From: a virus
Direction: 5' to 3' (one strand)
DNA: 64,000 nucleotides
IMG/VR virus record: IMGVR_UViG_3300027747_004417
Numbering within the stretch: position 1 is the first letter of the stretch; every line of letters starts with the position of its first letter. Below are positions 1 through 64,000 of the stretch, one piece after another. The position numbers and the translations under genes were made by a program. The notes below the pieces were generated by a model. That model saw only the letters and a list, made by a program, of their open reading frames with translations, was not told where the DNA came from and did no database searches.

Positions 1-325
1 TTGTTGCATCAACACTTATTCCTCCTTTTGCCCCTCCATAAGGAAGTTTTAAACAGGCACACTTAAAGGTCATCCAAAAAGCAAGAGCTTCACAATGGTC
101 TTGATTTACTGATGGATGATACCTTATGCCGCCTTTTGCTGGCCCTAAAGTAGTGTCATATTGGCACCTATAAGCTTTATACATTTTTAATGATCCGTCA
201 TCGTGTCTCACCGGCAAAGAGACCGATAGGGTTTTTTGCGGATACTGCAACCTAAGCCAGCTTTCATCGTCTATTTGTGCGAATTTATAAGCTGCTTCTA
301 GCTGTTTTTTTGCTTCTTCTAGCAT
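1..325 (-). CDS. gdhA: Glutamate dehydrogenase (Glu/Leu/Phe/Val DH family), N-terminal 108 aa, truncated by window edge
   Basis: Not in ORF track. Hand translation from ATG at 325: MLEEAKKQLEAAYKF...LPVRHDDGSLKMYKAYRCQYDTTLGPAKGGIRYHPSV...ALAFWMTFKCACLKLPYGGAKGGISVD, with the classic GPxKGGIRY and LPYGGxKGG motifs. Confidence 0.93.
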   Translation of the reverse strand, partial: MLEEAKKQLEAAYKFAQIDDESWLRLQYPQKTLSVSLPVRHDDGSLKMYKAYRCQYDTTLGPAKGGIRYHPSVNQDHCEALAFWMTFKCACLKLPYGGAKGGISVDAT

Positions 326-373
326 AAATAAAGTACCCCTTGTTAAATTTATTAGAGTTATTTGGAGATAATA

Positions 374-1741
374 ATGAAAACATTCCTTGAAAGCTTGAAC
401 ATAACCAAGAACACTAGACTATTAGAACAATTGATTTTAAAATTAGAGTACTTAGGAATAGACTCTAACGAATTCTTGGATTGGTACATAGAAGAAGGCA
501 TCAATCTACAGAAAAAAGGTTTATTGATAGAAGGTTTTGATGATTGGGCCTTAAGAGAAGGTATTTGGGATAGTTTCAAAAGTAGATGGTTTGGAGGCAA
601 AAGTTCAGGCCAGGGTCAAGACCACACAGACTCTTCAACAGTGCAAAGAATTAAAAACGCAGGAGAGAGGGCAGGCCAATTCGTCCACAACCAAGGTAAC
701 CGCGTGGGAAAAGCACTTGGGTGGGCTAGAGACGCTTATAATAGTTTTAACAAAGGCGTACAAGGCGATAATTCAAATAACGTAGATAAGCATACTTCTA
801 ATCCTTCTGTTGTAGAAAAAGCTAAAGAAGCTTTGTCTAATTTATCTAAAAGAATACAATATTCTAAACAGCTTCAGTCGATTCTAGGTCGTGACAATGA
901 AAGTATTATACAGCTTTTAAATGCACTCCAAAGCGTCAAAGAATCTTTTGATATAAGAAATAAACTCATTTTTTTGAAGTCTAACGGTTTGGATGTAGAG
1001 CAACTGGTAGAGCTGTTTATACAAGAAAAATCGAATATCAACGAGGGAATAGAAGACTGGTTTGGAAAGGTTGGTGATTGGTTCAAGGGTCAATGGGCAA
1101 ATGTAAAACATGCTTGGAACACTTGGGGCGATGGCCAAGAGGGAGAAGCAGTAAGAAGAGACAAACAAGCTGTGGATAACGCTATGAATGCACTACAAGA
1201 CTTACAGCAAAATAGTAGCAACAATGAAGCCATTTCAAAATTTAAAGATACAATAAACCAAATAATTGATAAAATAAATTCGGCAAAGCAGGCTCTAAAT
1301 CAAACAGGAAGTGAGCCGCAAAACAAACCACAGTCTGCACCACAGCCTGCACAAAACCCAGGTCCAGCTTCAGCAGCTCCTGGAGTTACTGGAGTTACTG
1401 TTTCTTCCACAGCAGGAACGCCTTCCAATCAGGACGGTTCTTCTCAAAGTGGTTGGCTTGGTAGTGGCTCAAATCAAGACGGTTCTTCTCAAAGTGGTTG
1501 GCTTGGTAACAACTCCGGAGATGTACAACAAAATTATTTAGGAAAAACTCAAATGTACGGTCGCCAACCTAAGCCGGGAGTTAAAAAGCCTGCTGGGGGA
1601 TGGCCAAACCCAGGAACTGGTACTACAGATGTGGGCTCAGGAGTTCAAAATAGCTCAACAAACTATGACTCCGATGAAAACAAAAAGTTTCTAGAGTCTT
1701 TGCTACCAAAATCAAACAAGTTCTCTTGGTTTGGATATTAG
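374..1741 (+). CDS. Hypothetical protein, probable head-internal/virion protein with duplicated module and Q/P/G/S low-complexity tail
   Basis: GGAGA SD before ATG at 374. N-terminus MKTFLESL; two EG-(I/F)xDW-F modules; no enzymatic motif recognised. Confidence 0.6.
   Translation: MKTFLESLNITKNTRLLEQLILKLEYLGIDSNEFLDWYIEEGINLQKKGLLIEGFDDWALREGIWDSFKSRWFGGKSSGQGQDHTDSSTVQRIKNAGERAGQFVHNQGNRVGKALGWARDAYNSFNKGVQGDNSNNVDKHTSNPSVVEKAKEALSNLSKRIQYSKQLQSILGRDNESIIQLLNALQSVKESFDIRNKLIFLKSNGLDVEQLVELFIQEKSNINEGIEDWFGKVGDWFKGQWANVKHAWNTWGDGQEGEAVRRDKQAVDNAMNALQDLQQNSSNNEAISKFKDTINQIIDKINSAKQALNQTGSEPQNKPQSAPQPAQNPGPASAAPGVTGVTVSSTAGTPSNQDGSSQSGWLGSGSNQDGSSQSGWLGNNSGDVQQNYLGKTQMYGRQPKPGVKKPAGGWPNPGTGTTDVGSGVQNSSTNYDSDENKKFLESLLPKSNKFSWFGY
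1427..1508 (+). repeat. Two 37-bp direct repeats, 45-bp period (QDGSSQSGWLG x2)
   Basis: aatca(g/a)gacggttcttctcaaagtggttggcttggta at 1427-1463 and 1472-1508. Confidence 0.9.
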
Positions 1742-1815
1742 TGAATGCTCCCACCCCCTAAAGGGAGTGGGCTTCTAAGACATTGCTGTCTAAAGAGTTC
1801 ATCTCTTATAATGAA
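1741..1815 (-). mobile_element. IS200/IS605-type right-end-like hairpin remnant (no transposase or TnpB nearby)
   Basis: Minus strand reads GAAGCCCACTCCC-TTTA-GGGGGTGGGAGCATTCAC: 9-bp stem with one G.U, ending in TTCAC, preceded by two small hairpins. Confidence 0.5.
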
Positions 1816-1989
1816 CTAAGACTTAAGCGTTTCTTTTAAGCCTAAAATTAAATAGTGCACGCAAATTGCAACAAGACATAAACAAGATAAAGCTTCTGTA
1901 ACTTTTAGTGAGTTGAATAGAAGAACACTTAAGTAAGCACAAGACAATATTGGCTGTATTGCGAATAAGAATAGCAATATTTTTGACAT
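1816..1989 (-). CDS. Small two-helix membrane protein (57 aa)
   Basis: Hand translation MSKILLFLFAIQPILSCAYLSVLLFNSLKVTEALSCLCLVAICVHYLILGLKETLKS; ATG 15 nt after the lat stop. Better candidate than the track ORF 1823..2008. Confidence 0.6.
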   Translation of the reverse strand: MSKILLFLFAIQPILSCAYLSVLLFNSLKVTEALSCLCLVAICVHYLILGLKETLKS

Positions 1990-2004
1990 AAAGTATGTAT
2001 GTCT

Positions 2005-3276
2005 TCAAATACTGTTTTTAATATATTCTATAGCTTCATCTACATTTTGCTTTGTAAATATAAGGTGAGGTCTTAGTCTAATAGACTTTTTACCGCAGGG
2101 TAAAACAAGCATTTTTTCTCTTAGCTTCTTTAGAACTTCATCTCTTCTAGACGGAGTTTCTAAGTCGAAAGCAAGCATTAAACCTCTTCCCCTAACATTG
2201 TTAATCTCATCAACACCATTCAGCTTGTCTAGAAAGTAGCTGCCTACTGTGGAAGCGTTTTCTACTAGATTAAGTTCTTTAATTACACGTATTATCTTAG
2301 TAAATCTTAGCATGTCCACAACATTTCCACCCCATGTGGAGCTTATTCTGCTGGATTCATTGAACACATTATTATCTATATCTTCAATCCTGTTGGTAGA
2401 GGCAAAGCCGCAAACTTGTGTCTTTTTTCCGAATGATATCATGTCTGGAATAATTCCATAATGCTCATAGGCCCAAGTTGCACCAGTCAGACCAACTCCT
2501 GTCTGTACTTCGTCCAAAATTAGCAGACACTCATAGTCATCTGCCAATTTTCTGATAGCTTTAAAATATTCTGTTCTAAAGTGATTGTCACCTCCTTCAC
2601 CTTGAATTGTTTCCAGAACAATTGCTGCTACTAAGTTTGATTTAAGGGCTCTCTCTGTTTGAAGAAGACTGAGCTCCTCAACCAAGGATGCTTTGCTTTC
2701 TACCACAGGAAATTCTATCTTTGGATTTTTCACTCTTGTCCAATTAAACTTTGGAAAAAGAGCAGTCTTGTTTAGTACCGTGTTCGTTAAAGAGAGGCAG
2801 TATCCACTTCTTCCATGAAAGGCTTCCTCTAAGTGCACAACATCCATTTTATTTACTAGAAATTCTTTTGCACTATAATTTAGCCCCAGCTTTTTAGCTT
2901 TCCAGTCAAACGCACATTTAATTGCATTTTCTACTGCTAATGTTCCTCCGTCTATAAAGAACAGATGGTTAAAGTCAGGTGTAATTTTAGAAAACTCTTC
3001 TATAAAATTAGCATAAGTTTCTGTGTAAAAGTCACAATTAGCTATTTTGTTTAAGCAACAGAACTCTAACTCATCTGGACTTGCAAACATTAATTCCTTA
3101 AGTCTTGGATGATTCCAACCAAGAGGCATACTGGCATATTGTGATGCACAATCTAGATAAGAGGTTCCTGAAATTTTATCTACCAGATAAACGCCAGCAC
3201 TCCTTTTGGGGTCGATTACAACCTTTTCTCCATCACCTACTGTGTATTTGCAAATTATTTCGTGGACTCTATCCAT
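2005..3276 (-). CDS. lat: L-lysine 6-transaminase (class III PLP aminotransferase)
   Basis: GTLAVENAIKCAFDWK, HLEEAFHGRSGYCLSLTNT, FPKFNW, IQGEGGDNHF, DEVQTG, FGKKTQVCG (PLP lysine), SSTWGG match the Lat subfamily. Confidence 0.9.
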   Translation of the reverse strand: MDRVHEIICKYTVGDGEKVVIDPKRSAGVYLVDKISGTSYLDCASQYASMPLGWNHPRLKELMFASPDELEFCCLNKIANCDFYTETYANFIEEFSKITPDFNHLFFIDGGTLAVENAIKCAFDWKAKKLGLNYSAKEFLVNKMDVVHLEEAFHGRSGYCLSLTNTVLNKTALFPKFNWTRVKNPKIEFPVVESKASLVEELSLLQTERALKSNLVAAIVLETIQGEGGDNHFRTEYFKAIRKLADDYECLLILDEVQTGVGLTGATWAYEHYGIIPDMISFGKKTQVCGFASTNRIEDIDNNVFNESSRISSTWGGNVVDMLRFTKIIRVIKELNLVENASTVGSYFLDKLNGVDEINNVRGRGLMLAFDLETPSRRDEVLKKLREKMLVLPCGKKSIRLRPHLIFTKQNVDEAIEYIKNSI

Positions 3277-3587
3277 TAGATATAACCGTCCTTTATAGCC
3301 TTTTTAATATCATCTGCAGTTACTTTTCTACCAACAAAATCAGATACAGACTCTACAAAGTGCTTTTCAATATCTTTTTGTACTGCTTTCATATACATCG
3401 GTCCCATTCTCATTGCTTCTACCAAAGAGTTTATATCGACTTGCCAATCTAAGAGTTCTCCTCCTATGAATATGGCCTTTTCTATTCCCCCGCCTTTGGC
3501 TGGTCTTATTTTAACTTCAAAACTTTTTCTGCCCTCGAACTTTATTGTGTCTTCGTATTCGCTGGAATCTTTTTGTTCTTCTGTCAT
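3276..3587 (-). CDS. Hypothetical protein
   Basis: GGAGG SD; abuts lat start. Confidence 0.7.
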   Translation of the reverse strand: MTEEQKDSSEYEDTIKFEGRKSFEVKIRPAKGGGIEKAIFIGGELLDWQVDINSLVEAMRMGPMYMKAVQKDIEKHFVESVSDFVGRKVTADDIKKAIKDGYI

Positions 3588-3643
3588 TTATCCTCCAATC
3601 TTAATATAGTTATTTTTTTGAATGTTGAAATGGTAAATATATC

Positions 3644-4156
3644 ATGAATAAATTCCTAGAAAGTAGTTTTAAAGACTTGTATTCAAGTACTGTAAACGCT
3701 TTTCCGAAAACAACTAGAAGGCAACACGCTATAGACCCTATAAAAATTGTTAGGCTGGAATGGGTTCCATATGTTGGTCTCAAAACGTTGTTTATAAAAG
3801 GTTTAGCACAAAATACTGAAAACTCAAAGGAATATAACCCTATTCTGCTCTTTAAGAAAATAAACTATTCAAGCGTAAAGGGTAATAATTATATTGAAAT
3901 AAGAGACAACAATGGAAAGAACTACTTACTGGAAAAAATATCAGAAAACGACGTGCTAGTAAGGTGCAGTTGCAAGGACTTCCTTTGGAGAGGAAATTAC
4001 GCAGATCACCTTGATCACTCCCTATACGGCAGAAAAAGGACTGAGTACGCTTCTCAAACCAACAGACCTCCGGTGAATCCCAACAATGACCCTATGGTCT
4101 GCAAGCACGTTATCAAACTTTATAAGGTGATAGAACAATCTGGAATTATAAATTAA
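3644..4156 (+). CDS. SWIM-type Zn-finger-like protein
   Basis: VRCSCKDF...MVCKHV (CxC...CxH). Confidence 0.6.
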   Translation: MNKFLESSFKDLYSSTVNAFPKTTRRQHAIDPIKIVRLEWVPYVGLKTLFIKGLAQNTENSKEYNPILLFKKINYSSVKGNNYIEIRDNNGKNYLLEKISENDVLVRCSCKDFLWRGNYADHLDHSLYGRKRTEYASQTNRPPVNPNNDPMVCKHVIKLYKVIEQSGIIN

Positions 4157-4168
4157 TCAAGGAGGTTT

Positions 4169-4699
4169 ATGAGTTTTGATGAATTCTTAAATGTTTTTAA
4201 GAGGATAGAGGGTATCAAGATAATTGAATCTAAAGATGGTCCATATTTTATTAGCTATTCTGTTTTATTAGATAATACACAAAAAGAAATAGAATTTATA
4301 GTAAATGAACTAAAAAACACTTTTGCTTGCGACATATCACTTCATAATATAGATGACAATTCATTTAAGTTTGTTTTAGGGTCTATAGACTTAGAGTCAA
4401 ACCTAAAATCCATCTCAGAAAAGATATTGGAATTAGTCAGCAAACAAGAAGATAACAGAAAAAGCAAGTACAAAGAGTTTGGTTTACCTGATTTATCCTT
4501 GGTTACCATAAAGCAAATGGTAGAAGAACTAAAAAAGCGTAAAAACTTAGTATTTTCTTTAGTTTGGATAGAGAATAACGAGAGAGATAACATAGCAATA
4601 GAAGGCTCAGGAAACCCTACGCAACTAGTAGGATTGCTTGCTAGGGGCGTTCACATGGCTATCGAATGGGCAGACCGCAGTATAAGATTCAATAAATAA
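4169..4699 (+). CDS. Hypothetical protein
   Basis: AAGGAGG SD; N-terminus MSFDEFL. Confidence 0.75.
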   Translation: MSFDEFLNVFKRIEGIKIIESKDGPYFISYSVLLDNTQKEIEFIVNELKNTFACDISLHNIDDNSFKFVLGSIDLESNLKSISEKILELVSKQEDNRKSKYKEFGLPDLSLVTIKQMVEELKKRKNLVFSLVWIENNERDNIAIEGSGNPTQLVGLLARGVHMAIEWADRSIRFNK

Positions 4700-4721
4700 T
4701 TTCTATATATTGTGGAGAAAA

Positions 4722-5279
4722 ATGACATATCAATCTAGCCCAATAATAACCGAGAAGCAAAAACAAGTAATATATGGAACTATATTGGGGGGGTCCTCTA
4801 TAATTATGCCAAGCAAGGGAAAGAACTTTTATTTGGCCATGAGGGACAAAGATCAAACATGGCTTTCTTACAAGGTTAACTTACTTAGCAATCTTTTTAA
4901 AACAGAAGAGTCTATAAAAAAGGATGGAACAACTTATAGAGCTTACAGTGTATCCTACCCAGTTTTTAAGGATATACATTCTCTTTTTTACAAAGGTAAA
5001 GACAAAATAATCAATAGAAACGTTTTGGATCTTTTGACGGACCAGGCTTGGATGATCTGGTTTATAGACGCAGGTAGAAGAAGTAAGAGAAAGTGCTATT
5101 TGAGGACTAATAAATTTAAAGAAGATGGAACTAAAAGTATTGTTAAATACTTTAATTCTTTAGATTGTGATTGTGAAATGCACAAATGTCGCAACAGATA
5201 CGAAGTCGTTTTTACAAACAAAGGTTCTGCTGAGTTTTTAAGTATAATCAATCCTTGTAAGCCAAGCTTCTTACCTTAG
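4722..5279 (+). CDS. LAGLIDADG_2 (I-SceI-like) fold protein, catalytic residues apparently lost
   Basis: IYGTILGGSSI and AWMIWFIDAG correspond to the two LAGLIDADG helices; GGAGA SD before ATG at 4722. Confidence 0.75.
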   Translation: MTYQSSPIITEKQKQVIYGTILGGSSIIMPSKGKNFYLAMRDKDQTWLSYKVNLLSNLFKTEESIKKDGTTYRAYSVSYPVFKDIHSLFYKGKDKIINRNVLDLLTDQAWMIWFIDAGRRSKRKCYLRTNKFKEDGTKSIVKYFNSLDCDCEMHKCRNRYEVVFTNKGSAEFLSIINPCKPSFLP

Positions 5280-5611
5280 ATGCTATTCTTTATTGCTTTT
5301 TTAGACATAGAAACAGCACGCTTTACAAGCAATCTACCCGCTGTTCTTAAAAATGGCAAGTTTCTTTTTTTTGCTTCTTCTTCTAACCAATCAACTATGG
5401 TCTCAACGTTTTGCTCACACCATTCATTGCCATTGATATTCATTGTCGTGGCTTTTCTTTTACAACCACAGTTAGGAGCAGCCTTGATTCCTACACTCTC
5501 AAGTATTTGAGATAACATGGTGCCTGGCCCATAGGGATACGATAGAGAAGCAGGTGCTGGTCTAGGTTTTGGGTTTTTATATGACTGTTTTTCTAATATA
5601 GCTGTTTTCAT
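5276..5611 (-). CDS. Small conserved Cys-containing hypothetical protein
   Basis: GPGTML..ILESVGIKAAPNCGC...WCEQNVETIVDWLEEEAKKRNLPF; last gene of the minus-strand 9971-5276 run. Confidence 0.7.
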   Translation of the reverse strand: MKTAILEKQSYKNPKPRPAPASLSYPYGPGTMLSQILESVGIKAAPNCGCKRKATTMNINGNEWCEQNVETIVDWLEEEAKKRNLPFLRTAGRLLVKRAVSMSKKAIKNSI

Positions 5612-5642
5612 ACATTTATTATAGTTTGTTTAGAAATATTTT

Positions 5643-8078
5643 TTAAGGTACGCATGGAGCATAGAACGGTGCCCCGCAAACTCTTTCTCCGTTAGCATTT
5701 GTCATGTCGGGATGACAATTGTCTGTGCAGGATCCAAGAGAATATTCATAATACCCTGGGCATTTCCCACCAGGAGCGTTTATACAATCGTCACCAGCCT
5801 CAGAATTATAGCACTGCCATATAAAAACTACTTCCCCATCACACCACGGTGGGGGGGGTGGAGTTTGGGGGGGTGGAGTTTGGTAAGTTGGTGGGGGTGT
5901 AGGCACAGGTATACATGTATAGTTTTCACATGTATAACCTGAAGGGCATCCGCAGAATCCACCGCACTCATCGCTTAAACCACAGCCATTTTCTAGACAC
6001 TTAGGAACACATTTGGTAGGAGTCGGATAAGGAGTCGGATAAGGAGTCGGATAAGGAGTGTAAGTAGGTGGATATGTTGGTGGCACCGTAGGTGTAGGTG
6101 TTTCACAGTAGCTACACGGCAAGCACATGCCACGGCAGTAGCACCAATCGCATGGACAACATGTAATTCCGGTGTCCGTTGTAAACGGACACAGCAGTAT
6201 GATTTTACATGGATCTGGATATGTTGGCGTAGGTGGAACAGTTGGCGTTGGCTCCGGTGTAGGCGTAGGCTCGTCCGTGGGCGTAGGCGTTGGTGGTTTT
6301 GTTGGTGTAGGCGTTGGTGGTTTTGTTGGTGTAGGTTCTGGGGTTTTTGTTGGCGTGCTTGTTGGTGTGCCTGTTGGTGTGCCTGTTGGAGTTCCTGTTG
6401 GAGTCTCTGTTGGAGTCTCTGTTGGAGTCTCTGTTGGAGTCTCTGTTGGAGTCTCTGTTGGAGTCTCTGTTGGAGTCTCTGTTGGAGTTTCTGTTGGAGT
6501 CTCTGTTGGAGTTTCTGTTGGAGTTTCTGTTGGAGTTTCTGTTGGAGTTTCTGTTGGTGTTTCTGTTGGTGTTTCTGTTGGTGTTTCTGTTGGTGTTTCT
6601 GTTGGTGTTTCTGTTGGTGTTTCTGTTGGTGTTTCTGTTGGCTTTCCCGTAGTCGTTACCGTAGGCGTTGGCGTGGGCGACGGCGTTGGTGTTGGCGTTG
6701 GTGTTGATTCAACGCATGTCCCAGAGCCACTTCCGTCCTCCTGACACACGTATCCATCTGGACATCCACAGAAGGTTTCAATGCAATTATTAATGTTGCA
6801 TCCTGGATCACCCCCGCAAATATAACCTGTACCACACCTTGGGGCTGATCCTTCTGGGCCTTGCAACACCGGGATGTAATCATAGCCACCGTATGGGTTA
6901 GCAGTCTTAACCATTACAAATTCATTCTGTGGGCAACCTGGGCAGGTCACTACTGGTGTTGGAGTGGGTGGTTCTGTAGGCGTTGGAGTAGGTGGAGTTG
7001 TTGTTGGAGTTGTTGTTGGTGTTTCTGTTGGTGTTTCTGTTGGTGTTTCTGTTGGTGTTTCTGTTGGTGTTTCTGTTGGTGTTTCTGTTGGAGTTTCTGT
7101 TGGAGTTTCTGTTGGTGTACTTGTTGGAGTTAGAGTGTTAGTGTTAGTTGGTGTAGGAGTAGGAGTGTTAGTTGGTGTAGGAGTAGGAGTACAACCTAAA
7201 TCACAATCTTTTTTACTCTTATAACATCCATCACAGGGAGATCCATTGTCTACACAGTTTCCATCAATACACATCCAATTACAGTCACTACACTGACACT
7301 CACATGTACCACAACCAGGCAAGCTAGGATCGTACACCCAAACGCCAGGCAATCCACCTGGGCACGGTGATTTTTCACGACATAACTTTTGTAATTCTTC
7401 AATATTAGTACATTCTGGTGTTGTTGTTGGTGTTGTTGTTGGTGTTTCTGTTGGTGTTTCTGTTGGTGTTTCTGTTGGAGTTTCTGTTGGAGTTTCTGTT
7501 GGAGTTTCTGTTGGAGTTGTTGTTGGAGTTGTTGTTGGTGTTGTTGTTGGTGTTTCTGTTGGTGTTTCTGTTGGTGTTTCTGTTGGTGTTTCTGTTGGTG
7601 TGTATGTTGGTGTTTCTGTTGGTGTGTATGTTGGTGTTTCTGTTGGTGTGTATGTTGGTGTGTATGTTGGTGTTTCTGTAATAGTTGGAGTTGGGGTAGC
7701 TGTAGGACAAACAGGTATTGAACTATAGTATTCTTCTCCAAAATCTGAACAATACTGCGGTTTGCAGTTTTGATTTATTACGCCTATGTAAACTTTTTTG
7801 GTAACAGACTCATAGGTTCCGTCTAGATTACAGTAATAACATGTTGTGTCTTCGTATTTTACACAATTATACGTTAACATTTCTTCGCATGTTTTTGCAC
7901 ATGCACAAAGGCAATCTGTTTGTCCTTTGTAACATGGGTCCTGCGTGCATTTTCCGAAAGTGCAGTTGCTAGCACAGTCATATCCTTCACAACCAGAAGT
8001 ACATGGTTTAGCAAGGGAAAATACTACGTTTCCTAAGTCATTTAAGAAACCTTTTAATCTATCCCTTATTTTTACCAT
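5643..8078 (-). CDS. Cys-rich, Pro/Thr-rich mucin-like modular protein (probable virion surface or fibre protein)
   Basis: 811-aa ORF: Cys-rich modules separated by (TETP)n, (TP)n and (PTPY)n linkers. Confidence 0.8.
6350..6645 (-). repeat. 12-bp tandem repeat array encoding (TETP/TGTP)n
   Basis: Runs of ggagtctctgtt, ggagtttctgtt and ggtgtttctgtt on the + strand; boundaries approximate. Confidence 0.95.
6990..7200 (-). repeat. Second TETP/TP tandem array
   Basis: gttggtgtttct units; boundaries approximate. Confidence 0.9.
7415..7680 (-). repeat. Third [12 protein letters not shown] tandem array
   Basis: 12-bp units with gtat/gttt/gttg variants; boundaries approximate. Confidence 0.9.
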
Positions 8079-9321
8079 AATTTTCTACCAAAAAGCTGAT
8101 TTTTATTAGATCTATTTCGTTTTTTTCTCCATAGTTCAATAAATTATTTATGTTATCTATGATCGTTTTTTGGTCATCAGAATTTAACTGAGAGGAGGAA
8201 ACTATTTCTAAATAGTTTCCTGAGCACCTTACTTCTTTTATTTCTTTAAAAAATGATAGTTTCTCTCTTACCTTTAGGATGCTTTTACCTTTTATTAGGA
8301 ATGGTCTATTATCTAAAAACTCAAATTCTCTGTACAATCTACCGCAATCACATCTTTGATAATTTTTATTGTCTATTTTACATAAATCTCCGTTCCAATA
8401 GTTAACAAAAGGACTCGCTAAGGAGAAATAATCTGTTGATATTAGTTTATTGTCTTTCTCCACGCACCACGATATATTGTCCATTAAATGGTAGTTTTCT
8501 TCTTTACATGTAAAGAATGTCGCACCACCATCCCAGCATCTCATGTGATCGCAAATACTATCAAAAAGATTGTTATCTTTTACATATTTGATTGTCTTTG
8601 CCATGAGCTTTTCATTTGTATTGCTGAGAAGTGTAGAAATTTTTACATTTAAGTTTTTTCTTTGTAGGTAATTACACAGAGCACTTAAGTTGGGACCAGT
8701 AGTAAATGTCACATCTATTTTATTATTTTTAATGTGGTTCACTAGATAGTGAAAAAAAGCATCACTGTTTTGCCTAAAAGCTTCAAAGTTTGTGTAATGA
8801 ATTGTTCCATTTCTCTTTCTTCCATGATGCTCCATAAAGTTTTTAGAGTCGCTTCTTACTTCTATGACTTCTTTAATTGGCAACTTTAGGTCAAAAAAGA
8901 ATAAAATATTGGGTTGCTCTTTGATGTTGAATTCATCCAAAATAAGATCATAATGATTATCGCACTCTATAAAGTGCAAAAAGTCTTCCCATCTTCGATA
9001 GGAGAAAGAATAACCAGTGGTGCTACCACTTGTAGCCATAGGGCATGAGTTTATCTCTTCAACATACCACTTATCTTTGTTTATAAGATCCGCCTTTTCA
9101 GCGAATTCCTTTCGTTCTAGATAAGAAAATATAGGGCTTTTTTCTTGTGCCCAAAGATGTATGTTTAGTATAAGAAGCTTTATAGTATCTCTTACTAGGT
9201 CTTCATCTTCATATAAGAGATTAGTGCATATCTTTTTGTAGTCAAAAAGCATTTGCTTGCTTGGAAGCTCTTTGTTGCTCCATTTTTTAATGAAGCTTAT
9301 TACTTCCTGTGTATTCCGCAT
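8059..9321 (-). CDS. Phenylacetate-CoA ligase / CapK-like adenylate-forming enzyme
   Basis: ATSGSTTG P-loop, [21 protein letters not shown]; start reassigned to MRNTQ at 9321. Confidence 0.7.
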
Positions 9322-9971
9322 CCCTCTCTTAGAAAAAAGTTCAAAGTTATCTTGTTTGTATGAGCCCATTTAAAGTCTTTCCATCTAGAAACAAGGTCCC
9401 AATCGTTACATTTTTTTACATATCTCCAACCACCAAACTTATTTATTAACCATCTTTTGTGCATTATCTCTGAGCTATCTATGTAGCCTTGTTTTGGGGC
9501 ATTATTATGAATTCTTTGCCCAACAACTTTGAGATTATTATCTATAAGTCTAGTACCAGTGTATGCCATATCTGAATCATTATCTTTGATAACTTTGTAT
9601 AGGCTTTCAATGTGATCTTTTTCAAACCAGTTATCGTCGTCAAGATAACAGATTATGTTATTGTCACTATTCATTATTGCAAAGTTTCTCGGACCCCAAC
9701 CTGCTCCGCTACAATGCATCGGAAGATTGAAGTATTTGAACCTACAGTCTTTTTTTGCAACACTTTTGCAGAAAACATCTGCTTCTTTGCATAAGTCACA
9801 TTCAATGCAATTTAGTTCAGACTTAGAGCATGAGTCTTTGATTAGGAAACAGTCAAAGTGAGGATATGTTTGCTCTATTACAGAGTTAGTGGATCTTTCA
9901 ATCCATTCTATTGGTGAGTGATATGTGGGTAAGCAAACCAATATTTTTTCGGGTTGTTTGTACCGTAGCAT
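9300..9971 (-). CDS. Glycosyltransferase family 2
   Basis: VCLPTYH, SVIEQTYPHF, GPRNFAI, YLDDDNWFEKDHIE; AGGAGG before ATG at 9971. Confidence 0.88.
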   Translation of the reverse strand: MLRYKQPEKILVCLPTYHSPIEWIERSTNSVIEQTYPHFDCFLIKDSCSKSELNCIECDLCKEADVFCKSVAKKDCRFKYFNLPMHCSGAGWGPRNFAIMNSDNNIICYLDDDNWFEKDHIESLYKVIKDNDSDMAYTGTRLIDNNLKVVGQRIHNNAPKQGYIDSSEIMHKRWLINKFGGWRYVKKCNDWDLVSRWKDFKWAHTNKITLNFFLREGCGIHRK

Positions 9972-10017
9972 CCACCTCCTTGCGGCCAAAAGCTAATTTC
10001 GAATTAGCCAGCATTCC

Positions 10018-10045
10018 TTGACAAAACTTTCAGCTGTGGTATATA
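10018..10045 (+). promoter_or_regulatory. Possible sigma70-type promoter for the 10158 gene
   Basis: TTGACA at 10018, 16-nt spacer, TG-preceded TATATA; the -10 match is imperfect. Confidence 0.45.
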
Positions 10046-10157
10046 GGATTTTTGTCTTCGATTTTACAATGGGGTTTTCCGTGCTAAACTCATACTAACG
10101 GTCCATTTCGAACGCTTCGATTTGGAGTGCCGTGCTACATCAGTTACGAGGTGATTA

Positions 10158-11201
10158 ATGAGCGGATCTGTTGGATCTATAGCGGACCTTATGCTCGCGA
10201 AGCAAAAAAGGCTGCCGATACCTGATCTTGAAGTTAAACGAACCATTGTTTCGGATTCATCTGCCGAGCAGATAGAGGCGATTCAGCGTGAGGCTGTGAT
10301 CAACCGAGATCATTACCTTTCTGAGTCTCGACGTTCTGGTCTGCCTTGGTTCAAATGCATTCGTAAGCCCATCCAATATAGTGAGTTTGTCATGCTTACT
10401 AGAGAGATGGCAGAAGAAATTAAAAAAGACATCTGGTCGGTTGCCGAAGGCAACAGAAACATCAAAAGGCTCCACGTTGAAGCCTTGCAGCGTGACATTG
10501 AAGCAGGAAGATGGCTTCCAACTCATGAATCGATTGCAATCGATGTCAACGGCCAGACAAACGACGGCCAGCATCGCTTGACTGCTTTTTTGAATTCCTC
10601 AAAGTCTGAGGTTTGCTTCTACATCACTTTTAACGTCCTGCCGGAAGCCAAATTCGCTGTAGACAGTGGATCTAAGCGAAATACTGGTGAAAAGCTCTCC
10701 ATGATCATTGATAGAAAGTGGGGATCTAAGGTCACTGGCTTCTGTCGGGCTATAATGCGTGGAGTTAATGCAAAAGCCCGATATACAGATTCCGAGATCG
10801 CAGAATTTGCAACCACTTGGGAACCTGTGGTGGAATGGGTCATGGATCATTGCCCCAAAGCCGCTGCGGAGATTCAAGCTGCTATTGCCAAGATGTACAT
10901 TTTTTATGGTCCCGATCTTATCGCTGATTTTTGCGATAGATTCAGGAATGTACGCTTTATTGAAGAGGGTGATCCTGCGAAGGCCTTGTATGTTCAAGTG
11001 GACCGTATAAAGGGCTGTCCGGACCTTAAGAAATATCGGTTGACACTTAGTGCATTGAATGCACTAGTGAACAACAGAAAGGTTAAGGTCTTAAGAGAGA
11101 TCGATGGAGACATCTTTGATTGGGAAAAAGGTCGCTCTAATAGAGAGTGGAATGCTCCCAAGGATTCTTGGTGGGCAAGGGTTGGATCGAAGCAAGTTTG
11201 A
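10158..11201 (+). CDS. ParB/Srx-fold DGQHR-motif protein
   Basis: NRNIKR.HVE.LQRDIE.GRW, SIAIDVNG..NDGQHRLTAF; GAGGTG SD; visibly more GC-rich than flanks. Confidence 0.75.
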   Translation: MSGSVGSIADLMLAKQKRLPIPDLEVKRTIVSDSSAEQIEAIQREAVINRDHYLSESRRSGLPWFKCIRKPIQYSEFVMLTREMAEEIKKDIWSVAEGNRNIKRLHVEALQRDIEAGRWLPTHESIAIDVNGQTNDGQHRLTAFLNSSKSEVCFYITFNVLPEAKFAVDSGSKRNTGEKLSMIIDRKWGSKVTGFCRAIMRGVNAKARYTDSEIAEFATTWEPVVEWVMDHCPKAAAEIQAAIAKMYIFYGPDLIADFCDRFRNVRFIEEGDPAKALYVQVDRIKGCPDLKKYRLTLSALNALVNNRKVKVLREIDGDIFDWEKGRSNREWNAPKDSWWARVGSKQV

Positions 11202-11223
11202 CCCTACAATGTGACCTAAGGAG

Positions 11224-11257
11224 GGGCTCTACGTGAAATACCGTAGAGCCCTTTTTT
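11224..11257 (+). terminator. Rho-independent terminator
   Basis: gggctctacg-tgaaatac-cgtagagccc followed by tttttt. Confidence 0.88.
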
Positions 11258-11282
11258 ATAACTATGACAAAAGGTTGAGGCT

Positions 11283-12878
11283 ATGAATCAAATTAAGATA
11301 GATTTCTGGATAAGCAACAATCAAAATGTTTTGTTTTCCGGCAAGCATGGTGTTGGTAAAACAGCTATCGTAAAAGATTCATTTGAGCGTCATGGTCTTA
11401 ACTACAGGTACTTTTCCGCATCTACTATGGATCCTTGGGTGGACTTCATAGGAGTTCCTAAAGAAAAGTCCTTAGGGGCATCATCCGAACAAATGCTTTT
11501 AGTCAAAGATCTAATCCGTCTTGATCAAAAAATTGCTGTTGATTGGGTCATGAAAAACTGGGGCATGAGCAAAGAGTCCTCTGAGAAGATAGTCTCTAGC
11601 TTATCTCTTGGAAATGATACCTATTTAGAACTTGTTAGACCGGAAGTCTTTGCAACTGGTGAGATAGAAGCATTGTTCTTTGATGAATTCAACAGAAGTC
11701 CCAAGAAGGTTAGAAACGCAGTCATGGAGCTGCTGCAGTTTAAGTCAATCAATGGACATGTTTTTCCTAAATTAAGGCTAATATGGGCAGCTATCAACCC
11801 AGAAGATGATTCATTGAATTCTTATGATGTTGAAAAAATGGATCCGGCCCAAAAGGACAGATTTCATGTATTTGTATCTGTGCCCTACAAACCTAATGTT
11901 GAATGGTTTAGGGATAAGTACGGAAAAAAGATTGCAGATGCTTCTGTGTGTTGGTGGAATGAGTTAGAGAACAAGGATGAGGTTTCTCCTAGAAGGCTTC
12001 AATATGCCTTAGACACTTACTTAAAAAAGGGCGATCTTAGAGACGTTCTTCCTCCATCTAGCAATGTCTCAAAGCTATACAACGCACTCAGCAGCGGACC
12101 TGTTTTAGAAAAACTTCATGAATTTATGTCTAGCGGACGGCAAGAGGAAGCCATAGTATTTCTCTCAAATGAGAACAATTTTGCTTCTGCAATAAAGTAC
12201 ATAGTTAAATCAAACGATTTAATGGCATACTTTCTTCCTCTGATACCAAAGGAAAAAATATCTGCAATTCTCTCACAAAACGATAGCACTTCTTCGTTCA
12301 TAATTTCCAACTCTCTTCGTGTGCCAGTTTTTAAAGAGATTTGTGGCGAAGTAATAAAGGCATCAACAAACAGTTCCTTAGTAAAAAAAATACGTAGACA
12401 TTTTACAGAATCTCAGTTTGTTATGAACGAAGGAGTTGGGAAGTGTAAATTCTTCTGCAATAAGAATGTAGACCAAAACGTCTGGGTGGACCTGTTGAAG
12501 GCGATGTCAACTCTGGATACAAGAAAAGATAGGCTCAATATAATGTCCAACATAGCCTCAAATATACCGGAAAATATTTATTTGCCACAGATAAAAACTT
12601 GTCTTGACCTTATTTCTAAGCTAGACCCTGAGCCGTCAGAGATTGTTGAAGGAACGATAAAAGCTACTCCTTGGTCGAATTTTGTTGAGATCGTCAACCA
12701 TTTAATTCGTGAGGGTATTTCTTTATCATCTTTGGACAAAGAATTTCTTCCTGTGCCTCGTGATCAAGCTTTGATATCGTTTAAAGAATCCAACATTCAA
12801 TCCTTATCAAAGATCTATGCGGCTATAAAGTTGGCTGGTTTTGAGGAATCAGTAATTAGATCGTGCGAGCAATTATGA
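11283..12878 (+). CDS. MoxR-like AAA+ ATPase
   Basis: Walker A GKHGVGKT, Walker B LFFDEFNR, WAAINP, DPAQKDRF. Confidence 0.88.
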   Translation: MNQIKIDFWISNNQNVLFSGKHGVGKTAIVKDSFERHGLNYRYFSASTMDPWVDFIGVPKEKSLGASSEQMLLVKDLIRLDQKIAVDWVMKNWGMSKESSEKIVSSLSLGNDTYLELVRPEVFATGEIEALFFDEFNRSPKKVRNAVMELLQFKSINGHVFPKLRLIWAAINPEDDSLNSYDVEKMDPAQKDRFHVFVSVPYKPNVEWFRDKYGKKIADASVCWWNELENKDEVSPRRLQYALDTYLKKGDLRDVLPPSSNVSKLYNALSSGPVLEKLHEFMSSGRQEEAIVFLSNENNFASAIKYIVKSNDLMAYFLPLIPKEKISAILSQNDSTSSFIISNSLRVPVFKEICGEVIKASTNSSLVKKIRRHFTESQFVMNEGVGKCKFFCNKNVDQNVWVDLLKAMSTLDTRKDRLNIMSNIASNIPENIYLPQIKTCLDLISKLDPEPSEIVEGTIKATPWSNFVEIVNHLIREGISLSSLDKEFLPVPRDQALISFKESNIQSLSKIYAAIKLAGFEESVIRSCEQL

Positions 12879-14086
12879 GCATCAAGATTGAAAATGATGA
12901 ATGGATGGATTTATTGTTCTCTTTGGAGAACCACCATGCGGTGTTTTACAAACTTTGGCAGATAGGCAAGCCTCTATTCACAGAAGAGATAGAGACCGCA
13001 GCCTGCCAGTTTGATAAGTCCGGTAACTTTGTTGTGTTTCTTTTTAACCCTGAATTTTGGAATAGCTTAGATCAGTATAACAGGCTGTTCGTAATATGTC
13101 ATGAATGCTTGCACTTGATGCTTAACCATGGAGTTCGTATTAAGGATTCTAAGTTTTCAAACAGACAAGCTTGTAATCAATGCTTAGATGTCGTTGTCAA
13201 TCACTTATTGGTTGAAAGCTTTAATTTCGATAGAAATAAGCTTTTTGATGGAGAAAGCTACTGTTGGGTTGACACAGTGTTCCCTGATACTAATGTTTCT
13301 ACAAAGGAGACTTTTGAGTATTACTATCAGCTTTTCGAAAAGTCTTATGGAGACGGATCACCTATAGCAGACACACATACTGTTGATGACCACAAAGCCA
13401 TGCAGTGTGATTCTTTCAACCCGATAGATGTTGTCTCGCAAATGTCTGACTTTGAAAAAGGCACACTCTCTGTTCTGTCAAAGCATATCGGACAGGAAAA
13501 AGGAAAAGATTGGGCGATAATTACTGGGCGACCAAAAATTAAGCAGAAGTGGGAAAGCGTGATCAAAAATTGGTCAATTAGAAGAAAAAAAGATATTACC
13601 AAAGAGTTGGAACAATGGGCTAGATTGAACAGAAGATTGTCTCCAATGCGATCAGACTTAATGCTCCCATCGGAGATGGAAGTTGATGACTGCTTATTTG
13701 AGAAATCCAAGATAAGAGTTTGCTTTTTTCTTGACTCCTCTGGCTCCTGTTGGCATCTAAAAGACAGGTTTTTTCAAGCGGCCTTGTCGCTTGACCCTAA
13801 AATGTTTAGTGTAGACCTTTTCTGTTTCGATGTGGCTGTCCACAAGGTGGACCAACGGGAATTGAAGGTTTTTGGAGGTGGTGGAACTTCATTTGCCATA
13901 ATAGAGAGCCACCTCCAAGACTCTGGCGAAAACTATCCGGATGGCGTATTCGTAATTACAGACGGGTTCGGAGACAAGGTTCTACCTAAGTTTCCAAATA
14001 GATGGAATTGGTTTCTTACGGAGGATGGAAGAGACTCTCTCTTGCCAAAAAACAGCAACGTTTATCAACTTTCAGACTTTGAATGA
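12875..14086 (+). CDS. vWA domain + HExxH metallopeptidase-like protein (DUF2201-like)
   Basis: CHECLHLML, FFLDSSGSC (MIDAS), GGGGTSF, VITDG; ATGA overlap with the AAA gene. Confidence 0.85.
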   Translation: MSIKIENDEWMDLLFSLENHHAVFYKLWQIGKPLFTEEIETAACQFDKSGNFVVFLFNPEFWNSLDQYNRLFVICHECLHLMLNHGVRIKDSKFSNRQACNQCLDVVVNHLLVESFNFDRNKLFDGESYCWVDTVFPDTNVSTKETFEYYYQLFEKSYGDGSPIADTHTVDDHKAMQCDSFNPIDVVSQMSDFEKGTLSVLSKHIGQEKGKDWAIITGRPKIKQKWESVIKNWSIRRKKDITKELEQWARLNRRLSPMRSDLMLPSEMEVDDCLFEKSKIRVCFFLDSSGSCWHLKDRFFQAALSLDPKMFSVDLFCFDVAVHKVDQRELKVFGGGGTSFAIIESHLQDSGENYPDGVFVITDGFGDKVLPKFPNRWNWFLTEDGRDSLLPKNSNVYQLSDFE

Positions 14087-14095
14087 AATAGGAGA

Positions 14096-14527
14096 ATGAT
14101 TATGAATCGAACAGCACAAATCAATAGCGTAGTTAACCAAATGGTCCGCTGCGGAAGAGAGAATGTGAAGATATCTGCAGAAAAGAAAGAGCATTATGCT
14201 TGTGAATATGAGCAAGAGATATTTCTTGCTCTGGACTTGATACCGCAAGCACAAGCCACCTTCCAAGCTGTTGTTGCAAAAAAACTTAAGTCTGATGAAC
14301 GAGAAAAAGTCATTAAGTTTTGCATTGACTTTAAAAACAGGAATTTTTCTGGTCCTAATGATCCTATTTTTTTGCTTTGGAGATTTTTGAAGACCGCAAA
14401 TAGAAAGCCTAGCAATCTCTATCCTAGTGTTTCTTATGCTTTGAGGTCTTATTTGGACGGCAAAAAGATTAGATCTATTAGAAATGATAGGTCTTTTAAA
14501 GACATTATGGAGAAGGAGATGGTGTAG
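14096..14527 (+). CDS. Hypothetical protein resembling the C-terminal half of the 10158 DGQHR protein
   Basis: QAVVAK/QAAIAK, FCIDFKNRNF/FCDRFRNVRF, NDP/GDP, AL..Y..GKKIR/AL..L..NRKVK; aligned by eye. Confidence 0.65.
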   Translation: MIMNRTAQINSVVNQMVRCGRENVKISAEKKEHYACEYEQEIFLALDLIPQAQATFQAVVAKKLKSDEREKVIKFCIDFKNRNFSGPNDPIFLLWRFLKTANRKPSNLYPSVSYALRSYLDGKKIRSIRNDRSFKDIMEKEMV

Positions 14528-15065
14528 TATCTATAAAAAAGTCATCTTCCAACTTCAATAGCTCTTCTAATGCTATTATGGACCAAGGTCCATAATTAAG
14601 TTGATACTTAAATTCTTGAGGAAGGTCTTTGGTTAAGACAACACAAAACCAGGGTCTTCTTTTTTTCTTCCAACAAAGCATTGGTTTTCTGCTACATCTT
14701 TTTGCATCCTTAGAAACCTGGCTTAGGAATCCGTCTAATTCTGTGCTTCCTTTGATGAAAACCGAGTTTAAATCTATGCCTTCATATCCGCCTTTGCTCT
14801 CAAGAACAAATTTGAATCCTTGCGGCACCACCAGATCACCAGAAAAAACCTCTCTAGCATGTTGAGGTAGGTTGTTAACTTGTGACCATCTATTCCCAGA
14901 GCCAACGGATCTGCTAAAGCCAGTACCAAATCTTTTATTCAAGATTTTTGAAAGCTCTAGCTCTACTCTATTTCCTTTTTTCTTTCCGTTGATTCTTTTT
15001 TTCTTTTTTTCGAATATTCCTTCGTCCGTGATGAAATCTTCTGAATCTTCAAATTCATAACTCAT
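14505..15065 (-). CDS. Holliday junction resolvase-like PD-(D/E)xK nuclease
   Basis: NGKKKGNRVELELSKIL, GDLVVP, ESKGGY. Confidence 0.75.
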   Translation of the reverse strand: MSYEFEDSEDFITDEGIFEKKKKRINGKKKGNRVELELSKILNKRFGTGFSRSVGSGNRWSQVNNLPQHAREVFSGDLVVPQGFKFVLESKGGYEGIDLNSVFIKGSTELDGFLSQVSKDAKRCSRKPMLCWKKKRRPWFCVVLTKDLPQEFKYQLNYGPWSIIALEELLKLEDDFFIDTTPSPSP

Positions 15066-15096
15066 ACAATTATATATGAGTTTTTATTATAACATT

Positions 15097-16203
15097 CTAA
15101 AAGAAATGTGATAATAATTTGGCAATAGAGTTATCTATTTCTTTGAGTTGGTTAATGGTTTCTTCAAAAAGTTCTTTTTCCATGGTCTCTTTGTTGACCG
15201 CATAACGTAGTTCTAACTCTACATTTTTTGCCTTTTCTATTATTCTAGCAACATACTCTTCGGCCGAATTTAGATCATATTCGCTCCATAAAGAACTTCT
15301 TTCTTTTCTAATAATCTGATCGTTTTCATCTAGTTTCGATATTAAGTTGAAATGAGGCGTTCCACTTGGTATCGTAAAAAATTCTTCCCCCACCTCCTCA
15401 GACTCGTCCCCAAGTGTAAGTCTGTATCTGTTAGAGCTTAATGTATTGTCTACTAAACTTAAATGCCAAATTTCTTTTGGATGTACTTCAATTAGTTTGT
15501 AGCACATAGATAGAAGCCTACTATCACACTCATTACACGCTTCTTCCCATATGCTAGGTTCTGATACAAAAAATACTTGTCCTAATTCTTCCCTTAAGTC
15601 CGATATCCACAGTGGCCTGTACTCGTTTCTAAATAGAAGTAGTGATCTTTGTCCGCTTTCTTGTCTTATTCCTGTTGCTACGGCCATATGGCCAAATTGT
15701 ATTAAGCTAAATATTCTTTTAACTGATTCTAGCTCTCTATCAACTATTGTTTTGTTTGATTTTATGGTGGACTCAAAAATACGAAGAAGAATTTCAGAAT
15801 CGCATTGGGTAGAAACTTCATAGTTTTTTCTTAACTCATAATATTCATCGTCTTCTATTCTTCCATTGTGTGCTAAAGCTATTGTTTTGTCGTTCGACGT
15901 AAAGGGGTGGTTGTTTTCATTAAAAAATGGTTCCCCTACACCTTTCGAGGCTCCTCTGGCATGAGCTATAACTAAATCAACTTCAAAGTTAGACAAACCA
16001 GACCAGAATCTACTTTTTACGAAGCTACTAGACCTTGTTGGTTCTTTGTGATAGATCACGCTGCCGTTGAAACCACACTCGGCAGCCCAAAAGCCAGCAG
16101 CGTCTGTACCTCTAGACTCACTCTTTTCAAATAGTTTTGTTAAAAGCTGATAGCTTAAGTTCTTATCTTTTGATTTACCAATAAAGCCAGTTATGCCACA
16201 CAT
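15097..16203 (-). CDS. Class II (Ntn) glutamine amidotransferase, stand-alone
   Basis: MCGI N-terminal Cys, RGTDAAG, HARGAS, NNHPF, HNGRI, DSE. Confidence 0.9.
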   Translation of the reverse strand: MCGITGFIGKSKDKNLSYQLLTKLFEKSESRGTDAAGFWAAECGFNGSVIYHKEPTRSSSFVKSRFWSGLSNFEVDLVIAHARGASKGVGEPFFNENNHPFTSNDKTIALAHNGRIEDDEYYELRKNYEVSTQCDSEILLRIFESTIKSNKTIVDRELESVKRIFSLIQFGHMAVATGIRQESGQRSLLLFRNEYRPLWISDLREELGQVFFVSEPSIWEEACNECDSRLLSMCYKLIEVHPKEIWHLSLVDNTLSSNRYRLTLGDESEEVGEEFFTIPSGTPHFNLISKLDENDQIIRKERSSLWSEYDLNSAEEYVARIIEKAKNVELELRYAVNKETMEKELFEETINQLKEIDNSIAKLLSHFF

Positions 16204-16397
16204 TAATTTTCTTCTTCCTTTTGGGCTTTATTGCCGCCCTGGAAAAGTCTCCATCCGTGTGCTGCTATTGCACAAAGTTCTTCAAAAGAATATTCGGATA
16301 GAGGAATGCCAAAGAATGTAGCATTCTCTGCTTCTTTGAACCATTCCCGAGGCAGGTTGCTGTGAATGGTTAAATCGTAACCTTTTTTATCTAGCAT
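16203..16397 (-). CDS. Small hypothetical protein
   Basis: Packed between guaC and the GATase gene. Confidence 0.6.
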   Translation of the reverse strand: MLDKKGYDLTIHSNLPREWFKEAENATFFGIPLSEYSFEELCAIAAHGWRLFQGGNKAQKEEEN

Positions 16398-16399
16398 AA

Positions 16400-17455
16400 T
16401 TAGTGGTTGTTAGAAACTCTTACAAATTTTGCACACTTGTTAAAGTCTTTTAGTTTTCCTGCTCCTATGTAGGCACCGCAACTTCTTAACCCCCCTAAAA
16501 TTTCCTGTACAATACTAGAAACTGGACCCTTGTACGGTACTTTAGAAACCTTACCTTCGGATGCTCTGTATTCTTTCTTTCCTGCTCCGTGTTTTTCTTG
16601 AGCATAGTGGCTGCTCATTCCATAGAAAGTAAGAGATTTCTTCGCACTCGAAACAACTCCACCATTGTTTTCGTACTCCCAGTCTCCCTCACACTCATCT
16701 GCCCCAGCAAACATGCCCCCTATCATCACCCAGTCCGCACCAGAGCATATGGCCTTACAGATATCACCAACGGTCTTGCATCCTCCATCGCTCATTACCA
16801 ATCCTAGCTTTCCATCGCCAGAACTTAATCCATGAGCTGCGTGGGAGCACTCTACGTTACATGAAAAGGTGCCATATCCTACACCAGTCATTTTTCTAGT
16901 TTCACATTGTGATCCGGGCCCTATTTGGATTTTACATATGTCTACTTTTCCATGGATAATTAGCTCTTGGCATATTTCTGGTGTTGTGACGTTTCCTGCA
17001 CAAATTATACTTTCTGGAAATTCCTTTCTTACAGTAGCACAAAAATGTACAAAGCTTTCCATATATCCGTTTGGAACATCTATTACAATGTTTGTTGGCT
17101 CTCCCAATAGTTTGCTCACAGCTTTAATTTTTTCTAGATCATCATCAGATTTGCCTATAGTTGTCCAAGCGTATGCTATGCCTGCTTCCTCTATAATCCC
17201 TGCTAGTTCTTCTGCACTGTAATACTTGTGCAACGCAGTTGCGATCTTATAAGAGGACAACTTAATAGCCATCTTTTTTGATGTAAGGGGGACCATGTTG
17301 GAACACATTAGAGGAATTCCAGTCCACACTCTTGGGCTGTAGTAAAACTTAAAATTTCTTTCTAAAGCAACTTGCTTTCTGCTTTCTAGGGTGGTTCTTT
17401 GAGGAACAATTAGAACATCATCATAATTTAATTTTACTTCTGGAGCTAAAAACAT
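16400..17455 (-). CDS. guaC: GMP reductase
   Basis: LNYDDVLIVP, IDVPNGY, IGPGSQCETR, SDGGC, FYGMSS, YRASEGK; lacks CBS domains; GGAGA SD before ATG at 17455. Confidence 0.92.
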   Translation of the reverse strand: MFLAPEVKLNYDDVLIVPQRTTLESRKQVALERNFKFYYSPRVWTGIPLMCSNMVPLTSKKMAIKLSSYKIATALHKYYSAEELAGIIEEAGIAYAWTTIGKSDDDLEKIKAVSKLLGEPTNIVIDVPNGYMESFVHFCATVRKEFPESIICAGNVTTPEICQELIIHGKVDICKIQIGPGSQCETRKMTGVGYGTFSCNVECSHAAHGLSSGDGKLGLVMSDGGCKTVGDICKAICSGADWVMIGGMFAGADECEGDWEYENNGGVVSSAKKSLTFYGMSSHYAQEKHGAGKKEYRASEGKVSKVPYKGPVSSIVQEILGGLRSCGAYIGAGKLKDFNKCAKFVRVSNNH

Positions 17456-17494
17456 TGTAAATCTCCTAGTTTTTGAAAGAACCAAGCAAGTTAG

Positions 17495-17522
17495 ATTTTA
17501 TTGTTTTTATGATCAAAGTCAA
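17495..17522 (-). promoter_or_regulatory. Sigma70-type promoter for guaC
   Basis: TTGACT, 16-nt spacer, TAAAAT on the minus strand. Confidence 0.6.
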
Positions 17523-17585
17523 GGATAATTTACTTTTTAAAAGGAAGAAGCTTGGGCATAAATAGTTTAAAAGGGAAAGGAAAAA

Positions 17586-17855
17586 ATGAATTTCTTCGAA
17601 TTAGACCAACAAGTATCACAGCAGACTAGCTTAACCCCTGCGTCGAATGACGAGACAGGCATTGATAAAAATGGCTACATAAGAATAGCTGGTAAAATTG
17701 CACAAAAGCTAGGAGAAAAGTCAAATACCTATACTCCTTTGGTTAGATATGTTGCAAGAAACCCCAAAATGTTGCAATTACTAGAGAAGTTAATAGAAGA
17801 AACAAGTCTAGCTCAATCTGGTAAGTTGAAAGCTGTTGTTTCAAGCTACAAGTAG
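17586..17855 (+). CDS. Hypothetical protein
   Basis: AAGGA SD; CATAAATA upstream. Confidence 0.65.
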   Translation: MNFFELDQQVSQQTSLTPASNDETGIDKNGYIRIAGKIAQKLGEKSNTYTPLVRYVARNPKMLQLLEKLIEETSLAQSGKLKAVVSSYK

Positions 17856-17856
17856 T

Positions 17857-18411
17857 TCACATAGCACTTAGTTGCTGCCCAGACTGTCCTGCTAATGAGG
17901 GTTGATCTGTTAGTTGGGGATCTTTATTTACTGGTGCTCCCGGCATTGGGTCTTTTTCTATATCCTTTTTCTCTTGAGGCGGTTTATATTGATCCCGAAC
18001 AGGCTTGACTGTGTTTGACGTGCCTCTTGAGTCCGATGCACTTTCAATACCTTCTGTTCCTTCTGGCGAAGCAATTTTATTTATTGGGGAACCTATTTTC
18101 TTTACTAGGTTATTCAAGGCATCCGCAGACCCAGAAACAGTCTTTTCTAAATCGCCTTTTTCTTTTACGGCTTTTATGATCGCTACACCAATTTTTTGCA
18201 AATCTTTTAGATAAACTTGGTTCTCTTTTGACCAATAACTGTGTAAGACTCTCCTTATTTGATTGACTATTCTTTCTGAAAATCTGGAGAGGTCCCTTGA
18301 CCCCATCCTTCCAGACTCGCCCTTTAGTTCTTCGGCCGCAGCTAGAATGTCTCCTATCTTTTGGCCAAGATACTGTTTCTGCTCGTTTATTATAAATTCT
18401 TTAAATTTCAT
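17857..18411 (-). CDS. Hypothetical protein with capsid-targeting-like N-terminus
   Basis: MKFKEFIINE; GTGA-type overlap with nrdJ. Confidence 0.7.
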   Translation of the reverse strand: MKFKEFIINEQKQYLGQKIGDILAAAEELKGESGRMGSRDLSRFSERIVNQIRRVLHSYWSKENQVYLKDLQKIGVAIIKAVKEKGDLEKTVSGSADALNNLVKKIGSPINKIASPEGTEGIESASDSRGTSNTVKPVRDQYKPPQEKKDIEKDPMPGAPVNKDPQLTDQPSLAGQSGQQLSAM

Positions 18412-20678
18412 GCTTCTTTCTTAAAGTCTATTGGGCAAGCTCCACCATCACATCTTACATGATCTTGATCAACGTCCTCTTTAAGGGAGGATGTTATTGT
18501 TCTTATGACGTTTTCGTACTCTGCTTTAGTGACAGCCTCTTCAGGTAGATATTCATAACTGCTACGATCTTCTTGAGGCATCACAGAACAGCACTTAATT
18601 CTACTCTGATTTTCTTTAAGAGTTTCTGAAAATTGCTTGAAATCAACCTTGTTTGGGTTATATTTCAATGTATAGCTTATTTGGTTTCCTGTATCTTTTT
18701 CTAGGAGGTTACCTTTTTCATCTACACCTCTTATCCAATACTTTTCCCCTAGCATAAGCCATTTATACTGATCCTCTGGGCTGGCCTCAGAGGCAGTAAC
18801 TAGTCTATCTTCCATTCCAAGCTCTGTTATTACTGGTGTGGTTGGGAACCCAACTATTACCGTGTTCTGGTAGCTAGTTAGCTCTCTTACCGGATAACCA
18901 GATTTTTCGTACTTCTTGACCAAGGGATCAGATTTGCTGAACTGAACCCATCTTAGATACCACCTCATAGAAGGAAGGTGCCAACCCTCAGTCAACCCAA
19001 ACAACTTGCTTGTTGTACCAGCGGGTTTAATAGTTGTATCTGAGTGTGGAACTGTGACGCCTAATTTCTTTGAATAGGCTTTTGCCTCATCTTGGACAGC
19101 TCTTTTGAATCGTGACATTGTCATCCAAAAATCTTTAGACTTTTCTTCGTCTACAAGATCACTAAAACCAAGTTTAAAGAATTTCCATGCAAACTCATGG
19201 ATGCCCGTAATACCAACTCCAATTCTGTTCGTTCTTTTTACTTCCTTTTTATAAACACTATCCATTGTGTTTACTCTAATTAATGCCCTAGTAACAGATC
19301 TGAAGGCTTCCTCTGCTTCGTCTAGAGTCTCTGCGTGATACGGCACAACGTCAGCGATTGTGCAGAACGCTCCCCATACTGCAATTGATATTTCGCCACA
19401 CGGATTAGTTATCATGAAGTTCTGCTTTTTAACAGCCTTCTTTAACAGTCTGTTTATGTACAAATGTGTATCATCATTCAAAGAATACTTTTTGCTACCG
19501 ATGAGACATTCTGTACTGATCAGTTTTTCTGTGCCGGACTTATCTTGATTTAGTTTGTCAACGTTGATAAACCCTGGCTCTCCTGTTCCGTCTCCATACG
19601 AAGCAGAAACAGCTAGCTTATAAACACTTCTTGCGTGTTTTGCGATTTCTGAATTATATTCATCTGAACCTTTTTTGACATTCAAGAGTCGCCAGAACTC
19701 TTGGTCAACAGTGATGCTATTGTTTGATGACCATAAGAAGCCCATGGGGCTCATGTTCTTTCTTATTTCTGTTATTTCTTCTACATTTTTTCCTGTAAAT
19801 TCAATTGGTCTTTTTATTGTTATAAACTCTAGGACGCTTTCATCTTCCCAGGTCTTTGTTGACATTCGAGCTGCTCTTCTTGCTCCTCCAACAAGAACAC
19901 ACTCTGCAAAATAGTGGTCAATATAGATGGTTTGCATCCATCGCGGCAGTCCCGTGTTCTTCATGGTTGCTGCTTTGTTAAACGCGTTCATCAATGGCAC
20001 AGGACCGCTTGCTGGCCTTTTTTGCATACCATTTATCGGGGCACCCTTAGGCCTAATTGCTGAAAAATCTAAGATAAACAGCTTGTCTTTGTGTATCTTT
20101 TCGAAGGCGGCGTTTTCCCATATTTCTAACGCTTTGGCCCATCCTTCTCTTGTGTCGTCTACTAAGTGCCAAAGTACATCCTTCCCACTTCCGTACTTGT
20201 GCTTTGCATCTCTTACTGACTCATGTGCCGAAAAATCAAAGTTGGGATGGTTCTCATCTAACACACAACGTAAAGCTGGTGCATTGTCCCAATCTACAAG
20301 CATCATGTCGTCATCGTAGCTTCTTCCTACGCCTGAGCCATTCATCAATAAATAAAATAGCATGAAGCTAGTGCTTGATGTCGAGCAATTAGTAAAAACC
20401 TCCATGTTCCTCTCAGCCTGTAATTCATCACCATGCTGGAGATGCCTACCGCTCATTAATGTCGTAGCATTTAGTAAATGCCTGTATAGAACCTCGTATT
20501 CTTTTTCTTGTTCTTCTTTGTCTTTGCAAAGCTTTGCATTTCCTAAAGCAACACGATGGGCAACATCATTCCATGTTTCCCACCTTCCATCTTCTTTTTT
20601 TCTTAGTATTGTTCTCTCGGCAACAGCTTGTCCCATACCGGCATGAAAGGTTCTAGTCTTCTTATTCTGCTTTGACAT
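18408..20678 (-). CDS. nrdJ: Class II (adenosylcobalamin-dependent) ribonucleotide reductase
   Basis: FTNCS, TNPCGEI (thiyl Cys), TTIKPAGTTSKL, C-terminal CDGGACP; no intein seen. Confidence 0.9.
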   Translation of the reverse strand: MSKQNKKTRTFHAGMGQAVAERTILRKKEDGRWETWNDVAHRVALGNAKLCKDKEEQEKEYEVLYRHLLNATTLMSGRHLQHGDELQAERNMEVFTNCSTSSTSFMLFYLLMNGSGVGRSYDDDMMLVDWDNAPALRCVLDENHPNFDFSAHESVRDAKHKYGSGKDVLWHLVDDTREGWAKALEIWENAAFEKIHKDKLFILDFSAIRPKGAPINGMQKRPASGPVPLMNAFNKAATMKNTGLPRWMQTIYIDHYFAECVLVGGARRAARMSTKTWEDESVLEFITIKRPIEFTGKNVEEITEIRKNMSPMGFLWSSNNSITVDQEFWRLLNVKKGSDEYNSEIAKHARSVYKLAVSASYGDGTGEPGFINVDKLNQDKSGTEKLISTECLIGSKKYSLNDDTHLYINRLLKKAVKKQNFMITNPCGEISIAVWGAFCTIADVVPYHAETLDEAEEAFRSVTRALIRVNTMDSVYKKEVKRTNRIGVGITGIHEFAWKFFKLGFSDLVDEEKSKDFWMTMSRFKRAVQDEAKAYSKKLGVTVPHSDTTIKPAGTTSKLFGLTEGWHLPSMRWYLRWVQFSKSDPLVKKYEKSGYPVRELTSYQNTVIVGFPTTPVITELGMEDRLVTASEASPEDQYKWLMLGEKYWIRGVDEKGNLLEKDTGNQISYTLKYNPNKVDFKQFSETLKENQSRIKCCSVMPQEDRSSYEYLPEEAVTKAEYENVIRTITSSLKEDVDQDHVRCDGGACPIDFKKEA

Positions 20679-20729
20679 TTTTTCTCCTTGGTTCTTTAGA
20701 TTTTATTTAAGGTTCACGCCGCTTTTTTT

Positions 20730-22763
20730 TCAAAACTTTTTTGTAAATCCATTTTCATGTATTAATCTAAGCTTTGATTCTGTTTCGAGCATCTTGATGA
20801 GGTCCTGGTCGTGTGTGGTTACAAAAACCTGTTTACTCTCAGCCAGTTCTTTTATCATTTTATAAATCCCGATAACTCCGCTTGGGTCCACATTTGTAGT
20901 AACTTCATCGAGGAAGATCAAGCTGGGGACAGAGTCGGAACTTAATTCTGTTATATAAGCAAACGAGTGTCCCACGGCCAGATTTAATCTTCTTCTTTGT
21001 CCAGTACTCATTGCATAATAGATATAAGGATCTCCATCTGGAGGGTTCCTTTCTATTTTTTCTTGCAACTCATTGTCAAAGTTTAAAGTTATAACATTGT
21101 CAATTAAAAACTGCAACCAGTAATTTATTCTCTTGTTTAAATCTGGTATTATTCCCTCTATAATCCATTTTCTAATTCCTTGTTCTCCAAAACCTGATAT
21201 CCAATAGTCGTAGTAGGGAATTTTTTCTTCTAATGACTTTATCTTTTTCTTTTTTTCTTCAACTAGATTTTTAATTTTATCAAGTTCCTGCTTATCGTTC
21301 AGCAGTATTTCCTTAAAAGGCGAGTCTTCTTCCTTTTCATTTTTTTTAATTTGCTCAATGAGCTCTTCTATTTTTTGCTTTATAGCTATTTCGTTCTCGT
21401 TTGCACGGGGTTCCTTAATTTTTCCTAGCTCTAGAAACTCTCTTCTTAGTGTTTCTGATTTAGAGTCTAAAGAAGCTATTTTTTCCTCTACCTGTGCCTT
21501 CATTGTTTTTAGCTTTTCTTGCTTAATTTTTAGCTGTTTTGTTTCTTCCTCCATTCCCTTCAGAGTTGGAATTTCTTCCTTTATAACCCCGTCAATACGT
21601 GATATTTCTTTATCTAGTTCAAGAATATATTCATCAATATTCTTGATGTCCACAGTGCCTTTGCACTTTATGCACTTTTTCCCCGGCTCCTCTTTTTTAA
21701 GGTCGTCTATTTCTTTCTGAACCTTCTTTTTCTCCTCCATTTTATATTTTATTTCTCTTGACAAATCGTTAAACTTTTCTAAGAAGCTCTGGGCATATTC
21801 TCTCTGATCTTTTTCTTTTTGCTCAATTAATGAAATTTTTTCTTGTAATTCTTTTTTCTGCTGACCAATCTTCGGTATTTCTTCGTTTACCTTTTGTATT
21901 TTTTCTTGTGCTTCTTGGTATAAGGTGAGAGCAGCCCCAACATCCGACTTCTTCTTCAGCTCTTCCTTTTTTTCCAGCAGTTTATTTTTTAGATCTTCAA
22001 TTTCTTTTAGCCGTTGCGTGTTCCACTGGTCTTCTTTACTGGTTGTAAGCCGCAACCTCTTCTCAGAATCCTCCTGATTACTTAGAAGCATGGCAAATTC
22101 TTTTGTCTCAGAATCTATCTGCCCTTTAATTTCCTTCTTTGCTTCTTTAGAACTTTCAAACCATTCTCTGTATGAGCCCAGAGATAGGAGGTTTTCAACT
22201 ATTTCTCTTTTTGTGTTCTTATCGCACTCTAAGAAGCACGATCTTTGGTCATCTGTAAAAATACAGATATTTATAAAGCTTTCATATGACAGGCCTACTA
22301 TTTCATCTATTTTTTTCTGCGTGGTAGACATGCTCCCCAGTGTTATTTCTGTGGAGTCGTTCCAAACACCTTCTTCGCTCTCCCACAAACGCAAGCTATT
22401 TTTATTTTTCTTTCCGTTCTCGGCTCGTGTTCTAACCACTCTGTATTTATCAAATTCGACTACGCACTTACAATCTTGACCAACTTTGTTGTGGATTACA
22501 TCATCTATATTAATTTTTTCTGGTCTTTTTATAGTTTTACCATATATTGCATATACGATAATTTCTTGGATGCTGCTCTTCCCTGTGCCGTTGCTGTTAG
22601 ACCTCATGTCCAACTCTGAGTATTGCTCAATAATCTTTGAGTCTTTGTTGATTCCCTCTACAAGAACTATGTTTCCATAGTCTTTAAAGTTGATTTCAAC
22701 ACCATCAGGACCAAACGGCAAGAAGTTCCATGCCGCTGCATACTTGAAACTAAGATTTCTCAT
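20730..22763 (-). CDS. sbcC: SbcC/Rad50/gp46-like recombination ATPase
   Basis: SNGTGKSS, coiled coil with CIKC hook, MSTGQRRR signature, FLDEVT, VTTHD. Confidence 0.93.
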   Translation of the reverse strand: MRNLSFKYAAAWNFLPFGPDGVEINFKDYGNIVLVEGINKDSKIIEQYSELDMRSNSNGTGKSSIQEIIVYAIYGKTIKRPEKINIDDVIHNKVGQDCKCVVEFDKYRVVRTRAENGKKNKNSLRLWESEEGVWNDSTEITLGSMSTTQKKIDEIVGLSYESFINICIFTDDQRSCFLECDKNTKREIVENLLSLGSYREWFESSKEAKKEIKGQIDSETKEFAMLLSNQEDSEKRLRLTTSKEDQWNTQRLKEIEDLKNKLLEKKEELKKKSDVGAALTLYQEAQEKIQKVNEEIPKIGQQKKELQEKISLIEQKEKDQREYAQSFLEKFNDLSREIKYKMEEKKKVQKEIDDLKKEEPGKKCIKCKGTVDIKNIDEYILELDKEISRIDGVIKEEIPTLKGMEEETKQLKIKQEKLKTMKAQVEEKIASLDSKSETLRREFLELGKIKEPRANENEIAIKQKIEELIEQIKKNEKEEDSPFKEILLNDKQELDKIKNLVEEKKKKIKSLEEKIPYYDYWISGFGEQGIRKWIIEGIIPDLNKRINYWLQFLIDNVITLNFDNELQEKIERNPPDGDPYIYYAMSTGQRRRLNLAVGHSFAYITELSSDSVPSLIFLDEVTTNVDPSGVIGIYKMIKELAESKQVFVTTHDQDLIKMLETESKLRLIHENGFTKKF

Positions 22764-22770
22764 GGCACCT

Positions 22771-23478
22771 TCAAACGCTTTTTTTGATTAGTTTTCTCAA
22801 CGTCACAGTTTTGCCATCTATAAACTTAAGATATCCATCGTTTTTTCTGTCATGAAATAAAAACCCCTTACCTTCTAACAGAGGTTTTAGGCTTCCTGTT
22901 GGGTGTATTACCTTAGGCTTCTCTCCCTCTATCTCTAACTTTTTAGATTCTATTTGGGATAGACCTGTAAAATTCCAAGTATTACTGATATGTCTTATAA
23001 ATTTTTCAAAATGATCAATTAAGCATTTAAATACTGCTGGAGAAGTGATGGGTTGCTTTGCGGTCTGCATGAAATTCATTATATCTTCTACAAAGGCCCA
23101 TTGATAGTGGGGTCCGGCTATAAAACCCGGGTTTCCATTCTCGGTCAATAGTATTTTTTCATTTATTTCTTCAAATATTTTGTCTATGTTCTCTTCAAAG
23201 AATACGTCGGCGTCCCAATACACAAATTTGCCTTTGTTCTCTTTTGCGTACTTTGATACTTGTTTTATTGTTTCTATTCTTATGTCGTTAGCCTCTGACC
23301 CCGTTATTATTTTGGCCCCTTTTTCTAAGATTTTCTTCTTAGATAAGCCATGTAATCCACAATCAACTACTATAATTTCTCCTTGGTATTTTGCCACTTC
23401 TCTTAAGGTGTATATCCAAGAAGATCCAAAGTGGTCCCAATATTTTTCGTTGAGTCCAGTGAATACGTGATTACTCAT
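22771..23478 (-). CDS. Putative GT-A fold glycosyltransferase-like protein
   Basis: IIVVDCGL, FVYWDADVFF (DxD), NPGFIAG, WNF, VIHPTG. Confidence 0.55.
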   Translation of the reverse strand: MSNHVFTGLNEKYWDHFGSSWIYTLREVAKYQGEIIVVDCGLHGLSKKKILEKGAKIITGSEANDIRIETIKQVSKYAKENKGKFVYWDADVFFEENIDKIFEEINEKILLTENGNPGFIAGPHYQWAFVEDIMNFMQTAKQPITSPAVFKCLIDHFEKFIRHISNTWNFTGLSQIESKKLEIEGEKPKVIHPTGSLKPLLEGKGFLFHDRKNDGYLKFIDGKTVTLRKLIKKSV

Positions 23479-24530
23479 TTAGTTCCTCTGCATATTTCTT
23501 TGCCTATAGATATAAGAGCCTCTTTATCTAAATTCCCAAATCCTACTTCTTCAACATATTTTTCAAGCATTTCGTCCCCCTTTAATAGGATAGACTTTGC
23601 ATTTTGTATTATATGTTGCTCTATTTCGTGCTTCTTCTGTTTTATTTCTAGGCTGAATGGTTTGCACTCTTGAAGTATTTCCTTCTTCAATGCAAGCAAG
23701 TCAGCAGATCCTGCTTCTTCTACTTTTATTTGTACAAAGTTGTTGTTAAGCTCATAGTTTTTGCATTCTTTTAGGTCCAATATCAAATGCTTTGGAGAAA
23801 AATCATTCTCAATATATTGCAATTCATTTTTATCCCCATCAAATATTATTATGTGTTTTTTTTGAAATGCTTCCCCAAAACTTAGTTCTAATGGAGAGCC
23901 AACATATTCAACTTTTTTATTTACTTTCTGTTCTGCATGATAATGCCCCAGAAACGTACGTTTGTATCCATCGAATATTGATGGACTTATGGTTACCATT
24001 TCTCCATCATGCTCAACACTAACATCGGAGTATTGGTTATTGTGTAGAATTGCCCCGTCTATTGCTAAGTGCCCTAGAGAGTACTCTTCTTCTCCCTCTT
24101 TGCTCTTGAGCTTGTTGATTGATTCTATTGGGTTGTGCGTGAACGGTATAAAGTCCCAATTATGGTCCTCAATCTTTATCCTTTGAGGATCTTTTATCAC
24201 CGTAACGCCCGGAAGAGCAGATAAGGGCAAAACACTGCTAACATCAGTGTTGTCATTGAACCATATGTCATGGTTTCCCAAAAGTAGAAATAGCTCTATT
24301 CCTGATTGGTCTAATTCATCTCTTAATATTTCAAAAGTTTTTTGGTAGGTATATATTTCAATTTTTTGTCTATCATGAAAAAAGTCACCACCAAAAAGTA
24401 TTGTCTTTATCTTTTCTTTTTTTGCTGTTTTAAAAACCCATTGAAGAACTTTTAAACAGTCTTCGAGCCTTTCATTTTTCCTCTTATGGGGGAAAATATG
24501 AATATCTGAAAATATCAGGACTTTTCCCAC
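23475..24530 (-). CDS. sbcD: SbcD/Mre11/gp47-like nuclease
   Basis: FSDIH, GGDFF, GNHD, GHL, GHYH, YVGSP. Confidence 0.93.
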   Translation of the reverse strand: MGKVLIFSDIHIFPHKRKNERLEDCLKVLQWVFKTAKKEKIKTILFGGDFFHDRQKIEIYTYQKTFEILRDELDQSGIELFLLLGNHDIWFNDNTDVSSVLPLSALPGVTVIKDPQRIKIEDHNWDFIPFTHNPIESINKLKSKEGEEEYSLGHLAIDGAILHNNQYSDVSVEHDGEMVTISPSIFDGYKRTFLGHYHAEQKVNKKVEYVGSPLELSFGEAFQKKHIIIFDGDKNELQYIENDFSPKHLILDLKECKNYELNNNFVQIKVEEAGSADLLALKKEILQECKPFSLEIKQKKHEIEQHIIQNAKSILLKGDEMLEKYVEEVGFGNLDKEALISIGKEICRGTK

Positions 24531-24580
24531 TTGATGACTCCGTAAATGGAGCTTATATTATGCACAACTTTTATTTTAAA

Positions 24581-24916
24581 TCAAGTTCCAAGTACTTTTT
24601 CTAATACGTCCCAAACGTTATAGGCTTTAAGTTTCATCGAAGGAGCATTTCCCGATGGGCTTCCTCCGCCTGCTCCGCCCATTGGATCTCCCATAGGGCC
24701 TCCTAAAGATGGTGGTGGACCTCCTCCACCTCCTCCCGGCATAGGTGCAGATATTCCTCCTGGTGGCCCTCCTGGTGCTCCTCCTGGTCCTGGTGGTGGC
24801 CCTCCTGGTGCTCCTCCTGGTCCTGGTGGTGGTCCTCCTGGCGGTCCTCCTGGTGGCGGTGGGGCATCAGCCTCCAGCAAGCTTTTAAATTCGATGTATT
24901 CCATGAAGCTTTTCAT
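24581..24916 (-). CDS. Small Pro/Gly-rich protein
   Basis: MKSFMEYIEFKSLLEA followed by repeated PPGGPP/GPGGAPGGPPP; C-terminal WDVLEKV. Confidence 0.7.
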   Translation of the reverse strand: MKSFMEYIEFKSLLEADAPPPPGGPPGGPPPGPGGAPGGPPPGPGGAPGGPPGGISAPMPGGGGGGPPPSLGGPMGDPMGGAGGGSPSGNAPSMKLKAYNVWDVLEKVLGT

Positions 24917-24978
24917 GATACTATCTAGTATTTTCACCATTATTTATTCTATTTTTGTTCTGAATCCAATAGATACCT

Positions 24979-25128
24979 ATGAAAAGAAAAGAGAGAGAAG
25001 AGACGGACACTCAAAAGAAACTAGCGGTTTTTTTGACGTTAAGGAAGATGTCAAACCAATCCCAAATTGGTAGGTTAAACTGCTTTAGACAGAATAACGA
25101 GAAAAAGGTTGCCAACTGGCTAAACTAA
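24979..25128 (+). CDS. Possible 49-aa basic peptide / leader ORF
   Basis: Hand translation MKRKEREETDTQKKLAVFLTLRKMSNQSQIGRLNCFRQNNEKKVANWLN; coordinates approximate. Confidence 0.35.
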   Translation: MKRKEREETDTQKKLAVFLTLRKMSNQSQIGRLNCFRQNNEKKVANWLN

Positions 25129-25212
25129 ATTTTGGAAATGCCTTTTCTTTAAGCATAGGACTAAAGGTCTATTAATGAAATAGGCTGGTTCCTTAATTCG
25201 AATGTTGAATAG

Positions 25213-25252
25213 ACCTGAGTGGGTAGATAGAATACACCCACTCAGGTTTTTT
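25213..25252 (+). terminator. Terminator hairpin directly upstream of a glycosyltransferase ATG
   Basis: acctgagtgggt (25213-24) / acccactcaggt (25236-47), then a T run and ATG at 25253. Confidence 0.8.
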
Positions 25253-25990
25253 ATGAAGATATCTTTTTGCACAACGTGTAAGGACAGGCTTTATCATCTT
25301 AAACAGACCTTGCCTTTTAATCTCTTAAATACATCTGACCTTGACAGAGAATTTGTTATAATGGACTATAACAGCGAGGATGGGCTTTACGATTGGGCAA
25401 AAGAGCATCTTTCTTGTTGGGAAAAATGGGGAATAGTAAAATACTTAAGAACTCGTCAGCCAAAGTACTTTTCTGCTGCCCACGCAAAAAACATTGCACA
25501 TAAAAACGCCACTGGTGACGTTTTGTGTAACCTAGATTGTGACAATTTTGTTACCCGTGGGTTTTGTGAACTTATTCTGAAAGTGTTCAGCCAAAAGCCA
25601 TCTATTCTTTCTTCTTACAGTCTAGACATTTTCGGAAACCATGGGTGCTGTGGTAAAATTGCTGTTACAAGAGAAATATTCTATAGTGTAAATGGATACG
25701 ATGAGCAAGAATCTGTAAATTTAGGATGGGGTTGGGACGATGTAAGTTTTAGATACAGGGCCGAGATGCATAACAATATTAAGCCTATTTATAGCGATAT
25801 TAGACACAACATGGTCATAGGGCATAATGACTCTGTTAGAACTAAAAACTTCCTAAACAAGGATATAAAAAGATCAGCTAGAATAAGCGAAGAGGGCATT
25901 ATAGGCTTTATTAAAAAGGGCAACTATGTTGCTAATCTCAATAAAGAATGGGGTGTTGCTAAAGATTTAAAAACGGGGTTAAACTCATAA
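25253..25990 (+). CDS. GT2 / galactosyltransferase-like glycosyltransferase
   Basis: ISFCTTCKDR, AHAKN, CNLDCDN, VNGYDE, GWGWDD. Confidence 0.85.
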   Translation: MKISFCTTCKDRLYHLKQTLPFNLLNTSDLDREFVIMDYNSEDGLYDWAKEHLSCWEKWGIVKYLRTRQPKYFSAAHAKNIAHKNATGDVLCNLDCDNFVTRGFCELILKVFSQKPSILSSYSLDIFGNHGCCGKIAVTREIFYSVNGYDEQESVNLGWGWDDVSFRYRAEMHNNIKPIYSDIRHNMVIGHNDSVRTKNFLNKDIKRSARISEEGIIGFIKKGNYVANLNKEWGVAKDLKTGLNS

Positions 25991-25998
25991 ATATTATT

Positions 25999-26385
25999 AT
26001 GAGCTTTAAAGAATGGGCAGAAAATAGGCTGAAGGTGGAATTCCAAGCACCATTGCAACCACTAAAGAAGTGGAGTGCCAGCAAGGAAGATATACTAAAA
26101 ATGTGGAAGAGTTTGAGCCCTTCTTCCCCAATACTAGTTTCTCCTATCGATGTTGAACATAAAGGTTCTACCTATGGTGAAGACGGTATTAGAATAACAG
26201 GTAGCCCACAGTTCATATATTCAGTTCTATCTAAACTGAAGCCATTTTTAGATTACGAAAATCCGCGAACAAAATTAGCCGTTTCTTATAGAGAGACGCA
26301 GTCGCCCAGCCAGTTAGAAAAAGGCAATCTAAAGAAGTCCTATGTCTTTTATGTGCAGGTCAAGCAAAGAGATGGTTCTAAATAA
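25999..26385 (+). CDS. Hypothetical protein with capsid-targeting-like N-terminus
   Basis: MSFKEWAE; CATAAATA just upstream. Confidence 0.75.
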   Translation: MSFKEWAENRLKVEFQAPLQPLKKWSASKEDILKMWKSLSPSSPILVSPIDVEHKGSTYGEDGIRITGSPQFIYSVLSKLKPFLDYENPRTKLAVSYRETQSPSQLEKGNLKKSYVFYVQVKQRDGSK

Positions 26386-26393
26386 GCATAGTA

Positions 26394-27116
26394 CTATTTG
26401 AACTTAATTTTGATAAGTTCTTCTACATTTCTTTCAAATTCTATTTGCTTCCCGATTACTGTTAGCTCTCCTCTCCATAGCACTCCGCTAATTGGGTACC
26501 AAACATAATTGTATAAATATACTTCTGCCTTTGGATGCAATTTCCTAAACCTTTCATCCATAGCGTCTTCTATTTGCAAGCTTGTATTTATATTTAGATC
26601 TTGAGGCTTTGGCGGCATAATAACGCTTTCAAAAATCTCATGCTTCCAGAAACTAGCTTGTTGATTGAATCTCCATTTGCTTTTTTCGGAATATCTTAAT
26701 ATCTTTTTTCCTTCAAATTCAAAGTTTGTATTTTCAAGATCGTAAAAGTGGGGCTGATAGGATGTAATCTTTAACGAATCCCAATTATTCTTTTTGAAGA
26801 TTTCGAACAATCCTAAAAACATTTCTTTTGTCATTGGAGAGGTGGGCCAAAAATCCTCCAGCATGTAAAAAATGTATTTGTAGCTTTTTAAATCTGAGAA
26901 TATTTTTGACATCATTTCCGAATGACTAAGGCGACCAGTTTTAAGCTGCTCGTATTTTTTATTTGGAAGTTCTACTTCTTTTTCTTCATTGCAAAAAAAT
27001 ATTTTCCAAGGTATATCATAGTCCCAATATCTGTTCATGGACCAGAACAGACCAGGCCAGCTTGTGTGGTATTTATCACAGGTTTGTATTACAATACAGC
27101 CTTCTTCTGCTTCCAC
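26394..27116 (-). CDS. Putative glycosyltransferase-like protein
   Basis: IQTCDKY..SW..LF..M.RYW, YIFYMLEDFW; AAGGAG SD before GTG at 27116. Confidence 0.55.
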   Translation of the reverse strand: MEAEEGCIVIQTCDKYHTSWPGLFWSMNRYWDYDIPWKIFFCNEEKEVELPNKKYEQLKTGRLSHSEMMSKIFSDLKSYKYIFYMLEDFWPTSPMTKEMFLGLFEIFKKNNWDSLKITSYQPHFYDLENTNFEFEGKKILRYSEKSKWRFNQQASFWKHEIFESVIMPPKPQDLNINTSLQIEDAMDERFRKLHPKAEVYLYNYVWYPISGVLWRGELTVIGKQIEFERNVEELIKIKFK

Positions 27117-27135
27117 TGGAGTTCTCCTTGTTTCT

Positions 27136-28221
27136 ATGTCTTCTTTAACCCAAGAACAAAAAGACGTTATCAAAGGAATTGTCAATAATATTGATGATAG
27201 GCCTTTTGTGACTCTAGGTGGCTACGCTGGAACCGGCAAGTCTACAATAATTAGAGTTATATCTGAAGTTTTTTCCAAAAAAGGCCTGTTCTTTCTTCCT
27301 TGTGCGTATACAGGTAAAGCAGCAAACGTTTTAAGAAAAAAAGGAATTAATGCTTCAACCATCCATAGTTGTATTTACAAGGCCTATAAAGATGAGTCTG
27401 GAGAAACTTTTTGGAGCTTAATAGACAAAAAAGATCTTTCTGGCGTGGATGGTTTTATCGTTGATGAATCTTCCATGGTTAGCAAAGAAATTCATTCTGA
27501 TCTTTGTTCTTTTGGTTTGCCAGTAATTTATGTTGGAGACCACGGACAGCTAGAGCCGATAGGCACAGACTTTAACCTGATGAAGAATCCTGACTATTGT
27601 TTGGAAACCGTTCATAGAAACGCTGGTGAGATAGCTCACTTTGCCGAGCATCTTCGCAAAGGGATGAACCCTCTCCTGTTCGATTCAAAAGAGAAGGTAC
27701 AAATAGTACAATCCGCAGCTGTTGAGGACAAGCACTTGAATATGGTAGATCAAGTCATATGTGCCTACAACAAAACAAGAGTAGAATTAAACAGCAGGGC
27801 AAGATTAGATAAAAAGATAGAGTACAGCTACATTTCCGTTGGAGAGAAGATTATCTGTCTTAGGAACAATAAGAGCCAAGGTTTGTTTAATGGTATGCAA
27901 GGTATAGTTTCTAAGGTGAAGAAGAACTGTAGGATAGACTTTATATCGGATAATACTTATTTTGAAAATATATTATACAACCCAGATCAATTCGGACAGG
28001 AAACAAATTGCTTTGATTTCAACGATCCTGTTAACCCATTTGATTATGCCTATTGTATAACATGTCACAAAGCACAAGGAGATCAGTTTAATAATCTAAT
28101 TGTTTTTGAGCAAAAATGTAACAAGTGGAGTCATTCTAGATGGGCATACACCGCAGCATCTAGAGCCGTTAAAAGCTTAATATGGGTTGCCGCTGATTCC
28201 TTCTTGCCCAATTACGTTTAA
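27136..28221 (+). CDS. SF1B helicase, Dda/RecD-like
   Basis: LTQEQ, GGYAGTGKST, DESSMV, VGDHGQLEPI, TCHKAQG, YTAASRA. Confidence 0.9.
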   Translation: MSSLTQEQKDVIKGIVNNIDDRPFVTLGGYAGTGKSTIIRVISEVFSKKGLFFLPCAYTGKAANVLRKKGINASTIHSCIYKAYKDESGETFWSLIDKKDLSGVDGFIVDESSMVSKEIHSDLCSFGLPVIYVGDHGQLEPIGTDFNLMKNPDYCLETVHRNAGEIAHFAEHLRKGMNPLLFDSKEKVQIVQSAAVEDKHLNMVDQVICAYNKTRVELNSRARLDKKIEYSYISVGEKIICLRNNKSQGLFNGMQGIVSKVKKNCRIDFISDNTYFENILYNPDQFGQETNCFDFNDPVNPFDYAYCITCHKAQGDQFNNLIVFEQKCNKWSHSRWAYTAASRAVKSLIWVAADSFLPNYV

Positions 28222-28613
28222 TTATTAACCCAAAAGATGAAGTCATTTTTTTCTTCATCGAATCCTGTTTCGATAAGTCCCTCAGAAACCAACTCCATTA
28301 GAATATTGCTTATTATTCTTCTATTGAGTTGATCCAGCATTCTTTTAAAGTTTCTATGAGATACAGTGTACTCTTCTTGTCCAACACTATTGATTACTGT
28401 TTTTAGTATTGGTTTGATTATGTTCTTTGCTTCTTGAATAGTTAATTTTTCTTCTATTTTTTCTCTTTTAGTTTTCATCAACTCGTCAAATTTAGATATT
28501 TCTTTTGGTAGTTTTGCATCGTTTTCATAAAAGTTTTCTAAAATTATTGACCTAATGCTTTCTACAAATTCATCAACATTTGTTATTTCATACACTCTTT
28601 GTCTTTTCATCAC
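28218..28613 (-). CDS. Hypothetical protein
   Basis: ORF track; overlaps upstream gene by 4 nt. Confidence 0.7.
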   Translation of the reverse strand: MMKRQRVYEITNVDEFVESIRSIILENFYENDAKLPKEISKFDELMKTKREKIEEKLTIQEAKNIIKPILKTVINSVGQEEYTVSHRNFKRMLDQLNRRIISNILMELVSEGLIETGFDEEKNDFIFWVNN

Positions 28614-29446
28614 TCTCCCTCCTTTTTATCTTTTTCTTTAAACTTTTTCACAAGCATAGCGGCCATAGTTTCAAAAACTAATTCGTTTTCTTCCCAAGAA
28701 TTGTTTTTTTCATCCAAATAAACTAGCACATTTCCTTTTCTGATACTAGCTTTTTTTACTTTTATTCTGTGCAAAACGCCTTTTTCGGCCATTTTTCTAG
28801 AGAATAATTTTGATTTGCTCCAATCAACATTTTTCTTCCTTCTTCCCAAAGAGTCTACAGATACTATGGACCTTTCTTTAGGACTTTTCTTCATGTTTGC
28901 TTCGTACCAACCAAAGAATGACTGTGGATCTGTAGTAAGTTCCTGCTCCTCCCAGTATCTTCCTAAAGTGTCTTCGTAAATTATGCTGTAGTATGATCCT
29001 TCCCAAACTTTATATGGTGAACCTACGACTTGTGAGCTTGAATTAACTGACTGTACTTTCTGTATCATTACATTTTTAATCGCTACTTTTTCTAACCTTT
29101 TATTTTTTGCTTCATCTACAACGTACAAAATTGTTCCTAAACTATAGAGGTAAAGATAGTCAAGTGTTTGTGCTCCAAGCCTTTCTTTTGACGGTATACC
29201 ATACAGAACTAGAAGATCTGGGACTTTGAGGTTTCCAAAAGCTTCAAGGCTTAATATGCTTCCGTTTAATATTGACATTATTATTCTGTCAATTCTGAAG
29301 CCAGTACCTATTGCAAAGTCGCTGCTAAAGCTGTTGTTGAAAGAAAATTCTGGCGGCGAAACTCTAAGCTGCTTTATTTTTAAACAATTTAGCAGTCCCC
29401 CGAATGATTCTATTGTTGATATTGAGCCTAAGTTTATGCTAACCAT
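28610..29446 (-). CDS. Hypothetical protein; N-terminal ESFG/EAFG repeats and duplicated C-terminal motif
   Basis: STIESFGGL and LSLEAFGNL; YEDTLGRYWEEQEL and YLDEKNNSWEENEL. Confidence 0.6.
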   Translation of the reverse strand: MVSINLGSISTIESFGGLLNCLKIKQLRVSPPEFSFNNSFSSDFAIGTGFRIDRIIMSILNGSILSLEAFGNLKVPDLLVLYGIPSKERLGAQTLDYLYLYSLGTILYVVDEAKNKRLEKVAIKNVMIQKVQSVNSSSQVVGSPYKVWEGSYYSIIYEDTLGRYWEEQELTTDPQSFFGWYEANMKKSPKERSIVSVDSLGRRKKNVDWSKSKLFSRKMAEKGVLHRIKVKKASIRKGNVLVYLDEKNNSWEENELVFETMAAMLVKKFKEKDKKEGE

Positions 29447-29454
29447 TGTAAGCT

Positions 29455-29859
29455 CTATAGCTTGAATAATTTATTAGCACCGCTGTCTATCTTAATAGTT
29501 ATCTCTGCTCCGCTGGTTGCAAATGGCAGACCAACCGCAGTGTCATAAAGAGCTATAAGTTGTGATGTGCTAGCGGTACCCGTGTCCTTATATAACAATA
29601 TATAACTAATAGTAGAGCCAGATGCGACAGCTCCGAAGCTCACATCAGCACAGTTTGCAACACCTGCACTGGTTGTTTTACTTGTAAGAGCTTGTGGAAT
29701 ACCGACTACGTTCGAAGAAACGCTACTGTAAAAGCTGTGATTAGCTAGATCTGGCGTGTACCCATCGGAAACAAGAACCATTTTAATTGTATCATTTGTA
29801 TAATCTATATCGCCATTTAAAAATGCATCCCGCCCAGTATCATATAGTGCGTTGGCCAT
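29455..29859 (-). CDS. Phage virion/tail-associated structural protein
   Basis: MANALYDTGRDAFLNGDID...DTIKMVLV...ADVSF...LYKDTG...LIALYD; recalled phage tail-associated family; TATAAATA upstream. Confidence 0.7.
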   Translation of the reverse strand: MANALYDTGRDAFLNGDIDYTNDTIKMVLVSDGYTPDLANHSFYSSVSSNVVGIPQALTSKTTSAGVANCADVSFGAVASGSTISYILLYKDTGTASTSQLIALYDTAVGLPFATSGAEITIKIDSGANKLFKL

Positions 29860-29896
29860 CTTCTCTCCTTTGCTCTAGCTAAGTATACGTTCTATA

Positions 29897-29904
29897 TATT
29901 TATA
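29897..29904 (-). promoter_or_regulatory. T4-type late promoter consensus TATAAATA
   Basis: Exact match 38 nt upstream of a structural gene. Confidence 0.6.
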
Positions 29905-29975
29905 GCCTAATCCTTTATTTTTATTTGAATTTATTTGGTACTACGCTAATTTATGTTAGGTTTTGAGGGCCTAAA

Positions 29976-30215
29976 ATGTTTGAAGACTGTTATTTCTGGG
30001 TAGATGACTCGGTGGCTGAAGAAGACAGAAATATGAGTGTTCTTTGTCTTAAATGCCGGGACGAGAAAATGCCTGATGTAGGTTGGTTGTGGAAGGGTTC
30101 GTTTTTTGGTTACGGTCCCTTTGATTTTATTTGCTCTTTATGTGGCCATGTAGTTTACTCCCCTAATCATAATGAAAAAGAAGACAAAAAAGAAAACGAA
30201 ACAGAACCCAACTAA
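29976..30215 (+). CDS. Small Zn-ribbon protein
   Basis: CLKC ... CSLC. Confidence 0.6.
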   Translation: MFEDCYFWVDDSVAEEDRNMSVLCLKCRDEKMPDVGWLWKGSFFGYGPFDFICSLCGHVVYSPNHNEKEDKKENETEPN

Positions 30216-30957
30216 ACCTGTATTAAGGTCTTACTTAAAAAGAGTTGGATTCTTAAAATGGGTGGTTTCTCATTTTCCTGATAACTATAAGGAGCTCACG
30301 TATCTTGAGCCTTATTGTGGTGGTCTAGGCACAGTCTTAAACAAAGACATGTCTTTTGTAGAGATTCTAACAGACCCGGATTTGAACATACTAGAGGTTT
30401 ATAGATCTTTGAGGAATGAGCCCAAAGAGTTTATAAAAAGGGTCAATAGGTATAAATTTTGTGAGGAGACCTTTTGCAAGGTACAGAAATCATCACAATT
30501 GAACAAAGAAGACTACTTGGACTCTTCTGTAGAAGAATTTCTTCTTAGAAGTATGAGCAAACTGGAGCAAAAATTGAAGTTTTCTAAGGTAAATTTCAAT
30601 TTTTGGAAGTCTAGCGTTAAAAATCTTCCTTTATTCTCTTCAAGAATAAAAGAGGTTTTCATAGTCAACAGTAGCCCTCTAAGCATCATAAAAGACTTTG
30701 ATTTCAAAGAAACTTTACTTTTTTGCGATCCACCTCATCTTTATGAAACAAAAAAGGGGAAAACCGTATACAATTCCGAAATTCCAGTTAATGAGCATAT
30801 CGATTTATCCCATCTTTTGAATTCTTTTAAAGGAAAGGTCTTGCTAACAGGAGTCACCTCCCCATTGTACTCCAGATTATATAAAAACTGGACTATTGTT
30901 AAAAGCAAGTACAAGAATAAATTAGGCAAAACAGAAGTAATATGGAAGAATTTTTAA
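30172..30957 (+). CDS. dam: D12-class DNA adenine methyltransferase-like protein (degenerate motifs)
   Basis: YLEPYCGG, FCDPPH, GKVLLTG, EVIWKNF. Confidence 0.75.
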   Translation: MKKKTKKKTKQNPTKPVLRSYLKRVGFLKWVVSHFPDNYKELTYLEPYCGGLGTVLNKDMSFVEILTDPDLNILEVYRSLRNEPKEFIKRVNRYKFCEETFCKVQKSSQLNKEDYLDSSVEEFLLRSMSKLEQKLKFSKVNFNFWKSSVKNLPLFSSRIKEVFIVNSSPLSIIKDFDFKETLLFCDPPHLYETKKGKTVYNSEIPVNEHIDLSHLLNSFKGKVLLTGVTSPLYSRLYKNWTIVKSKYKNKLGKTEVIWKNF

Positions 30958-31007
30958 CTTCTTCATTCCTATCTGTTTTAACCAATCCTATGCATATATA
31001 TTTTAAA

Positions 31008-31028
31008 TTAACCCCACATTGGGGTTAA
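31008..31028. promoter_or_regulatory. Perfect 9-bp inverted repeat (operator- or hairpin-like)
   Basis: ttaacccca-cat-tggggttaa. Confidence 0.5.
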
Positions 31029-31046
31029 ATGCATTTAAGGGGTAAG

Positions 31047-31340
31047 ATGCTCTCTTTCGAAGATTTTTTAAGCAATATTAATGAAAACTCCCACGAAAGT
31101 GGCGCCATAAAAGCTATAAGAAATGGAATTGGTATTAACAAAAACTTCTGGGAAGATTTTCTACTTCTTCTAAACAATGCTGAAGCCGTTTCTAGTTTAT
31201 TAGATGTGCCTGTTGAAAAGATTGGAACATGGCATGATTCTATCAAAAAAGCCATGGATGATGTTCATAAGGCTGATGGAGAAATAATCCCTAGAGACAA
31301 AAAGAAACTGTTAAAAACTGGTTTACCGGAGGATTTATGA
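31047..31340 (+). CDS. Hypothetical protein with capsid-targeting-like N-terminus
   Basis: MLSFEDFLSNINE; AAGGGG SD. Confidence 0.7.
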   Translation: MLSFEDFLSNINENSHESGAIKAIRNGIGINKNFWEDFLLLLNNAEAVSSLLDVPVEKIGTWHDSIKKAMDDVHKADGEIIPRDKKKLLKTGLPEDL

Positions 31341-33583
31341 ATAAGTTTAGTTTTGAGCACTATTACCAAAGAAAAGAGACTGAATTAAAGGAAATGGCTG
31401 TAGCTTCCTTTGGAAAGAACAAAGGCAAGCACATAAACGACATAGATTCAGGGTATGCAACATGGCTGCTCAGAAGTATAGAAGACTCCGGAAAGTTGAT
31501 GGGCAACTTTACAGCAGACGATGGATCAGGAAGATTAAGTAAGGACCAAGTGCTCCAAGCATTAAGAATAAGATCAAGAAATCAAACAGTTGCACCCACT
31601 AGCACTAAGCAGCCTATTAAGTCTGTTTCAAATACTTCGTCTGTAGAAAGGAGTCCTGCTGTTAGACCCACAGACCCCCCAGATGAGCCAGAATCCGAGT
31701 CTCCAAGTTTAGCTGCCCCAAGAGCCACACAACCGGACCAAAAAATATCTGCCTTTGATCCCGAGCCTTATAGAATAAAGCCTGAGTGGGTCACCAGCCA
31801 TCAAAAATCAATTAGAGATGTGTTTGATAAAAGTTCATCCCACATTCTGTTGCCAGCCCTAGCAGGTAGCGGCAAAACAACAATGTTAAAGGATCTTGCT
31901 TCAAACGCTAAGCCGGGTGATAGATGGCTATACCTAGTATTTAACAAGAAGAATCAGCTAGAAAGCAAAAAGGCTTTCCCACCAGGAGTTGACGTTTTTA
32001 CCTCTCACTCTTTCTTGGAACAAAAAGTATTTTCATTGAACCCACAAGCTCTACCTTCTACTGGAATATTTGAAAAAGGAAAGCACGACAGTTATTCTGA
32101 AGCTAAAGCTGAGGTACTAATTAACAAGATTGTTTTCGGTGATAATGGTTATATTCAAGATTCCTCGGATAGACCCTTCGTTAAAGGCCAGTGTTATAAC
32201 CTTTTGTCTAAAGCTAAGAATTTTGCAGTTAACCCAAATGATTCCACACTTGAATCAATGCTTATGTCAATTCTCAAAAAGTATAAAATAGAGACGAGAA
32301 ATAGCAGATCAAGCAACGGAGGCAGTATTGATTATAAGGCTCAAATAATTTCTATCTGTACTCAGGTTCTTAAAGATACACTACCAAAGTCTAGATCTGA
32401 CGGTTTGAGCTCTGTAAGAGACCACGATGACACACTATGGTGGACTGCAATACACGCAGATCAACTTAAATGGCCAGCTTATGATGTTGTGCTTGCAGAT
32501 GAGGTTCAAGATTTTAATGTGTGTCAACAAATAATGCTTAAAAAGCTTGAGGAGGCAGGGGCTAGAATAGTTGCTGTCGGTGATGAGAACCAAGCTATCT
32601 ACGCTTTTAGAGGTGCCGATGCCGGATCTTTCTCAGCTTTAGGAAAGATACTGGGGGGCACTAGAAGAGGTGTAGAGTCTAGGAACCTTCCTGTAAACTT
32701 TAGAAGTGCCCCGGTAATTATAGATTACGTTAATAAAAACACTATTGTTGGTAACCTAGAGGCCGGTAAGAGCCATGAAGGATTCGTTGAAGAGAATCAA
32801 ACGGAGGGTGAGGCTCACAGAATGATAGGCCAAGAATGGGGAGATAAGAAAGAACTAGATCAGGAAACTGCTTTTCTTTCCAGGACAAACAATGCATTAG
32901 CTCCTATAGCTCTTGAAATGCTAATACAAGACATTCCTGTAACTATAGTTGGAAGAAATTTATCAGAAGAGTTTACTGACTTTTTGACTTTGGCTTTATG
33001 GTTTGACAAAGAACCAGATCTAAAATATCAAAAAGGCGCTTTTAGGGATATAAAGAGGAAGGGCATCCGGCCCTTTTATAGCACTAGTATAAAGCACGTT
33101 CCTGAGGCTTTAATGGACTTTTATTACTGGCGTACTGAGAGTCCTAAAATGAGTGAAAAAGTTAGGAAGGAAATTGAAAGAACTGCTACCAATCTTTCTC
33201 AGCTCATAGAGATCTTGATAGATAAAAACCTAGTCAATACAGTCGAAGACTTCATAAAGTATTTAAAGGTTAAGCTTAGGGGACTGGATCTTGGCACAGA
33301 CGGTGGCGGAGGCAACGACAAAGATATTGAAATCTACGAAGAAAGAAAGAACAATCCTAAAAAGCACGTTATACTTTCAACCATACACAAGTCTAAAGGA
33401 CTTGAGTTTGAACGTGTTTTCGTTCTTGAAAACGATAGACTTCCTAGTCACGAAACGTCTAGAAAGAGAAGGGAATCTAAACAGGGCATAGATCAAGAAG
33501 ACGCCCAAGAAGAGAACCTTAAGTACGTTGCATATACTAGAGCAAAGAACCAACTTCATTTGATCAATAACGGAAACCGATAG
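31337..33583 (+). CDS. UvrD/Rep-like SF1A helicase with N-terminal FGKxKG domain
   Basis: ALAGSGKTT, DEVQD, VGDENQAIYAFRGA, NFRS, STIHKSKGLEF, YVAYTRAK; N-terminal FGKNKG...YATWL. Confidence 0.9.
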   Translation: MNKFSFEHYYQRKETELKEMAVASFGKNKGKHINDIDSGYATWLLRSIEDSGKLMGNFTADDGSGRLSKDQVLQALRIRSRNQTVAPTSTKQPIKSVSNTSSVERSPAVRPTDPPDEPESESPSLAAPRATQPDQKISAFDPEPYRIKPEWVTSHQKSIRDVFDKSSSHILLPALAGSGKTTMLKDLASNAKPGDRWLYLVFNKKNQLESKKAFPPGVDVFTSHSFLEQKVFSLNPQALPSTGIFEKGKHDSYSEAKAEVLINKIVFGDNGYIQDSSDRPFVKGQCYNLLSKAKNFAVNPNDSTLESMLMSILKKYKIETRNSRSSNGGSIDYKAQIISICTQVLKDTLPKSRSDGLSSVRDHDDTLWWTAIHADQLKWPAYDVVLADEVQDFNVCQQIMLKKLEEAGARIVAVGDENQAIYAFRGADAGSFSALGKILGGTRRGVESRNLPVNFRSAPVIIDYVNKNTIVGNLEAGKSHEGFVEENQTEGEAHRMIGQEWGDKKELDQETAFLSRTNNALAPIALEMLIQDIPVTIVGRNLSEEFTDFLTLALWFDKEPDLKYQKGAFRDIKRKGIRPFYSTSIKHVPEALMDFYYWRTESPKMSEKVRKEIERTATNLSQLIEILIDKNLVNTVEDFIKYLKVKLRGLDLGTDGGGGNDKDIEIYEERKNNPKKHVILSTIHKSKGLEFERVFVLENDRLPSHETSRKRRESKQGIDQEDAQEENLKYVAYTRAKNQLHLINNGNR

Positions 33584-33621
33584 CAAAAATCATATATACA
33601 TTAGACAAAAGGAGGTGTCTA

Positions 33622-34071
33622 GTGAATGTTCCAAATATAAGCAAAGAAGTTTTTTCTAAGCTTGAAAGCTATCTAAGTCTTTTAAAGTTCAAATGGGATT
33701 CTATTCATCCCAAAGAGTATAAACTAAACAAGTCAAGAATTGTAGACTGTGTAGTATTTATACTGTCTGCTTTAGACAATCTAATTCTCTTCGTGCAGGA
33801 CAACATACCCAAGGGATCTGACAAAAAAATGGCTGTAATGGCTGTTGTCACTGATCTTTTTAGCTATATATTAGTTAATAACGCCCCCATATGGCTTAAA
33901 CCGTTTATCCCTTTGATTAAGGAAATAGTGGTTAATCTAATCATAAGCCAGCTAGTAGAATTCATAGTCAGCAAATACAAAGAAGGTGTTTGGTGCGAAA
34001 ACAATGTTTCTGTAAATTCTCCTGACTCTCCACAGAAGTCAATGATTTACAAATCTAGAAAGGACTTTTAA
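33622..34071 (+). CDS. Hypothetical protein with hydrophobic helices
   Basis: GGAGG SD with GTG start; abuts the S8 protease gene. Confidence 0.65.
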   Translation: MNVPNISKEVFSKLESYLSLLKFKWDSIHPKEYKLNKSRIVDCVVFILSALDNLILFVQDNIPKGSDKKMAVMAVVTDLFSYILVNNAPIWLKPFIPLIKEIVVNLIISQLVEFIVSKYKEGVWCENNVSVNSPDSPQKSMIYKSRKDF

Positions 34072-34988
34072 TGGAAAAGATAAGTTTACTTCCATACACT
34101 AGAGAAGAAGTACTAAGCATTCAAGAGGCCAAACAAAAGATGGGCTGGGAGATTACATCTTTTAATCTTCCCGAAACTTGGAAGTCCACCCAAGGTGAAG
34201 GCGTTACAGTTGCCGTCTTAGACACAGGAGCAGATTTAGATCATGAAGACTTAGTTTGCAACTTGCTTGAAGGAAAGAACTTTGTTGATAGAAGGTCTCC
34301 TCCTGATGATGATCAAGGACACGGCAGTCATGTTACAGGCACGATATGTGCTTGTAATAACGAATCTGGTGTTGTTGGCGTTGCCCCTAAGACAAAAGTT
34401 ATACCTGTAAAAGTTTTAGACAAACATGGAGCAGGGCAGCTTGAAGACGTAGCCGATGGTATATGTTGGGCAGCCGATCAAGGCGTTGACTTTATAACAA
34501 TGTCTCTTGGTTGTGCCAATCCGGTTAGCATTGTTCATAAAGCAATAAAATATGCACATTCAAAAAAAGTTGTGGTTTGGTGTGCAGCTGGAAATGCTGG
34601 TAAAACCCACAATATATTTTATCCTGCTGCTTACCCTGAGACTATTGGAATTGGTGCCATAGACAAGAATTTTAATAGAGCGGGTTTTAGTTGCACTGGC
34701 CCAGACCTAGATTTTCTGGCACCAGGCGTCGGCATTCTAAGCACAGTGCCAGATAATTGGTATGCCGTACTTTCTGGTACTAGCATGGCAAATCCATTTG
34801 CTGTCGGTTTAGGATGCTTATTATTGTCTTATAAAAGAAATAAAGGACTGGATATAAAACTTGACAATAACTTAGATTATATAAATTTCTTGAAGCAGTA
34901 TACGATATTTAAAGGAAACAATTTTTTTGAAGGTTTTGGAATAATAGATCCAAGAAAGATGCAAGATTGGCTTAATTCGAATCCCTAA
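34071..34988 (+). CDS. Subtilisin-like S8 serine peptidase
   Basis: VAVLDTG, HGSHVTG, AAGN, GTSMA. Confidence 0.93.
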   Translation: MEKISLLPYTREEVLSIQEAKQKMGWEITSFNLPETWKSTQGEGVTVAVLDTGADLDHEDLVCNLLEGKNFVDRRSPPDDDQGHGSHVTGTICACNNESGVVGVAPKTKVIPVKVLDKHGAGQLEDVADGICWAADQGVDFITMSLGCANPVSIVHKAIKYAHSKKVVVWCAAGNAGKTHNIFYPAAYPETIGIGAIDKNFNRAGFSCTGPDLDFLAPGVGILSTVPDNWYAVLSGTSMANPFAVGLGCLLLSYKRNKGLDIKLDNNLDYINFLKQYTIFKGNNFFEGFGIIDPRKMQDWLNSNP

Positions 34989-35343
34989 TAATTTTAATTT
35001 GTTTTTTGAGCATGGCCGCTGCTTCATAATCTTCTATTTTTATTGCAGCGGCCATTTTACTTTCTAATATCTTAATTTTTTGTTCTGCAGTTATAGCTTT
35101 ATCATCAAAGTTTTCTTCTAAACATTTTGGGCAATCATCTATCAACCCTTTATTTTCTAGAAATAAATCCATCAAGTCTTTTATACTTTCTGGTATAGAC
35201 TCCATTATGTTAACAGATTCTAGGTACTTTGAAGCACATTCTTGGCAAATTTTTGTTTGTTTTATTTTGCCTTTTTTAAGCTCAATAATTGTTATCATTT
35301 CAAGCTCATTACAATCTTTTTTATGAAACGGACAAAACTCCAT
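34972..35343 (-). CDS. Shortened McsA-like protein (Cys motifs + UVR domain)
   Basis: ICQECA, CPKC, C-terminal AAIKIEDYEAAAMLKKQI (UvrB/UvrC motif). Confidence 0.7.
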   Translation of the reverse strand: MEFCPFHKKDCNELEMITIIELKKGKIKQTKICQECASKYLESVNIMESIPESIKDLMDLFLENKGLIDDCPKCLEENFDDKAITAEQKIKILESKMAAAIKIEDYEAAAMLKKQIKIIRDSN

Positions 35344-35351
35344 CTATTCTC

Positions 35352-36209
35352 CTATGTAGGCGGTAAAGCTTTTCCTTCTACCCTTATGTTTATCCCATCA
35401 TTTTCTAGTCCCTTGGCGTCGATTGGAACCGTTCTTTTAATCCACACAGGGATAACGTCGCCTGGTCTTATTTCTCCTATGCCGTATGCTCCATCTCTAC
35501 TCTCGTAAGGTAAAAACCCAACCCCATAAGGAGGCGTTGTTGCCCGTTCTATCTCAGCAGCCACAGAGTTCACAGGACCACCAGAAACGCTTCTTCCTAT
35601 AGATATGTTCCCATCACCTGGAGCTGGTGATTCAATAGTTAGGCTGTTTGTTCCTTCTTGTAGAATTTCATGATATCGATTTCCGGATGATCCTTGAAAG
35701 TTTATTTCAAATATTATTGTGTCTCCTGATAAAGAAGCTGTGACTGTAACATCTTTTAATCTTGGTAGTGCCCTCATTGCACTTTGTAGGTTTCCGGCCC
35801 AAACAGATGCTGACGAGTTCCAAATTGCCGCAATTTCTGTTGCACTCTCGTAATCAGTGTAGATTACAGAGAAGCTTCCTCTTTTTATTTTACTAAAACT
35901 TGTTATCGTTATAGTTTGTCTTTCATTTATCTCTATAAATCCTAGTTCTACCGTTATGTCGCTATCTGCCCTGTACTCTGTAAACAAAATTGACTCATAC
36001 AAGGTAGCTTCAAAGCTATTGTTGTTTACATAAATACATTTGTAATCTTCCAATCCTACTGTAGACTGTTCCACACTTATATCAGTAAACAGTCTATTTG
36101 CTATAATAGGGTGTGTAGATGGTTCTCCTCCCAAAGAGAGGTCAGAAGAATTATTTTCTGGACCACCGGATAAGGTTATACTTATATCGCCTTCACTTAT
36201 GTAAGCCAT
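35352..36209 (-). CDS. Probable virion structural protein
   Basis: LSGG..N...SLGG, DY.CIYV.N, IGEI.PG..IPVWIKRTVP; beta-rich. Confidence 0.55.
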   Translation of the reverse strand: MAYISEGDISITLSGGPENNSSDLSLGGEPSTHPIIANRLFTDISVEQSTVGLEDYKCIYVNNNSFEATLYESILFTEYRADSDITVELGFIEINERQTITITSFSKIKRGSFSVIYTDYESATEIAAIWNSSASVWAGNLQSAMRALPRLKDVTVTASLSGDTIIFEINFQGSSGNRYHEILQEGTNSLTIESPAPGDGNISIGRSVSGGPVNSVAAEIERATTPPYGVGFLPYESRDGAYGIGEIRPGDVIPVWIKRTVPIDAKGLENDGINIRVEGKALPPT

Positions 36210-36499
36210 TGTTTACCTTTTAAAATGTATCTTATGTTTCTTGTAGAGTAACCTGTGAACTCTGCAATCTCTTTTATGCCCCATCCTAATTTAGCTAAGC
36301 TTTCAACTTTTTTATGACTTGTTTTTAATCTATTTGGCTCAACGTCATTTAATCTCAATATTCGATATATTTCTCCTATTGATTTGTTTGAAGCCTTGGC
36401 TATTTCGTTTATAGACATTTTAGGGTTTTGAAGATACATTCCGACTATTATTTTATTGTCTTTTTCTTGACCGTTTAAAAAATCATAAAAGTCTTCCAT
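36197..36499 (-). CDS. Tandem HTH protein
   Basis: MSINEIAKASNKSIGEIYRIL and WGIKEIAEFTGYSTRNIRYIL. Confidence 0.75.
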   Translation of the reverse strand: MEDFYDFLNGQEKDNKIIVGMYLQNPKMSINEIAKASNKSIGEIYRILRLNDVEPNRLKTSHKKVESLAKLGWGIKEIAEFTGYSTRNIRYILKGKQWLT

Positions 36500-36570
36500 G
36501 ATTTATTTATTGCCCTTGCTTTGATTTATATTTTTATTTAGAATGTATAGAGACATTTATAGGGCATAAT

Positions 36571-37347
36571 ATGTCATTGCATGAAAAAAGCATAAAATGG
36601 AAGGTGGCTCCTCCAAAACAGAGGATCATACAAATTTATGTTAAAGGTATAGAGTATGCCCTTGTTTCAGATGATAATTCGCAGTGTCACGATTTTGTTT
36701 GGTGTAAGGATTTTTTACATGATGTTGTTTATTCTTCAATTAACAAGAAGCCTTTTGAGATCTATCATTTTAGATATAATCCTTACCTTGACCCAAATCC
36801 ATGCTTAGATAAGATTAAGCTGCTTATTACGAATCCAAAAGATAAACACTTTGAAGCCAGACTCGTTGATTGTCTTGACTTCCTGAACCAGATTGAAGCT
36901 AAATTAAAAATTAAAAAGTCCATAATTAGAAAGTGTAAATCCCCTCCACAAGGGTATGAATCGGGGGTTTTTATCCTAGAAGGCAGCAAAAGATGGCTTT
37001 GTTCTCCTCCTATGATTTCTCTTTATTCGCTTTTAATAAGAATGGGGTTTTTGCACTCGATGCCAGAAAGCTTCTTTCACACCATACAAAAGATAAGGCT
37101 TGGTGCCTTAAAACCATACCAAAAGTTTGACAAAAAATGGTTGTCTGAGGCACAGACAGCCTTAGATTTAATTTTTAAATTAGGTGATAAAAAGATATTT
37201 TCAAACGATATAAATAAGAATTATCCAAAGAACTTATCGATAGATGTTGTACATAACCGTTTAGGCATTATGGGCTTTGCAAACGACATAGTTAGCAAAA
37301 ACTATAATGGCCCTGTTTTGGTTCCTCACTGGCACAACTACAAATAA
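36571..37347 (+). CDS. Hypothetical protein upstream of amidoligase
   Basis: ORF track; CKDFLHDVV; 10 nt before the ligase start. Confidence 0.7.
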   Translation: MSLHEKSIKWKVAPPKQRIIQIYVKGIEYALVSDDNSQCHDFVWCKDFLHDVVYSSINKKPFEIYHFRYNPYLDPNPCLDKIKLLITNPKDKHFEARLVDCLDFLNQIEAKLKIKKSIIRKCKSPPQGYESGVFILEGSKRWLCSPPMISLYSLLIRMGFLHSMPESFFHTIQKIRLGALKPYQKFDKKWLSEAQTALDLIFKLGDKKIFSNDINKNYPKNLSIDVVHNRLGIMGFANDIVSKNYNGPVLVPHWHNYK

Positions 37348-37357
37348 GGAGTATGTT

Positions 37358-38311
37358 ATGAGCTTATCTTTTGGCACCGACCCAGAGTTTATGATTGTTG
37401 ACGAGAAGAAGAACCTAAAGAGTGCCATAAACTTACTGCCCAAAAAGGCTAATGCAAAACCTTATTACGGTAGTTCAATGTACTATGACAACGTTCTAGC
37501 AGAGATAGCAATAAAACCATCCTTAACAAAAGATGAGTTTTTAAAGAACATTAAAGTTTCATTGAATAGACTAGCAAAGATAATTCACCCTTTAAAGTTT
37601 GAAATTTGTGCCGCAGACTCTTACCCGAATAAAGAGCTACTTCATCAAGACGCAAGAATCGTGGGCTGCAATCCCGAGTGGAATGTGTACTCGCTTCAAT
37701 GCATCATGCCACCAGAAGACGTTATTGTAAAAACAAATTTTAGAACTGCTGGTGGTCATATTCATGTTGGTTCCAAGAACCTCCAAGATCCGATTAGTGT
37801 TTTTAGCTTTATAAGAATGATGGACCTTTTTCTGGCTGTTCCTTGCTTGTTTCTCGACAAAGATCCAACTTCAAAGGAAAGAAGAAGAATTTACGGTCAC
37901 GCGGGTTCACATAGACTTACCGATTATGGTCTAGAATACAGGTCTCTAAGTAACTTTTGGCTCTGCTCACCAGAATACGCTGGACTCATTTATGACCTCA
38001 CCATGTTTGTTTATTCATTTGTTAATTTAGGTGAGCACGAGAAGTTTTGGTCTGTTGATGAGACTCTTTTAGATGGAGATGATCCAACAATGGCCTACGA
38101 CTGCTTTGGTTACGATAGCCTATTACTAGAGAAGGCAATTAATGAGTGTGACTTAAACTTAGGAAAGAAGTTCATGACTTTTATAAGTCATTATCTTCCT
38201 GATGATATTCTTGCTTCGATAGAAAGCAAATCGAATTGCACCAAGCTTCCCGACCCTTATGCTTCTTGGGGCATTAGTAGTTTTCTACCCAAGAAAACCA
38301 GGTCCAAGTAG
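37358..38311 (+). CDS. phiEco32-like COOH-NH2 ligase type 2
   Basis: FGTDPEF, DNVLAE, GCNPEWN, RTAGGHIHVG, RRIYG.AG..R...YGLEYRSLSNFW. Confidence 0.9.
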   Translation: MSLSFGTDPEFMIVDEKKNLKSAINLLPKKANAKPYYGSSMYYDNVLAEIAIKPSLTKDEFLKNIKVSLNRLAKIIHPLKFEICAADSYPNKELLHQDARIVGCNPEWNVYSLQCIMPPEDVIVKTNFRTAGGHIHVGSKNLQDPISVFSFIRMMDLFLAVPCLFLDKDPTSKERRRIYGHAGSHRLTDYGLEYRSLSNFWLCSPEYAGLIYDLTMFVYSFVNLGEHEKFWSVDETLLDGDDPTMAYDCFGYDSLLLEKAINECDLNLGKKFMTFISHYLPDDILASIESKSNCTKLPDPYASWGISSFLPKKTRSK

Positions 38312-39004
38312 CTTTCTTAGCATCCTTCTTTCTTCCTTAACGTCTATTTCTTCGTGCTTTTTCCGGCAGGAAATGCATTTCCATTTTAACCCGTGTCTAG
38401 AAAAAACCTTTACTTCCAAGGCTAGTCTGGTACGGTGTACGCAAAAAGACTGTGCACAATCTGCACAGGTCGTGCTTATCTTGTCCTTACTTTTTATTTC
38501 AATCTTTTTTTGCTGGAAGTAAAGTGCTTTAATTCCATTGGGACAAGGTGGCGGCGGCCAAACATCATTGATAAACCTATATTTGACACCTTTCTCTTTG
38601 TGGTTTGAAGGGGGAGCCATAGTGAATGTTCTGTTTCCGAACACCTCTATTTTTTGTCCCTTTTTTCCATAAAGGTTTACTTTAGTTATCTGTTTGTAAG
38701 GAGTTAAAAATATATTGTGATAAGACCTATGGCTTTTATAGATGGGTCTTTCTATGTCTCCAATAAGCCTGTTAAGGAATTTATTGGACTCTTCGCTGTC
38801 GGTTTCTACATCTATCATCCCATTGTTCCAAAGTAATCCTATTTCGTAATGTTCATCACTTAAAAAATATTTTCTCCAATGTTTTGCACACCAATTCTTG
38901 TTCCATCCTTTTTCTACTGGCTGCTTTGTGCCCGGTAGCACCGCTATGGGCATCAGCTTTTTGCATACATAATGGTCAAAAAACTCTAGGTATTCATGGT
39001 TCAT
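38285..39004 (-). CDS. Bifunctional primase-polymerase (Prim-Pol) N-terminal domain with C-terminal Zn finger
   Basis: PIAVLPGTKQP, IDVE, MAPPSNH, CADC...CISC. Confidence 0.7.
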   Translation of the reverse strand: MNHEYLEFFDHYVCKKLMPIAVLPGTKQPVEKGWNKNWCAKHWRKYFLSDEHYEIGLLWNNGMIDVETDSEESNKFLNRLIGDIERPIYKSHRSYHNIFLTPYKQITKVNLYGKKGQKIEVFGNRTFTMAPPSNHKEKGVKYRFINDVWPPPPCPNGIKALYFQQKKIEIKSKDKISTTCADCAQSFCVHRTRLALEVKVFSRHGLKWKCISCRKKHEEIDVKEERRMLRKLLGPGFLG

Positions 39005-39177
39005 GAATGCAGAGACTCCCTAATGTAGGATTTCAAAGCGTCTACTATTTCATATAGTTCTAACGATAAAACAGTTTTATCATTTTTATGTGCCCACTCT
39101 ACGACTTTTAAAATATTTTTTTCTTTTGATTTTGTAAGCCAAAAGTTTTTCATATTTGCTAACTCGGTGTCTTCCAT
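39001..39177 (-). CDS. Small hypothetical protein (about 58 aa)
   Basis: Hand translation MEDTELANMKNFWLTK...IRESLHS*; ATGA overlap with Prim-Pol gene. Confidence 0.55.
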   Translation of the reverse strand: MEDTELANMKNFWLTKSKEKNILKVVEWAHKNDKTVLSLELYEIVDALKSYIRESLHS

Positions 39178-39201
39178 TTATAATACTCCTAGAGGTGACA
39201 T

Positions 39202-40098
39202 ATGAGCAAAAAAGTTTTCGTGACGGGGGCCACAGGATTCATTGGACATCACTTGTGCAACAAGTTGTATGAGGAGGGTTATAGAGTATTTGCCTCAGGA
39301 AGAAAAGACGAGAACAAGATAAAATGTCATGAATTTCATACATGCAGTTTAAGAAACATTCCTTGGGATGACCTGCCTAAGATCGATATTTGCTTTCATT
39401 TAGCTGCTAATAACGATGTAAGGAGCAAAAAGGAGTTCGATATTATGGACATTAATTATCATACCTCGATTAACGTGTTTAAGAACTTGTCTGAAAGAGG
39501 ATGTTCAAGGTTTGTATACTCTTCCTGCTGCTTCGTCTATGGTGATCAACCTGGTTCTTTAAATGAGGATGCCACTCCTTTAAACGGCTCAGGTTATTAT
39601 TCTAAATCAAAAATATCATTTGAGAAATTTGTCAAAGATTTTTCTTTTAGAACAAAGTCCGTTTGCGTAGGCCTCAGATACGCTAGTGTTTATGGCACTC
39701 ATGAGCTACACAAGAAATCCTTCGCCAGTGCAATTAGTCAAATTGTACAGAAGATTCAAAAAAATGAAAGGCCTAAAATCTTTGGAGACAGCAACCAGGA
39801 AAAAGATTGGGTCTACATCAATGACGTTATAGATGCCAATATTTTGGCTTCAAAGTATGATTACACTGATATATTCAATATAGCTTCTGGTAACAAGGTA
39901 AGCTTGAATAAAGTTGTTTCTATAGTGAATAAAAGATTCAATAAGAATATTATTCCTGAATATCTAGATAATAAATTCAATGAACCCACCCAAAATAGTT
40001 CTTCCATAAGTATGGAAAAATCTCGGAGTAAATTGAGGTATTCCCCTAATTATACTGTTGAAGATGGAGTTCAAGATATGAAAATGAAGCTTACTTAG
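39202..40098 (+). CDS. NAD-dependent nucleotide-sugar epimerase/dehydratase (HldD/GalE-like)
   Basis: VTGATGFIG, HLAA, YSKSK (YxxxK), LRYASVYG, DWVYINDV. Confidence 0.9.
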   Translation: MSKKVFVTGATGFIGHHLCNKLYEEGYRVFASGRKDENKIKCHEFHTCSLRNIPWDDLPKIDICFHLAANNDVRSKKEFDIMDINYHTSINVFKNLSERGCSRFVYSSCCFVYGDQPGSLNEDATPLNGSGYYSKSKISFEKFVKDFSFRTKSVCVGLRYASVYGTHELHKKSFASAISQIVQKIQKNERPKIFGDSNQEKDWVYINDVIDANILASKYDYTDIFNIASGNKVSLNKVVSIVNKRFNKNIIPEYLDNKFNEPTQNSSSISMEKSRSKLRYSPNYTVEDGVQDMKMKLT

Positions 40099-41255
40099 TT
40101 CTTGTCTGTTAGCTTCTTTCTTTTTCCTACCTTGGCGGCTTTTCTTTCTGCGTTTAAAGGTTTACCAACTGAGTCCATGTCGTAGTGGCTGCTTGAAAAG
40201 CTGCCCTTATCCTTAAGCTGTTCACCGGTTGGTACCTTTTTCATTACTACCACAACCCATCCTTTGTCCCTCTTTACAGCTTTGCCTCCATGATCTTCTG
40301 TTGCTGCGTTAGCTTGTGCTAAGTCTGAAAAGACTCTTTCTTTGCCGTCCTTACCCTTTAGAACATACTTATCGCCATCATCACGCCAGTTTTGTGGTTT
40401 GAACCACGCAGCCTCTTTTAGGTCCATCCCGAAGCTAGTTGCTATCTTTCCTGATGGAGCGAATCCTACTTCGCCTGGGGCTGGCTCTCTAACTGCTACA
40501 GTAAGATTGTCTACATCTACTGGAGTAAAATGTTGGCTTTGAAAAATTCCTCCAAATCCGTCATCAAATTTTTGTGCTGGATCGGAGATCATGCCATTTA
40601 CAGAGTTCCACCATTCGGTTTCTTCTTTTTTCATCTTCTTCTTTTTTCTAAGCATTTCGAAATCTTCAGCGTCTAGCTTGCCGTTTTTGTTTAAGTCTAG
40701 CTTTTTTTGTGCACCTTTAAGCATTTTCTTTTTTGATTTCTTGCTGAACTTCATTTCTGCTTCTGCTTCGGCGTCGTTTTCGTCTTCTTCGGTGTCTTCT
40801 TCTGAGTCATCCTCGTCAGCTTCTTCTTCTTCTTCTTCTTCTTCTTCTTCTGAATCGTCGCCTTCTTCATCAGCGTCTTCTTCTGTTTCTTCTTCTGAAT
40901 CGTCACCTTCTTCTTCTTCTTCTTCCTCTTCAGAATCTTCTTCTGTCTCTTCTTCGTCTTCGTAGTTGTCGTCCTCATCTGACCACATCTTTTTCTTGGA
41001 CATCTTGCCACACATTTTGCCGCAATTTTTACCGCACATTTTGCCGCAAGTCTTTTTGCCGTCTTTATCTTCTTCTTTTACTTCTACCTCAACCTTTGGA
41101 TGCTTTTTTCCTTTTTTTGCTTCCGCTAGTTCGTTTTCTTCTATATCGAATCCGTTTTGCATTACCATTCCAATTTTAGAAGGATTTGCGAGTCCTAGAT
41201 TGAAGCTAGGAAGTATTGATTCATTGAGGTTTTTCCATTGTTTATAAGACAGCAT
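40095..41255 (-). CDS. Highly acidic protein, probable prohead core/internal protein
   Basis: MLSYKQWKNLNES; (CGKM)x4; long E/D tract; EF-hand-like DLNKNGKLDAEDF. Confidence 0.65.
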   Translation of the reverse strand: MLSYKQWKNLNESILPSFNLGLANPSKIGMVMQNGFDIEENELAEAKKGKKHPKVEVEVKEEDKDGKKTCGKMCGKNCGKMCGKMSKKKMWSDEDDNYEDEEETEEDSEEEEEEEEGDDSEEETEEDADEEGDDSEEEEEEEEEEADEDDSEEDTEEDENDAEAEAEMKFSKKSKKKMLKGAQKKLDLNKNGKLDAEDFEMLRKKKKMKKEETEWWNSVNGMISDPAQKFDDGFGGIFQSQHFTPVDVDNLTVAVREPAPGEVGFAPSGKIATSFGMDLKEAAWFKPQNWRDDGDKYVLKGKDGKERVFSDLAQANAATEDHGGKAVKRDKGWVVVVMKKVPTGEQLKDKGSFSSSHYDMDSVGKPLNAERKAAKVGKRKKLTDKN

Positions 41256-41299
41256 TTTATCTTCTCCTAAGAGTTAACCGTTTAAACTATATATTTAGT

Positions 41300-42109
41300 A
41301 TGAACAAATTTTTGAAAACTTTATTTTTAACATTTTCTTTTTTACTTGTACTTACTTTTTTCTTTAAGCTAGGCCCTAAGGCACAAAAACACTCTTTAGA
41401 TCTTAAATCCTTAGAAAAATGTGAGGATTCCGATAACGCAGTGATATTAGAGGCGGTAAAGGAGCGGCTTTCCTCCATCAAATCCTTAGCAGCAACTGAT
41501 ATAAGAATTAGCATTGGAAGGCTTAAAGTAAAGGGATATCTGTATTATGAAGAAAATAATTTAAGGCTGATAATAAACAGCTTTTTAGGCAAGGAAATGG
41601 ATATAGGTTCAAATGATAAGTTTTTTTGGTTTTGGTCCAGAAGAATGAAACCACAAGCTATTTATTACTGCCCTCATGATCACGTTTACAATACCAATTT
41701 AAGACCGATATTCAATAGAGACTGGATTATGGACTGTTTTGTGCTCAGCAGGTGCCAAGAGTATGATGGTAAATCTTCTTTTTTTAAGAAAGGAAAGCTG
41801 CTATTTAAGAACCAGCTTAAAAAAGTTTCTGAAGATGAATCAGTTTATCTTGTTACCGTCATAGACACTGTAGGTCTTAATATTGTAGAAAAGTACATAT
41901 GTGACTTAGATTATTGCGTGTTGGCCTGTGTCGAATATTCAAATTTTGGTTCCGATCACATCCCAAGATCTATTAAGGTAGATTGGTACGAAGAAAATGT
42001 TTACATGAATTGGGAAATATCTAACTTAAAAATAAACTTCCAAATTGATGAATCTGTTTGGGAGATTCCTAATCACGGTCCAATGGTTGATATGACCAAA
42101 AGAAATTAG
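41300..42109 (+). CDS. Signal-anchored hypothetical protein
   Basis: Hydrophobic N-terminus; EMDIGSNDKFFWFW..R..P..IYYC.H motif. Confidence 0.7.
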   Translation: MNKFLKTLFLTFSFLLVLTFFFKLGPKAQKHSLDLKSLEKCEDSDNAVILEAVKERLSSIKSLAATDIRISIGRLKVKGYLYYEENNLRLIINSFLGKEMDIGSNDKFFWFWSRRMKPQAIYYCPHDHVYNTNLRPIFNRDWIMDCFVLSRCQEYDGKSSFFKKGKLLFKNQLKKVSEDESVYLVTVIDTVGLNIVEKYICDLDYCVLACVEYSNFGSDHIPRSIKVDWYEENVYMNWEISNLKINFQIDESVWEIPNHGPMVDMTKRN

Positions 42110-42297
42110 TGCTTAAAGCCAGAGTTTAAATCTTTAATTATTTTACTACCATTCTTTTCAAAAATGTTTGGTAGAAAGGCGTGAACGACTAGACACACAC
42201 CAGCGACAAAACACTGGAGGCCACATTTTAGTGCAAAGGCCATATGGCTTCCGTAGCTTGTCTTATTTTCTTCAATATGTTTAAACCAAGGTTTCAT
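42106..42297 (-). CDS. DUF6356-like small membrane protein
   Basis: HIEE..TSYGSHM.FAL...........HAFLP.IF. Confidence 0.65.
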   Translation of the reverse strand: MKPWFKHIEENKTSYGSHMAFALKCGLQCFVAGVCLVVHAFLPNIFEKNGSKIIKDLNSGFKH

Positions 42298-42545
42298 CTT
42301 TTGCCAAGCTTTTTTAGAATTTCGTTCCTTCTTATTGCTTGTACTCTTCTTTTTTCTGCGCTCATTCCGCCCTGATTCAAGCCGTTGGCATCCGCCGTGG
42401 TTGCTTGTGCTTTCAACGGACTACTCTGCATGGCTCTTACATTGTTTGCTCTAATAGCATTAGCATTGTTAACAGGCTGTCTAGGTGTGCTAACCCTTAT
42501 AGCTTGACTTCTTCTCTGTGCCGCTTTTCTACATCCGCAACCCAT
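42294..42545 (-). CDS. Small basic GCGC-motif protein
   Basis: MGCGCRK; GGAGG SD. Confidence 0.75.
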   Translation of the reverse strand: MGCGCRKAAQRRSQAIRVSTPRQPVNNANAIRANNVRAMQSSPLKAQATTADANGLNQGGMSAEKRRVQAIRRNEILKKLGKR

Positions 42546-42554
42546 TTTCCTCCT

Positions 42555-42698
42555 TTAATTGAATATGCTGGTTTTGGTTTTATAAACTTTATTTAAAGGT
42601 TTTGATGATATTGGTGCTTGTGCAAACTTCTGTTTTGCAGTAACTGTTCTGTTTGATCCACACCCACATCCCTTTTCACTCAAATTATTCACCTTCAT
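42555..42698 (-). CDS. Second small GCGC-motif peptide (47 aa)
   Basis: Hand translation MKVNNLSEKGCGCGSNRTVTAKQKFAQAPISSKPLNKVYKTKTSIFN. Confidence 0.6.
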   Translation of the reverse strand: MKVNNLSEKGCGCGSNRTVTAKQKFAQAPISSKPLNKVYKTKTSIFN

Positions 42699-42714
42699 AT
42701 TATTTATTTAGAGA

Positions 42715-43506
42715 TTGATACATAATTTTATGTTCCTCCTAATAATGTTAATAACTTTGTTCTTTCTTCAAGGTGCTGCTTTCGCACAGCATAATGGCAT
42801 AGAACTTGTTAACGTGGAAGTCAGAAACAATGAAATAGAGCCAGTGGATAGCTTCTCTGATATACTTAGGTATTGTCCCGATTCATTTGGAGGCGGTCAC
42901 TCTAGAACAACACAGGCACATGAGAACGTCCATGCTATAAATTCTTCTGTTAGAAATCATATTTTTTCTATTGGAAGGAAGAGGGCAAATGCCTTTTATT
43001 GCGGAAAGGGCAAGGCCATAATTATTGAAAACCCTTCTTTTCGGTTAAGGCATGTATCAAACTTTTTGCCTAAAATCTTAAGAGGTAACAGGTATAATTT
43101 GTATCTTGTGGAACAGCTAAAGCACTGGGATGATACTCCTACGTATCTTATAAACGAGTGGTCTGCTTACTTAGCAGGAGCAGAGACAGGAGTCGAAGAC
43201 TTTAAAAACGGATTGCCAAAAGAAAAGTCAGATATAGTATGTGGTTCTTTAGAGTTTAGTATTTATTGTGTCGCCCTTTGTATGGCGACCAAAGAGTACG
43301 ATCAGGACTACTGGGAATCAGACAAAAGGCTTAAACACTCAGTTAATTACTTCTTGATAAGAACAGAAAAGGTTTACTTTTCTGGTTGTAATGATTTTAA
43401 GTCCGATAGTCAAATTGAATTATTGAAGAACCTGCGGTTCCACGAAGATGCCAGCGAGATGCGAGACTTTTTTATCAAAGAGTTTAACGGAATATTCTTA
43501 AACTAA
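42715..43506 (+). CDS. Secreted HExxH metallopeptidase-like protein
   Basis: Signal peptide ending AFA-Q; QAHENVH; later INEWSAY. Confidence 0.55.
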   Translation: MIHNFMFLLIMLITLFFLQGAAFAQHNGIELVNVEVRNNEIEPVDSFSDILRYCPDSFGGGHSRTTQAHENVHAINSSVRNHIFSIGRKRANAFYCGKGKAIIIENPSFRLRHVSNFLPKILRGNRYNLYLVEQLKHWDDTPTYLINEWSAYLAGAETGVEDFKNGLPKEKSDIVCGSLEFSIYCVALCMATKEYDQDYWESDKRLKHSVNYFLIRTEKVYFSGCNDFKSDSQIELLKNLRFHEDASEMRDFFIKEFNGIFLN

Positions 43507-44091
43507 GAAGCTAAAAGGGCACCACATCACATCTGTAACTTTAGCTAAATAGAGGCCATAATTCACCCAGTTGTTACAGTTGGTTATACAGTTGTATCTT
43601 AACCTTGACCTGTAGTAGTCTCCTTTTTGATAATAACTTGGTTTTTTCTTTATAGGTTCCCCATAAAAAGAGTCTTTTATGTAAACGTTTATTATCTGAA
43701 TTTGTTTTTCATTTAACTCAATTTTTTTACTGCCTACCGGCAGCTCGTCTAAGTAGTCTACTCTTAACGCTGTTTCGTTTATTCCGAATAACGCACCTAA
43801 GAAATGTATTATTTTAAGATCTGACCATCTTTTTGTTTCTAGAAATATCTTTTTATCTCCCCACCCAACTTTTACAAATTTCTTATCTGTTTGGAATAGA
43901 TCTTTAATCTGTTCTGATTTGAAAACATAGTCGGAGTGAATTAGATCAGAGACAACATAGATCTCCTGCCCAGTACCAGGATTTTTTTCTCCTGTAATGA
44001 ATATACTCGTTGCAACGTACAGTAGAAAGTACACCGCGAGTAGAGGAGTCAGGTATAGAAACAGTATAATATAAAATATTGTCATTTTCAA
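43498..44091 (-). CDS. DUF2459 / TIGR02117-like membrane-anchored protein
   Basis: IHSDYV, VGWGDK.IFLET..WSDL, Y..ITNCNNW, W.PF. Confidence 0.7.
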   Translation of the reverse strand: MKMTIFYIILFLYLTPLLAVYFLLYVATSIFITGEKNPGTGQEIYVVSDLIHSDYVFKSEQIKDLFQTDKKFVKVGWGDKKIFLETKRWSDLKIIHFLGALFGINETALRVDYLDELPVGSKKIELNEKQIQIINVYIKDSFYGEPIKKKPSYYQKGDYYRSRLRYNCITNCNNWVNYGLYLAKVTDVMWCPFSFLV

Positions 44092-44132
44092 AATTATTTA
44101 TTGATACTATCTTAAATTAAGAAGGAGAACAA

Positions 44133-44408
44133 ATGAATAACGATATTTTGGAAAAAAACGTAGCTTATCAAAACGACGTAAATGAAATAGCAAAAATGAT
44201 ATTTCATTCTTTTTACTTCGAAGAGGAACAGAGTTTAACCTACCCTCCGGGATCGAATCAGTATGAGAAGGACAACTTAGACGAAATATACCCAAAGGCC
44301 GAGAAAGTCTATAGGTTTTTTTCAAGTGTAACAGAGGCAAAAAAGGCTCTTAAGTTCCTTCATGAGATAAACCCTATTAAGGGTTTAGAAATAATGAATT
44401 CACTGTGA
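44133..44408 (+). CDS. Hypothetical protein
   Basis: AAGGAG SD. Confidence 0.65.
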   Translation: MNNDILEKNVAYQNDVNEIAKMIFHSFYFEEEQSLTYPPGSNQYEKDNLDEIYPKAEKVYRFFSSVTEAKKALKFLHEINPIKGLEIMNSL

Positions 44409-44615
44409 TTTTTCGTAATTTAGCTCAATATCACTAAACCCCAAGGACTTTGCAAGGTTCCTTGCGGCACCACTTACGGAAGCCTTAGTTGGGAAGTTGG
44501 TCTTTCCATCTATTTTTCTAGCTAATTTCGTTGGCCGAAGACCAGTTATGCTAACTGTTCCTTCGAATCCACCTTCTTTTGAGCTCGTTATTTTTACTGA
44601 TAGTGTGTTTCTCAT
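44400..44615 (-). CDS. Hypothetical protein
   Basis: ORF track. Confidence 0.6.
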   Translation of the reverse strand: MRNTLSVKITSSKEGGFEGTVSITGLRPTKLARKIDGKTNFPTKASVSGAARNLAKSLGFSDIELNYEKSQ

Positions 44616-44633
44616 GTATATTACTGTAGTAAT

Positions 44634-45266
44634 TTAATCGTAGTTCTTAAAACTAATTTCTTCTTTGAATCCACCTATCCTTGGAGATAGGATTCTTTTG
44701 TTTTTTGGCCTGTATCTTTTTTTGCTAAATAGCTCTATTGCGTCTAAGTATTTTTTCTTTAAAGCATCCTCTTCAGATTTAGATAATATATTGCGTATTT
44801 TTAATGAGTCTATTATTGAAATTGTTGTCTTATAAACTTCTTCTATATTAATTCTTTTTCTTGTTTCTCCAATTCTTGCAAAGTTTATAAACCAACTCAT
44901 ACTTTCTTCATCATAATAAAAAACTGGATTTTTGAGCCCCACCTCTTTATGCTTTATGGCTAGGTCTTTAATTTCACTTACCCACATATTTTTAACGCTC
45001 AAATAGTTTTGTGAGTAATAATAGTTTAAAATACTCTTAAAGCTAAGTATCAGCACATCTCTATTTGATCTTGTATTGAATCCGTTTCGAATGCAAAAAC
45101 CGCAAAACAGTTCCTTAAAATTGGATATTTTATGCAGATTCATAAACGAAGAAGAATCCAATTTAAGTTGTTTTTGGCAAAAATAACATTTAGAGACTAT
45201 TGTATTAGAAAGCATCCCGTTTGGGTCATTTTCTAGTTTTTTTATGTTGATTTTGAAAGTCTTCAT
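44634..45266 (-). CDS. Hypothetical protein with Zn-binding motif
   Basis: CYFC ... CGFC. Confidence 0.65.
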   Translation of the reverse strand: MKTFKINIKKLENDPNGMLSNTIVSKCYFCQKQLKLDSSSFMNLHKISNFKELFCGFCIRNGFNTRSNRDVLILSFKSILNYYYSQNYLSVKNMWVSEIKDLAIKHKEVGLKNPVFYYDEESMSWFINFARIGETRKRINIEEVYKTTISIIDSLKIRNILSKSEEDALKKKYLDAIELFSKKRYRPKNKRILSPRIGGFKEEISFKNYD

Positions 45267-45327
45267 AATTTTTTAAGGCCGAACACTACATATATTAAAT
45301 TAGGACCAGATTTTTAAGGAACAAAGT

Positions 45328-45534
45328 ATGAAAACATTTTTAGATTGGGCTGGCGAAGAAAAGAAAGAACTGCCAATTTACAAGATAGAAGAAAAGACCC
45401 ATCGTGCTGGAATCGCAAGCTGGGCCTATCCTGACGCATACGCACGTCAGCAATATCCTGATGCCTACTTCCTGCCAATAGCAGCAGACGCAATGCAGAA
45501 GATGGGCGATCACAAACCAAGTCGTAAAGCTTAA
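45328..45534 (+). CDS. Small protein with capsid-targeting-like N-terminus
   Basis: MKTFLDWAGEE; AAGGA SD. Confidence 0.7.
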   Translation: MKTFLDWAGEEKKELPIYKIEEKTHRAGIASWAYPDAYARQQYPDAYFLPIAADAMQKMGDHKPSRKA

Positions 45535-45580
45535 GCATTGTTCCTGATAAGAATAAAAGCAAGGGTTTTTGCCCTTGCTT

Positions 45581-45907
45581 TTATTTTTTCATTTTTTCTA
45601 TTCTATTTTTTTGGTCTTCTTCTGTTATGGATAGTTTTTTCTTTGGCAGCATTTCAGGAACCCTCTCCCAGTATGCCCACTGATCTTCGTTGTTTGGGTT
45701 TTGAAAGACCATTCCTTTTCTCCAATATTTTTGTAGAATTTCTTCTACCCTCTCTTTTGTTAGTTTTGATTCTTTCGCAATTTGGGCGACTGATCTAAAA
45801 GACCATTTCGAGTTTCGAGCCAAGCAAATAAAAACTCCTTGTTCTTCATCGCCTTCTTTGGTACCTTGAGGATATAAGTCTACCCACTTTGGAGGTTTGT
45901 CTTTCAT
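45581..45907 (-). CDS. Winged-helix-like hypothetical protein
   Basis: FRSVAQIAKESKLTKERVEEILQKY; AAGGAG SD. Confidence 0.6.
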   Translation of the reverse strand: MKDKPPKWVDLYPQGTKEGDEEQGVFICLARNSKWSFRSVAQIAKESKLTKERVEEILQKYWRKGMVFQNPNNEDQWAYWERVPEMLPKKKLSITEEDQKNRIEKMKK

Positions 45908-45971
45908 TCTTTCTCCTTTTTTGTTTCTTATACTATATTATTATAGTTCGAGTCCAAATTTTGGGAATATC

Positions 45972-46436
45972 ATGAAAAGAATCAAACTAACAAGACAAGA
46001 AAAAAGAAATCTCCAACATGAAAAGCTTAAGAACAGTCTTAACGGAACAGGAAGGTTTGTTTTCGAAAACAACACAGACGGAGATCTGAATTTGCCCAAG
46101 GCAACAGACAACGGACTAAGAAACATTGGCCCGAGAAAAAGATTCGAAGGCGATAGCTATTATATGAATTGGGTAGGCCCCCCAATGAACCTCTTGAGAT
46201 TAATTGAAGAAGTTGTACCACAAAGACCAGAAAAGGAGATCACAGTGACAGAAGAAAAGAAACTAATACTAGACCAGCCAGATACAGTAAATAACCAAGG
46301 TAAGATAGAACACGTTGTCACCGACGATGTTGTTCCACAGCAAAGCTTGAACGACAGCACAGATTCAAACCAAAAGAAGCCAGATGTTCTTTTAAACGAA
46401 TCTCCTGTTGATGGCGTAGAAATCATACTAGGCTGA
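45972..46436 (+). CDS. Hypothetical protein
   Basis: Start reassigned to MKRIKL. Confidence 0.65.
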   Translation: MKRIKLTRQEKRNLQHEKLKNSLNGTGRFVFENNTDGDLNLPKATDNGLRNIGPRKRFEGDSYYMNWVGPPMNLLRLIEEVVPQRPEKEITVTEEKKLILDQPDTVNNQGKIEHVVTDDVVPQQSLNDSTDSNQKKPDVLLNESPVDGVEIILG

Positions 46437-46451
46437 ACTTAAAGGTTTAAG

Positions 46452-47180
46452 ATGAAGGGAATTATTCTCGCGGGAGGCACCGGATCAAGGCTTCACCCCT
46501 TGACTAAGGTCACAAACAAATGCCTTCTTCCCCTTTATGATAGGCCAATGATATATTGGCCTATTAACACCTTAGTGTCGAGCAACATAAGAGATATTCT
46601 CTTAGTTTGTGGTGGGAATGCCGCCGGAGAGTTTTTAAGAATATTAGGCAATGGCGAAGACTTTGGGCTTAAGCATCTTCACTATACTTATCAAAGGGAG
46701 CCAAGAGGCATCGCAGACGCACTTGCACTTGCTGAAGAGTGGGCTAACGAAGAGCCAGTGACTGTAATATTAGCCGACAATATCTTTGAAAAAGACATTT
46801 CAAGCGTAGTAAGCGAGTTTAGCGAAAACCCTGAAGGGGCTAGAATTTTTGTATACCCTGTAGACGATCCACAATCTTACGGGGTGGTAGAAATCAAGAA
46901 CAACATAATAGTTAGCATAGAAGAAAAGCCTAAAGCTCCTAAGTCTAATTTCATAGCTACCGGACTGTATATGTATGATAAAGAAGTCTGGAGCCTTCTT
47001 AGAAAACTAAAGCCTTCTCAACGAAATGAGCTGGAAATAACGGATCTAAACAACTTATACCTAAAAGATAAAAAACTTAAAGCACACAAGGTATCAGGTT
47101 GGTGGTCCGATGCTGGTGAAAGCATAGAAGGTTATAATGATTGCTGTTGCAAGATACGAGAGATCAATCTAAAAAACTAG
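46452..47180 (+). CDS. rfbA: Glucose-1-phosphate thymidylyltransferase
   Basis: GIILAGGTGSRLHPLT, NKCLLP.YD.PMI, QREPRGIADA, EEKP, ELEITD, W.DAG. Confidence 0.92.
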   Translation: MKGIILAGGTGSRLHPLTKVTNKCLLPLYDRPMIYWPINTLVSSNIRDILLVCGGNAAGEFLRILGNGEDFGLKHLHYTYQREPRGIADALALAEEWANEEPVTVILADNIFEKDISSVVSEFSENPEGARIFVYPVDDPQSYGVVEIKNNIIVSIEEKPKAPKSNFIATGLYMYDKEVWSLLRKLKPSQRNELEITDLNNLYLKDKKLKAHKVSGWWSDAGESIEGYNDCCCKIREINLKN

Positions 47181-47770
47181 CTTTTTGGCCCACGCTTCAG
47201 CGGAACAGGCTTTAGCTTCTCTGTGTGGTTGTTGGGTTTATCTTTTAATGAATTCATCATGTTATGAAGATCTTTCGATATCTCTGCGGCATTGTCTGAT
47301 GAGCATTTGTCTGATTTTTGAATATTCACAGTTCTTTTGCTTTTGTTGTAAAAGCCTCTGCTTACGACAAAGCATTCATGGTCGGGATTCCAAGATACCA
47401 ATCCAACCCACTCCCCATCATCCCAGTTTCTAGAAGACACTAAAAGCCTTAAAGGTTTTTCTGTAAATACATGTTTGGTATGATAACCATGCTTCTTTAG
47501 GGCTGCACTTACGTAACCCAAGCAGATTTTTGCGAATCCTTCTAATGCTTCTTCTTTTTTAGTTCTATAGTTTACTTCTATCGAATACCTAGATAACTCG
47601 ACTGACTCTACAATAGGCTTGATTAAATAATCAGAATAGCTGACCAAAGAGTCAGATAGTGTGTAATCAAAGTAACTCTTACACACCTCAACAAAGTCTT
47701 CCTTTGTTGTGAGCACTTTTTTTAGATTTTGACTTTTCTTCCAATCATCATATTTTTTCATATTTCTCAC
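47177..47770 (-). CDS. Hypothetical protein
   Basis: MKKYDDWKK near N-terminus; overlaps the neck gene stop. Confidence 0.7.
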   Translation of the reverse strand: MRNMKKYDDWKKSQNLKKVLTTKEDFVEVCKSYFDYTLSDSLVSYSDYLIKPIVESVELSRYSIEVNYRTKKEEALEGFAKICLGYVSAALKKHGYHTKHVFTEKPLRLLVSSRNWDDGEWVGLVSWNPDHECFVVSRGFYNKSKRTVNIQKSDKCSSDNAAEISKDLHNMMNSLKDKPNNHTEKLKPVPLKRGPKS

Positions 47771-48636
47771 ATCATTTTTGGGCCTATAACATCGCCATAT
47801 CTATATATTAGATCTTCTTGCCACTGCTTTTTTTCTTCTATCCCTTCTTGCAGTATTTGCTGTCCATCTAACTGAACGCCACCATTAGGGCCTGGAGGGT
47901 TCTGAATTTTGCTTCTTATTCTTCCTAGTATTATTTTAGCAAATGCAAGAGCACCTTCTTGCATCGCTTGAGTAACCATGCTGAAATCTGGTCTTCTTTG
48001 AAGGTATCTAACAGCAACGGGATAGGTTCTATAGGGCACAGGATATAATTTAATTGTATTGTATCCTGCTAGCCATTCCCATCCGCCTTGTTGACCTGAT
48101 ATTCTATTATACATGTCTTCGTATTGCTTGTAGATCACCCATTCGGACATTTTGCCCCAAACAGGCTGTTGCGGATTTATGCCTCCGGCAATTGATCCAT
48201 AGGCCCCTGCACCCATGTATTCTAGAGGTATGACGCCTCCCAAGTCGCTTGAACTAAATGCATAATTTGCTGTTTCTTTATAAGAAACTTGCCTGATAAA
48301 GCCGACATCAGGAGGCAAGTTATAAACACTCTGCCCTGGTGTTGTATAAAACGTGTAATATTGGAAGTATTCAGCCGGTGCGTAATCCTCGAATATTTGA
48401 AGTGCAAAATCTATAGCATTTTCTAGCTGCTGGTTGTCAAGCTCTAGCGGTAAAACTGGTGCCCCTAGCATGGTTAGAACATATTCTTTTATTTGTTCCC
48501 TAACTCTCTGTCTTTGTCTTCTGGGTCCTATTTTGCTTAATGAATCTGTTGGTCCCAAATTGCTACAATTTTGGCCGCACAGCTGGGAGTATTCGTCTCT
48601 AGTGGGCCTAGGAACATATAGTATATTATTTGCCAT
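47767..48636 (-). CDS. T4 gp13-like neck protein
   Basis: IKEYVLTMLGAPVLPLELDNQQLENAIDFALQIF and GGVQLDGQQILQEG resemble T4 gp13; start at MANN (48636). Confidence 0.82.
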   Translation of the reverse strand: MANNILYVPRPTRDEYSQLCGQNCSNLGPTDSLSKIGPRRQRQRVREQIKEYVLTMLGAPVLPLELDNQQLENAIDFALQIFEDYAPAEYFQYYTFYTTPGQSVYNLPPDVGFIRQVSYKETANYAFSSSDLGGVIPLEYMGAGAYGSIAGGINPQQPVWGKMSEWVIYKQYEDMYNRISGQQGGWEWLAGYNTIKLYPVPYRTYPVAVRYLQRRPDFSMVTQAMQEGALAFAKIILGRIRSKIQNPPGPNGGVQLDGQQILQEGIEEKKQWQEDLIYRYGDVIGPKMM

Positions 48637-48678
48637 GATACTATATATAGGTAATTGAAAACGAATTAGGGGGAACTT

Positions 48679-51666
48679 ATGTCTTTGATTTCTTTTGGTA
48701 CTTTTAGAGAGATGGCTGCTCCGAGCATTACTGCTCTTAGACGTGGTACAAAATCCATTCCTCTTGAACTTAACTACGGAGATCGCCCTCGCCGTCCTCA
48801 CATGCCAGACGACAGATTAGATAGAGAGTTTTTAAGTCAGTTTGAGCTCAAGGAATACACAGGAGCCTGGACAGAAAGACTTAAGTACTTCATGACAGAG
48901 ATAAACCCTAAATTGCAATCTATTCTAGAAGACGAAATAAACAAGCTTGGTGTTAGAGAATCTCTAGCCATGTATCTAAGCACAGGAAGAGAATCAAAAG
49001 GGTTAGCTCCTATCCCACCCAAGGTTAAAGAACATGTTAAAGAAAACTACGGAGAAATAGAAGGACAGGGTATAAATGTTCCTGTACCAAGTACCGACGA
49101 TGTTGAGGGACTTAGAAAAAAGATATATGACGCCTTAAGTGATTTAAAGCACAAGTCCTCTTCCGACACAATGCCTTTAGGACTAAGTCCAGAAGACGTT
49201 CAAAACATACATAGCGTTTTAGGCGAATTAGATAAGAAAGAATACGACCGCACTGCCGTGGTGAAGAAGCTTCAAGAAATATACAAGAAACTCTACCGTA
49301 TTGTTTTCCTAGAAGAACATGCTCATAGCATACTTTATGAAATAGTCAAAGAAAACGTAGACAGCAGAGAGTTTTGGAAGAAGCACGGATTAGACCCAGA
49401 GACTATCACAGTCCCAATCCCAGTTTCTGGTTCTAAGGGAGAAGGCAGAACAGGCGATAAGGCACGCCGCACTTTTAAACCTTATTTCTTTGAATTGTAC
49501 CACAAACTTGAAAGAGAACCAGGAAAGGAACATATTCCTGAGCTAAAGGGCAAAATCGGGCCAGGCTTGGGATATGATCTTAAGTCTCCAAAATCGGAGC
49601 TTGAGGACGATGGCACTCCAAGGTTCACTACTCATGGATCTAACTTTGCTTTAAGATACAATAAAACAGACGATTTCTTTGTAAGATGGATACAAGATAA
49701 TTCCTACGGTCTTCATGGTCCAATCTCTAGAGAGTTGTCTTCGCCTGATTCTGACGTAGTTTTCATGAGCTCCACTCGCTCCTCTAGCGGTAAGAAGCTA
49801 TTCGAAGATCCTCTTTATGATTGGTTGTTTGACGACTTGGTTTCTAAAATAAAAATACATCTTAAGAAAGAAAAAACAGACTCAGGAGAGCAAATAAGAC
49901 AATCAGATTGCTACAAAAAAGACAAAAAAGGTAATTCTGTAATGTTGAGTCCGGATGCTTGTGCCAAAAGAATTGCAGAAAAAATTCTTAAAAAGTTTAT
50001 CAAGCAAGGAGGTTTAGTTGCTCCAGCGTTTCCTTGTGAAGGTAATAAAAAACATGGCATTCCTTGCCCTACTGTTGAGGACAGAACTTATAAGGTTGAT
50101 TCTAAAGGCGAAATAATAACACCGCCTTTGTACATTCCTCATGAAGTTGTAGTAGACCCAAAAACTAACCGAAAGAAATTTGTTCCACTCCTTAGGCCTC
50201 ACTTTCCTTTAAAGCCAATAGATCCTCAAAAGTTTGCAAAAGACTATGAGGCATCTATCGAGCGTATATCAAGTAACTTTGAAGATGGAACCTTTAAACA
50301 CTCTCTAGAGCTCCAAGGCTTGGATGACACAGATGCAACTGACGATGATGATAAAGATCATGATATTGTTAAGAGCATGTTGGATGACGATGGCAAATTA
50401 AGACTAAACATCCCAGCGACAATGCCCTTTGACATAGAAGGCTCAGATGCTGGAAATAGAGGGGGAGATACATCTATTCCTGGAATGAGACTCGGACAGG
50501 TTTATAATCTGGCCGGAGCTAGGTCTTCTATATTTCCTGAAAACCCTCGCGGAAGAGAGGTAGTAACTAAGTATCTACAAAGAGCAGGAACTGGGGCGTA
50601 TAGCAATATGGTCCCTGCTTTTGCACATGGAATAAACGCTTGCACAGGCAGCGGAAAGTGTGGTGGTGCCAACAAGAACCTAAAAATGTGCCTGCGAGCA
50701 GCATTCCCTGTTGTGCATGAAATAATTTATAGAAGTGCTTTAGCTTCTCTCGCCGATATAAAGGCTAGCGGAGAAGCTGACGAACTGCTTTCACAAGAAA
50801 GCGGCAAGGTAGAAGATCGAAATATGGCAGGGTTTGCATTCAATATAGTTTCTACTATAGCACAACACCCAGAAAAATATTACATTGACTTAGACGACGC
50901 TAAAGAAGTTTTGCAAAGAAGAGGTATAACAATAAAGGACAACTTTAAAGGATATACTAGAAGAAGTGGATATAAAGGCAATGTAGCAGACGTAGAAGAC
51001 GGCCCAGGAGGAGATATAGATTCTGATGTTGGCTATATTTCTTCTGGAGAAGATGATCTTCCAAAGCAGAGAGGTGCTAGATCGAAAAAAGCCGGTATTT
51101 CATCCCAAGAAGTTTTTCTTCATACTAATGCGACTAGGGCTGAAATTGAGCAAATTTTGAACATGGCATTGTCAGCCCAGAGAGCGGCTGAAGGTGGTTC
51201 TAATATTCCAAGAGACCTTAGTAGCCTCTCCTCAGAAGAGTTGGGCGGTATTATAAAAGACATATTTGTAAAAACTTATGAAGACAAGGATAAGTTCTTA
51301 AAAGATGTTGAGACTTATCTTAGAAGTAAAGCTGTACCATCAGATGAAGTAATAAGTTTAATGTCAAACTGGCGTGATTCATCTATAGAAGAAATAGTAG
51401 ATGCATTAAGAAAGATGTACGACGCACCAAAGGCGGTAAAGAAACCTGCTGCTGCACCATCTTTTGCCAGGCCTAAAGCCCCTGTCACATCTCCTGGTCT
51501 TTTGAGCAGGGTTCGTGCGGCTAGAAAAGAAGATCAACCCGCTCAGGTGCCCCAATCCGTTCCTCCAACCGGAACGCAGCCAGAAACTACGGTCGATTGG
51601 CACTTTTTAAAACAACTTCCTTTAAGTGAACGGGCAAACTACTTGAGAGAAAAACTTAGTCGCTAG
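48679..51666 (+). CDS. Large hypothetical protein (995 aa), possible internal/ejected protein
   Basis: MSLISFGTFREMA; no catalytic motif recognised. Confidence 0.75.
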   Translation: MSLISFGTFREMAAPSITALRRGTKSIPLELNYGDRPRRPHMPDDRLDREFLSQFELKEYTGAWTERLKYFMTEINPKLQSILEDEINKLGVRESLAMYLSTGRESKGLAPIPPKVKEHVKENYGEIEGQGINVPVPSTDDVEGLRKKIYDALSDLKHKSSSDTMPLGLSPEDVQNIHSVLGELDKKEYDRTAVVKKLQEIYKKLYRIVFLEEHAHSILYEIVKENVDSREFWKKHGLDPETITVPIPVSGSKGEGRTGDKARRTFKPYFFELYHKLEREPGKEHIPELKGKIGPGLGYDLKSPKSELEDDGTPRFTTHGSNFALRYNKTDDFFVRWIQDNSYGLHGPISRELSSPDSDVVFMSSTRSSSGKKLFEDPLYDWLFDDLVSKIKIHLKKEKTDSGEQIRQSDCYKKDKKGNSVMLSPDACAKRIAEKILKKFIKQGGLVAPAFPCEGNKKHGIPCPTVEDRTYKVDSKGEIITPPLYIPHEVVVDPKTNRKKFVPLLRPHFPLKPIDPQKFAKDYEASIERISSNFEDGTFKHSLELQGLDDTDATDDDDKDHDIVKSMLDDDGKLRLNIPATMPFDIEGSDAGNRGGDTSIPGMRLGQVYNLAGARSSIFPENPRGREVVTKYLQRAGTGAYSNMVPAFAHGINACTGSGKCGGANKNLKMCLRAAFPVVHEIIYRSALASLADIKASGEADELLSQESGKVEDRNMAGFAFNIVSTIAQHPEKYYIDLDDAKEVLQRRGITIKDNFKGYTRRSGYKGNVADVEDGPGGDIDSDVGYISSGEDDLPKQRGARSKKAGISSQEVFLHTNATRAEIEQILNMALSAQRAAEGGSNIPRDLSSLSSEELGGIIKDIFVKTYEDKDKFLKDVETYLRSKAVPSDEVISLMSNWRDSSIEEIVDALRKMYDAPKAVKKPAAAPSFARPKAPVTSPGLLSRVRAARKEDQPAQVPQSVPPTGTQPETTVDWHFLKQLPLSERANYLREKLSR

Positions 51667-51865
51667 ATTTTAAGCTAATGCTTGTAATTTCTATACCACG
51701 CATTTCTTTGCTAGGCACTCCATAGGGCCAATTGGCGTTTTCTTCCCACCAATTTCTCACTTGGATTTTTAGCCTATTAAAAAGCTCCGTGTCTGTTGGA
51801 GGTTTGTTGCCTCCATTCATTTCGCCCTCTACTAGAAGGGTAATTTCCATCTTAAAATTACTCAT
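51656..51865 (-). CDS. Hypothetical protein
   Basis: ORF track; overlaps neighbours. Confidence 0.55.
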   Translation of the reverse strand: MSNFKMEITLLVEGEMNGGNKPPTDTELFNRLKIQVRNWWEENANWPYGVPSKEMRGIEITSISLKSSD

Positions 51866-52277
51866 TTTTTTGTACCATAGCTTTTGCCTGCTCTGATAAC
51901 TTGGCCATGGTCTCAGGATCTAAAAATTTTATTTCTTGGTTATTTGATATATCGACCGGAATCACACCAGACTTCTTTTCTGGTTTTGATTTTATCTCTT
52001 CCATGATTTTTTCGTATCTTGGATCGCTTTCTTCTATAACTTGTTCTTGAAATATCGCTACAACATAGTTCCATGAGTAAAAGTTTATGCATCCTGTTAA
52101 AGGATGTTTTGAGAATATTCCATCTTCGTCAATGCTGTCTATTACTCCAACAAAAAAGTCTGGAAATTGAACGTCTGTAAAGTTTTGCTTACACACAGAG
52201 GTCGTCAATACTGTGCAAACCTTACCTACAAAGAGTTGAAGTTTTTTGATGTTTTGTGCTTTCATTTTTATCTCCAT
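51858..52277 (-). CDS. Hypothetical protein
   Basis: ORF track; downstream of primase. Confidence 0.7.
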   Translation of the reverse strand: MEIKMKAQNIKKLQLFVGKVCTVLTTSVCKQNFTDVQFPDFFVGVIDSIDEDGIFSKHPLTGCINFYSWNYVVAIFQEQVIEESDPRYEKIMEEIKSKPEKKSGVIPVDISNNQEIKFLDPETMAKLSEQAKAMVQKNE

Positions 52278-53332
52278 ATGTCGCTAAAACCAAATACGTC
52301 GCAAGTTGTTCCGTTGGGTCCTGAGTAATCTATTTTTCTTTGATTCTTTATTATGTAATGGTGTAAAAGTTCTGGACTATTCTTGACCAAAAACTCATTC
52401 CAGTCATTATAGCTATTTGGTGGAGTTACAAACATGAGTTTGTCTCCTGTTCCACTCTTTACGGTTTCCATGGATGAAATTATGGAGCTCATTTTCATTG
52501 TGCCTGCTTTTCCTGCTTTGTCTCTATCTAAACACAAAACCACTTTATAGTCAGACAACATGATGGCTTGTTTTCTGCTCATGTTCTTTCCACCACAAGC
52601 TGCACCATTTAGTTCTGCAAGAAGCAAGCTTTTTGCATTAAACTCGCCTTCACAAACATAGACTGTTTCTCCCGGATTAGGCCACCGGCCAGCCATATAT
52701 ATTACATCTTCTTTGCCAACCCCAACCTCTTTTGGTGGGCCTAGGTACTTGCACTTAGATTCTCCTAACGCTCGACCATTCCAATAAATCAAGTTGCCAT
52801 TTTTGTCGTAATACGGTATTAAAATCCTATTTTTATATCTGTCTCCTGTGCAAATGTATAGCCCATCAATTGGTATTTTTCTGTTCTCTAAATATGATTC
52901 TGCTCTTTGTCTCCACCAATTGTTTGTTCCTAGATCGCTTATTAAGTGGCACTCTGGTGGCAAGCTAAGATTTACTGCTTTAGCTTCCTGCTTTTCACCC
53001 TCGTCAGAATTTTGAAATATTTCTTCTAGCTTTTTTTCAAGCTCCCTAATTGGTGTTCTTCCGTTAATTATATCGACAGCGTCTTCTTTGTCGCAGTTGT
53101 CTACTATCTGTACAAGTTTTACCAAGCTCCCTTTTTTATCCGTCTTGAAGCAATGAAATACACCATATTTATATTTCTTTTTTCCGCCACCTGGATTACA
53201 CCAAAGATGAAAACCAGTGTCGTCTGATTCAAAAATGGAGTTTACTCGTACCTCTTTTCCTTTAATGAGGACATTATCTTCTCCAAATCTTGAGATGGCC
53301 CAACGCTCAAATTTTTTAAAGTCTACAGCCAT
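52268..53332 (-). CDS. dnaG: DNA primase (gp61/DnaG-like, TOPRIM)
   Basis: YLENRKI, RILIPYYD, YWNGR, KYLGP, VCEGEFNA, LCLDRDKAG, DWNE. Confidence 0.9.
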   Translation of the reverse strand: MAVDFKKFERWAISRFGEDNVLIKGKEVRVNSIFESDDTGFHLWCNPGGGKKKYKYGVFHCFKTDKKGSLVKLVQIVDNCDKEDAVDIINGRTPIRELEKKLEEIFQNSDEGEKQEAKAVNLSLPPECHLISDLGTNNWWRQRAESYLENRKIPIDGLYICTGDRYKNRILIPYYDKNGNLIYWNGRALGESKCKYLGPPKEVGVGKEDVIYMAGRWPNPGETVYVCEGEFNAKSLLLAELNGAACGGKNMSRKQAIMLSDYKVVLCLDRDKAGKAGTMKMSSIISSMETVKSGTGDKLMFVTPPNSYNDWNEFLVKNSPELLHHYIIKNQRKIDYSGPNGTTCDVFGFSDIWR

Positions 53333-53402
53333 GGTTCTTGAATGTGGGCTAAATTTGTTCTAGAATATAATAGCAAACAATCTAACCCAAGGCAACAACA
53401 CT

Positions 53403-54179
53403 ATGGTAGACGACCGTTTGATTTGTGAACATATTTCTGTTTCTAGAAAGCAGACCTGGAGTGACTGCCAAGCAAAATATAGATTCAAATACCATTTAAA
53501 GGTTCCTTCCGAGGAGCCAATACAGCCCTATTTCATTTATGGAAAACTAGTTCATAAAATAGCTGAAGTCTACGTGCAAGAAAAGGGAAAAAAGAACATA
53601 GAGGAAATAGCCAGGCAGTGTTTAAACGGTGAAATTGAAGTTGAGCCTGGGTGCAAAGAAATAATTGTTGAAAAAGAATACCTTAAAAAGCTACCGTCTC
53701 ATTTGAGGAACATCCAATCTTTAAATGATCGTATTGGATATGACGGCAAATTAGAATATTTTTTTCATTTTGATTTAGACCCTCCTAACAACCACTTTTT
53801 AACTGGTGTGATTGATAGACTGATAATTAGAGGAGATAAGTTCTTTATAATCGACTATAAGACTACAAAGAAAGGAAGATGGCGTAAGAATCAGAATACA
53901 ATAAGGAAAGATTTGCAGCTAAGGTGCTATGCAAAGGTTGCTCAAGTAGAATTTGGAGCTAAGGCGGAGAATATACGAGCAGCTCTCTATTATCTAGACG
54001 GCCCAGACTTAGTTGCAACAAAATTCACACAAGAGTCTTTAGATTCTGCCCAACAAGAGTTGCATGAAACTTTCAAAGAAATAGTATCAACAGACCCTAA
54101 TGATGTCTACGGCAGAGTTGGCGACCAATGCCGTAGATGCGAATATAGGAAAATCTGTCCGTTTTATAGCTTAACTTAG
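53403..54179 (+). CDS. PD-(D/E)xK Cas4/RecB-like exonuclease with Fe-S cysteines
   Basis: DCQAKY, GKLVH, GVIDRL, IDYKT, QL.CY, CRRCEYRKIC. Confidence 0.88.
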   Translation: MVDDRLICEHISVSRKQTWSDCQAKYRFKYHLKVPSEEPIQPYFIYGKLVHKIAEVYVQEKGKKNIEEIARQCLNGEIEVEPGCKEIIVEKEYLKKLPSHLRNIQSLNDRIGYDGKLEYFFHFDLDPPNNHFLTGVIDRLIIRGDKFFIIDYKTTKKGRWRKNQNTIRKDLQLRCYAKVAQVEFGAKAENIRAALYYLDGPDLVATKFTQESLDSAQQELHETFKEIVSTDPNDVYGRVGDQCRRCEYRKICPFYSLT

Positions 54180-55048
54180 GGTGCAAGAATGTAGTCTTGC
54201 GTAACTTCCTCTTTAGAGTTTTTGTTTACTATGGGTAGAGCTCTTGCTTTGAATCCCAAATGCTTAGACAGTAAAAACTTATAGCCGTTTTGCTTGCCCC
54301 AGAAGCTATGTATTTCTTTTATTGGGGTAAAGTATCCTGTTCCACTTCCATCTACAAACTGGGTTCCCCAACAAGTTCCTATGTAAGAGTTTTCATCAAA
54401 TAGTCCTCCGCCTGACCTCCCTGGTCTCGGACTGTTTTTAATTGTTACAACGTCCTCATTAATATCAGTTAGTTTTACTTCGTAGTGTGCGACTTCTTTT
54501 CCGCCATCGCACCCACATGAATGAGCCGTAGAGCCAATTTTATATTTGTAGTCTGCTGGGGCTAAAGGAATGTACTTTGGATGCCAATCAGGCGAGAAAG
54601 TTACCAGAGAGGTATCTGTTTCATTTGTATAAGAATAGAATATCAGCTCAGCGTCAAATGACTCGGGTTTTTGTAGTTTTACTTCGTTTTTGTACCAAAC
54701 AATTACCTTGCATTTTATTTTTTTATCTTTTGCTTGTTCTGCTGATAATATTCCACTTTTCCACAAGTGCCCACAAGATGCTACATAGGCTTTGTTGTTC
54801 TCTTTGTCATAATAGATTATTGAGCCGGAACCAGCTCCTTCTGAAACTTGTATCTTTACAGAGGCTGATAAGAACTTTCTAAACTCTATCCCTCTTTGTT
54901 CTATTGGTGTGTTTGTTCCATACATTCCTTTTGGCAACGCCTCTAGCACCGGCATGTTGTCTAAAGAATGCCTCATAAAAGGCTCTTTCGCATAGGAATG
55001 CGTGTTTAGTATAAACAATAACAAAAGTATGGCTTTTATTGCTTTCAT
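54176..55048 (-). CDS. Secreted trypsin-like serine peptidase
   Basis: Signal peptide; SCGHLW, DTSL, PGRSGGGLF. Confidence 0.82.
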   Translation of the reverse strand: MKAIKAILLLLFILNTHSYAKEPFMRHSLDNMPVLEALPKGMYGTNTPIEQRGIEFRKFLSASVKIQVSEGAGSGSIIYYDKENNKAYVASCGHLWKSGILSAEQAKDKKIKCKVIVWYKNEVKLQKPESFDAELIFYSYTNETDTSLVTFSPDWHPKYIPLAPADYKYKIGSTAHSCGCDGGKEVAHYEVKLTDINEDVVTIKNSPRPGRSGGGLFDENSYIGTCWGTQFVDGSGTGYFTPIKEIHSFWGKQNGYKFLLSKHLGFKARALPIVNKNSKEEVTQDYILAP

Positions 55049-55101
55049 TGATAAATCCTTTCTTTTCTTTATAATGTATATATTGACTTGAGGGACAACT
55101 C

Positions 55102-55521
55102 ATGAACACAAGGGATCCAAGGCTTCTTTTAACAATCTCCCACTACATTTATCTAACGAGGGAGCAAAGATATCAAGCCTTTGAGGGCCAAACTTTAGAG
55201 GTTATAGGAGTGAATGTCCCCGTCTGGTTTAAGGGTGGAAGCACAAGCGAACCAGCCAAAGAAGTATTTTGTAAGTACATTATATCTAAAGAATTAGACA
55301 CTTTTGGTCTTTCTACGTTTGAAGAAGGCTATAAAATCAATCTTGGAAACATTCAAAAAGGGGTTGATGTTGGAAAACTTTTGGACTTTAAAGATAAAGG
55401 AGCCCAAGAACTGACTGCTAAAGGGTACGGAAATGTCAACATAGGTGGAAAGCTTTTTAATGCCTTTCACTGCTTAGAAATTAAGCCAATAGAGCTATTG
55501 ATGGATACTCTAGTCAACTAA
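55102..55521 (+). CDS. Hypothetical protein
   Basis: GAGGG SD. Confidence 0.7.
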   Translation: MNTRDPRLLLTISHYIYLTREQRYQAFEGQTLEVIGVNVPVWFKGGSTSEPAKEVFCKYIISKELDTFGLSTFEEGYKINLGNIQKGVDVGKLLDFKDKGAQELTAKGYGNVNIGGKLFNAFHCLEIKPIELLMDTLVN

Positions 55522-56015
55522 GAGAGTGAAAGTGCCATTCTAAGGTTCACAGAATCTCCACTCGTTAAAGTAACGCTTTGAGATAATGCTGCCGAGGACA
55601 CAAGCACTCCAGAAGATCCTGCTGAGGTTGCTAAGAAGATATTGCTCACAGGTCCCCATGATCCCCCAGATGCAGAAAATGTCATTATTGAACTTGAAGC
55701 TCTATACGAACCGTTTACAAGTTCAACATTAAAACCAGTTAAAGAGGACCTAGCCTGTCTGCTGTATCCATTTGTTGTAGGTTCATCTAATAAGTCCGCT
55801 AGTTCGTCGCTATTAGATATTGCTGCTCTATTGTCTAGGCCAAAGTAGTATTCGTCTGGTGGATATGATCCATTGTTGTTGAAACAACATTTTAAAAGGA
55901 ATTCCTCTCCTTTTAAATGAATTTGGTTATAAATGTTTTCTTGTTTCCATATAACCCTAGATCCTCTTATGTGTTCGACGCTTAGCAGTTTTAGTATCCC
56001 ATTCCAGTTCTTCAT
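55518..56015 (-). CDS. Probable tail/baseplate-associated structural protein
   Basis: EPTTNGYSRQA, TFSASGGSWGPV..IFL, LTSGDSV. Confidence 0.65.
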   Translation of the reverse strand: MKNWNGILKLLSVEHIRGSRVIWKQENIYNQIHLKGEEFLLKCCFNNNGSYPPDEYYFGLDNRAAISNSDELADLLDEPTTNGYSRQARSSLTGFNVELVNGSYRASSSIMTFSASGGSWGPVSNIFLATSAGSSGVLVSSAALSQSVTLTSGDSVNLRMALSLS

Positions 56016-56215
56016 TGGCCCCTCTCTGAATCTATTCTTAAGGCCTTTCTTTCTTCGCTTTTTGCGGATCTTTTTTCTCTTCTATTTTCTATAGACTCAA
56101 TTTTAGTTATAGCTAAGTTTATATAACGTTTTACCTCAAAAAGAGCAAAGTCATTAGGTACTTTCTTTAGGGCCTTCTTGAGAGCTTCCTTTAGTTCTTC
56201 TGTGTTGTCTTTCAT
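56012..56215 (-). CDS. Hypothetical protein
   Basis: ATGA overlaps on both sides. Confidence 0.65.
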   Translation of the reverse strand: MKDNTEELKEALKKALKKVPNDFALFEVKRYINLAITKIESIENRREKRSAKSEERKALRIDSERGQ

Positions 56216-57090
56216 ATTTTTTCTATAAACCTTATTTGAGCTTCCTTTGATCCAACAATGTATATTTCTTCTATTTTAAGTAGGTTATTTTCTTCTATTT
56301 TGATTTTCCATCTACTTTTATCTTCCTTAACGCTACTTAATATAGTTCCTTCGGGCAAATAACACCTTTGTCCTAGGACCATTTCTTTTTTCTTGCATTC
56401 TAAAAGCTTGTTGTTTTGGTAAGAAGAGTCTACATAGAAAGTTGATATTTTTTTGTTATTGTTATATTCTTTTAATGCTTTAATCAATGCTTCGCAAGCT
56501 TCGGAGTATTTAGAATCTAGCACTTTTCCTGAAAGATCTTCAATGGAAACTATGATGCTTTTTTCCCCTTCTACATAAACAAGAACCTCTTCAATACCAA
56601 TCCCCTCTGTTAAAACTGCTTCCAATTTTATGTCATAATTTCTCCATCGTATTTTCTTTGCGACGGATTCTATCTTACTTGCTAGTCCCTTTATTTTATT
56701 CTTATAGTGCTCCTCATGAGCGTCTATTGATTGGCCTATATCGTCTTCGCTCGCAGGAACGTAATAACCTGCTTCTAGGTTTTCCATTAAGTTTATGAGT
56801 TTTTTGCATTTTGGATCTTTTTTAGATTCGTTCCAATCCTTCAATTTTTCTAGCTGCTTGCTTATGCTCACCGGATTATCTGCCGCTATTGATATTCTTA
56901 CTATTTCTTCATGTGGATAAGACACTTCTTTGAGTAGAGAGGTTATCTCTTCTTTGCAAACGATATCCTTCAGGTTAACACCTTCATTTATTTTTTTGTT
57001 TATTTGCTTCCAAAGGTGGTTCTTGTATACTTCTAAGCATACTTCCACCTTCATCTGTTCTTTGTAATTTATATATTTTTGATATGACAT
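56212..57090 (-). CDS. Hypothetical protein
   Basis: MSYQKYINYKE; TAAATA just upstream; follows terL. Confidence 0.7.
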   Translation of the reverse strand: MSYQKYINYKEQMKVEVCLEVYKNHLWKQINKKINEGVNLKDIVCKEEITSLLKEVSYPHEEIVRISIAADNPVSISKQLEKLKDWNESKKDPKCKKLINLMENLEAGYYVPASEDDIGQSIDAHEEHYKNKIKGLASKIESVAKKIRWRNYDIKLEAVLTEGIGIEEVLVYVEGEKSIIVSIEDLSGKVLDSKYSEACEALIKALKEYNNNKKISTFYVDSSYQNNKLLECKKKEMVLGQRCYLPEGTILSSVKEDKSRWKIKIEENNLLKIEEIYIVGSKEAQIRFIEKI

Positions 57091-57106
57091 GGCTATTTAA
57101 TTAAGT

Positions 57107-58936
57107 TTACCAACCAAATTCTTTTATTATATTGTCGTTTTTTCTTTGAAATTGCGATATTGGGGTGTACGTAGAGTCCATTTCTGGTGCTAAAATATCT
57201 ATTTCTTCCTCGTCAAAACCCTCTACTTTGCATTCTTCGATTTCTTTTTTTATTTCTTCATAAATCTGTGATTTAATCAAATTTATGTTTTCTTTGGGCA
57301 CCTCGGCACCCAATGGTATATCTCTTGATATAGACTCCCTTGCGTATAAAGCTATCGAAATAGCCATTATAGCGTCGTCGTGCTTCCCTTTTTGTGCTTG
57401 GGCCTTTTTCGTCACAGGATTGTATTCAAAAGTCTGTAACTCTGAAACAAGCCTAATACTATTTATTAGAATAGACTTGTTAATTACTTTATTCTGTAAA
57501 CACTCTAGAATTAAGGGCCTATTTGTTTGCCCCACCTTAATACCAGGTTTTGTTGAAGAATTGACCTTGTTGGTGTCGTAATAAAGGTTTTCATAGTATA
57601 AGTTGTGCTGAAGGCTGCTTGCTACTGCTCCACCTGGCCCCATACTCTCTATTACAACCAAAGCATTGTTGTAAAAAGTTCCTACTTCATTGATAACCTG
57701 AGAGAACTCGTGAGGCAATATTACATTTGAATAAAATTCTGCAACTTGTTCTAGAGTTGAGGAATCGATTACTTGAAAACATGAATTGTCATTATTTTCT
57801 CCTTGTCCCTCAGCACAGTCCACTCCTATTATGTATTCGTGCCCCTCTATCGGTTCCTTCCACATCCACATGGACCCTTTTGAAAATTCTCCTTCTAGTT
57901 GCGATGCTCTTCCTGTGGTGTTCGTCCATTTAGGAAATAACTTTTTACTTGGGTAGTTGTTGCTCGTTTGCTCTGTTAGTTCGGTTATAATTTTTGAAGG
58001 AAAGTAAGTCTCACCGGAACCTAGAAACTCTCTTAGAACTTCTTGTAGGAAACCTTTCTCTCCGAGCTGGGCTTTTTGCTCTGCAACCCATTGCTCGTTG
58101 TTGTAGTCAGGATGCTCCCAGTAGTCTAAATCTATAACATGGAACTTGTTCTTTCCATCCTTAGCGTCCCTATAACTTTGCTCATACCAATTTCCTAATC
58201 CATTGACCGTTGATATTAAAGTACATGAACCACCGGTAGAAAGAACAGGCCATATAGCTTTCCAATGCTTTTCCATGTCATCAATAAACGCTGCTTCGTC
58301 TATTATCAAGAATGTAACTGCTTTACCACGAGCAGCTTCTGGCGAGTAAAACTTGATAGCAGAACCAGTGTCTGTGAACATTTTTAAGTGATCATTCCAT
58401 TTGCCTTCTTTTTTAGGCTTTAGCCAAGAAGGTAAATTCTCACAAGCTCTGTCTATTATCAACCCAGTGTCAGTAGCTTCTCTGTCTGTCTTTGATAGAA
58501 GCATGACTTGCTGGTCCATCTGAAACATGCATTTCCATAGACCCCACAATAAAGTTACTGTTGTCAAACCACCCTGTCTAAACTTGCTAATTATATTGAA
58601 TCTATTGCTTTCATAGTCTTTGATTACTTTCTTTTGATATTTGAAGAGCACAAATGGAATCAACCCTTTCATGGGATGCAATATTCGAATATATTTGTGA
58701 CAAAAGTAAGGAAAAGAATTGCAACATTTTATTATTTCTTTTTGCTGCCTCTGGCTGTCATAAGCTTCAACATCATCCAAAGTCTCAGAGGGATCTATTT
58801 CTAATTCATATTTATCAAGTTGGTAGTACTTGGGATCATACTGAAACCTCCCAGTTTCTTCTTCGAACAAGCCGCCTTGCTCATAGAATTCTTTTAGGCT
58901 TTTGTGCGTTTTCAGCCAGAATTTTTCTTTAGACAT
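57107..58936 (-). CDS. terL: Terminase large subunit (T4 gp17-like)
   Basis: YFCHKYI.I.HP..GLIPF.L..YQ, SKFRQGGLTT, IIDEAAFI, ISTVNG, IGVDCAEG, GKHDDAIMA. Confidence 0.95.
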   Translation of the reverse strand: MSKEKFWLKTHKSLKEFYEQGGLFEEETGRFQYDPKYYQLDKYELEIDPSETLDDVEAYDSQRQQKEIIKCCNSFPYFCHKYIRILHPMKGLIPFVLFKYQKKVIKDYESNRFNIISKFRQGGLTTVTLLWGLWKCMFQMDQQVMLLSKTDREATDTGLIIDRACENLPSWLKPKKEGKWNDHLKMFTDTGSAIKFYSPEAARGKAVTFLIIDEAAFIDDMEKHWKAIWPVLSTGGSCTLISTVNGLGNWYEQSYRDAKDGKNKFHVIDLDYWEHPDYNNEQWVAEQKAQLGEKGFLQEVLREFLGSGETYFPSKIITELTEQTSNNYPSKKLFPKWTNTTGRASQLEGEFSKGSMWMWKEPIEGHEYIIGVDCAEGQGENNDNSCFQVIDSSTLEQVAEFYSNVILPHEFSQVINEVGTFYNNALVVIESMGPGGAVASSLQHNLYYENLYYDTNKVNSSTKPGIKVGQTNRPLILECLQNKVINKSILINSIRLVSELQTFEYNPVTKKAQAQKGKHDDAIMAISIALYARESISRDIPLGAEVPKENINLIKSQIYEEIKKEIEECKVEGFDEEEIDILAPEMDSTYTPISQFQRKNDNIIKEFGW

Positions 58937-59012
58937 CTTTACCTTGTTTCTTCTCTGCCTATTGGTTATAATAATACAACCTCTTTATTTATCAAAAAAT
59001 GAGTAAATTAAA

Positions 59013-59474
59013 ATGAATAAGAATGAAATCATTGACATATTGAATAATGACCTTAAGAATGAGTGGAAACACTTAAGATTCTACCTGTACCATGCTAGTG
59101 CAGTCACAGGTCCATTAATTGAAGAATATAAAGAATTATTTTTAAAAGAGGCCTCGGGTGAAATGAACCATGTTACAGAGTTCTCAGATCTTATCATAGG
59201 CTTAGGCGGCACAGCCACAGATGAGTCTAATGAATTTGAAAAGTTCACAGATCCTTTTGATATAATAAGTTACGCCTTAAAAATGGAGGAAGAGGTCGTC
59301 TCCAATTATGTGCAAAGAATGCAGGATGCAAGTTTGTTGGGCGGCGTGGATGGACAATGGCTAGAAATTTTTATGGAAAATCAAATCCAAAAGAGTAGAC
59401 AGGATGTTGACCATTATCGTCAAATGCTAAAGTCTTGGGGTTGCCGCAAACAAAACTCGTGCGAGGCTAACTAG
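59013..59474 (+). CDS. Ferritin-like / bacterioferritin-like di-iron protein
   Basis: LNNDLKNEW...Y, E..GEMNH, EEEVV..Y, E..........H spacing of the ferroxidase centre. Confidence 0.8.
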   Translation: MNKNEIIDILNNDLKNEWKHLRFYLYHASAVTGPLIEEYKELFLKEASGEMNHVTEFSDLIIGLGGTATDESNEFEKFTDPFDIISYALKMEEEVVSNYVQRMQDASLLGGVDGQWLEIFMENQIQKSRQDVDHYRQMLKSWGCRKQNSCEAN

Positions 59475-59476
59475 TA

Positions 59477-60028
59477 ATGCCTACAGAAAATGAGAGAAAA
59501 TACATTTTAGATATTGGTTGCGTCGAAGAGGTGAAAAACACTTCTTTCGATAGATACGAAATATCTCAAGGGTATCTCATAGCCACAAGAGGCATAACTG
59601 TACGCATTAGAAGGTTTACCAAATCGAGTGGAAAAGTAAATTATTTTTTTACTTTAAAAGTCACCACATCGGGTAGAACCATAGAAATAGAAAAGAGTAT
59701 AGATGAAAGAGATTTTAATGATTTATGGAATATTGCTTTGAATAAGCTGGAGAAGACCAGATATCTTTTAAAGGACGATAATGTTTGGGAAGTAGACTTT
59801 TTTAAAGATTATAAGGACCAAGTTTATATCTGTGTTGCAGAGGTCGAGCTTCCAGAAGATCAATACGAACCTCATTCAATTCCTTCCCTAATACAAAAAA
59901 GATTATTATATACAGTCCCCTTGACTGACACTAGGTTTTCTAATAAACTATTGGGAGACGCTAGGTACGCTTCACAATTACTCAAAGAAATACGAAAGGG
60001 GTTAAAAAATGAAGTACAATTTAGTTGA
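59477..60028 (+). CDS. CYTH (triphosphate tunnel metalloenzyme) protein
   Basis: ENERKY, QGYL, VRIR, TLK, EIEK, EKTRY, WEVDFF, AEVEL. Confidence 0.9.
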   Translation: MPTENERKYILDIGCVEEVKNTSFDRYEISQGYLIATRGITVRIRRFTKSSGKVNYFFTLKVTTSGRTIEIEKSIDERDFNDLWNIALNKLEKTRYLLKDDNVWEVDFFKDYKDQVYICVAEVELPEDQYEPHSIPSLIQKRLLYTVPLTDTRFSNKLLGDARYASQLLKEIRKGLKNEVQFS

Positions 60029-60308
60029 TAATGTTCCTGTTGCTCGTTTTTGGTATAAAGGCAATCATACCCATCCGGTAAGACGTACTGTTCTAGTAAT
60101 AGAGTCTAACAAGGATTTCATTAGAGGCTATGAGTTACGAGATGGTAACATGGTAAGAGTGGCCTCTAAGGCTCCGATTAAAACCTATAATCGCAGCAAA
60201 ATTGCCAAGGGTATGAATCTAAGAAGCTCTTCAAAGAGAGGTATTGTCTCTAACAAAAGCACCTTGGTGAGAAGACCTCTTATGGATCTTATCGAGTCTG
60301 GTGTTTGA
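60009..60308 (+). CDS. Hypothetical protein, possibly WYL/SH3-like
   Basis: F.Y.......RRTV......IRGYE......TY.RSKI pattern. Confidence 0.5.
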   Translation: MKYNLVDNVPVARFWYKGNHTHPVRRTVLVIESNKDFIRGYELRDGNMVRVASKAPIKTYNRSKIAKGMNLRSSSKRGIVSNKSTLVRRPLMDLIESGV

Positions 60309-60328
60309 TTATTTAATTATATAATTTT

Positions 60329-60371
60329 AATTAATGCCCGCTCTATCTCAAAGGTAGGGTGGGCATTAATT
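60329..60371. terminator. Bidirectional terminator between convergent genes
   Basis: aattaatgcccgctctatct-caa-aggtagggtgggcattaatt: 20-bp stem with G.U pairs on the + strand, A/T flanks. Confidence 0.85.
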
Positions 60372-60390
60372 TTTAATATACTGACTATTG

Positions 60391-61143
60391 TTAAGGTGCG
60401 TTTTGATTGACAAATCCAAAACAAACCGTGCAATAGAATTCACTACGGGTATAGTTAAAAGAAACGCTACTTACTATTCCATCTATTCTAATTATATTAA
60501 ACCCTTCTGTCCCCGTAAATTGGCTATATTGGGTGGCATTTACCGGATTTTGATATGTGGTAGCCGTACTCCAAATCGGAGTAAAAGGTGCTGACACTTG
60601 AACTGGAACAGAAAGACTTGGATTGCCCACACTAGCAAATGCGACCAAAGCATCCTTGACAGGCTGGTTAAAAGTTGCAGTAAATGTACCGGCTTGAGTA
60701 TTTACAATTTGAGTCCCATTACCAGGTACTCCATATGTTTCAGGGAAAGTTGGATACCCATACATGCCATTAATACTACTCATACCACCACCAGTTTGAA
60801 CAATTGAAATCGTAATGCCATTTTGCCCGACGCCAGACGCTGTGCTTGATGTGACAGAGTTGATCGTCATCCATTGGTACCCAGAAGAGCCAAAAAATGG
60901 TGTGGGAGTTGGTGTAGGTGTATGTGTAGGTGTAGGCGTAGCTGTCGCCGTAGGTGTAGGCGTAGCTGTCGCCGTTGGTGTAGGCGTAGGAGTTGGTGTA
61001 GGATTGTTCTTATTAATAAAAGGAATATTTTCGGGGATTTTATATAAAATCTTATTCCATAGTCTTATTGATAAAGAAGAGTTTTTCCTTTCACCAAATT
61101 TATTGCTTAAATTATTATGTCCGTGAGATTTCATTGGATTCAT
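60391..61143 (-). CDS. (PT)n linker + beta-rich C-terminal domain (possible adhesin or decoration protein)
   Basis: PTPTPTPTATATP linker; TFTATFNQPV.DALVAFASVGNP...GTEGFNIIRIDG. Confidence 0.7.
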   Translation of the reverse strand: MNPMKSHGHNNLSNKFGERKNSSLSIRLWNKILYKIPENIPFINKNNPTPTPTPTPTATATPTPTATATPTPTHTPTPTPTPFFGSSGYQWMTINSVTSSTASGVGQNGITISIVQTGGGMSSINGMYGYPTFPETYGVPGNGTQIVNTQAGTFTATFNQPVKDALVAFASVGNPSLSVPVQVSAPFTPIWSTATTYQNPVNATQYSQFTGTEGFNIIRIDGIVSSVSFNYTRSEFYCTVCFGFVNQNAP

Positions 61144-61146
61144 AAC

Positions 61147-61968
61147 CTAAGCTGGGGGATTAATCAAATCTAAAGTAGTCAATACATAAGGAATCTCTGT
61201 AACTTCTGATGGGTTTGAATTAGTTCCTGTAAATTCATAATTTATTTTTCTTGCAAAATCTCCAGCAACAGCACCAGCAGGATATTCTATAATCTGAGTA
61301 ATTCTATCGGAAGCATCTACAGTTATTTTTTGGAATGTGAAAAGACCTGATCCTCTTCCCCTGAGTAGTTCCCAGTCGGCTTTCATAGCTGATGGGTCAA
61401 ATCCTGCGTTTTCTATGACTGCTTGATCAACTGGATCGGTCTCATCAAGCTTAATCAAATGTCCTACTGAATCTACAAAGTTATTGACATTCTCTATTGT
61501 GTGTCTTTCAAAATAATTTGGTATCTCTGCTACTCCGGCCTTTTTGTTAAAGCCTAGTGCTGTTTCTGCCCCAGAGTTACTAAAGTAAAACTTTAAGTTT
61601 CTAGGAGTTTTTCTTGATATTAGAACAGACTCTCCACCGGTCACTGGAGATACGCTTGCTAAGAACATTGAGGAAAATACAGGATCGTTATTAAGGGCTG
61701 ATACAACTTCTAATGCGGTTGTAGCACTTACTGTTGTACCGCTAACGTCTATTGATACTTTAGACCACTGTTTGAATTCTATGTCCCAAGAAAAATTGAA
61801 GTCCAATAAACTTCCTGAAGAAAAGTCATAAGGTGAGCTATTCCATGCTATCTGCTTTGACTGGAAGTTCTGATTAGATGGTACCTGGAACGTTGGCGAA
61901 AGCTTTCTATCGCTAAGTACTAGATATCCCTGGTATTCTTGGTCGAATAAATTTTGAAAAAATCCCAT
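61147..61968 (-). CDS. Hypothetical protein, probably structural
   Basis: ORF track; beta-rich; SD present. Confidence 0.7.
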   Translation of the reverse strand: MGFFQNLFDQEYQGYLVLSDRKLSPTFQVPSNQNFQSKQIAWNSSPYDFSSGSLLDFNFSWDIEFKQWSKVSIDVSGTTVSATTALEVVSALNNDPVFSSMFLASVSPVTGGESVLISRKTPRNLKFYFSNSGAETALGFNKKAGVAEIPNYFERHTIENVNNFVDSVGHLIKLDETDPVDQAVIENAGFDPSAMKADWELLRGRGSGLFTFQKITVDASDRITQIIEYPAGAVAGDFARKINYEFTGTNSNPSEVTEIPYVLTTLDLINPPA

Positions 61969-62029
61969 TTTGCCTCTATCTAAAGTGTTTGTTTTATATA
62001 GAGAACGTTATTACTAAAATTTATTAGTA

Positions 62030-62497
62030 CTATTTTGACAAAAAAAGCAGGTAAACTAAGGCTAGGACTTGTGCCGCTATCACAACAGTTAGCAAAATAT
62101 TCTTCAAGTCTGGGCCGTTCTTCTTCTCTTCTGTGCAAGACTCTACGAGTGGCGTCTTTAGTTTAAGCCTTTTAAGAGAACATGGCGTTAAAGTATCCTC
62201 GTTTAGGACAACAGGACGACCTTCGATTTCTTTTGCTTCACCGGTATTGCAGTCAAATTCTTCTACTTTTGAGTCTATAACCCGACCAGTCTCTTGATCT
62301 ATGGTTTCTGTTACTCTTTCATATACGTAAGATCTTGTTTTCTCTATTATTCTTTTTGATGTCTTTAAAGGTCTGACTTCTTCTGCCCTTATTTCGATAA
62401 TTTTCTGTGACTCTTTGTCGCTAACTTTATTTTCCGTTACTATTTTTTCTGCTTTTCTTCCGTCCTCTAAAACAAATTTTTCGTTATTCTCAGACAT
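62030..62497 (-). CDS. Tail-anchored membrane protein
   Basis: C-terminal ILLTVVIAAQVLALVYLLFL. Confidence 0.7.
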   Translation of the reverse strand: MSENNEKFVLEDGRKAEKIVTENKVSDKESQKIIEIRAEEVRPLKTSKRIIEKTRSYVYERVTETIDQETGRVIDSKVEEFDCNTGEAKEIEGRPVVLNEDTLTPCSLKRLKLKTPLVESCTEEKKNGPDLKNILLTVVIAAQVLALVYLLFLSK

Positions 62498-62509
62498 TTT
62501 TACCTCTTT

Positions 62510-62848
62510 TTAAAAATTTTCTGTGACCTTCATCTCTATAATATAGTCGCCAAGCAAATTTTCTGCCTCTGCCTTTGCCATCTTTTTAGCCTCCTCTAAC
62601 GACTCTGCTTCTATTGTTTTTAACGTTTTGTACTCTATCCCAAGCCCTCTATTGTACCTAACTATAGTCTTCCAATCCTTGTTTTTCATGCATTTTCTTA
62701 TAAACTCAACCGATTCTTCTAAACTATCAAAATAGTTTTTATTAATATGTTTTTTGTTTAATTTAGTTGGTATTTTTTCTACCAAAAATCTGTTTTGTTC
62801 CATATAGACTAAGAAGCCATTTTCTACTAAATCCTTTAATTCAATCAT
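62510..62848 (-). CDS. Hypothetical protein
   Basis: ORF track. Confidence 0.65.
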   Translation of the reverse strand: MIELKDLVENGFLVYMEQNRFLVEKIPTKLNKKHINKNYFDSLEESVEFIRKCMKNKDWKTIVRYNRGLGIEYKTLKTIEAESLEEAKKMAKAEAENLLGDYIIEMKVTENF

Positions 62849-62851
62849 TGG

Positions 62852-63367
62852 CTAAAAACCCCATTTTTTCTTAAGCTGGTCTAGTATGCTTGCTTTTTCT
62901 TGTTCCTTCCTTTTTTCAAGCTCTTTCTTTCTTTCTGCTGATTCTCTTCTATGCATCTTTTTTGTCGCCTCATATAAGGAATTTATGCTATCTTCCCAAA
63001 GTTCATTTGGGACATAACTTTCAAGTTCTCCTGATATTTCTTTATATACAATTTGTCCTTCATGCCTTACTGTTATTTCTCTTAAATGATGTATTAGTGT
63101 AATCGATAGGTTTATTCCCCTAGATAAAGCGTCAAACTGCCACCCTATTTCATAAGTTGCTTCTCCTTCATCCATTGTTCTTATTTCATCATTTTCTTCT
63201 TGAAATATGTCCTGATACTCTGTTGAGTCAACGTATAGGCCGCCTTGTTTTATAATTGGCGACCCAAGCTTTTTTGTTATTTGACAAAATTTACCTGCTA
63301 GTCCCATGTAGCCGTTTCTCATTGCTTCTATGGTTCTAGCTTCTTTTATACTTTGTTCGTAATTCAT
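62852..63367 (-). CDS. Hypothetical protein
   Basis: ORF track. Confidence 0.7.
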   Translation of the reverse strand: MNYEQSIKEARTIEAMRNGYMGLAGKFCQITKKLGSPIIKQGGLYVDSTEYQDIFQEENDEIRTMDEGEATYEIGWQFDALSRGINLSITLIHHLREITVRHEGQIVYKEISGELESYVPNELWEDSINSLYEATKKMHRRESAERKKELEKRKEQEKASILDQLKKKWGF

Positions 63368-63424
63368 TTTGTTGTATGTTTCACATATATATTTTTAGGG
63401 GATACATAACAAAAGGAGTTGTTA

Positions 63425-64000
63425 ATGAAAAAGTTCTTTTCTTTATTTAATTTTATAATAAAGCCTTTTAGATTTCAAGTTCAAGATAACTTTGAGCTGC
63501 CTACTATTTTGTCATTGAGCAACGGCTCAGACAAAACTAAATTTTATTTTAACGATCCTTCTACCCCTTATTTAGTAGGCGAGCAGCCACCTCCTAAAAG
63601 CACTGCTTTCCCCATGAACGTAAAAGACGACAAAGGACCAGGGTATCCTTTGGGAAGTGTAGAGCAGCAAGCTAGTGCGTGCAAACTAGTAATAAATAGT
63701 CTTTTGTCTTATTTGTTGGTTTTGTACAAGCTAACTAGTGTAGAAAACAAATTATCAAATTGGGCCTCTAAAAAGACCCTAAACATTCTTCCAAGAGCTG
63801 GAGTTGACTTAAACGCATACTACGACAGAGGCTCTTTGAGGTTCTTTTATTTCAAAGCTCCTAAGAAGGTAGTTTACGCGTGCGATGCCACTCCTGTTGT
63901 TTGCCATGAGTTTGGCCACGCATTTCTTGACGCGATGAGACCAGATTTTTGGTCTGCGCAGGCTTTGGAGATTTGGGCTTTCCATGAATCTTTTGGAGAC
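63425..64000 (+). CDS. Thermolysin-like (M4/M36-type) zinc metallopeptidase, truncated by window edge
   Basis: Not in ORF track. Hand translation from ATG at 63425 (AAGGAG SD): ...LNAYYDRGSLRFF...VVCHEFGHAFLD...AFHESFGD. Confidence 0.85.
   Translation, partial: MKKFFSLFNFIIKPFRFQVQDNFELPTILSLSNGSDKTKFYFNDPSTPYLVGEQPPPKSTAFPMNVKDDKGPGYPLGSVEQQASACKLVINSLLSYLLVLYKLTSVENKLSNWASKKTLNILPRAGVDLNAYYDRGSLRFFYFKAPKKVVYACDATPVVCHEFGHAFLDAMRPDFWSAQALEIWAFHESFGD

What the first reader, a model, noticed from the sequence alone, without database searches (positions are those of the whole stretch)
374..57090. T4-like capsid-targeting N-terminal motif shared by many unrelated proteins
Seen: recurring starts of the form M-x(0-3)-(F/Y)-x-(E/D/Q)-(F/W/Y)...E: MKTFLES (374), MSFDEFL (4169), MKFKEFIINE (18411), MKSFMEYIE (24916), MSFKEWAE (25999), MLSFEDFL..INE (31047), MNKFSFEHYY (31337), MEDFYDFL..QE (36499), MLSYKQW..LNE (41255), MKTFLDWAGEE (45328), MKKYDDW (47761), MSLISFGTFRE (48679), MSYQKY..KE (57090). 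Known: T4 internal proteins carry MKTYQEFIAE, which directs packaging into the prohead and is removed by gp21 cleavage after Glu. Inference: this phage packages a large, genome-dispersed set of mostly unknown proteins for injection, and the motif predicts that injected proteome from sequence alone.
Basis: partly seen in the sequence, partly recalled or inferred. Interest (0 to 1): 0.78.

Follow-up and report, generated by a model that had tools for sequence, protein, structure and literature searches.

The report
Expanded T4-like capsid-address tag
About one gene in eight in this stretch of a huge uncultured T4-related phage starts with a short peptide that matches the key residues of the signal phage T4 uses to load proteins into its head. 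The phage therefore probably pre-packs dozens of unrelated, mostly basic proteins for injection, although no packaging has been measured.

Summary
That pattern sits at 8 of 78 unbiased gene starts (plus 2 at alternative Met codons) against about 0.4 expected.

It replicates in independent relatives and is absent from phiKZ:
- LR756511 (595 kb): 40 observed, 7.5 expected.
- Three IMG/VR contigs: 27 vs 3.2, 6 vs 0.6 and 12 vs 0.8.
- 45 metagenomic head-gene loci: 71 vs 5.4.

In T4 the same pattern picks out all three internal proteins.

The tag is strictly N-terminal and is selected at the protein level. It sits on unrelated bodies that are mostly basic. Its two aromatic residues fall where T4's targeting determinants lie (residues 4 and 7). 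One third of tags end in a gp21-type L/I-x-E site at residues 10-12. Relatives carry a T4-order head module with an intact S77 protease, and one tagged gene lies inside that module.

Best reading (about 0.6): a T4-type capsid-targeting propeptide expanded to 5-13% of genes. Packaging, cleavage and injection remain untested. The window holds no protease, and I could not check its own genome for one.

New here: tagged genes are strongly linked to a promoter-like box 4-6 nt before the ATG, which implies leaderless mRNAs.

This scan had already noted similar tags in other windows of this genome and in other huge phages.

The parts
4169..4699 (+). Tagged gene, 176 aa, acidic body (pI 5.5)
   Evidence: Fits the formula. 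The G001 orthologue keeps the tag. No Pfam or PHROG hit.
17857..18411 (-). Tagged gene, 184 aa, basic body (pI 9.0). Tag ends in I-N-E at residue 10.
   Evidence: Scores 17 bits on a PWM trained only on relatives. LR and G001 orthologues keep the tag. L/I-x-E site ends at residue 10.
24581..24916 (-). Tagged gene, 111 aa from the Met at 24916, Pro/Gly-rich body
Evidence: PWM 12.6 bits at the alternative Met.
25999..26385 (+). Tagged gene, 128 aa, basic (pI 9.6), with a leaderless-type box 5 nt upstream
   Evidence: Best PWM score in the window, 18.2 bits. TAAATA box at 5 nt. The G001 orthologue is tagged.
31047..31340 (+). Tagged gene, 97 aa from the Met at 31047. Tag ends in I-N-E at residue 13.
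   Evidence: Fits the formula at the alternative Met. PWM 6.6 bits. LR and G001 orthologues have tag-like starts.
36197..36499 (-). Tagged HTH protein, 100 aa, pI 10.1, box 4 nt upstream
   Evidence: Pfam HTH_24. PWM 10.7 bits. LR and G001 orthologues are tagged, while BLAST alignment to the LR orthologue starts only at residue 18.
40095..41255 (-). Tagged 386-aa protein with a long poly-Glu/Asp region. Tag ends in L-N-E at residue 12.
   Evidence: PWM 14.3 bits. The first 12 residues are identical in G002 and nearly identical in G001, although the bodies diverge. Sequence shown.
45328..45534 (+). Tagged gene, 68 aa, basic (pI 9.1)
   Evidence: Fits the formula. PWM 7.2 bits. Orthologues in LR, G001 and G002 all keep the tag.
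47177..47761 (-). Tagged gene, 194 aa from the Met at 47761, member of a very large conserved family
   Evidence: More than 1000 homologues. Trp-7 is invariant and Phe/Tyr-4 dominant, while residues 8-50 vary and are missing in the LR, G001 and G002 orthologues. In the AF2 model the tag is a separate short helix, residues 4-10.
374..1741 (+). Possible variant tag (Phe-4, Glu-6, Leu-8, but Ser at 7), 455 aa
   Evidence: Does not fit the formula. The N-terminus is conserved with G001 although overall identity is only 29%.
3644..4156 (+). Possible degenerate tag, 170 aa, pI 9.5, box 4 nt upstream
   Evidence: LR and G001 orthologues carry a clean tag ahead of the same conserved segment. The window copy lacks the second aromatic.
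31337..33583 (+). UvrD-like helicase with a diverged tag-like leader
   Evidence: PHROG DNA helicase. Does not fit the formula, but the G002 orthologue starts with a clean tag placed directly before the shared segment.
48679..51666 (+). 995-aa protein with a shifted variant (aromatics at residues 6 and 9, Glu-11)
   Evidence: Does not fit the formula. The N-terminal pattern is conserved in G001 and G002 orthologues at 22-24% overall identity.
56212..57090 (-). 292-aa protein next to the terminase, variant tag (Tyr-3, Tyr-6, Ile-7, Glu-11), box 3 nt upstream
   Evidence: Does not fit the formula because of Lys between the aromatics. The G002 orthologue has the same layout. Box shown.
57107..58936 (-). 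T4-type large terminase (context: places the phage in the T4-like lineage)
   Evidence: PHROG terminase large subunit. 52.7% identical to LR756511 and 77-79% to IMG/VR contigs.

Best explanation
The tag is a T4-type capsid-targeting propeptide that this clade of huge T4-related phages has put on many unrelated genes.

Consensus: M-x-x-F-x-(E/Q/D)-(W/F/Y)-(L/F/V/I), often followed by Glu near residue 9-12. Proposed mechanism: the roughly 12-residue N-terminal amphipathic helix has Phe-4, Trp-7 and Leu-8 on one face and acidic residues on the other. It docks the new protein onto the scaffolding core while the prohead assembles. After the shell closes, the gp21-type serine protease cuts after a Glu at about residue 10-12. 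The mostly basic bodies stay with the DNA and enter the host with it.

Shown here:
- The tag is real, strictly N-terminal and conserved at the protein level.
- It is modular, attached to unrelated bodies.
- It carries a gp21-type site at a fixed distance in a third of cases.
- The bodies are basic.
- Relatives have the T4-order head module.

Inferred: docking to the core, cleavage, retention in the virion and injection.
For: 1. Enrichment and replication. Window 8-10 vs about 0.4 expected; LR756511 40 vs 7.5; G001 27 vs 3.2; G002 6 vs 0.6; G003 12 vs 0.8; 45 head-module loci 71 vs 5.4. phiKZ and immuto show none.

2. Strictly N-terminal. With a PWM trained on relatives, 102/1693 N-termini score above 10 bits against 7/5580 internal Met sites.

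3. T4 benchmark. The same formula hits 7 of 245 T4 genes and includes all three internal proteins. The review PMC9026906 places targeting at CTS residues 4 and 7 and processing at residues 8 and 10. Those are the positions of the two aromatics and of the hydrophobic residue and Glu here.

4. Cleavage-type site. Among 93 tags, [LIVM]-x-E ends 6-8 residues after the first aromatic in 33%. The figure is 8% after internal copies of the same core and 12% in untagged N-termini (P 9e-10 and 8.5e-8). Glu at +8 is 34% vs 8%. Asn at P2 is enriched (23% vs 5%). The clade's MCP propeptides carry L-N-E at residue 10 and (M/F)-N-E just before the mature domain, where T4 has L-T-E-65.

5. Head machinery in relatives. 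LR, G002 and G003 have portal, a 614-aa protein, S77 protease with His-85/Ser-140 equivalents, a scaffold-like coiled coil and gp23 MCP in T4 order.

6. A tagged gene inside the head module. A small gene on the opposite strand lies 2-2.7 kb upstream of the protease. Of 21 distinct copies, 13 fit the formula and 5 more show near-tags (by reading the listed N-termini). Thirteen have a gp21-type site ending at residue 9-13, mostly L-x-E at 10-12.

7. Modularity. Bodies are unrelated within each genome. Orthologues keep the tag while the following linker varies or is deleted.

8. Basic bodies. Median pI is 8.9 vs 6.2 for other proteins (P 2e-10). T4 IPs are 9.4, 9.6 and 7.9.

9. Protein-level selection. 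Phe codons TTT:TTC are 23:14, like the genome. Third-position information is low at unconstrained codons, and upstream DNA is not shared.
Against: - No virion proteomics exists for any member, so packaging, cleavage and injection are inference.
- The window contains no protease, scaffold, MCP or portal. This phage's own genome could not be searched.
- Only a third of tags have a canonical L/I-x-E site.
- T4's own CTS scores only 2-4 bits on the clade PWM, because it has Tyr rather than Phe and lacks Trp.
- T4 also has CTS-like starts on proteins not annotated as virion components: gp61.1, 57B and rI.-1.
- Some tagged or near-tagged proteins look like replication or repair enzymes. Examples are the helicase, a PD-(D/E)xK nuclease, an HTH protein and, in LR, a CCA-type nucleotidyltransferase. 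These could equally be recruited to another hub.
- MCP, scaffold, portal and protease themselves do not carry the tag.
Confidence: 0.6

Rival explanations
1. The tag is a short docking motif for a different hub, not the prohead core. Candidates are a replication or transcription factor, a chaperone, a phage-built compartment or filament, or a protease adaptor. It would mark a co-regulated class of mainly DNA-binding proteins that stay in the infected cell.
For: Tagged bodies are basic. They include HTH, helicase, nuclease and RNA-repair-type enzymes. Half the tagged genes in LR share one promoter-like architecture, so they form an expression class. That box also precedes homologues of T4 genes 41 and 46, which are not late genes in T4. 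T4 has similar starts on proteins not annotated as virion components.
Against: The match to the mapped T4 CTS determinants, the fixed-distance L/I-x-E sites shared with the MCP propeptide, and the tagged gene conserved inside the head module are not predicted by this reading. No alternative hub is identified.
Confidence: 0.22
2. The shared start is a by-product of expression signals. Either the first codons are constrained for translation of leaderless mRNAs, or the nascent peptide tunes initiation.
For: In LR, 21/40 tagged genes have TA[ATG]ATA ending 3-12 nt before the ATG (peak 4-6), against 48/897 other genes (P 3e-15). This is replicated in G001 and G003. GAA is somewhat over-used for the conserved Glu, 22:2.
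Against: About 30 of the genes with the box have no tag. Nineteen of 40 tagged LR genes have no box, and 12 have a strong Shine-Dalgarno. Conservation follows residue class (aromatic; acidic or amide), with synonymous and non-synonymous codon variety. Third codon positions are uninformative where the residue is free. In G002, 0 of 6 tagged genes have the box.
Confidence: 0.07
3. The tagged genes are diverged paralogues of one family, or carry one recombining exon-like N-terminal module. The shared start would then reflect common descent and have no sorting function.
For: The T4 internal proteins differ in their bodies but share a conserved CTS (PMC3012670). Two body-similar pairs exist in G001.
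Against: No body similarity exists among the 15 window, 40 LR, 6 G002 or 12 G003 tagged proteins. There is no shared DNA in or upstream of the tag. The aromatics are held over more than 1000 homologues of one family while neighbouring residues drift, which indicates purifying selection on function.
Confidence: 0.06
4. Chance, N-terminal composition bias or gene-start artefacts.
For: The motif was defined after looking at this window. One hit (38285) is a start miscall. N-termini are somewhat rich in Phe and Lys.
Against: Shuffles that keep each N-terminus's composition give a mean of 0.93 and a maximum of 6, against 8 observed. Independent genomes replicate the enrichment at P down to 1e-52. 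Control phages show no excess.
Confidence: 0.02

Closest known systems
Capsid targeting sequence (CTS) of phage T4 internal proteins IPI, IPII, IPIII (Mullaney & Black 1996, as reviewed in PMC9026906 and PMC3012670)
   Same: It occupies the extreme N-terminus, is about 10-12 residues long and starts M-K-T-(Y/F). Aromatics sit at residues 4 and 7, the mapped targeting determinants, followed by a hydrophobic residue at 8 and a Glu soon after. It is attached to unrelated, mostly basic bodies. The genomic background has a T4-order head module and an S77 protease.
   Different: Scale: 5-13% of genes (8-15 in this 64-kb window, 27-40 per relative genome or contig) against three in T4. Trp dominates at position 7, and Glu is more often at residue 12 than 10. 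Only a third have a canonical L/I-x-E site. Bodies include enzymes and proteins up to about 1000 aa. Half are coupled to a leaderless-type promoter box, which the T4 ip genes lack. No experimental proof exists.
Long N-terminal propeptides of head and ejection proteins in phiKZ-like giant phages (SPN3US, phiKZ, 201phi2-1; PMC5694885)
   Same: Many head-internal proteins are loaded and trimmed by a prohead protease after Glu. Propeptides are proposed to target proteins into the prohead. Two SPN3US paralogues share an identical 15-residue start.
   Different: Those propeptides are mostly 80-160 residues long, lack a common short consensus and are cut at A/S/G-x-E. phiKZ shows no enrichment of the present motif (2 vs 2.0) and no S77 hit.
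CTS-like basic internal proteins of other T-even phages (T2, T6 and others; PMC9026906, PMC3012670)
   Same: A variable set of unrelated injected proteins is united only by a conserved CTS and is thought to counter host defences.
   Different: [quoted passage not shown] Here the tagged genes are dispersed across a genome of several hundred kb, and dozens carry the tag.

Membership tests
T4-type capsid targeting sequence (CTS) | Sits at the extreme N-terminus of the precursor | tested here: met
   A PWM trained on relatives scores above 10 bits at 102/1693 N-termini against 7/5580 internal Met positions. In the window, 0 of 286 internal Met positions match.
T4-type capsid targeting sequence (CTS) | Aromatic residues at positions 4 and 7, the targeting determinants mapped in IPIII | tested here: met
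   PMC9026906 gives residues 4 and 7. In 93 tags the first aromatic is Phe in 84 and Tyr in 9. The residue three positions later is Trp in 47, Phe in 29 and Tyr in 17. The initiator Met lies three residues before the first aromatic in 58. These two positions are fixed by the selection formula. Independent support comes from the 47177 family, where Trp-7 is invariant and Phe/Tyr-4 dominant.
T4-type capsid targeting sequence (CTS) | Processing determinants: hydrophobic residue 8 and Glu at about 10, forming an I/L-x-E site for gp21 | tested here: inconclusive
   The residue after the second aromatic is L, F, V, I or M in 65 of 93. [LIVM]-x-E ends at the matching distance in 33%, against 8-12% in controls. 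The enrichment is clear, but two thirds lack the canonical site. gp21 also cuts x-x-E more weakly (PMC12991175).
T4-type capsid targeting sequence (CTS) | Attached to otherwise unrelated protein bodies | tested here: met
   All-against-all BLASTP of bodies from residue 17 on finds 0 similar pairs in the window, LR, G002 and G003, and 2 in G001.
T4-type capsid targeting sequence (CTS) | The phage encodes a gp21-type (Peptidase_S77) prohead protease and a T4-type core (scaffold, gp23 MCP, gp20 portal): relatives | tested here: met
   LR756511, G002 and G003 have the module in T4 order, with the catalytic His and Ser kept. Eighty further protease loci were found in metagenomes.
T4-type capsid targeting sequence (CTS) | The same protease and core in this window's own genome | not testable with these tools
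   None lies in the window. No whole genome is held. Synteny with G002 and unchecked first-stage notes (e1-5876102, e1-5876098) place the head module just beyond the window's end.
T4-type capsid targeting sequence (CTS) | Tagged proteins are physically incorporated into proheads, trimmed, and injected | not testable with these tools
   The phage is uncultured. No proteomic data were available.
phiKZ-type long head-protein propeptides | Propeptides of about 80-160 residues cut at A/S/G-x-E by a phiKZ-type protease | tested here: not met
   Positional signal in the tag fades after about 12 residues. The relatives' protease is S77/T4-type. phiKZ has neither the motif excess nor an S77 hit.

The most novel reading that the evidence does not exclude
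This clade of freshwater huge phages has turned the T4 capsid-targeting signal into a genome-wide cargo code. At least 5% of all genes would be loaded into the capsid and co-injected, including DNA-binding proteins, a helicase, nucleases and RNA-repair-type enzymes. Many of these genes are expressed from leaderless promoters as one class. If so, the injected proteome of an uncultured phage could be read directly from sequence.
Probability: 0.4. Interest if true: 0.85.

Novelty: new variant of a known kind. Interest (0 to 1): 0.7.

Why it matters
Proteins injected with phage DNA act before any phage gene is expressed. In T4 they include anti-restriction factors: IPI acts against GmrSD, and IPIII is needed to infect one E. 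coli strain (PMC3012670, PMC9391042).

If the tag works as in T4, it gives a sequence-only list of dozens of candidate first-strike proteins per genome in uncultured huge phages. Most have no known family, so this would be a rich source of anti-defence and host-takeover functions. It would also show that very large capsids carry a large and varied protein cargo by a simple, evolvable address label.

The tag could also serve as a handle for loading foreign proteins into capsids of this clade, as the T4 CTS does.

The link to a promoter-like box 4-6 nt before the ATG additionally points to widespread leaderless transcription in a T4-related phage. None of the papers I read mentions this, though I ran no search on it.

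Tried and rejected
- **Shared DNA module.** Upstream regions and tag codons of the window's tagged genes share no sequence beyond what the residues force.
- **Box as a stop codon.** The TA[ATG]ATA box is the upstream gene's stop codon in only 8/61 cases in LR and 0 in G001 and G003.
- **Box as the T4-type late promoter.** Too few T4 homologues exist to decide. The box precedes MCP and terminase at 24-48 nt but also precedes gp41- and gp46-like genes. An exact TATAAATA is not enriched.
- **Scaffold mimicry** (lead from note e1-5408298). Scaffold N-termini in LR, G002 and G003 share the register (hydrophobic 4, Glu 6, Leu 8) but lack the second aromatic. I saw no repeat of the tag inside the scaffold. 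This is weak and unresolved.
- **Function of tagged proteins.** Pfam and PHROGs give nothing for most. The AF2 model of the 47177 protein has no PDB match.
- **Finding this phage's own protease.** No genome is held. The window's sequence is absent from viral contigs and metagenome contigs. None of the 80 protease loci overlaps the window.
- **Window hit at 38285.** Rejected as a start miscall.
- **Literature.** No open-access paper links the CTS to huge or jumbo T4-like phages beyond the SPN3US work.

Full report
**What the window is.** The 64-kb window is a densely coded phage fragment with about 78 genes on both strands. It has a T4-type large terminase (57107-58936, minus strand), a ribonucleotide reductase, a gp46/SbcC-like nuclease subunit, a Mre11-like partner, a primase and helicases. 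Its nearest public record is the 595-kb uncultured phage LR756511.1, with terminase 52.7% identical and partial synteny. Closer relatives are IMG/VR contigs G001 (381 kb, 79%), G002 (89 kb, 77%) and G003 (137 kb, 70%). Sixty-nine of the 78 window proteins have a homologue in at least one of these.

**Checking the observation.** All 13 quoted N-termini are present at the cited starts. I called genes with a motif-blind script that uses codon usage, overlap and a Shine-Dalgarno/start-codon score.
- It matches 0 of 286 internal Met positions.
- The interior rate of the core predicts about 0.4-0.5 hits.
- In 5000 shuffles of residues 2-15 of every protein, the mean is 0.93 and the maximum 6.
- One extra hit (38285) is a start miscall.

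**Independent replication.** The motif was defined on this window, so I tested it elsewhere with the same caller.

| Source | Observed | Expected |
|---|---|---|
| LR756511 | 40 | 7.5 |
| G001 | 27 | 3.2 |
| G002 | 6 | 0.6 |
| G003 | 12 | 0.8 |
| 45 metagenomic head-module loci (755 kb) | 71 | 5.4 |
| phiKZ | 2 | 2.0 |
| Flavobacterium phage immuto | 2 | 1.6 |
| Mel-JY01 | 6 | 2.1 |
| KVP40 | 6 | 2.8 |
| T4 | 7 | 1.7 |

P values are 1e-16 for LR756511 and 1e-52 for the head-module loci. A PWM trained only on the relatives scores above 10 bits at 102 of 1693 N-termini against 7 of 5580 internal Met sites. It scores above 10 bits at 0-1 genes in each control phage. In the window it ranks 25999, 18411, 41255, 24916 and 36499 above 10 bits, and 45328 and 31047 at 6-7 bits.

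**The T4 benchmark.** I fetched T4 and found that the seven hits include ipI, ipII and ipIII, which are all three annotated internal virion proteins. The review PMC9026906 states that in IPIII targeting depends mainly on residues 4 and 7, and processing on residues 8 and 10. In the pooled 93 tags:
- The first aromatic is Phe in 84 and Tyr in 9.
- The residue three positions later is Trp in 47, Phe in 29 and Tyr in 17.
- The next residue is hydrophobic in about 70%.
- The initiator Met is three residues before the first aromatic in 58 cases, which puts the aromatics at 4 and 7.

**A cleavage-type site at the tag's end.** T4 gp21 cuts after Glu in I/L-x-E and more weakly in x-x-E (PMC12991175). 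In the 93 tags, [LIVM]-x-E ends 6-8 residues after the first aromatic in 33%. The figure is 8% after internal copies of the same core and 12% at the same place in untagged N-termini (P 9e-10 and 8.5e-8). Glu at +8 is 34% against 8%, and positional signal fades after that. Asn is over-represented at P2 (23% vs 5%). The MCPs of LR, G002 and G003 carry L-N-E at residue 10 and (M/F)-N-E directly before the conserved mature domain, where T4 has L-T-E-65. In the window, I/L-N-E ends the tag at 18411, 31047 and 41255.

**Head machinery.** The window holds no protease, scaffold, MCP or portal. LR756511 has them in T4 order: portal with an intein, a 616-aa protein, Peptidase_S77 (96 bits), a 310-aa coiled-coil gene at the scaffold position, and gp23-type MCP. 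G002 and G003 have the same module 13-17 kb from the terminase. The T4 catalytic His-85 and Ser-140 are conserved. None of these core proteins carries the tag.

However, a small gene on the opposite strand lies 2-2.7 kb upstream of the protease, where T4 has its small core genes. Of 21 distinct copies from 24 loci, 13 fit the formula and 5 more show near-tags (by reading the listed N-termini). Thirteen have a gp21-type site ending at residue 9-13, mostly L-x-E at 10-12.

I could not verify the protease in this phage's own genome. Synteny with G002 and unchecked first-stage notes place the portal about 4 kb beyond the window's end.

**Modularity and selection.**
- Bodies behind the tag are unrelated within each genome.
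- Orthologues keep the tag while the segment after it is unalignable or deleted.
- The 47761 protein belongs to a family of more than 1000 members. Trp-7 is invariant and Phe/Tyr-4 dominant, but residues 8-50 vary and are missing in LR, G001 and G002.
- In its AF2 model (pLDDT 78) the tag is a separate short helix.
- Codon choice at the conserved residues follows genome usage, and upstream DNA is not shared. The constraint is therefore on the peptide.

**An independent property.** Excluding the first 15 residues, tagged proteins have a median pI of 8.9 against 6.2 for all others (P 2e-10). Sixty-six percent are above pI 8, against 33% of the others. T4 IPs are 9.4, 9.6 and 7.9. Tagged proteins with a recognisable domain:
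- In the window: an HTH protein.
- In LR: a C39-like peptidase, a phosphoribosyltransferase-like protein, a CCA/poly(A)-type nucleotidyltransferase, a HAD of the RNA-repair kind and a cyclic phosphodiesterase.

**Unexpected link to expression.** In LR, 21 of 40 tagged genes have TA[ATG]ATA ending 3-12 nt before the ATG, against 48 of 897 others (P 3e-15). The spacing peaks sharply at 4-6 nt. This is replicated in G001 (8/27 vs 19/470) and G003 (6/12 vs 10/146) but not in G002. The box is rarely the upstream stop codon. It often lies between divergent genes whose ATGs are only about 17-21 nt apart. That layout fits a promoter giving leaderless mRNAs. I could not tell whether it is a late promoter. 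Tag and box are separable in both directions, so the peptide is not explained by the box.

**Verdict.** The best reading is a T4-type capsid-targeting propeptide expanded to roughly 12-19% of the genes in this window and 4-8% in the relatives (confidence about 0.6). The main rival is a docking motif for another hub shared by a co-regulated class of basic proteins (about 0.2). This scan had already noted the same kind of tag in other windows of this genome and in other huge phages. I found no open-access paper describing it.

Noticed in passing
Window starts at 25999, 36499, 24916, 3644, 57090, 15065 and 41300; LR756511 genome-wide (L004-L033): A promoter-like box TA[ATG]ATA ends 4-6 nt before the ATG of about 60 LR genes and about 10 window genes, usually without a Shine-Dalgarno. 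This implies leaderless mRNAs. It is strongly associated with the tag (P 3e-15 in LR).
   Followed up: partly
LR756511 gene pairs starting at 71293/71311, 192679/192700 and 473532/473554: Divergent gene pairs have start codons only about 17-21 nt apart, with a central palindromic TATATA. This looks like a bidirectional leaderless promoter.
   Followed up: partly
T4 NC_000866: 18966-19130 (gp61.1), 73952-74410 (57B), 58819-59205 (rI.-1): T4 itself has CTS-like N-termini on proteins not annotated as virion components. gp61.1 scores higher on the clade PWM (11.2 bits) than the three internal proteins do.
   Followed up: no
L033:680-2206, L033:2920-3582, L024:11779-12324 (LR756511): Three tagged LR proteins are RNA-repair-type enzymes: a CCA/poly(A)-type nucleotidyltransferase, a HAD_SAK_1 and a tRNA-ligase-type cyclic phosphodiesterase. 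Two of them lie about 700 nt apart. If packaged, they could counter anticodon nucleases on entry.
   Followed up: partly
window 40095-41255 (-): The tagged 386-aa protein has a run of more than 100 mostly Glu/Asp residues and short Cys-Gly-Lys-Met repeats. Its first 12 residues are identical in G002 and nearly identical in G001, although the bodies diverge.
   Followed up: no
window 24581-24916 (-): The tagged 111-aa protein consists mostly of Pro/Gly low-complexity sequence. No homologue was found in the four relatives.
   Followed up: no
window 47177-47761 (-): This protein belongs to a very large conserved family (more than 1000 clusters at 57-89% identity). It has no Pfam or PHROG hit, and its confident alpha/beta model has no PDB match. 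It looks like a core gene of unknown function in this phage clade.
   Followed up: partly
LR756511 531014-533587 and 242240-243133: The LR portal gene carries an intein (PF14890). A second, weak S77-like paralogue (35 bits, 297 aa) lies far from the head module.
   Followed up: no
window 38285-39004 (-): The longest-ORF start is probably wrong, because orthologues in G001 and G002 begin at its Met-18. The apparent motif at this start is therefore spurious.
   Followed up: yes
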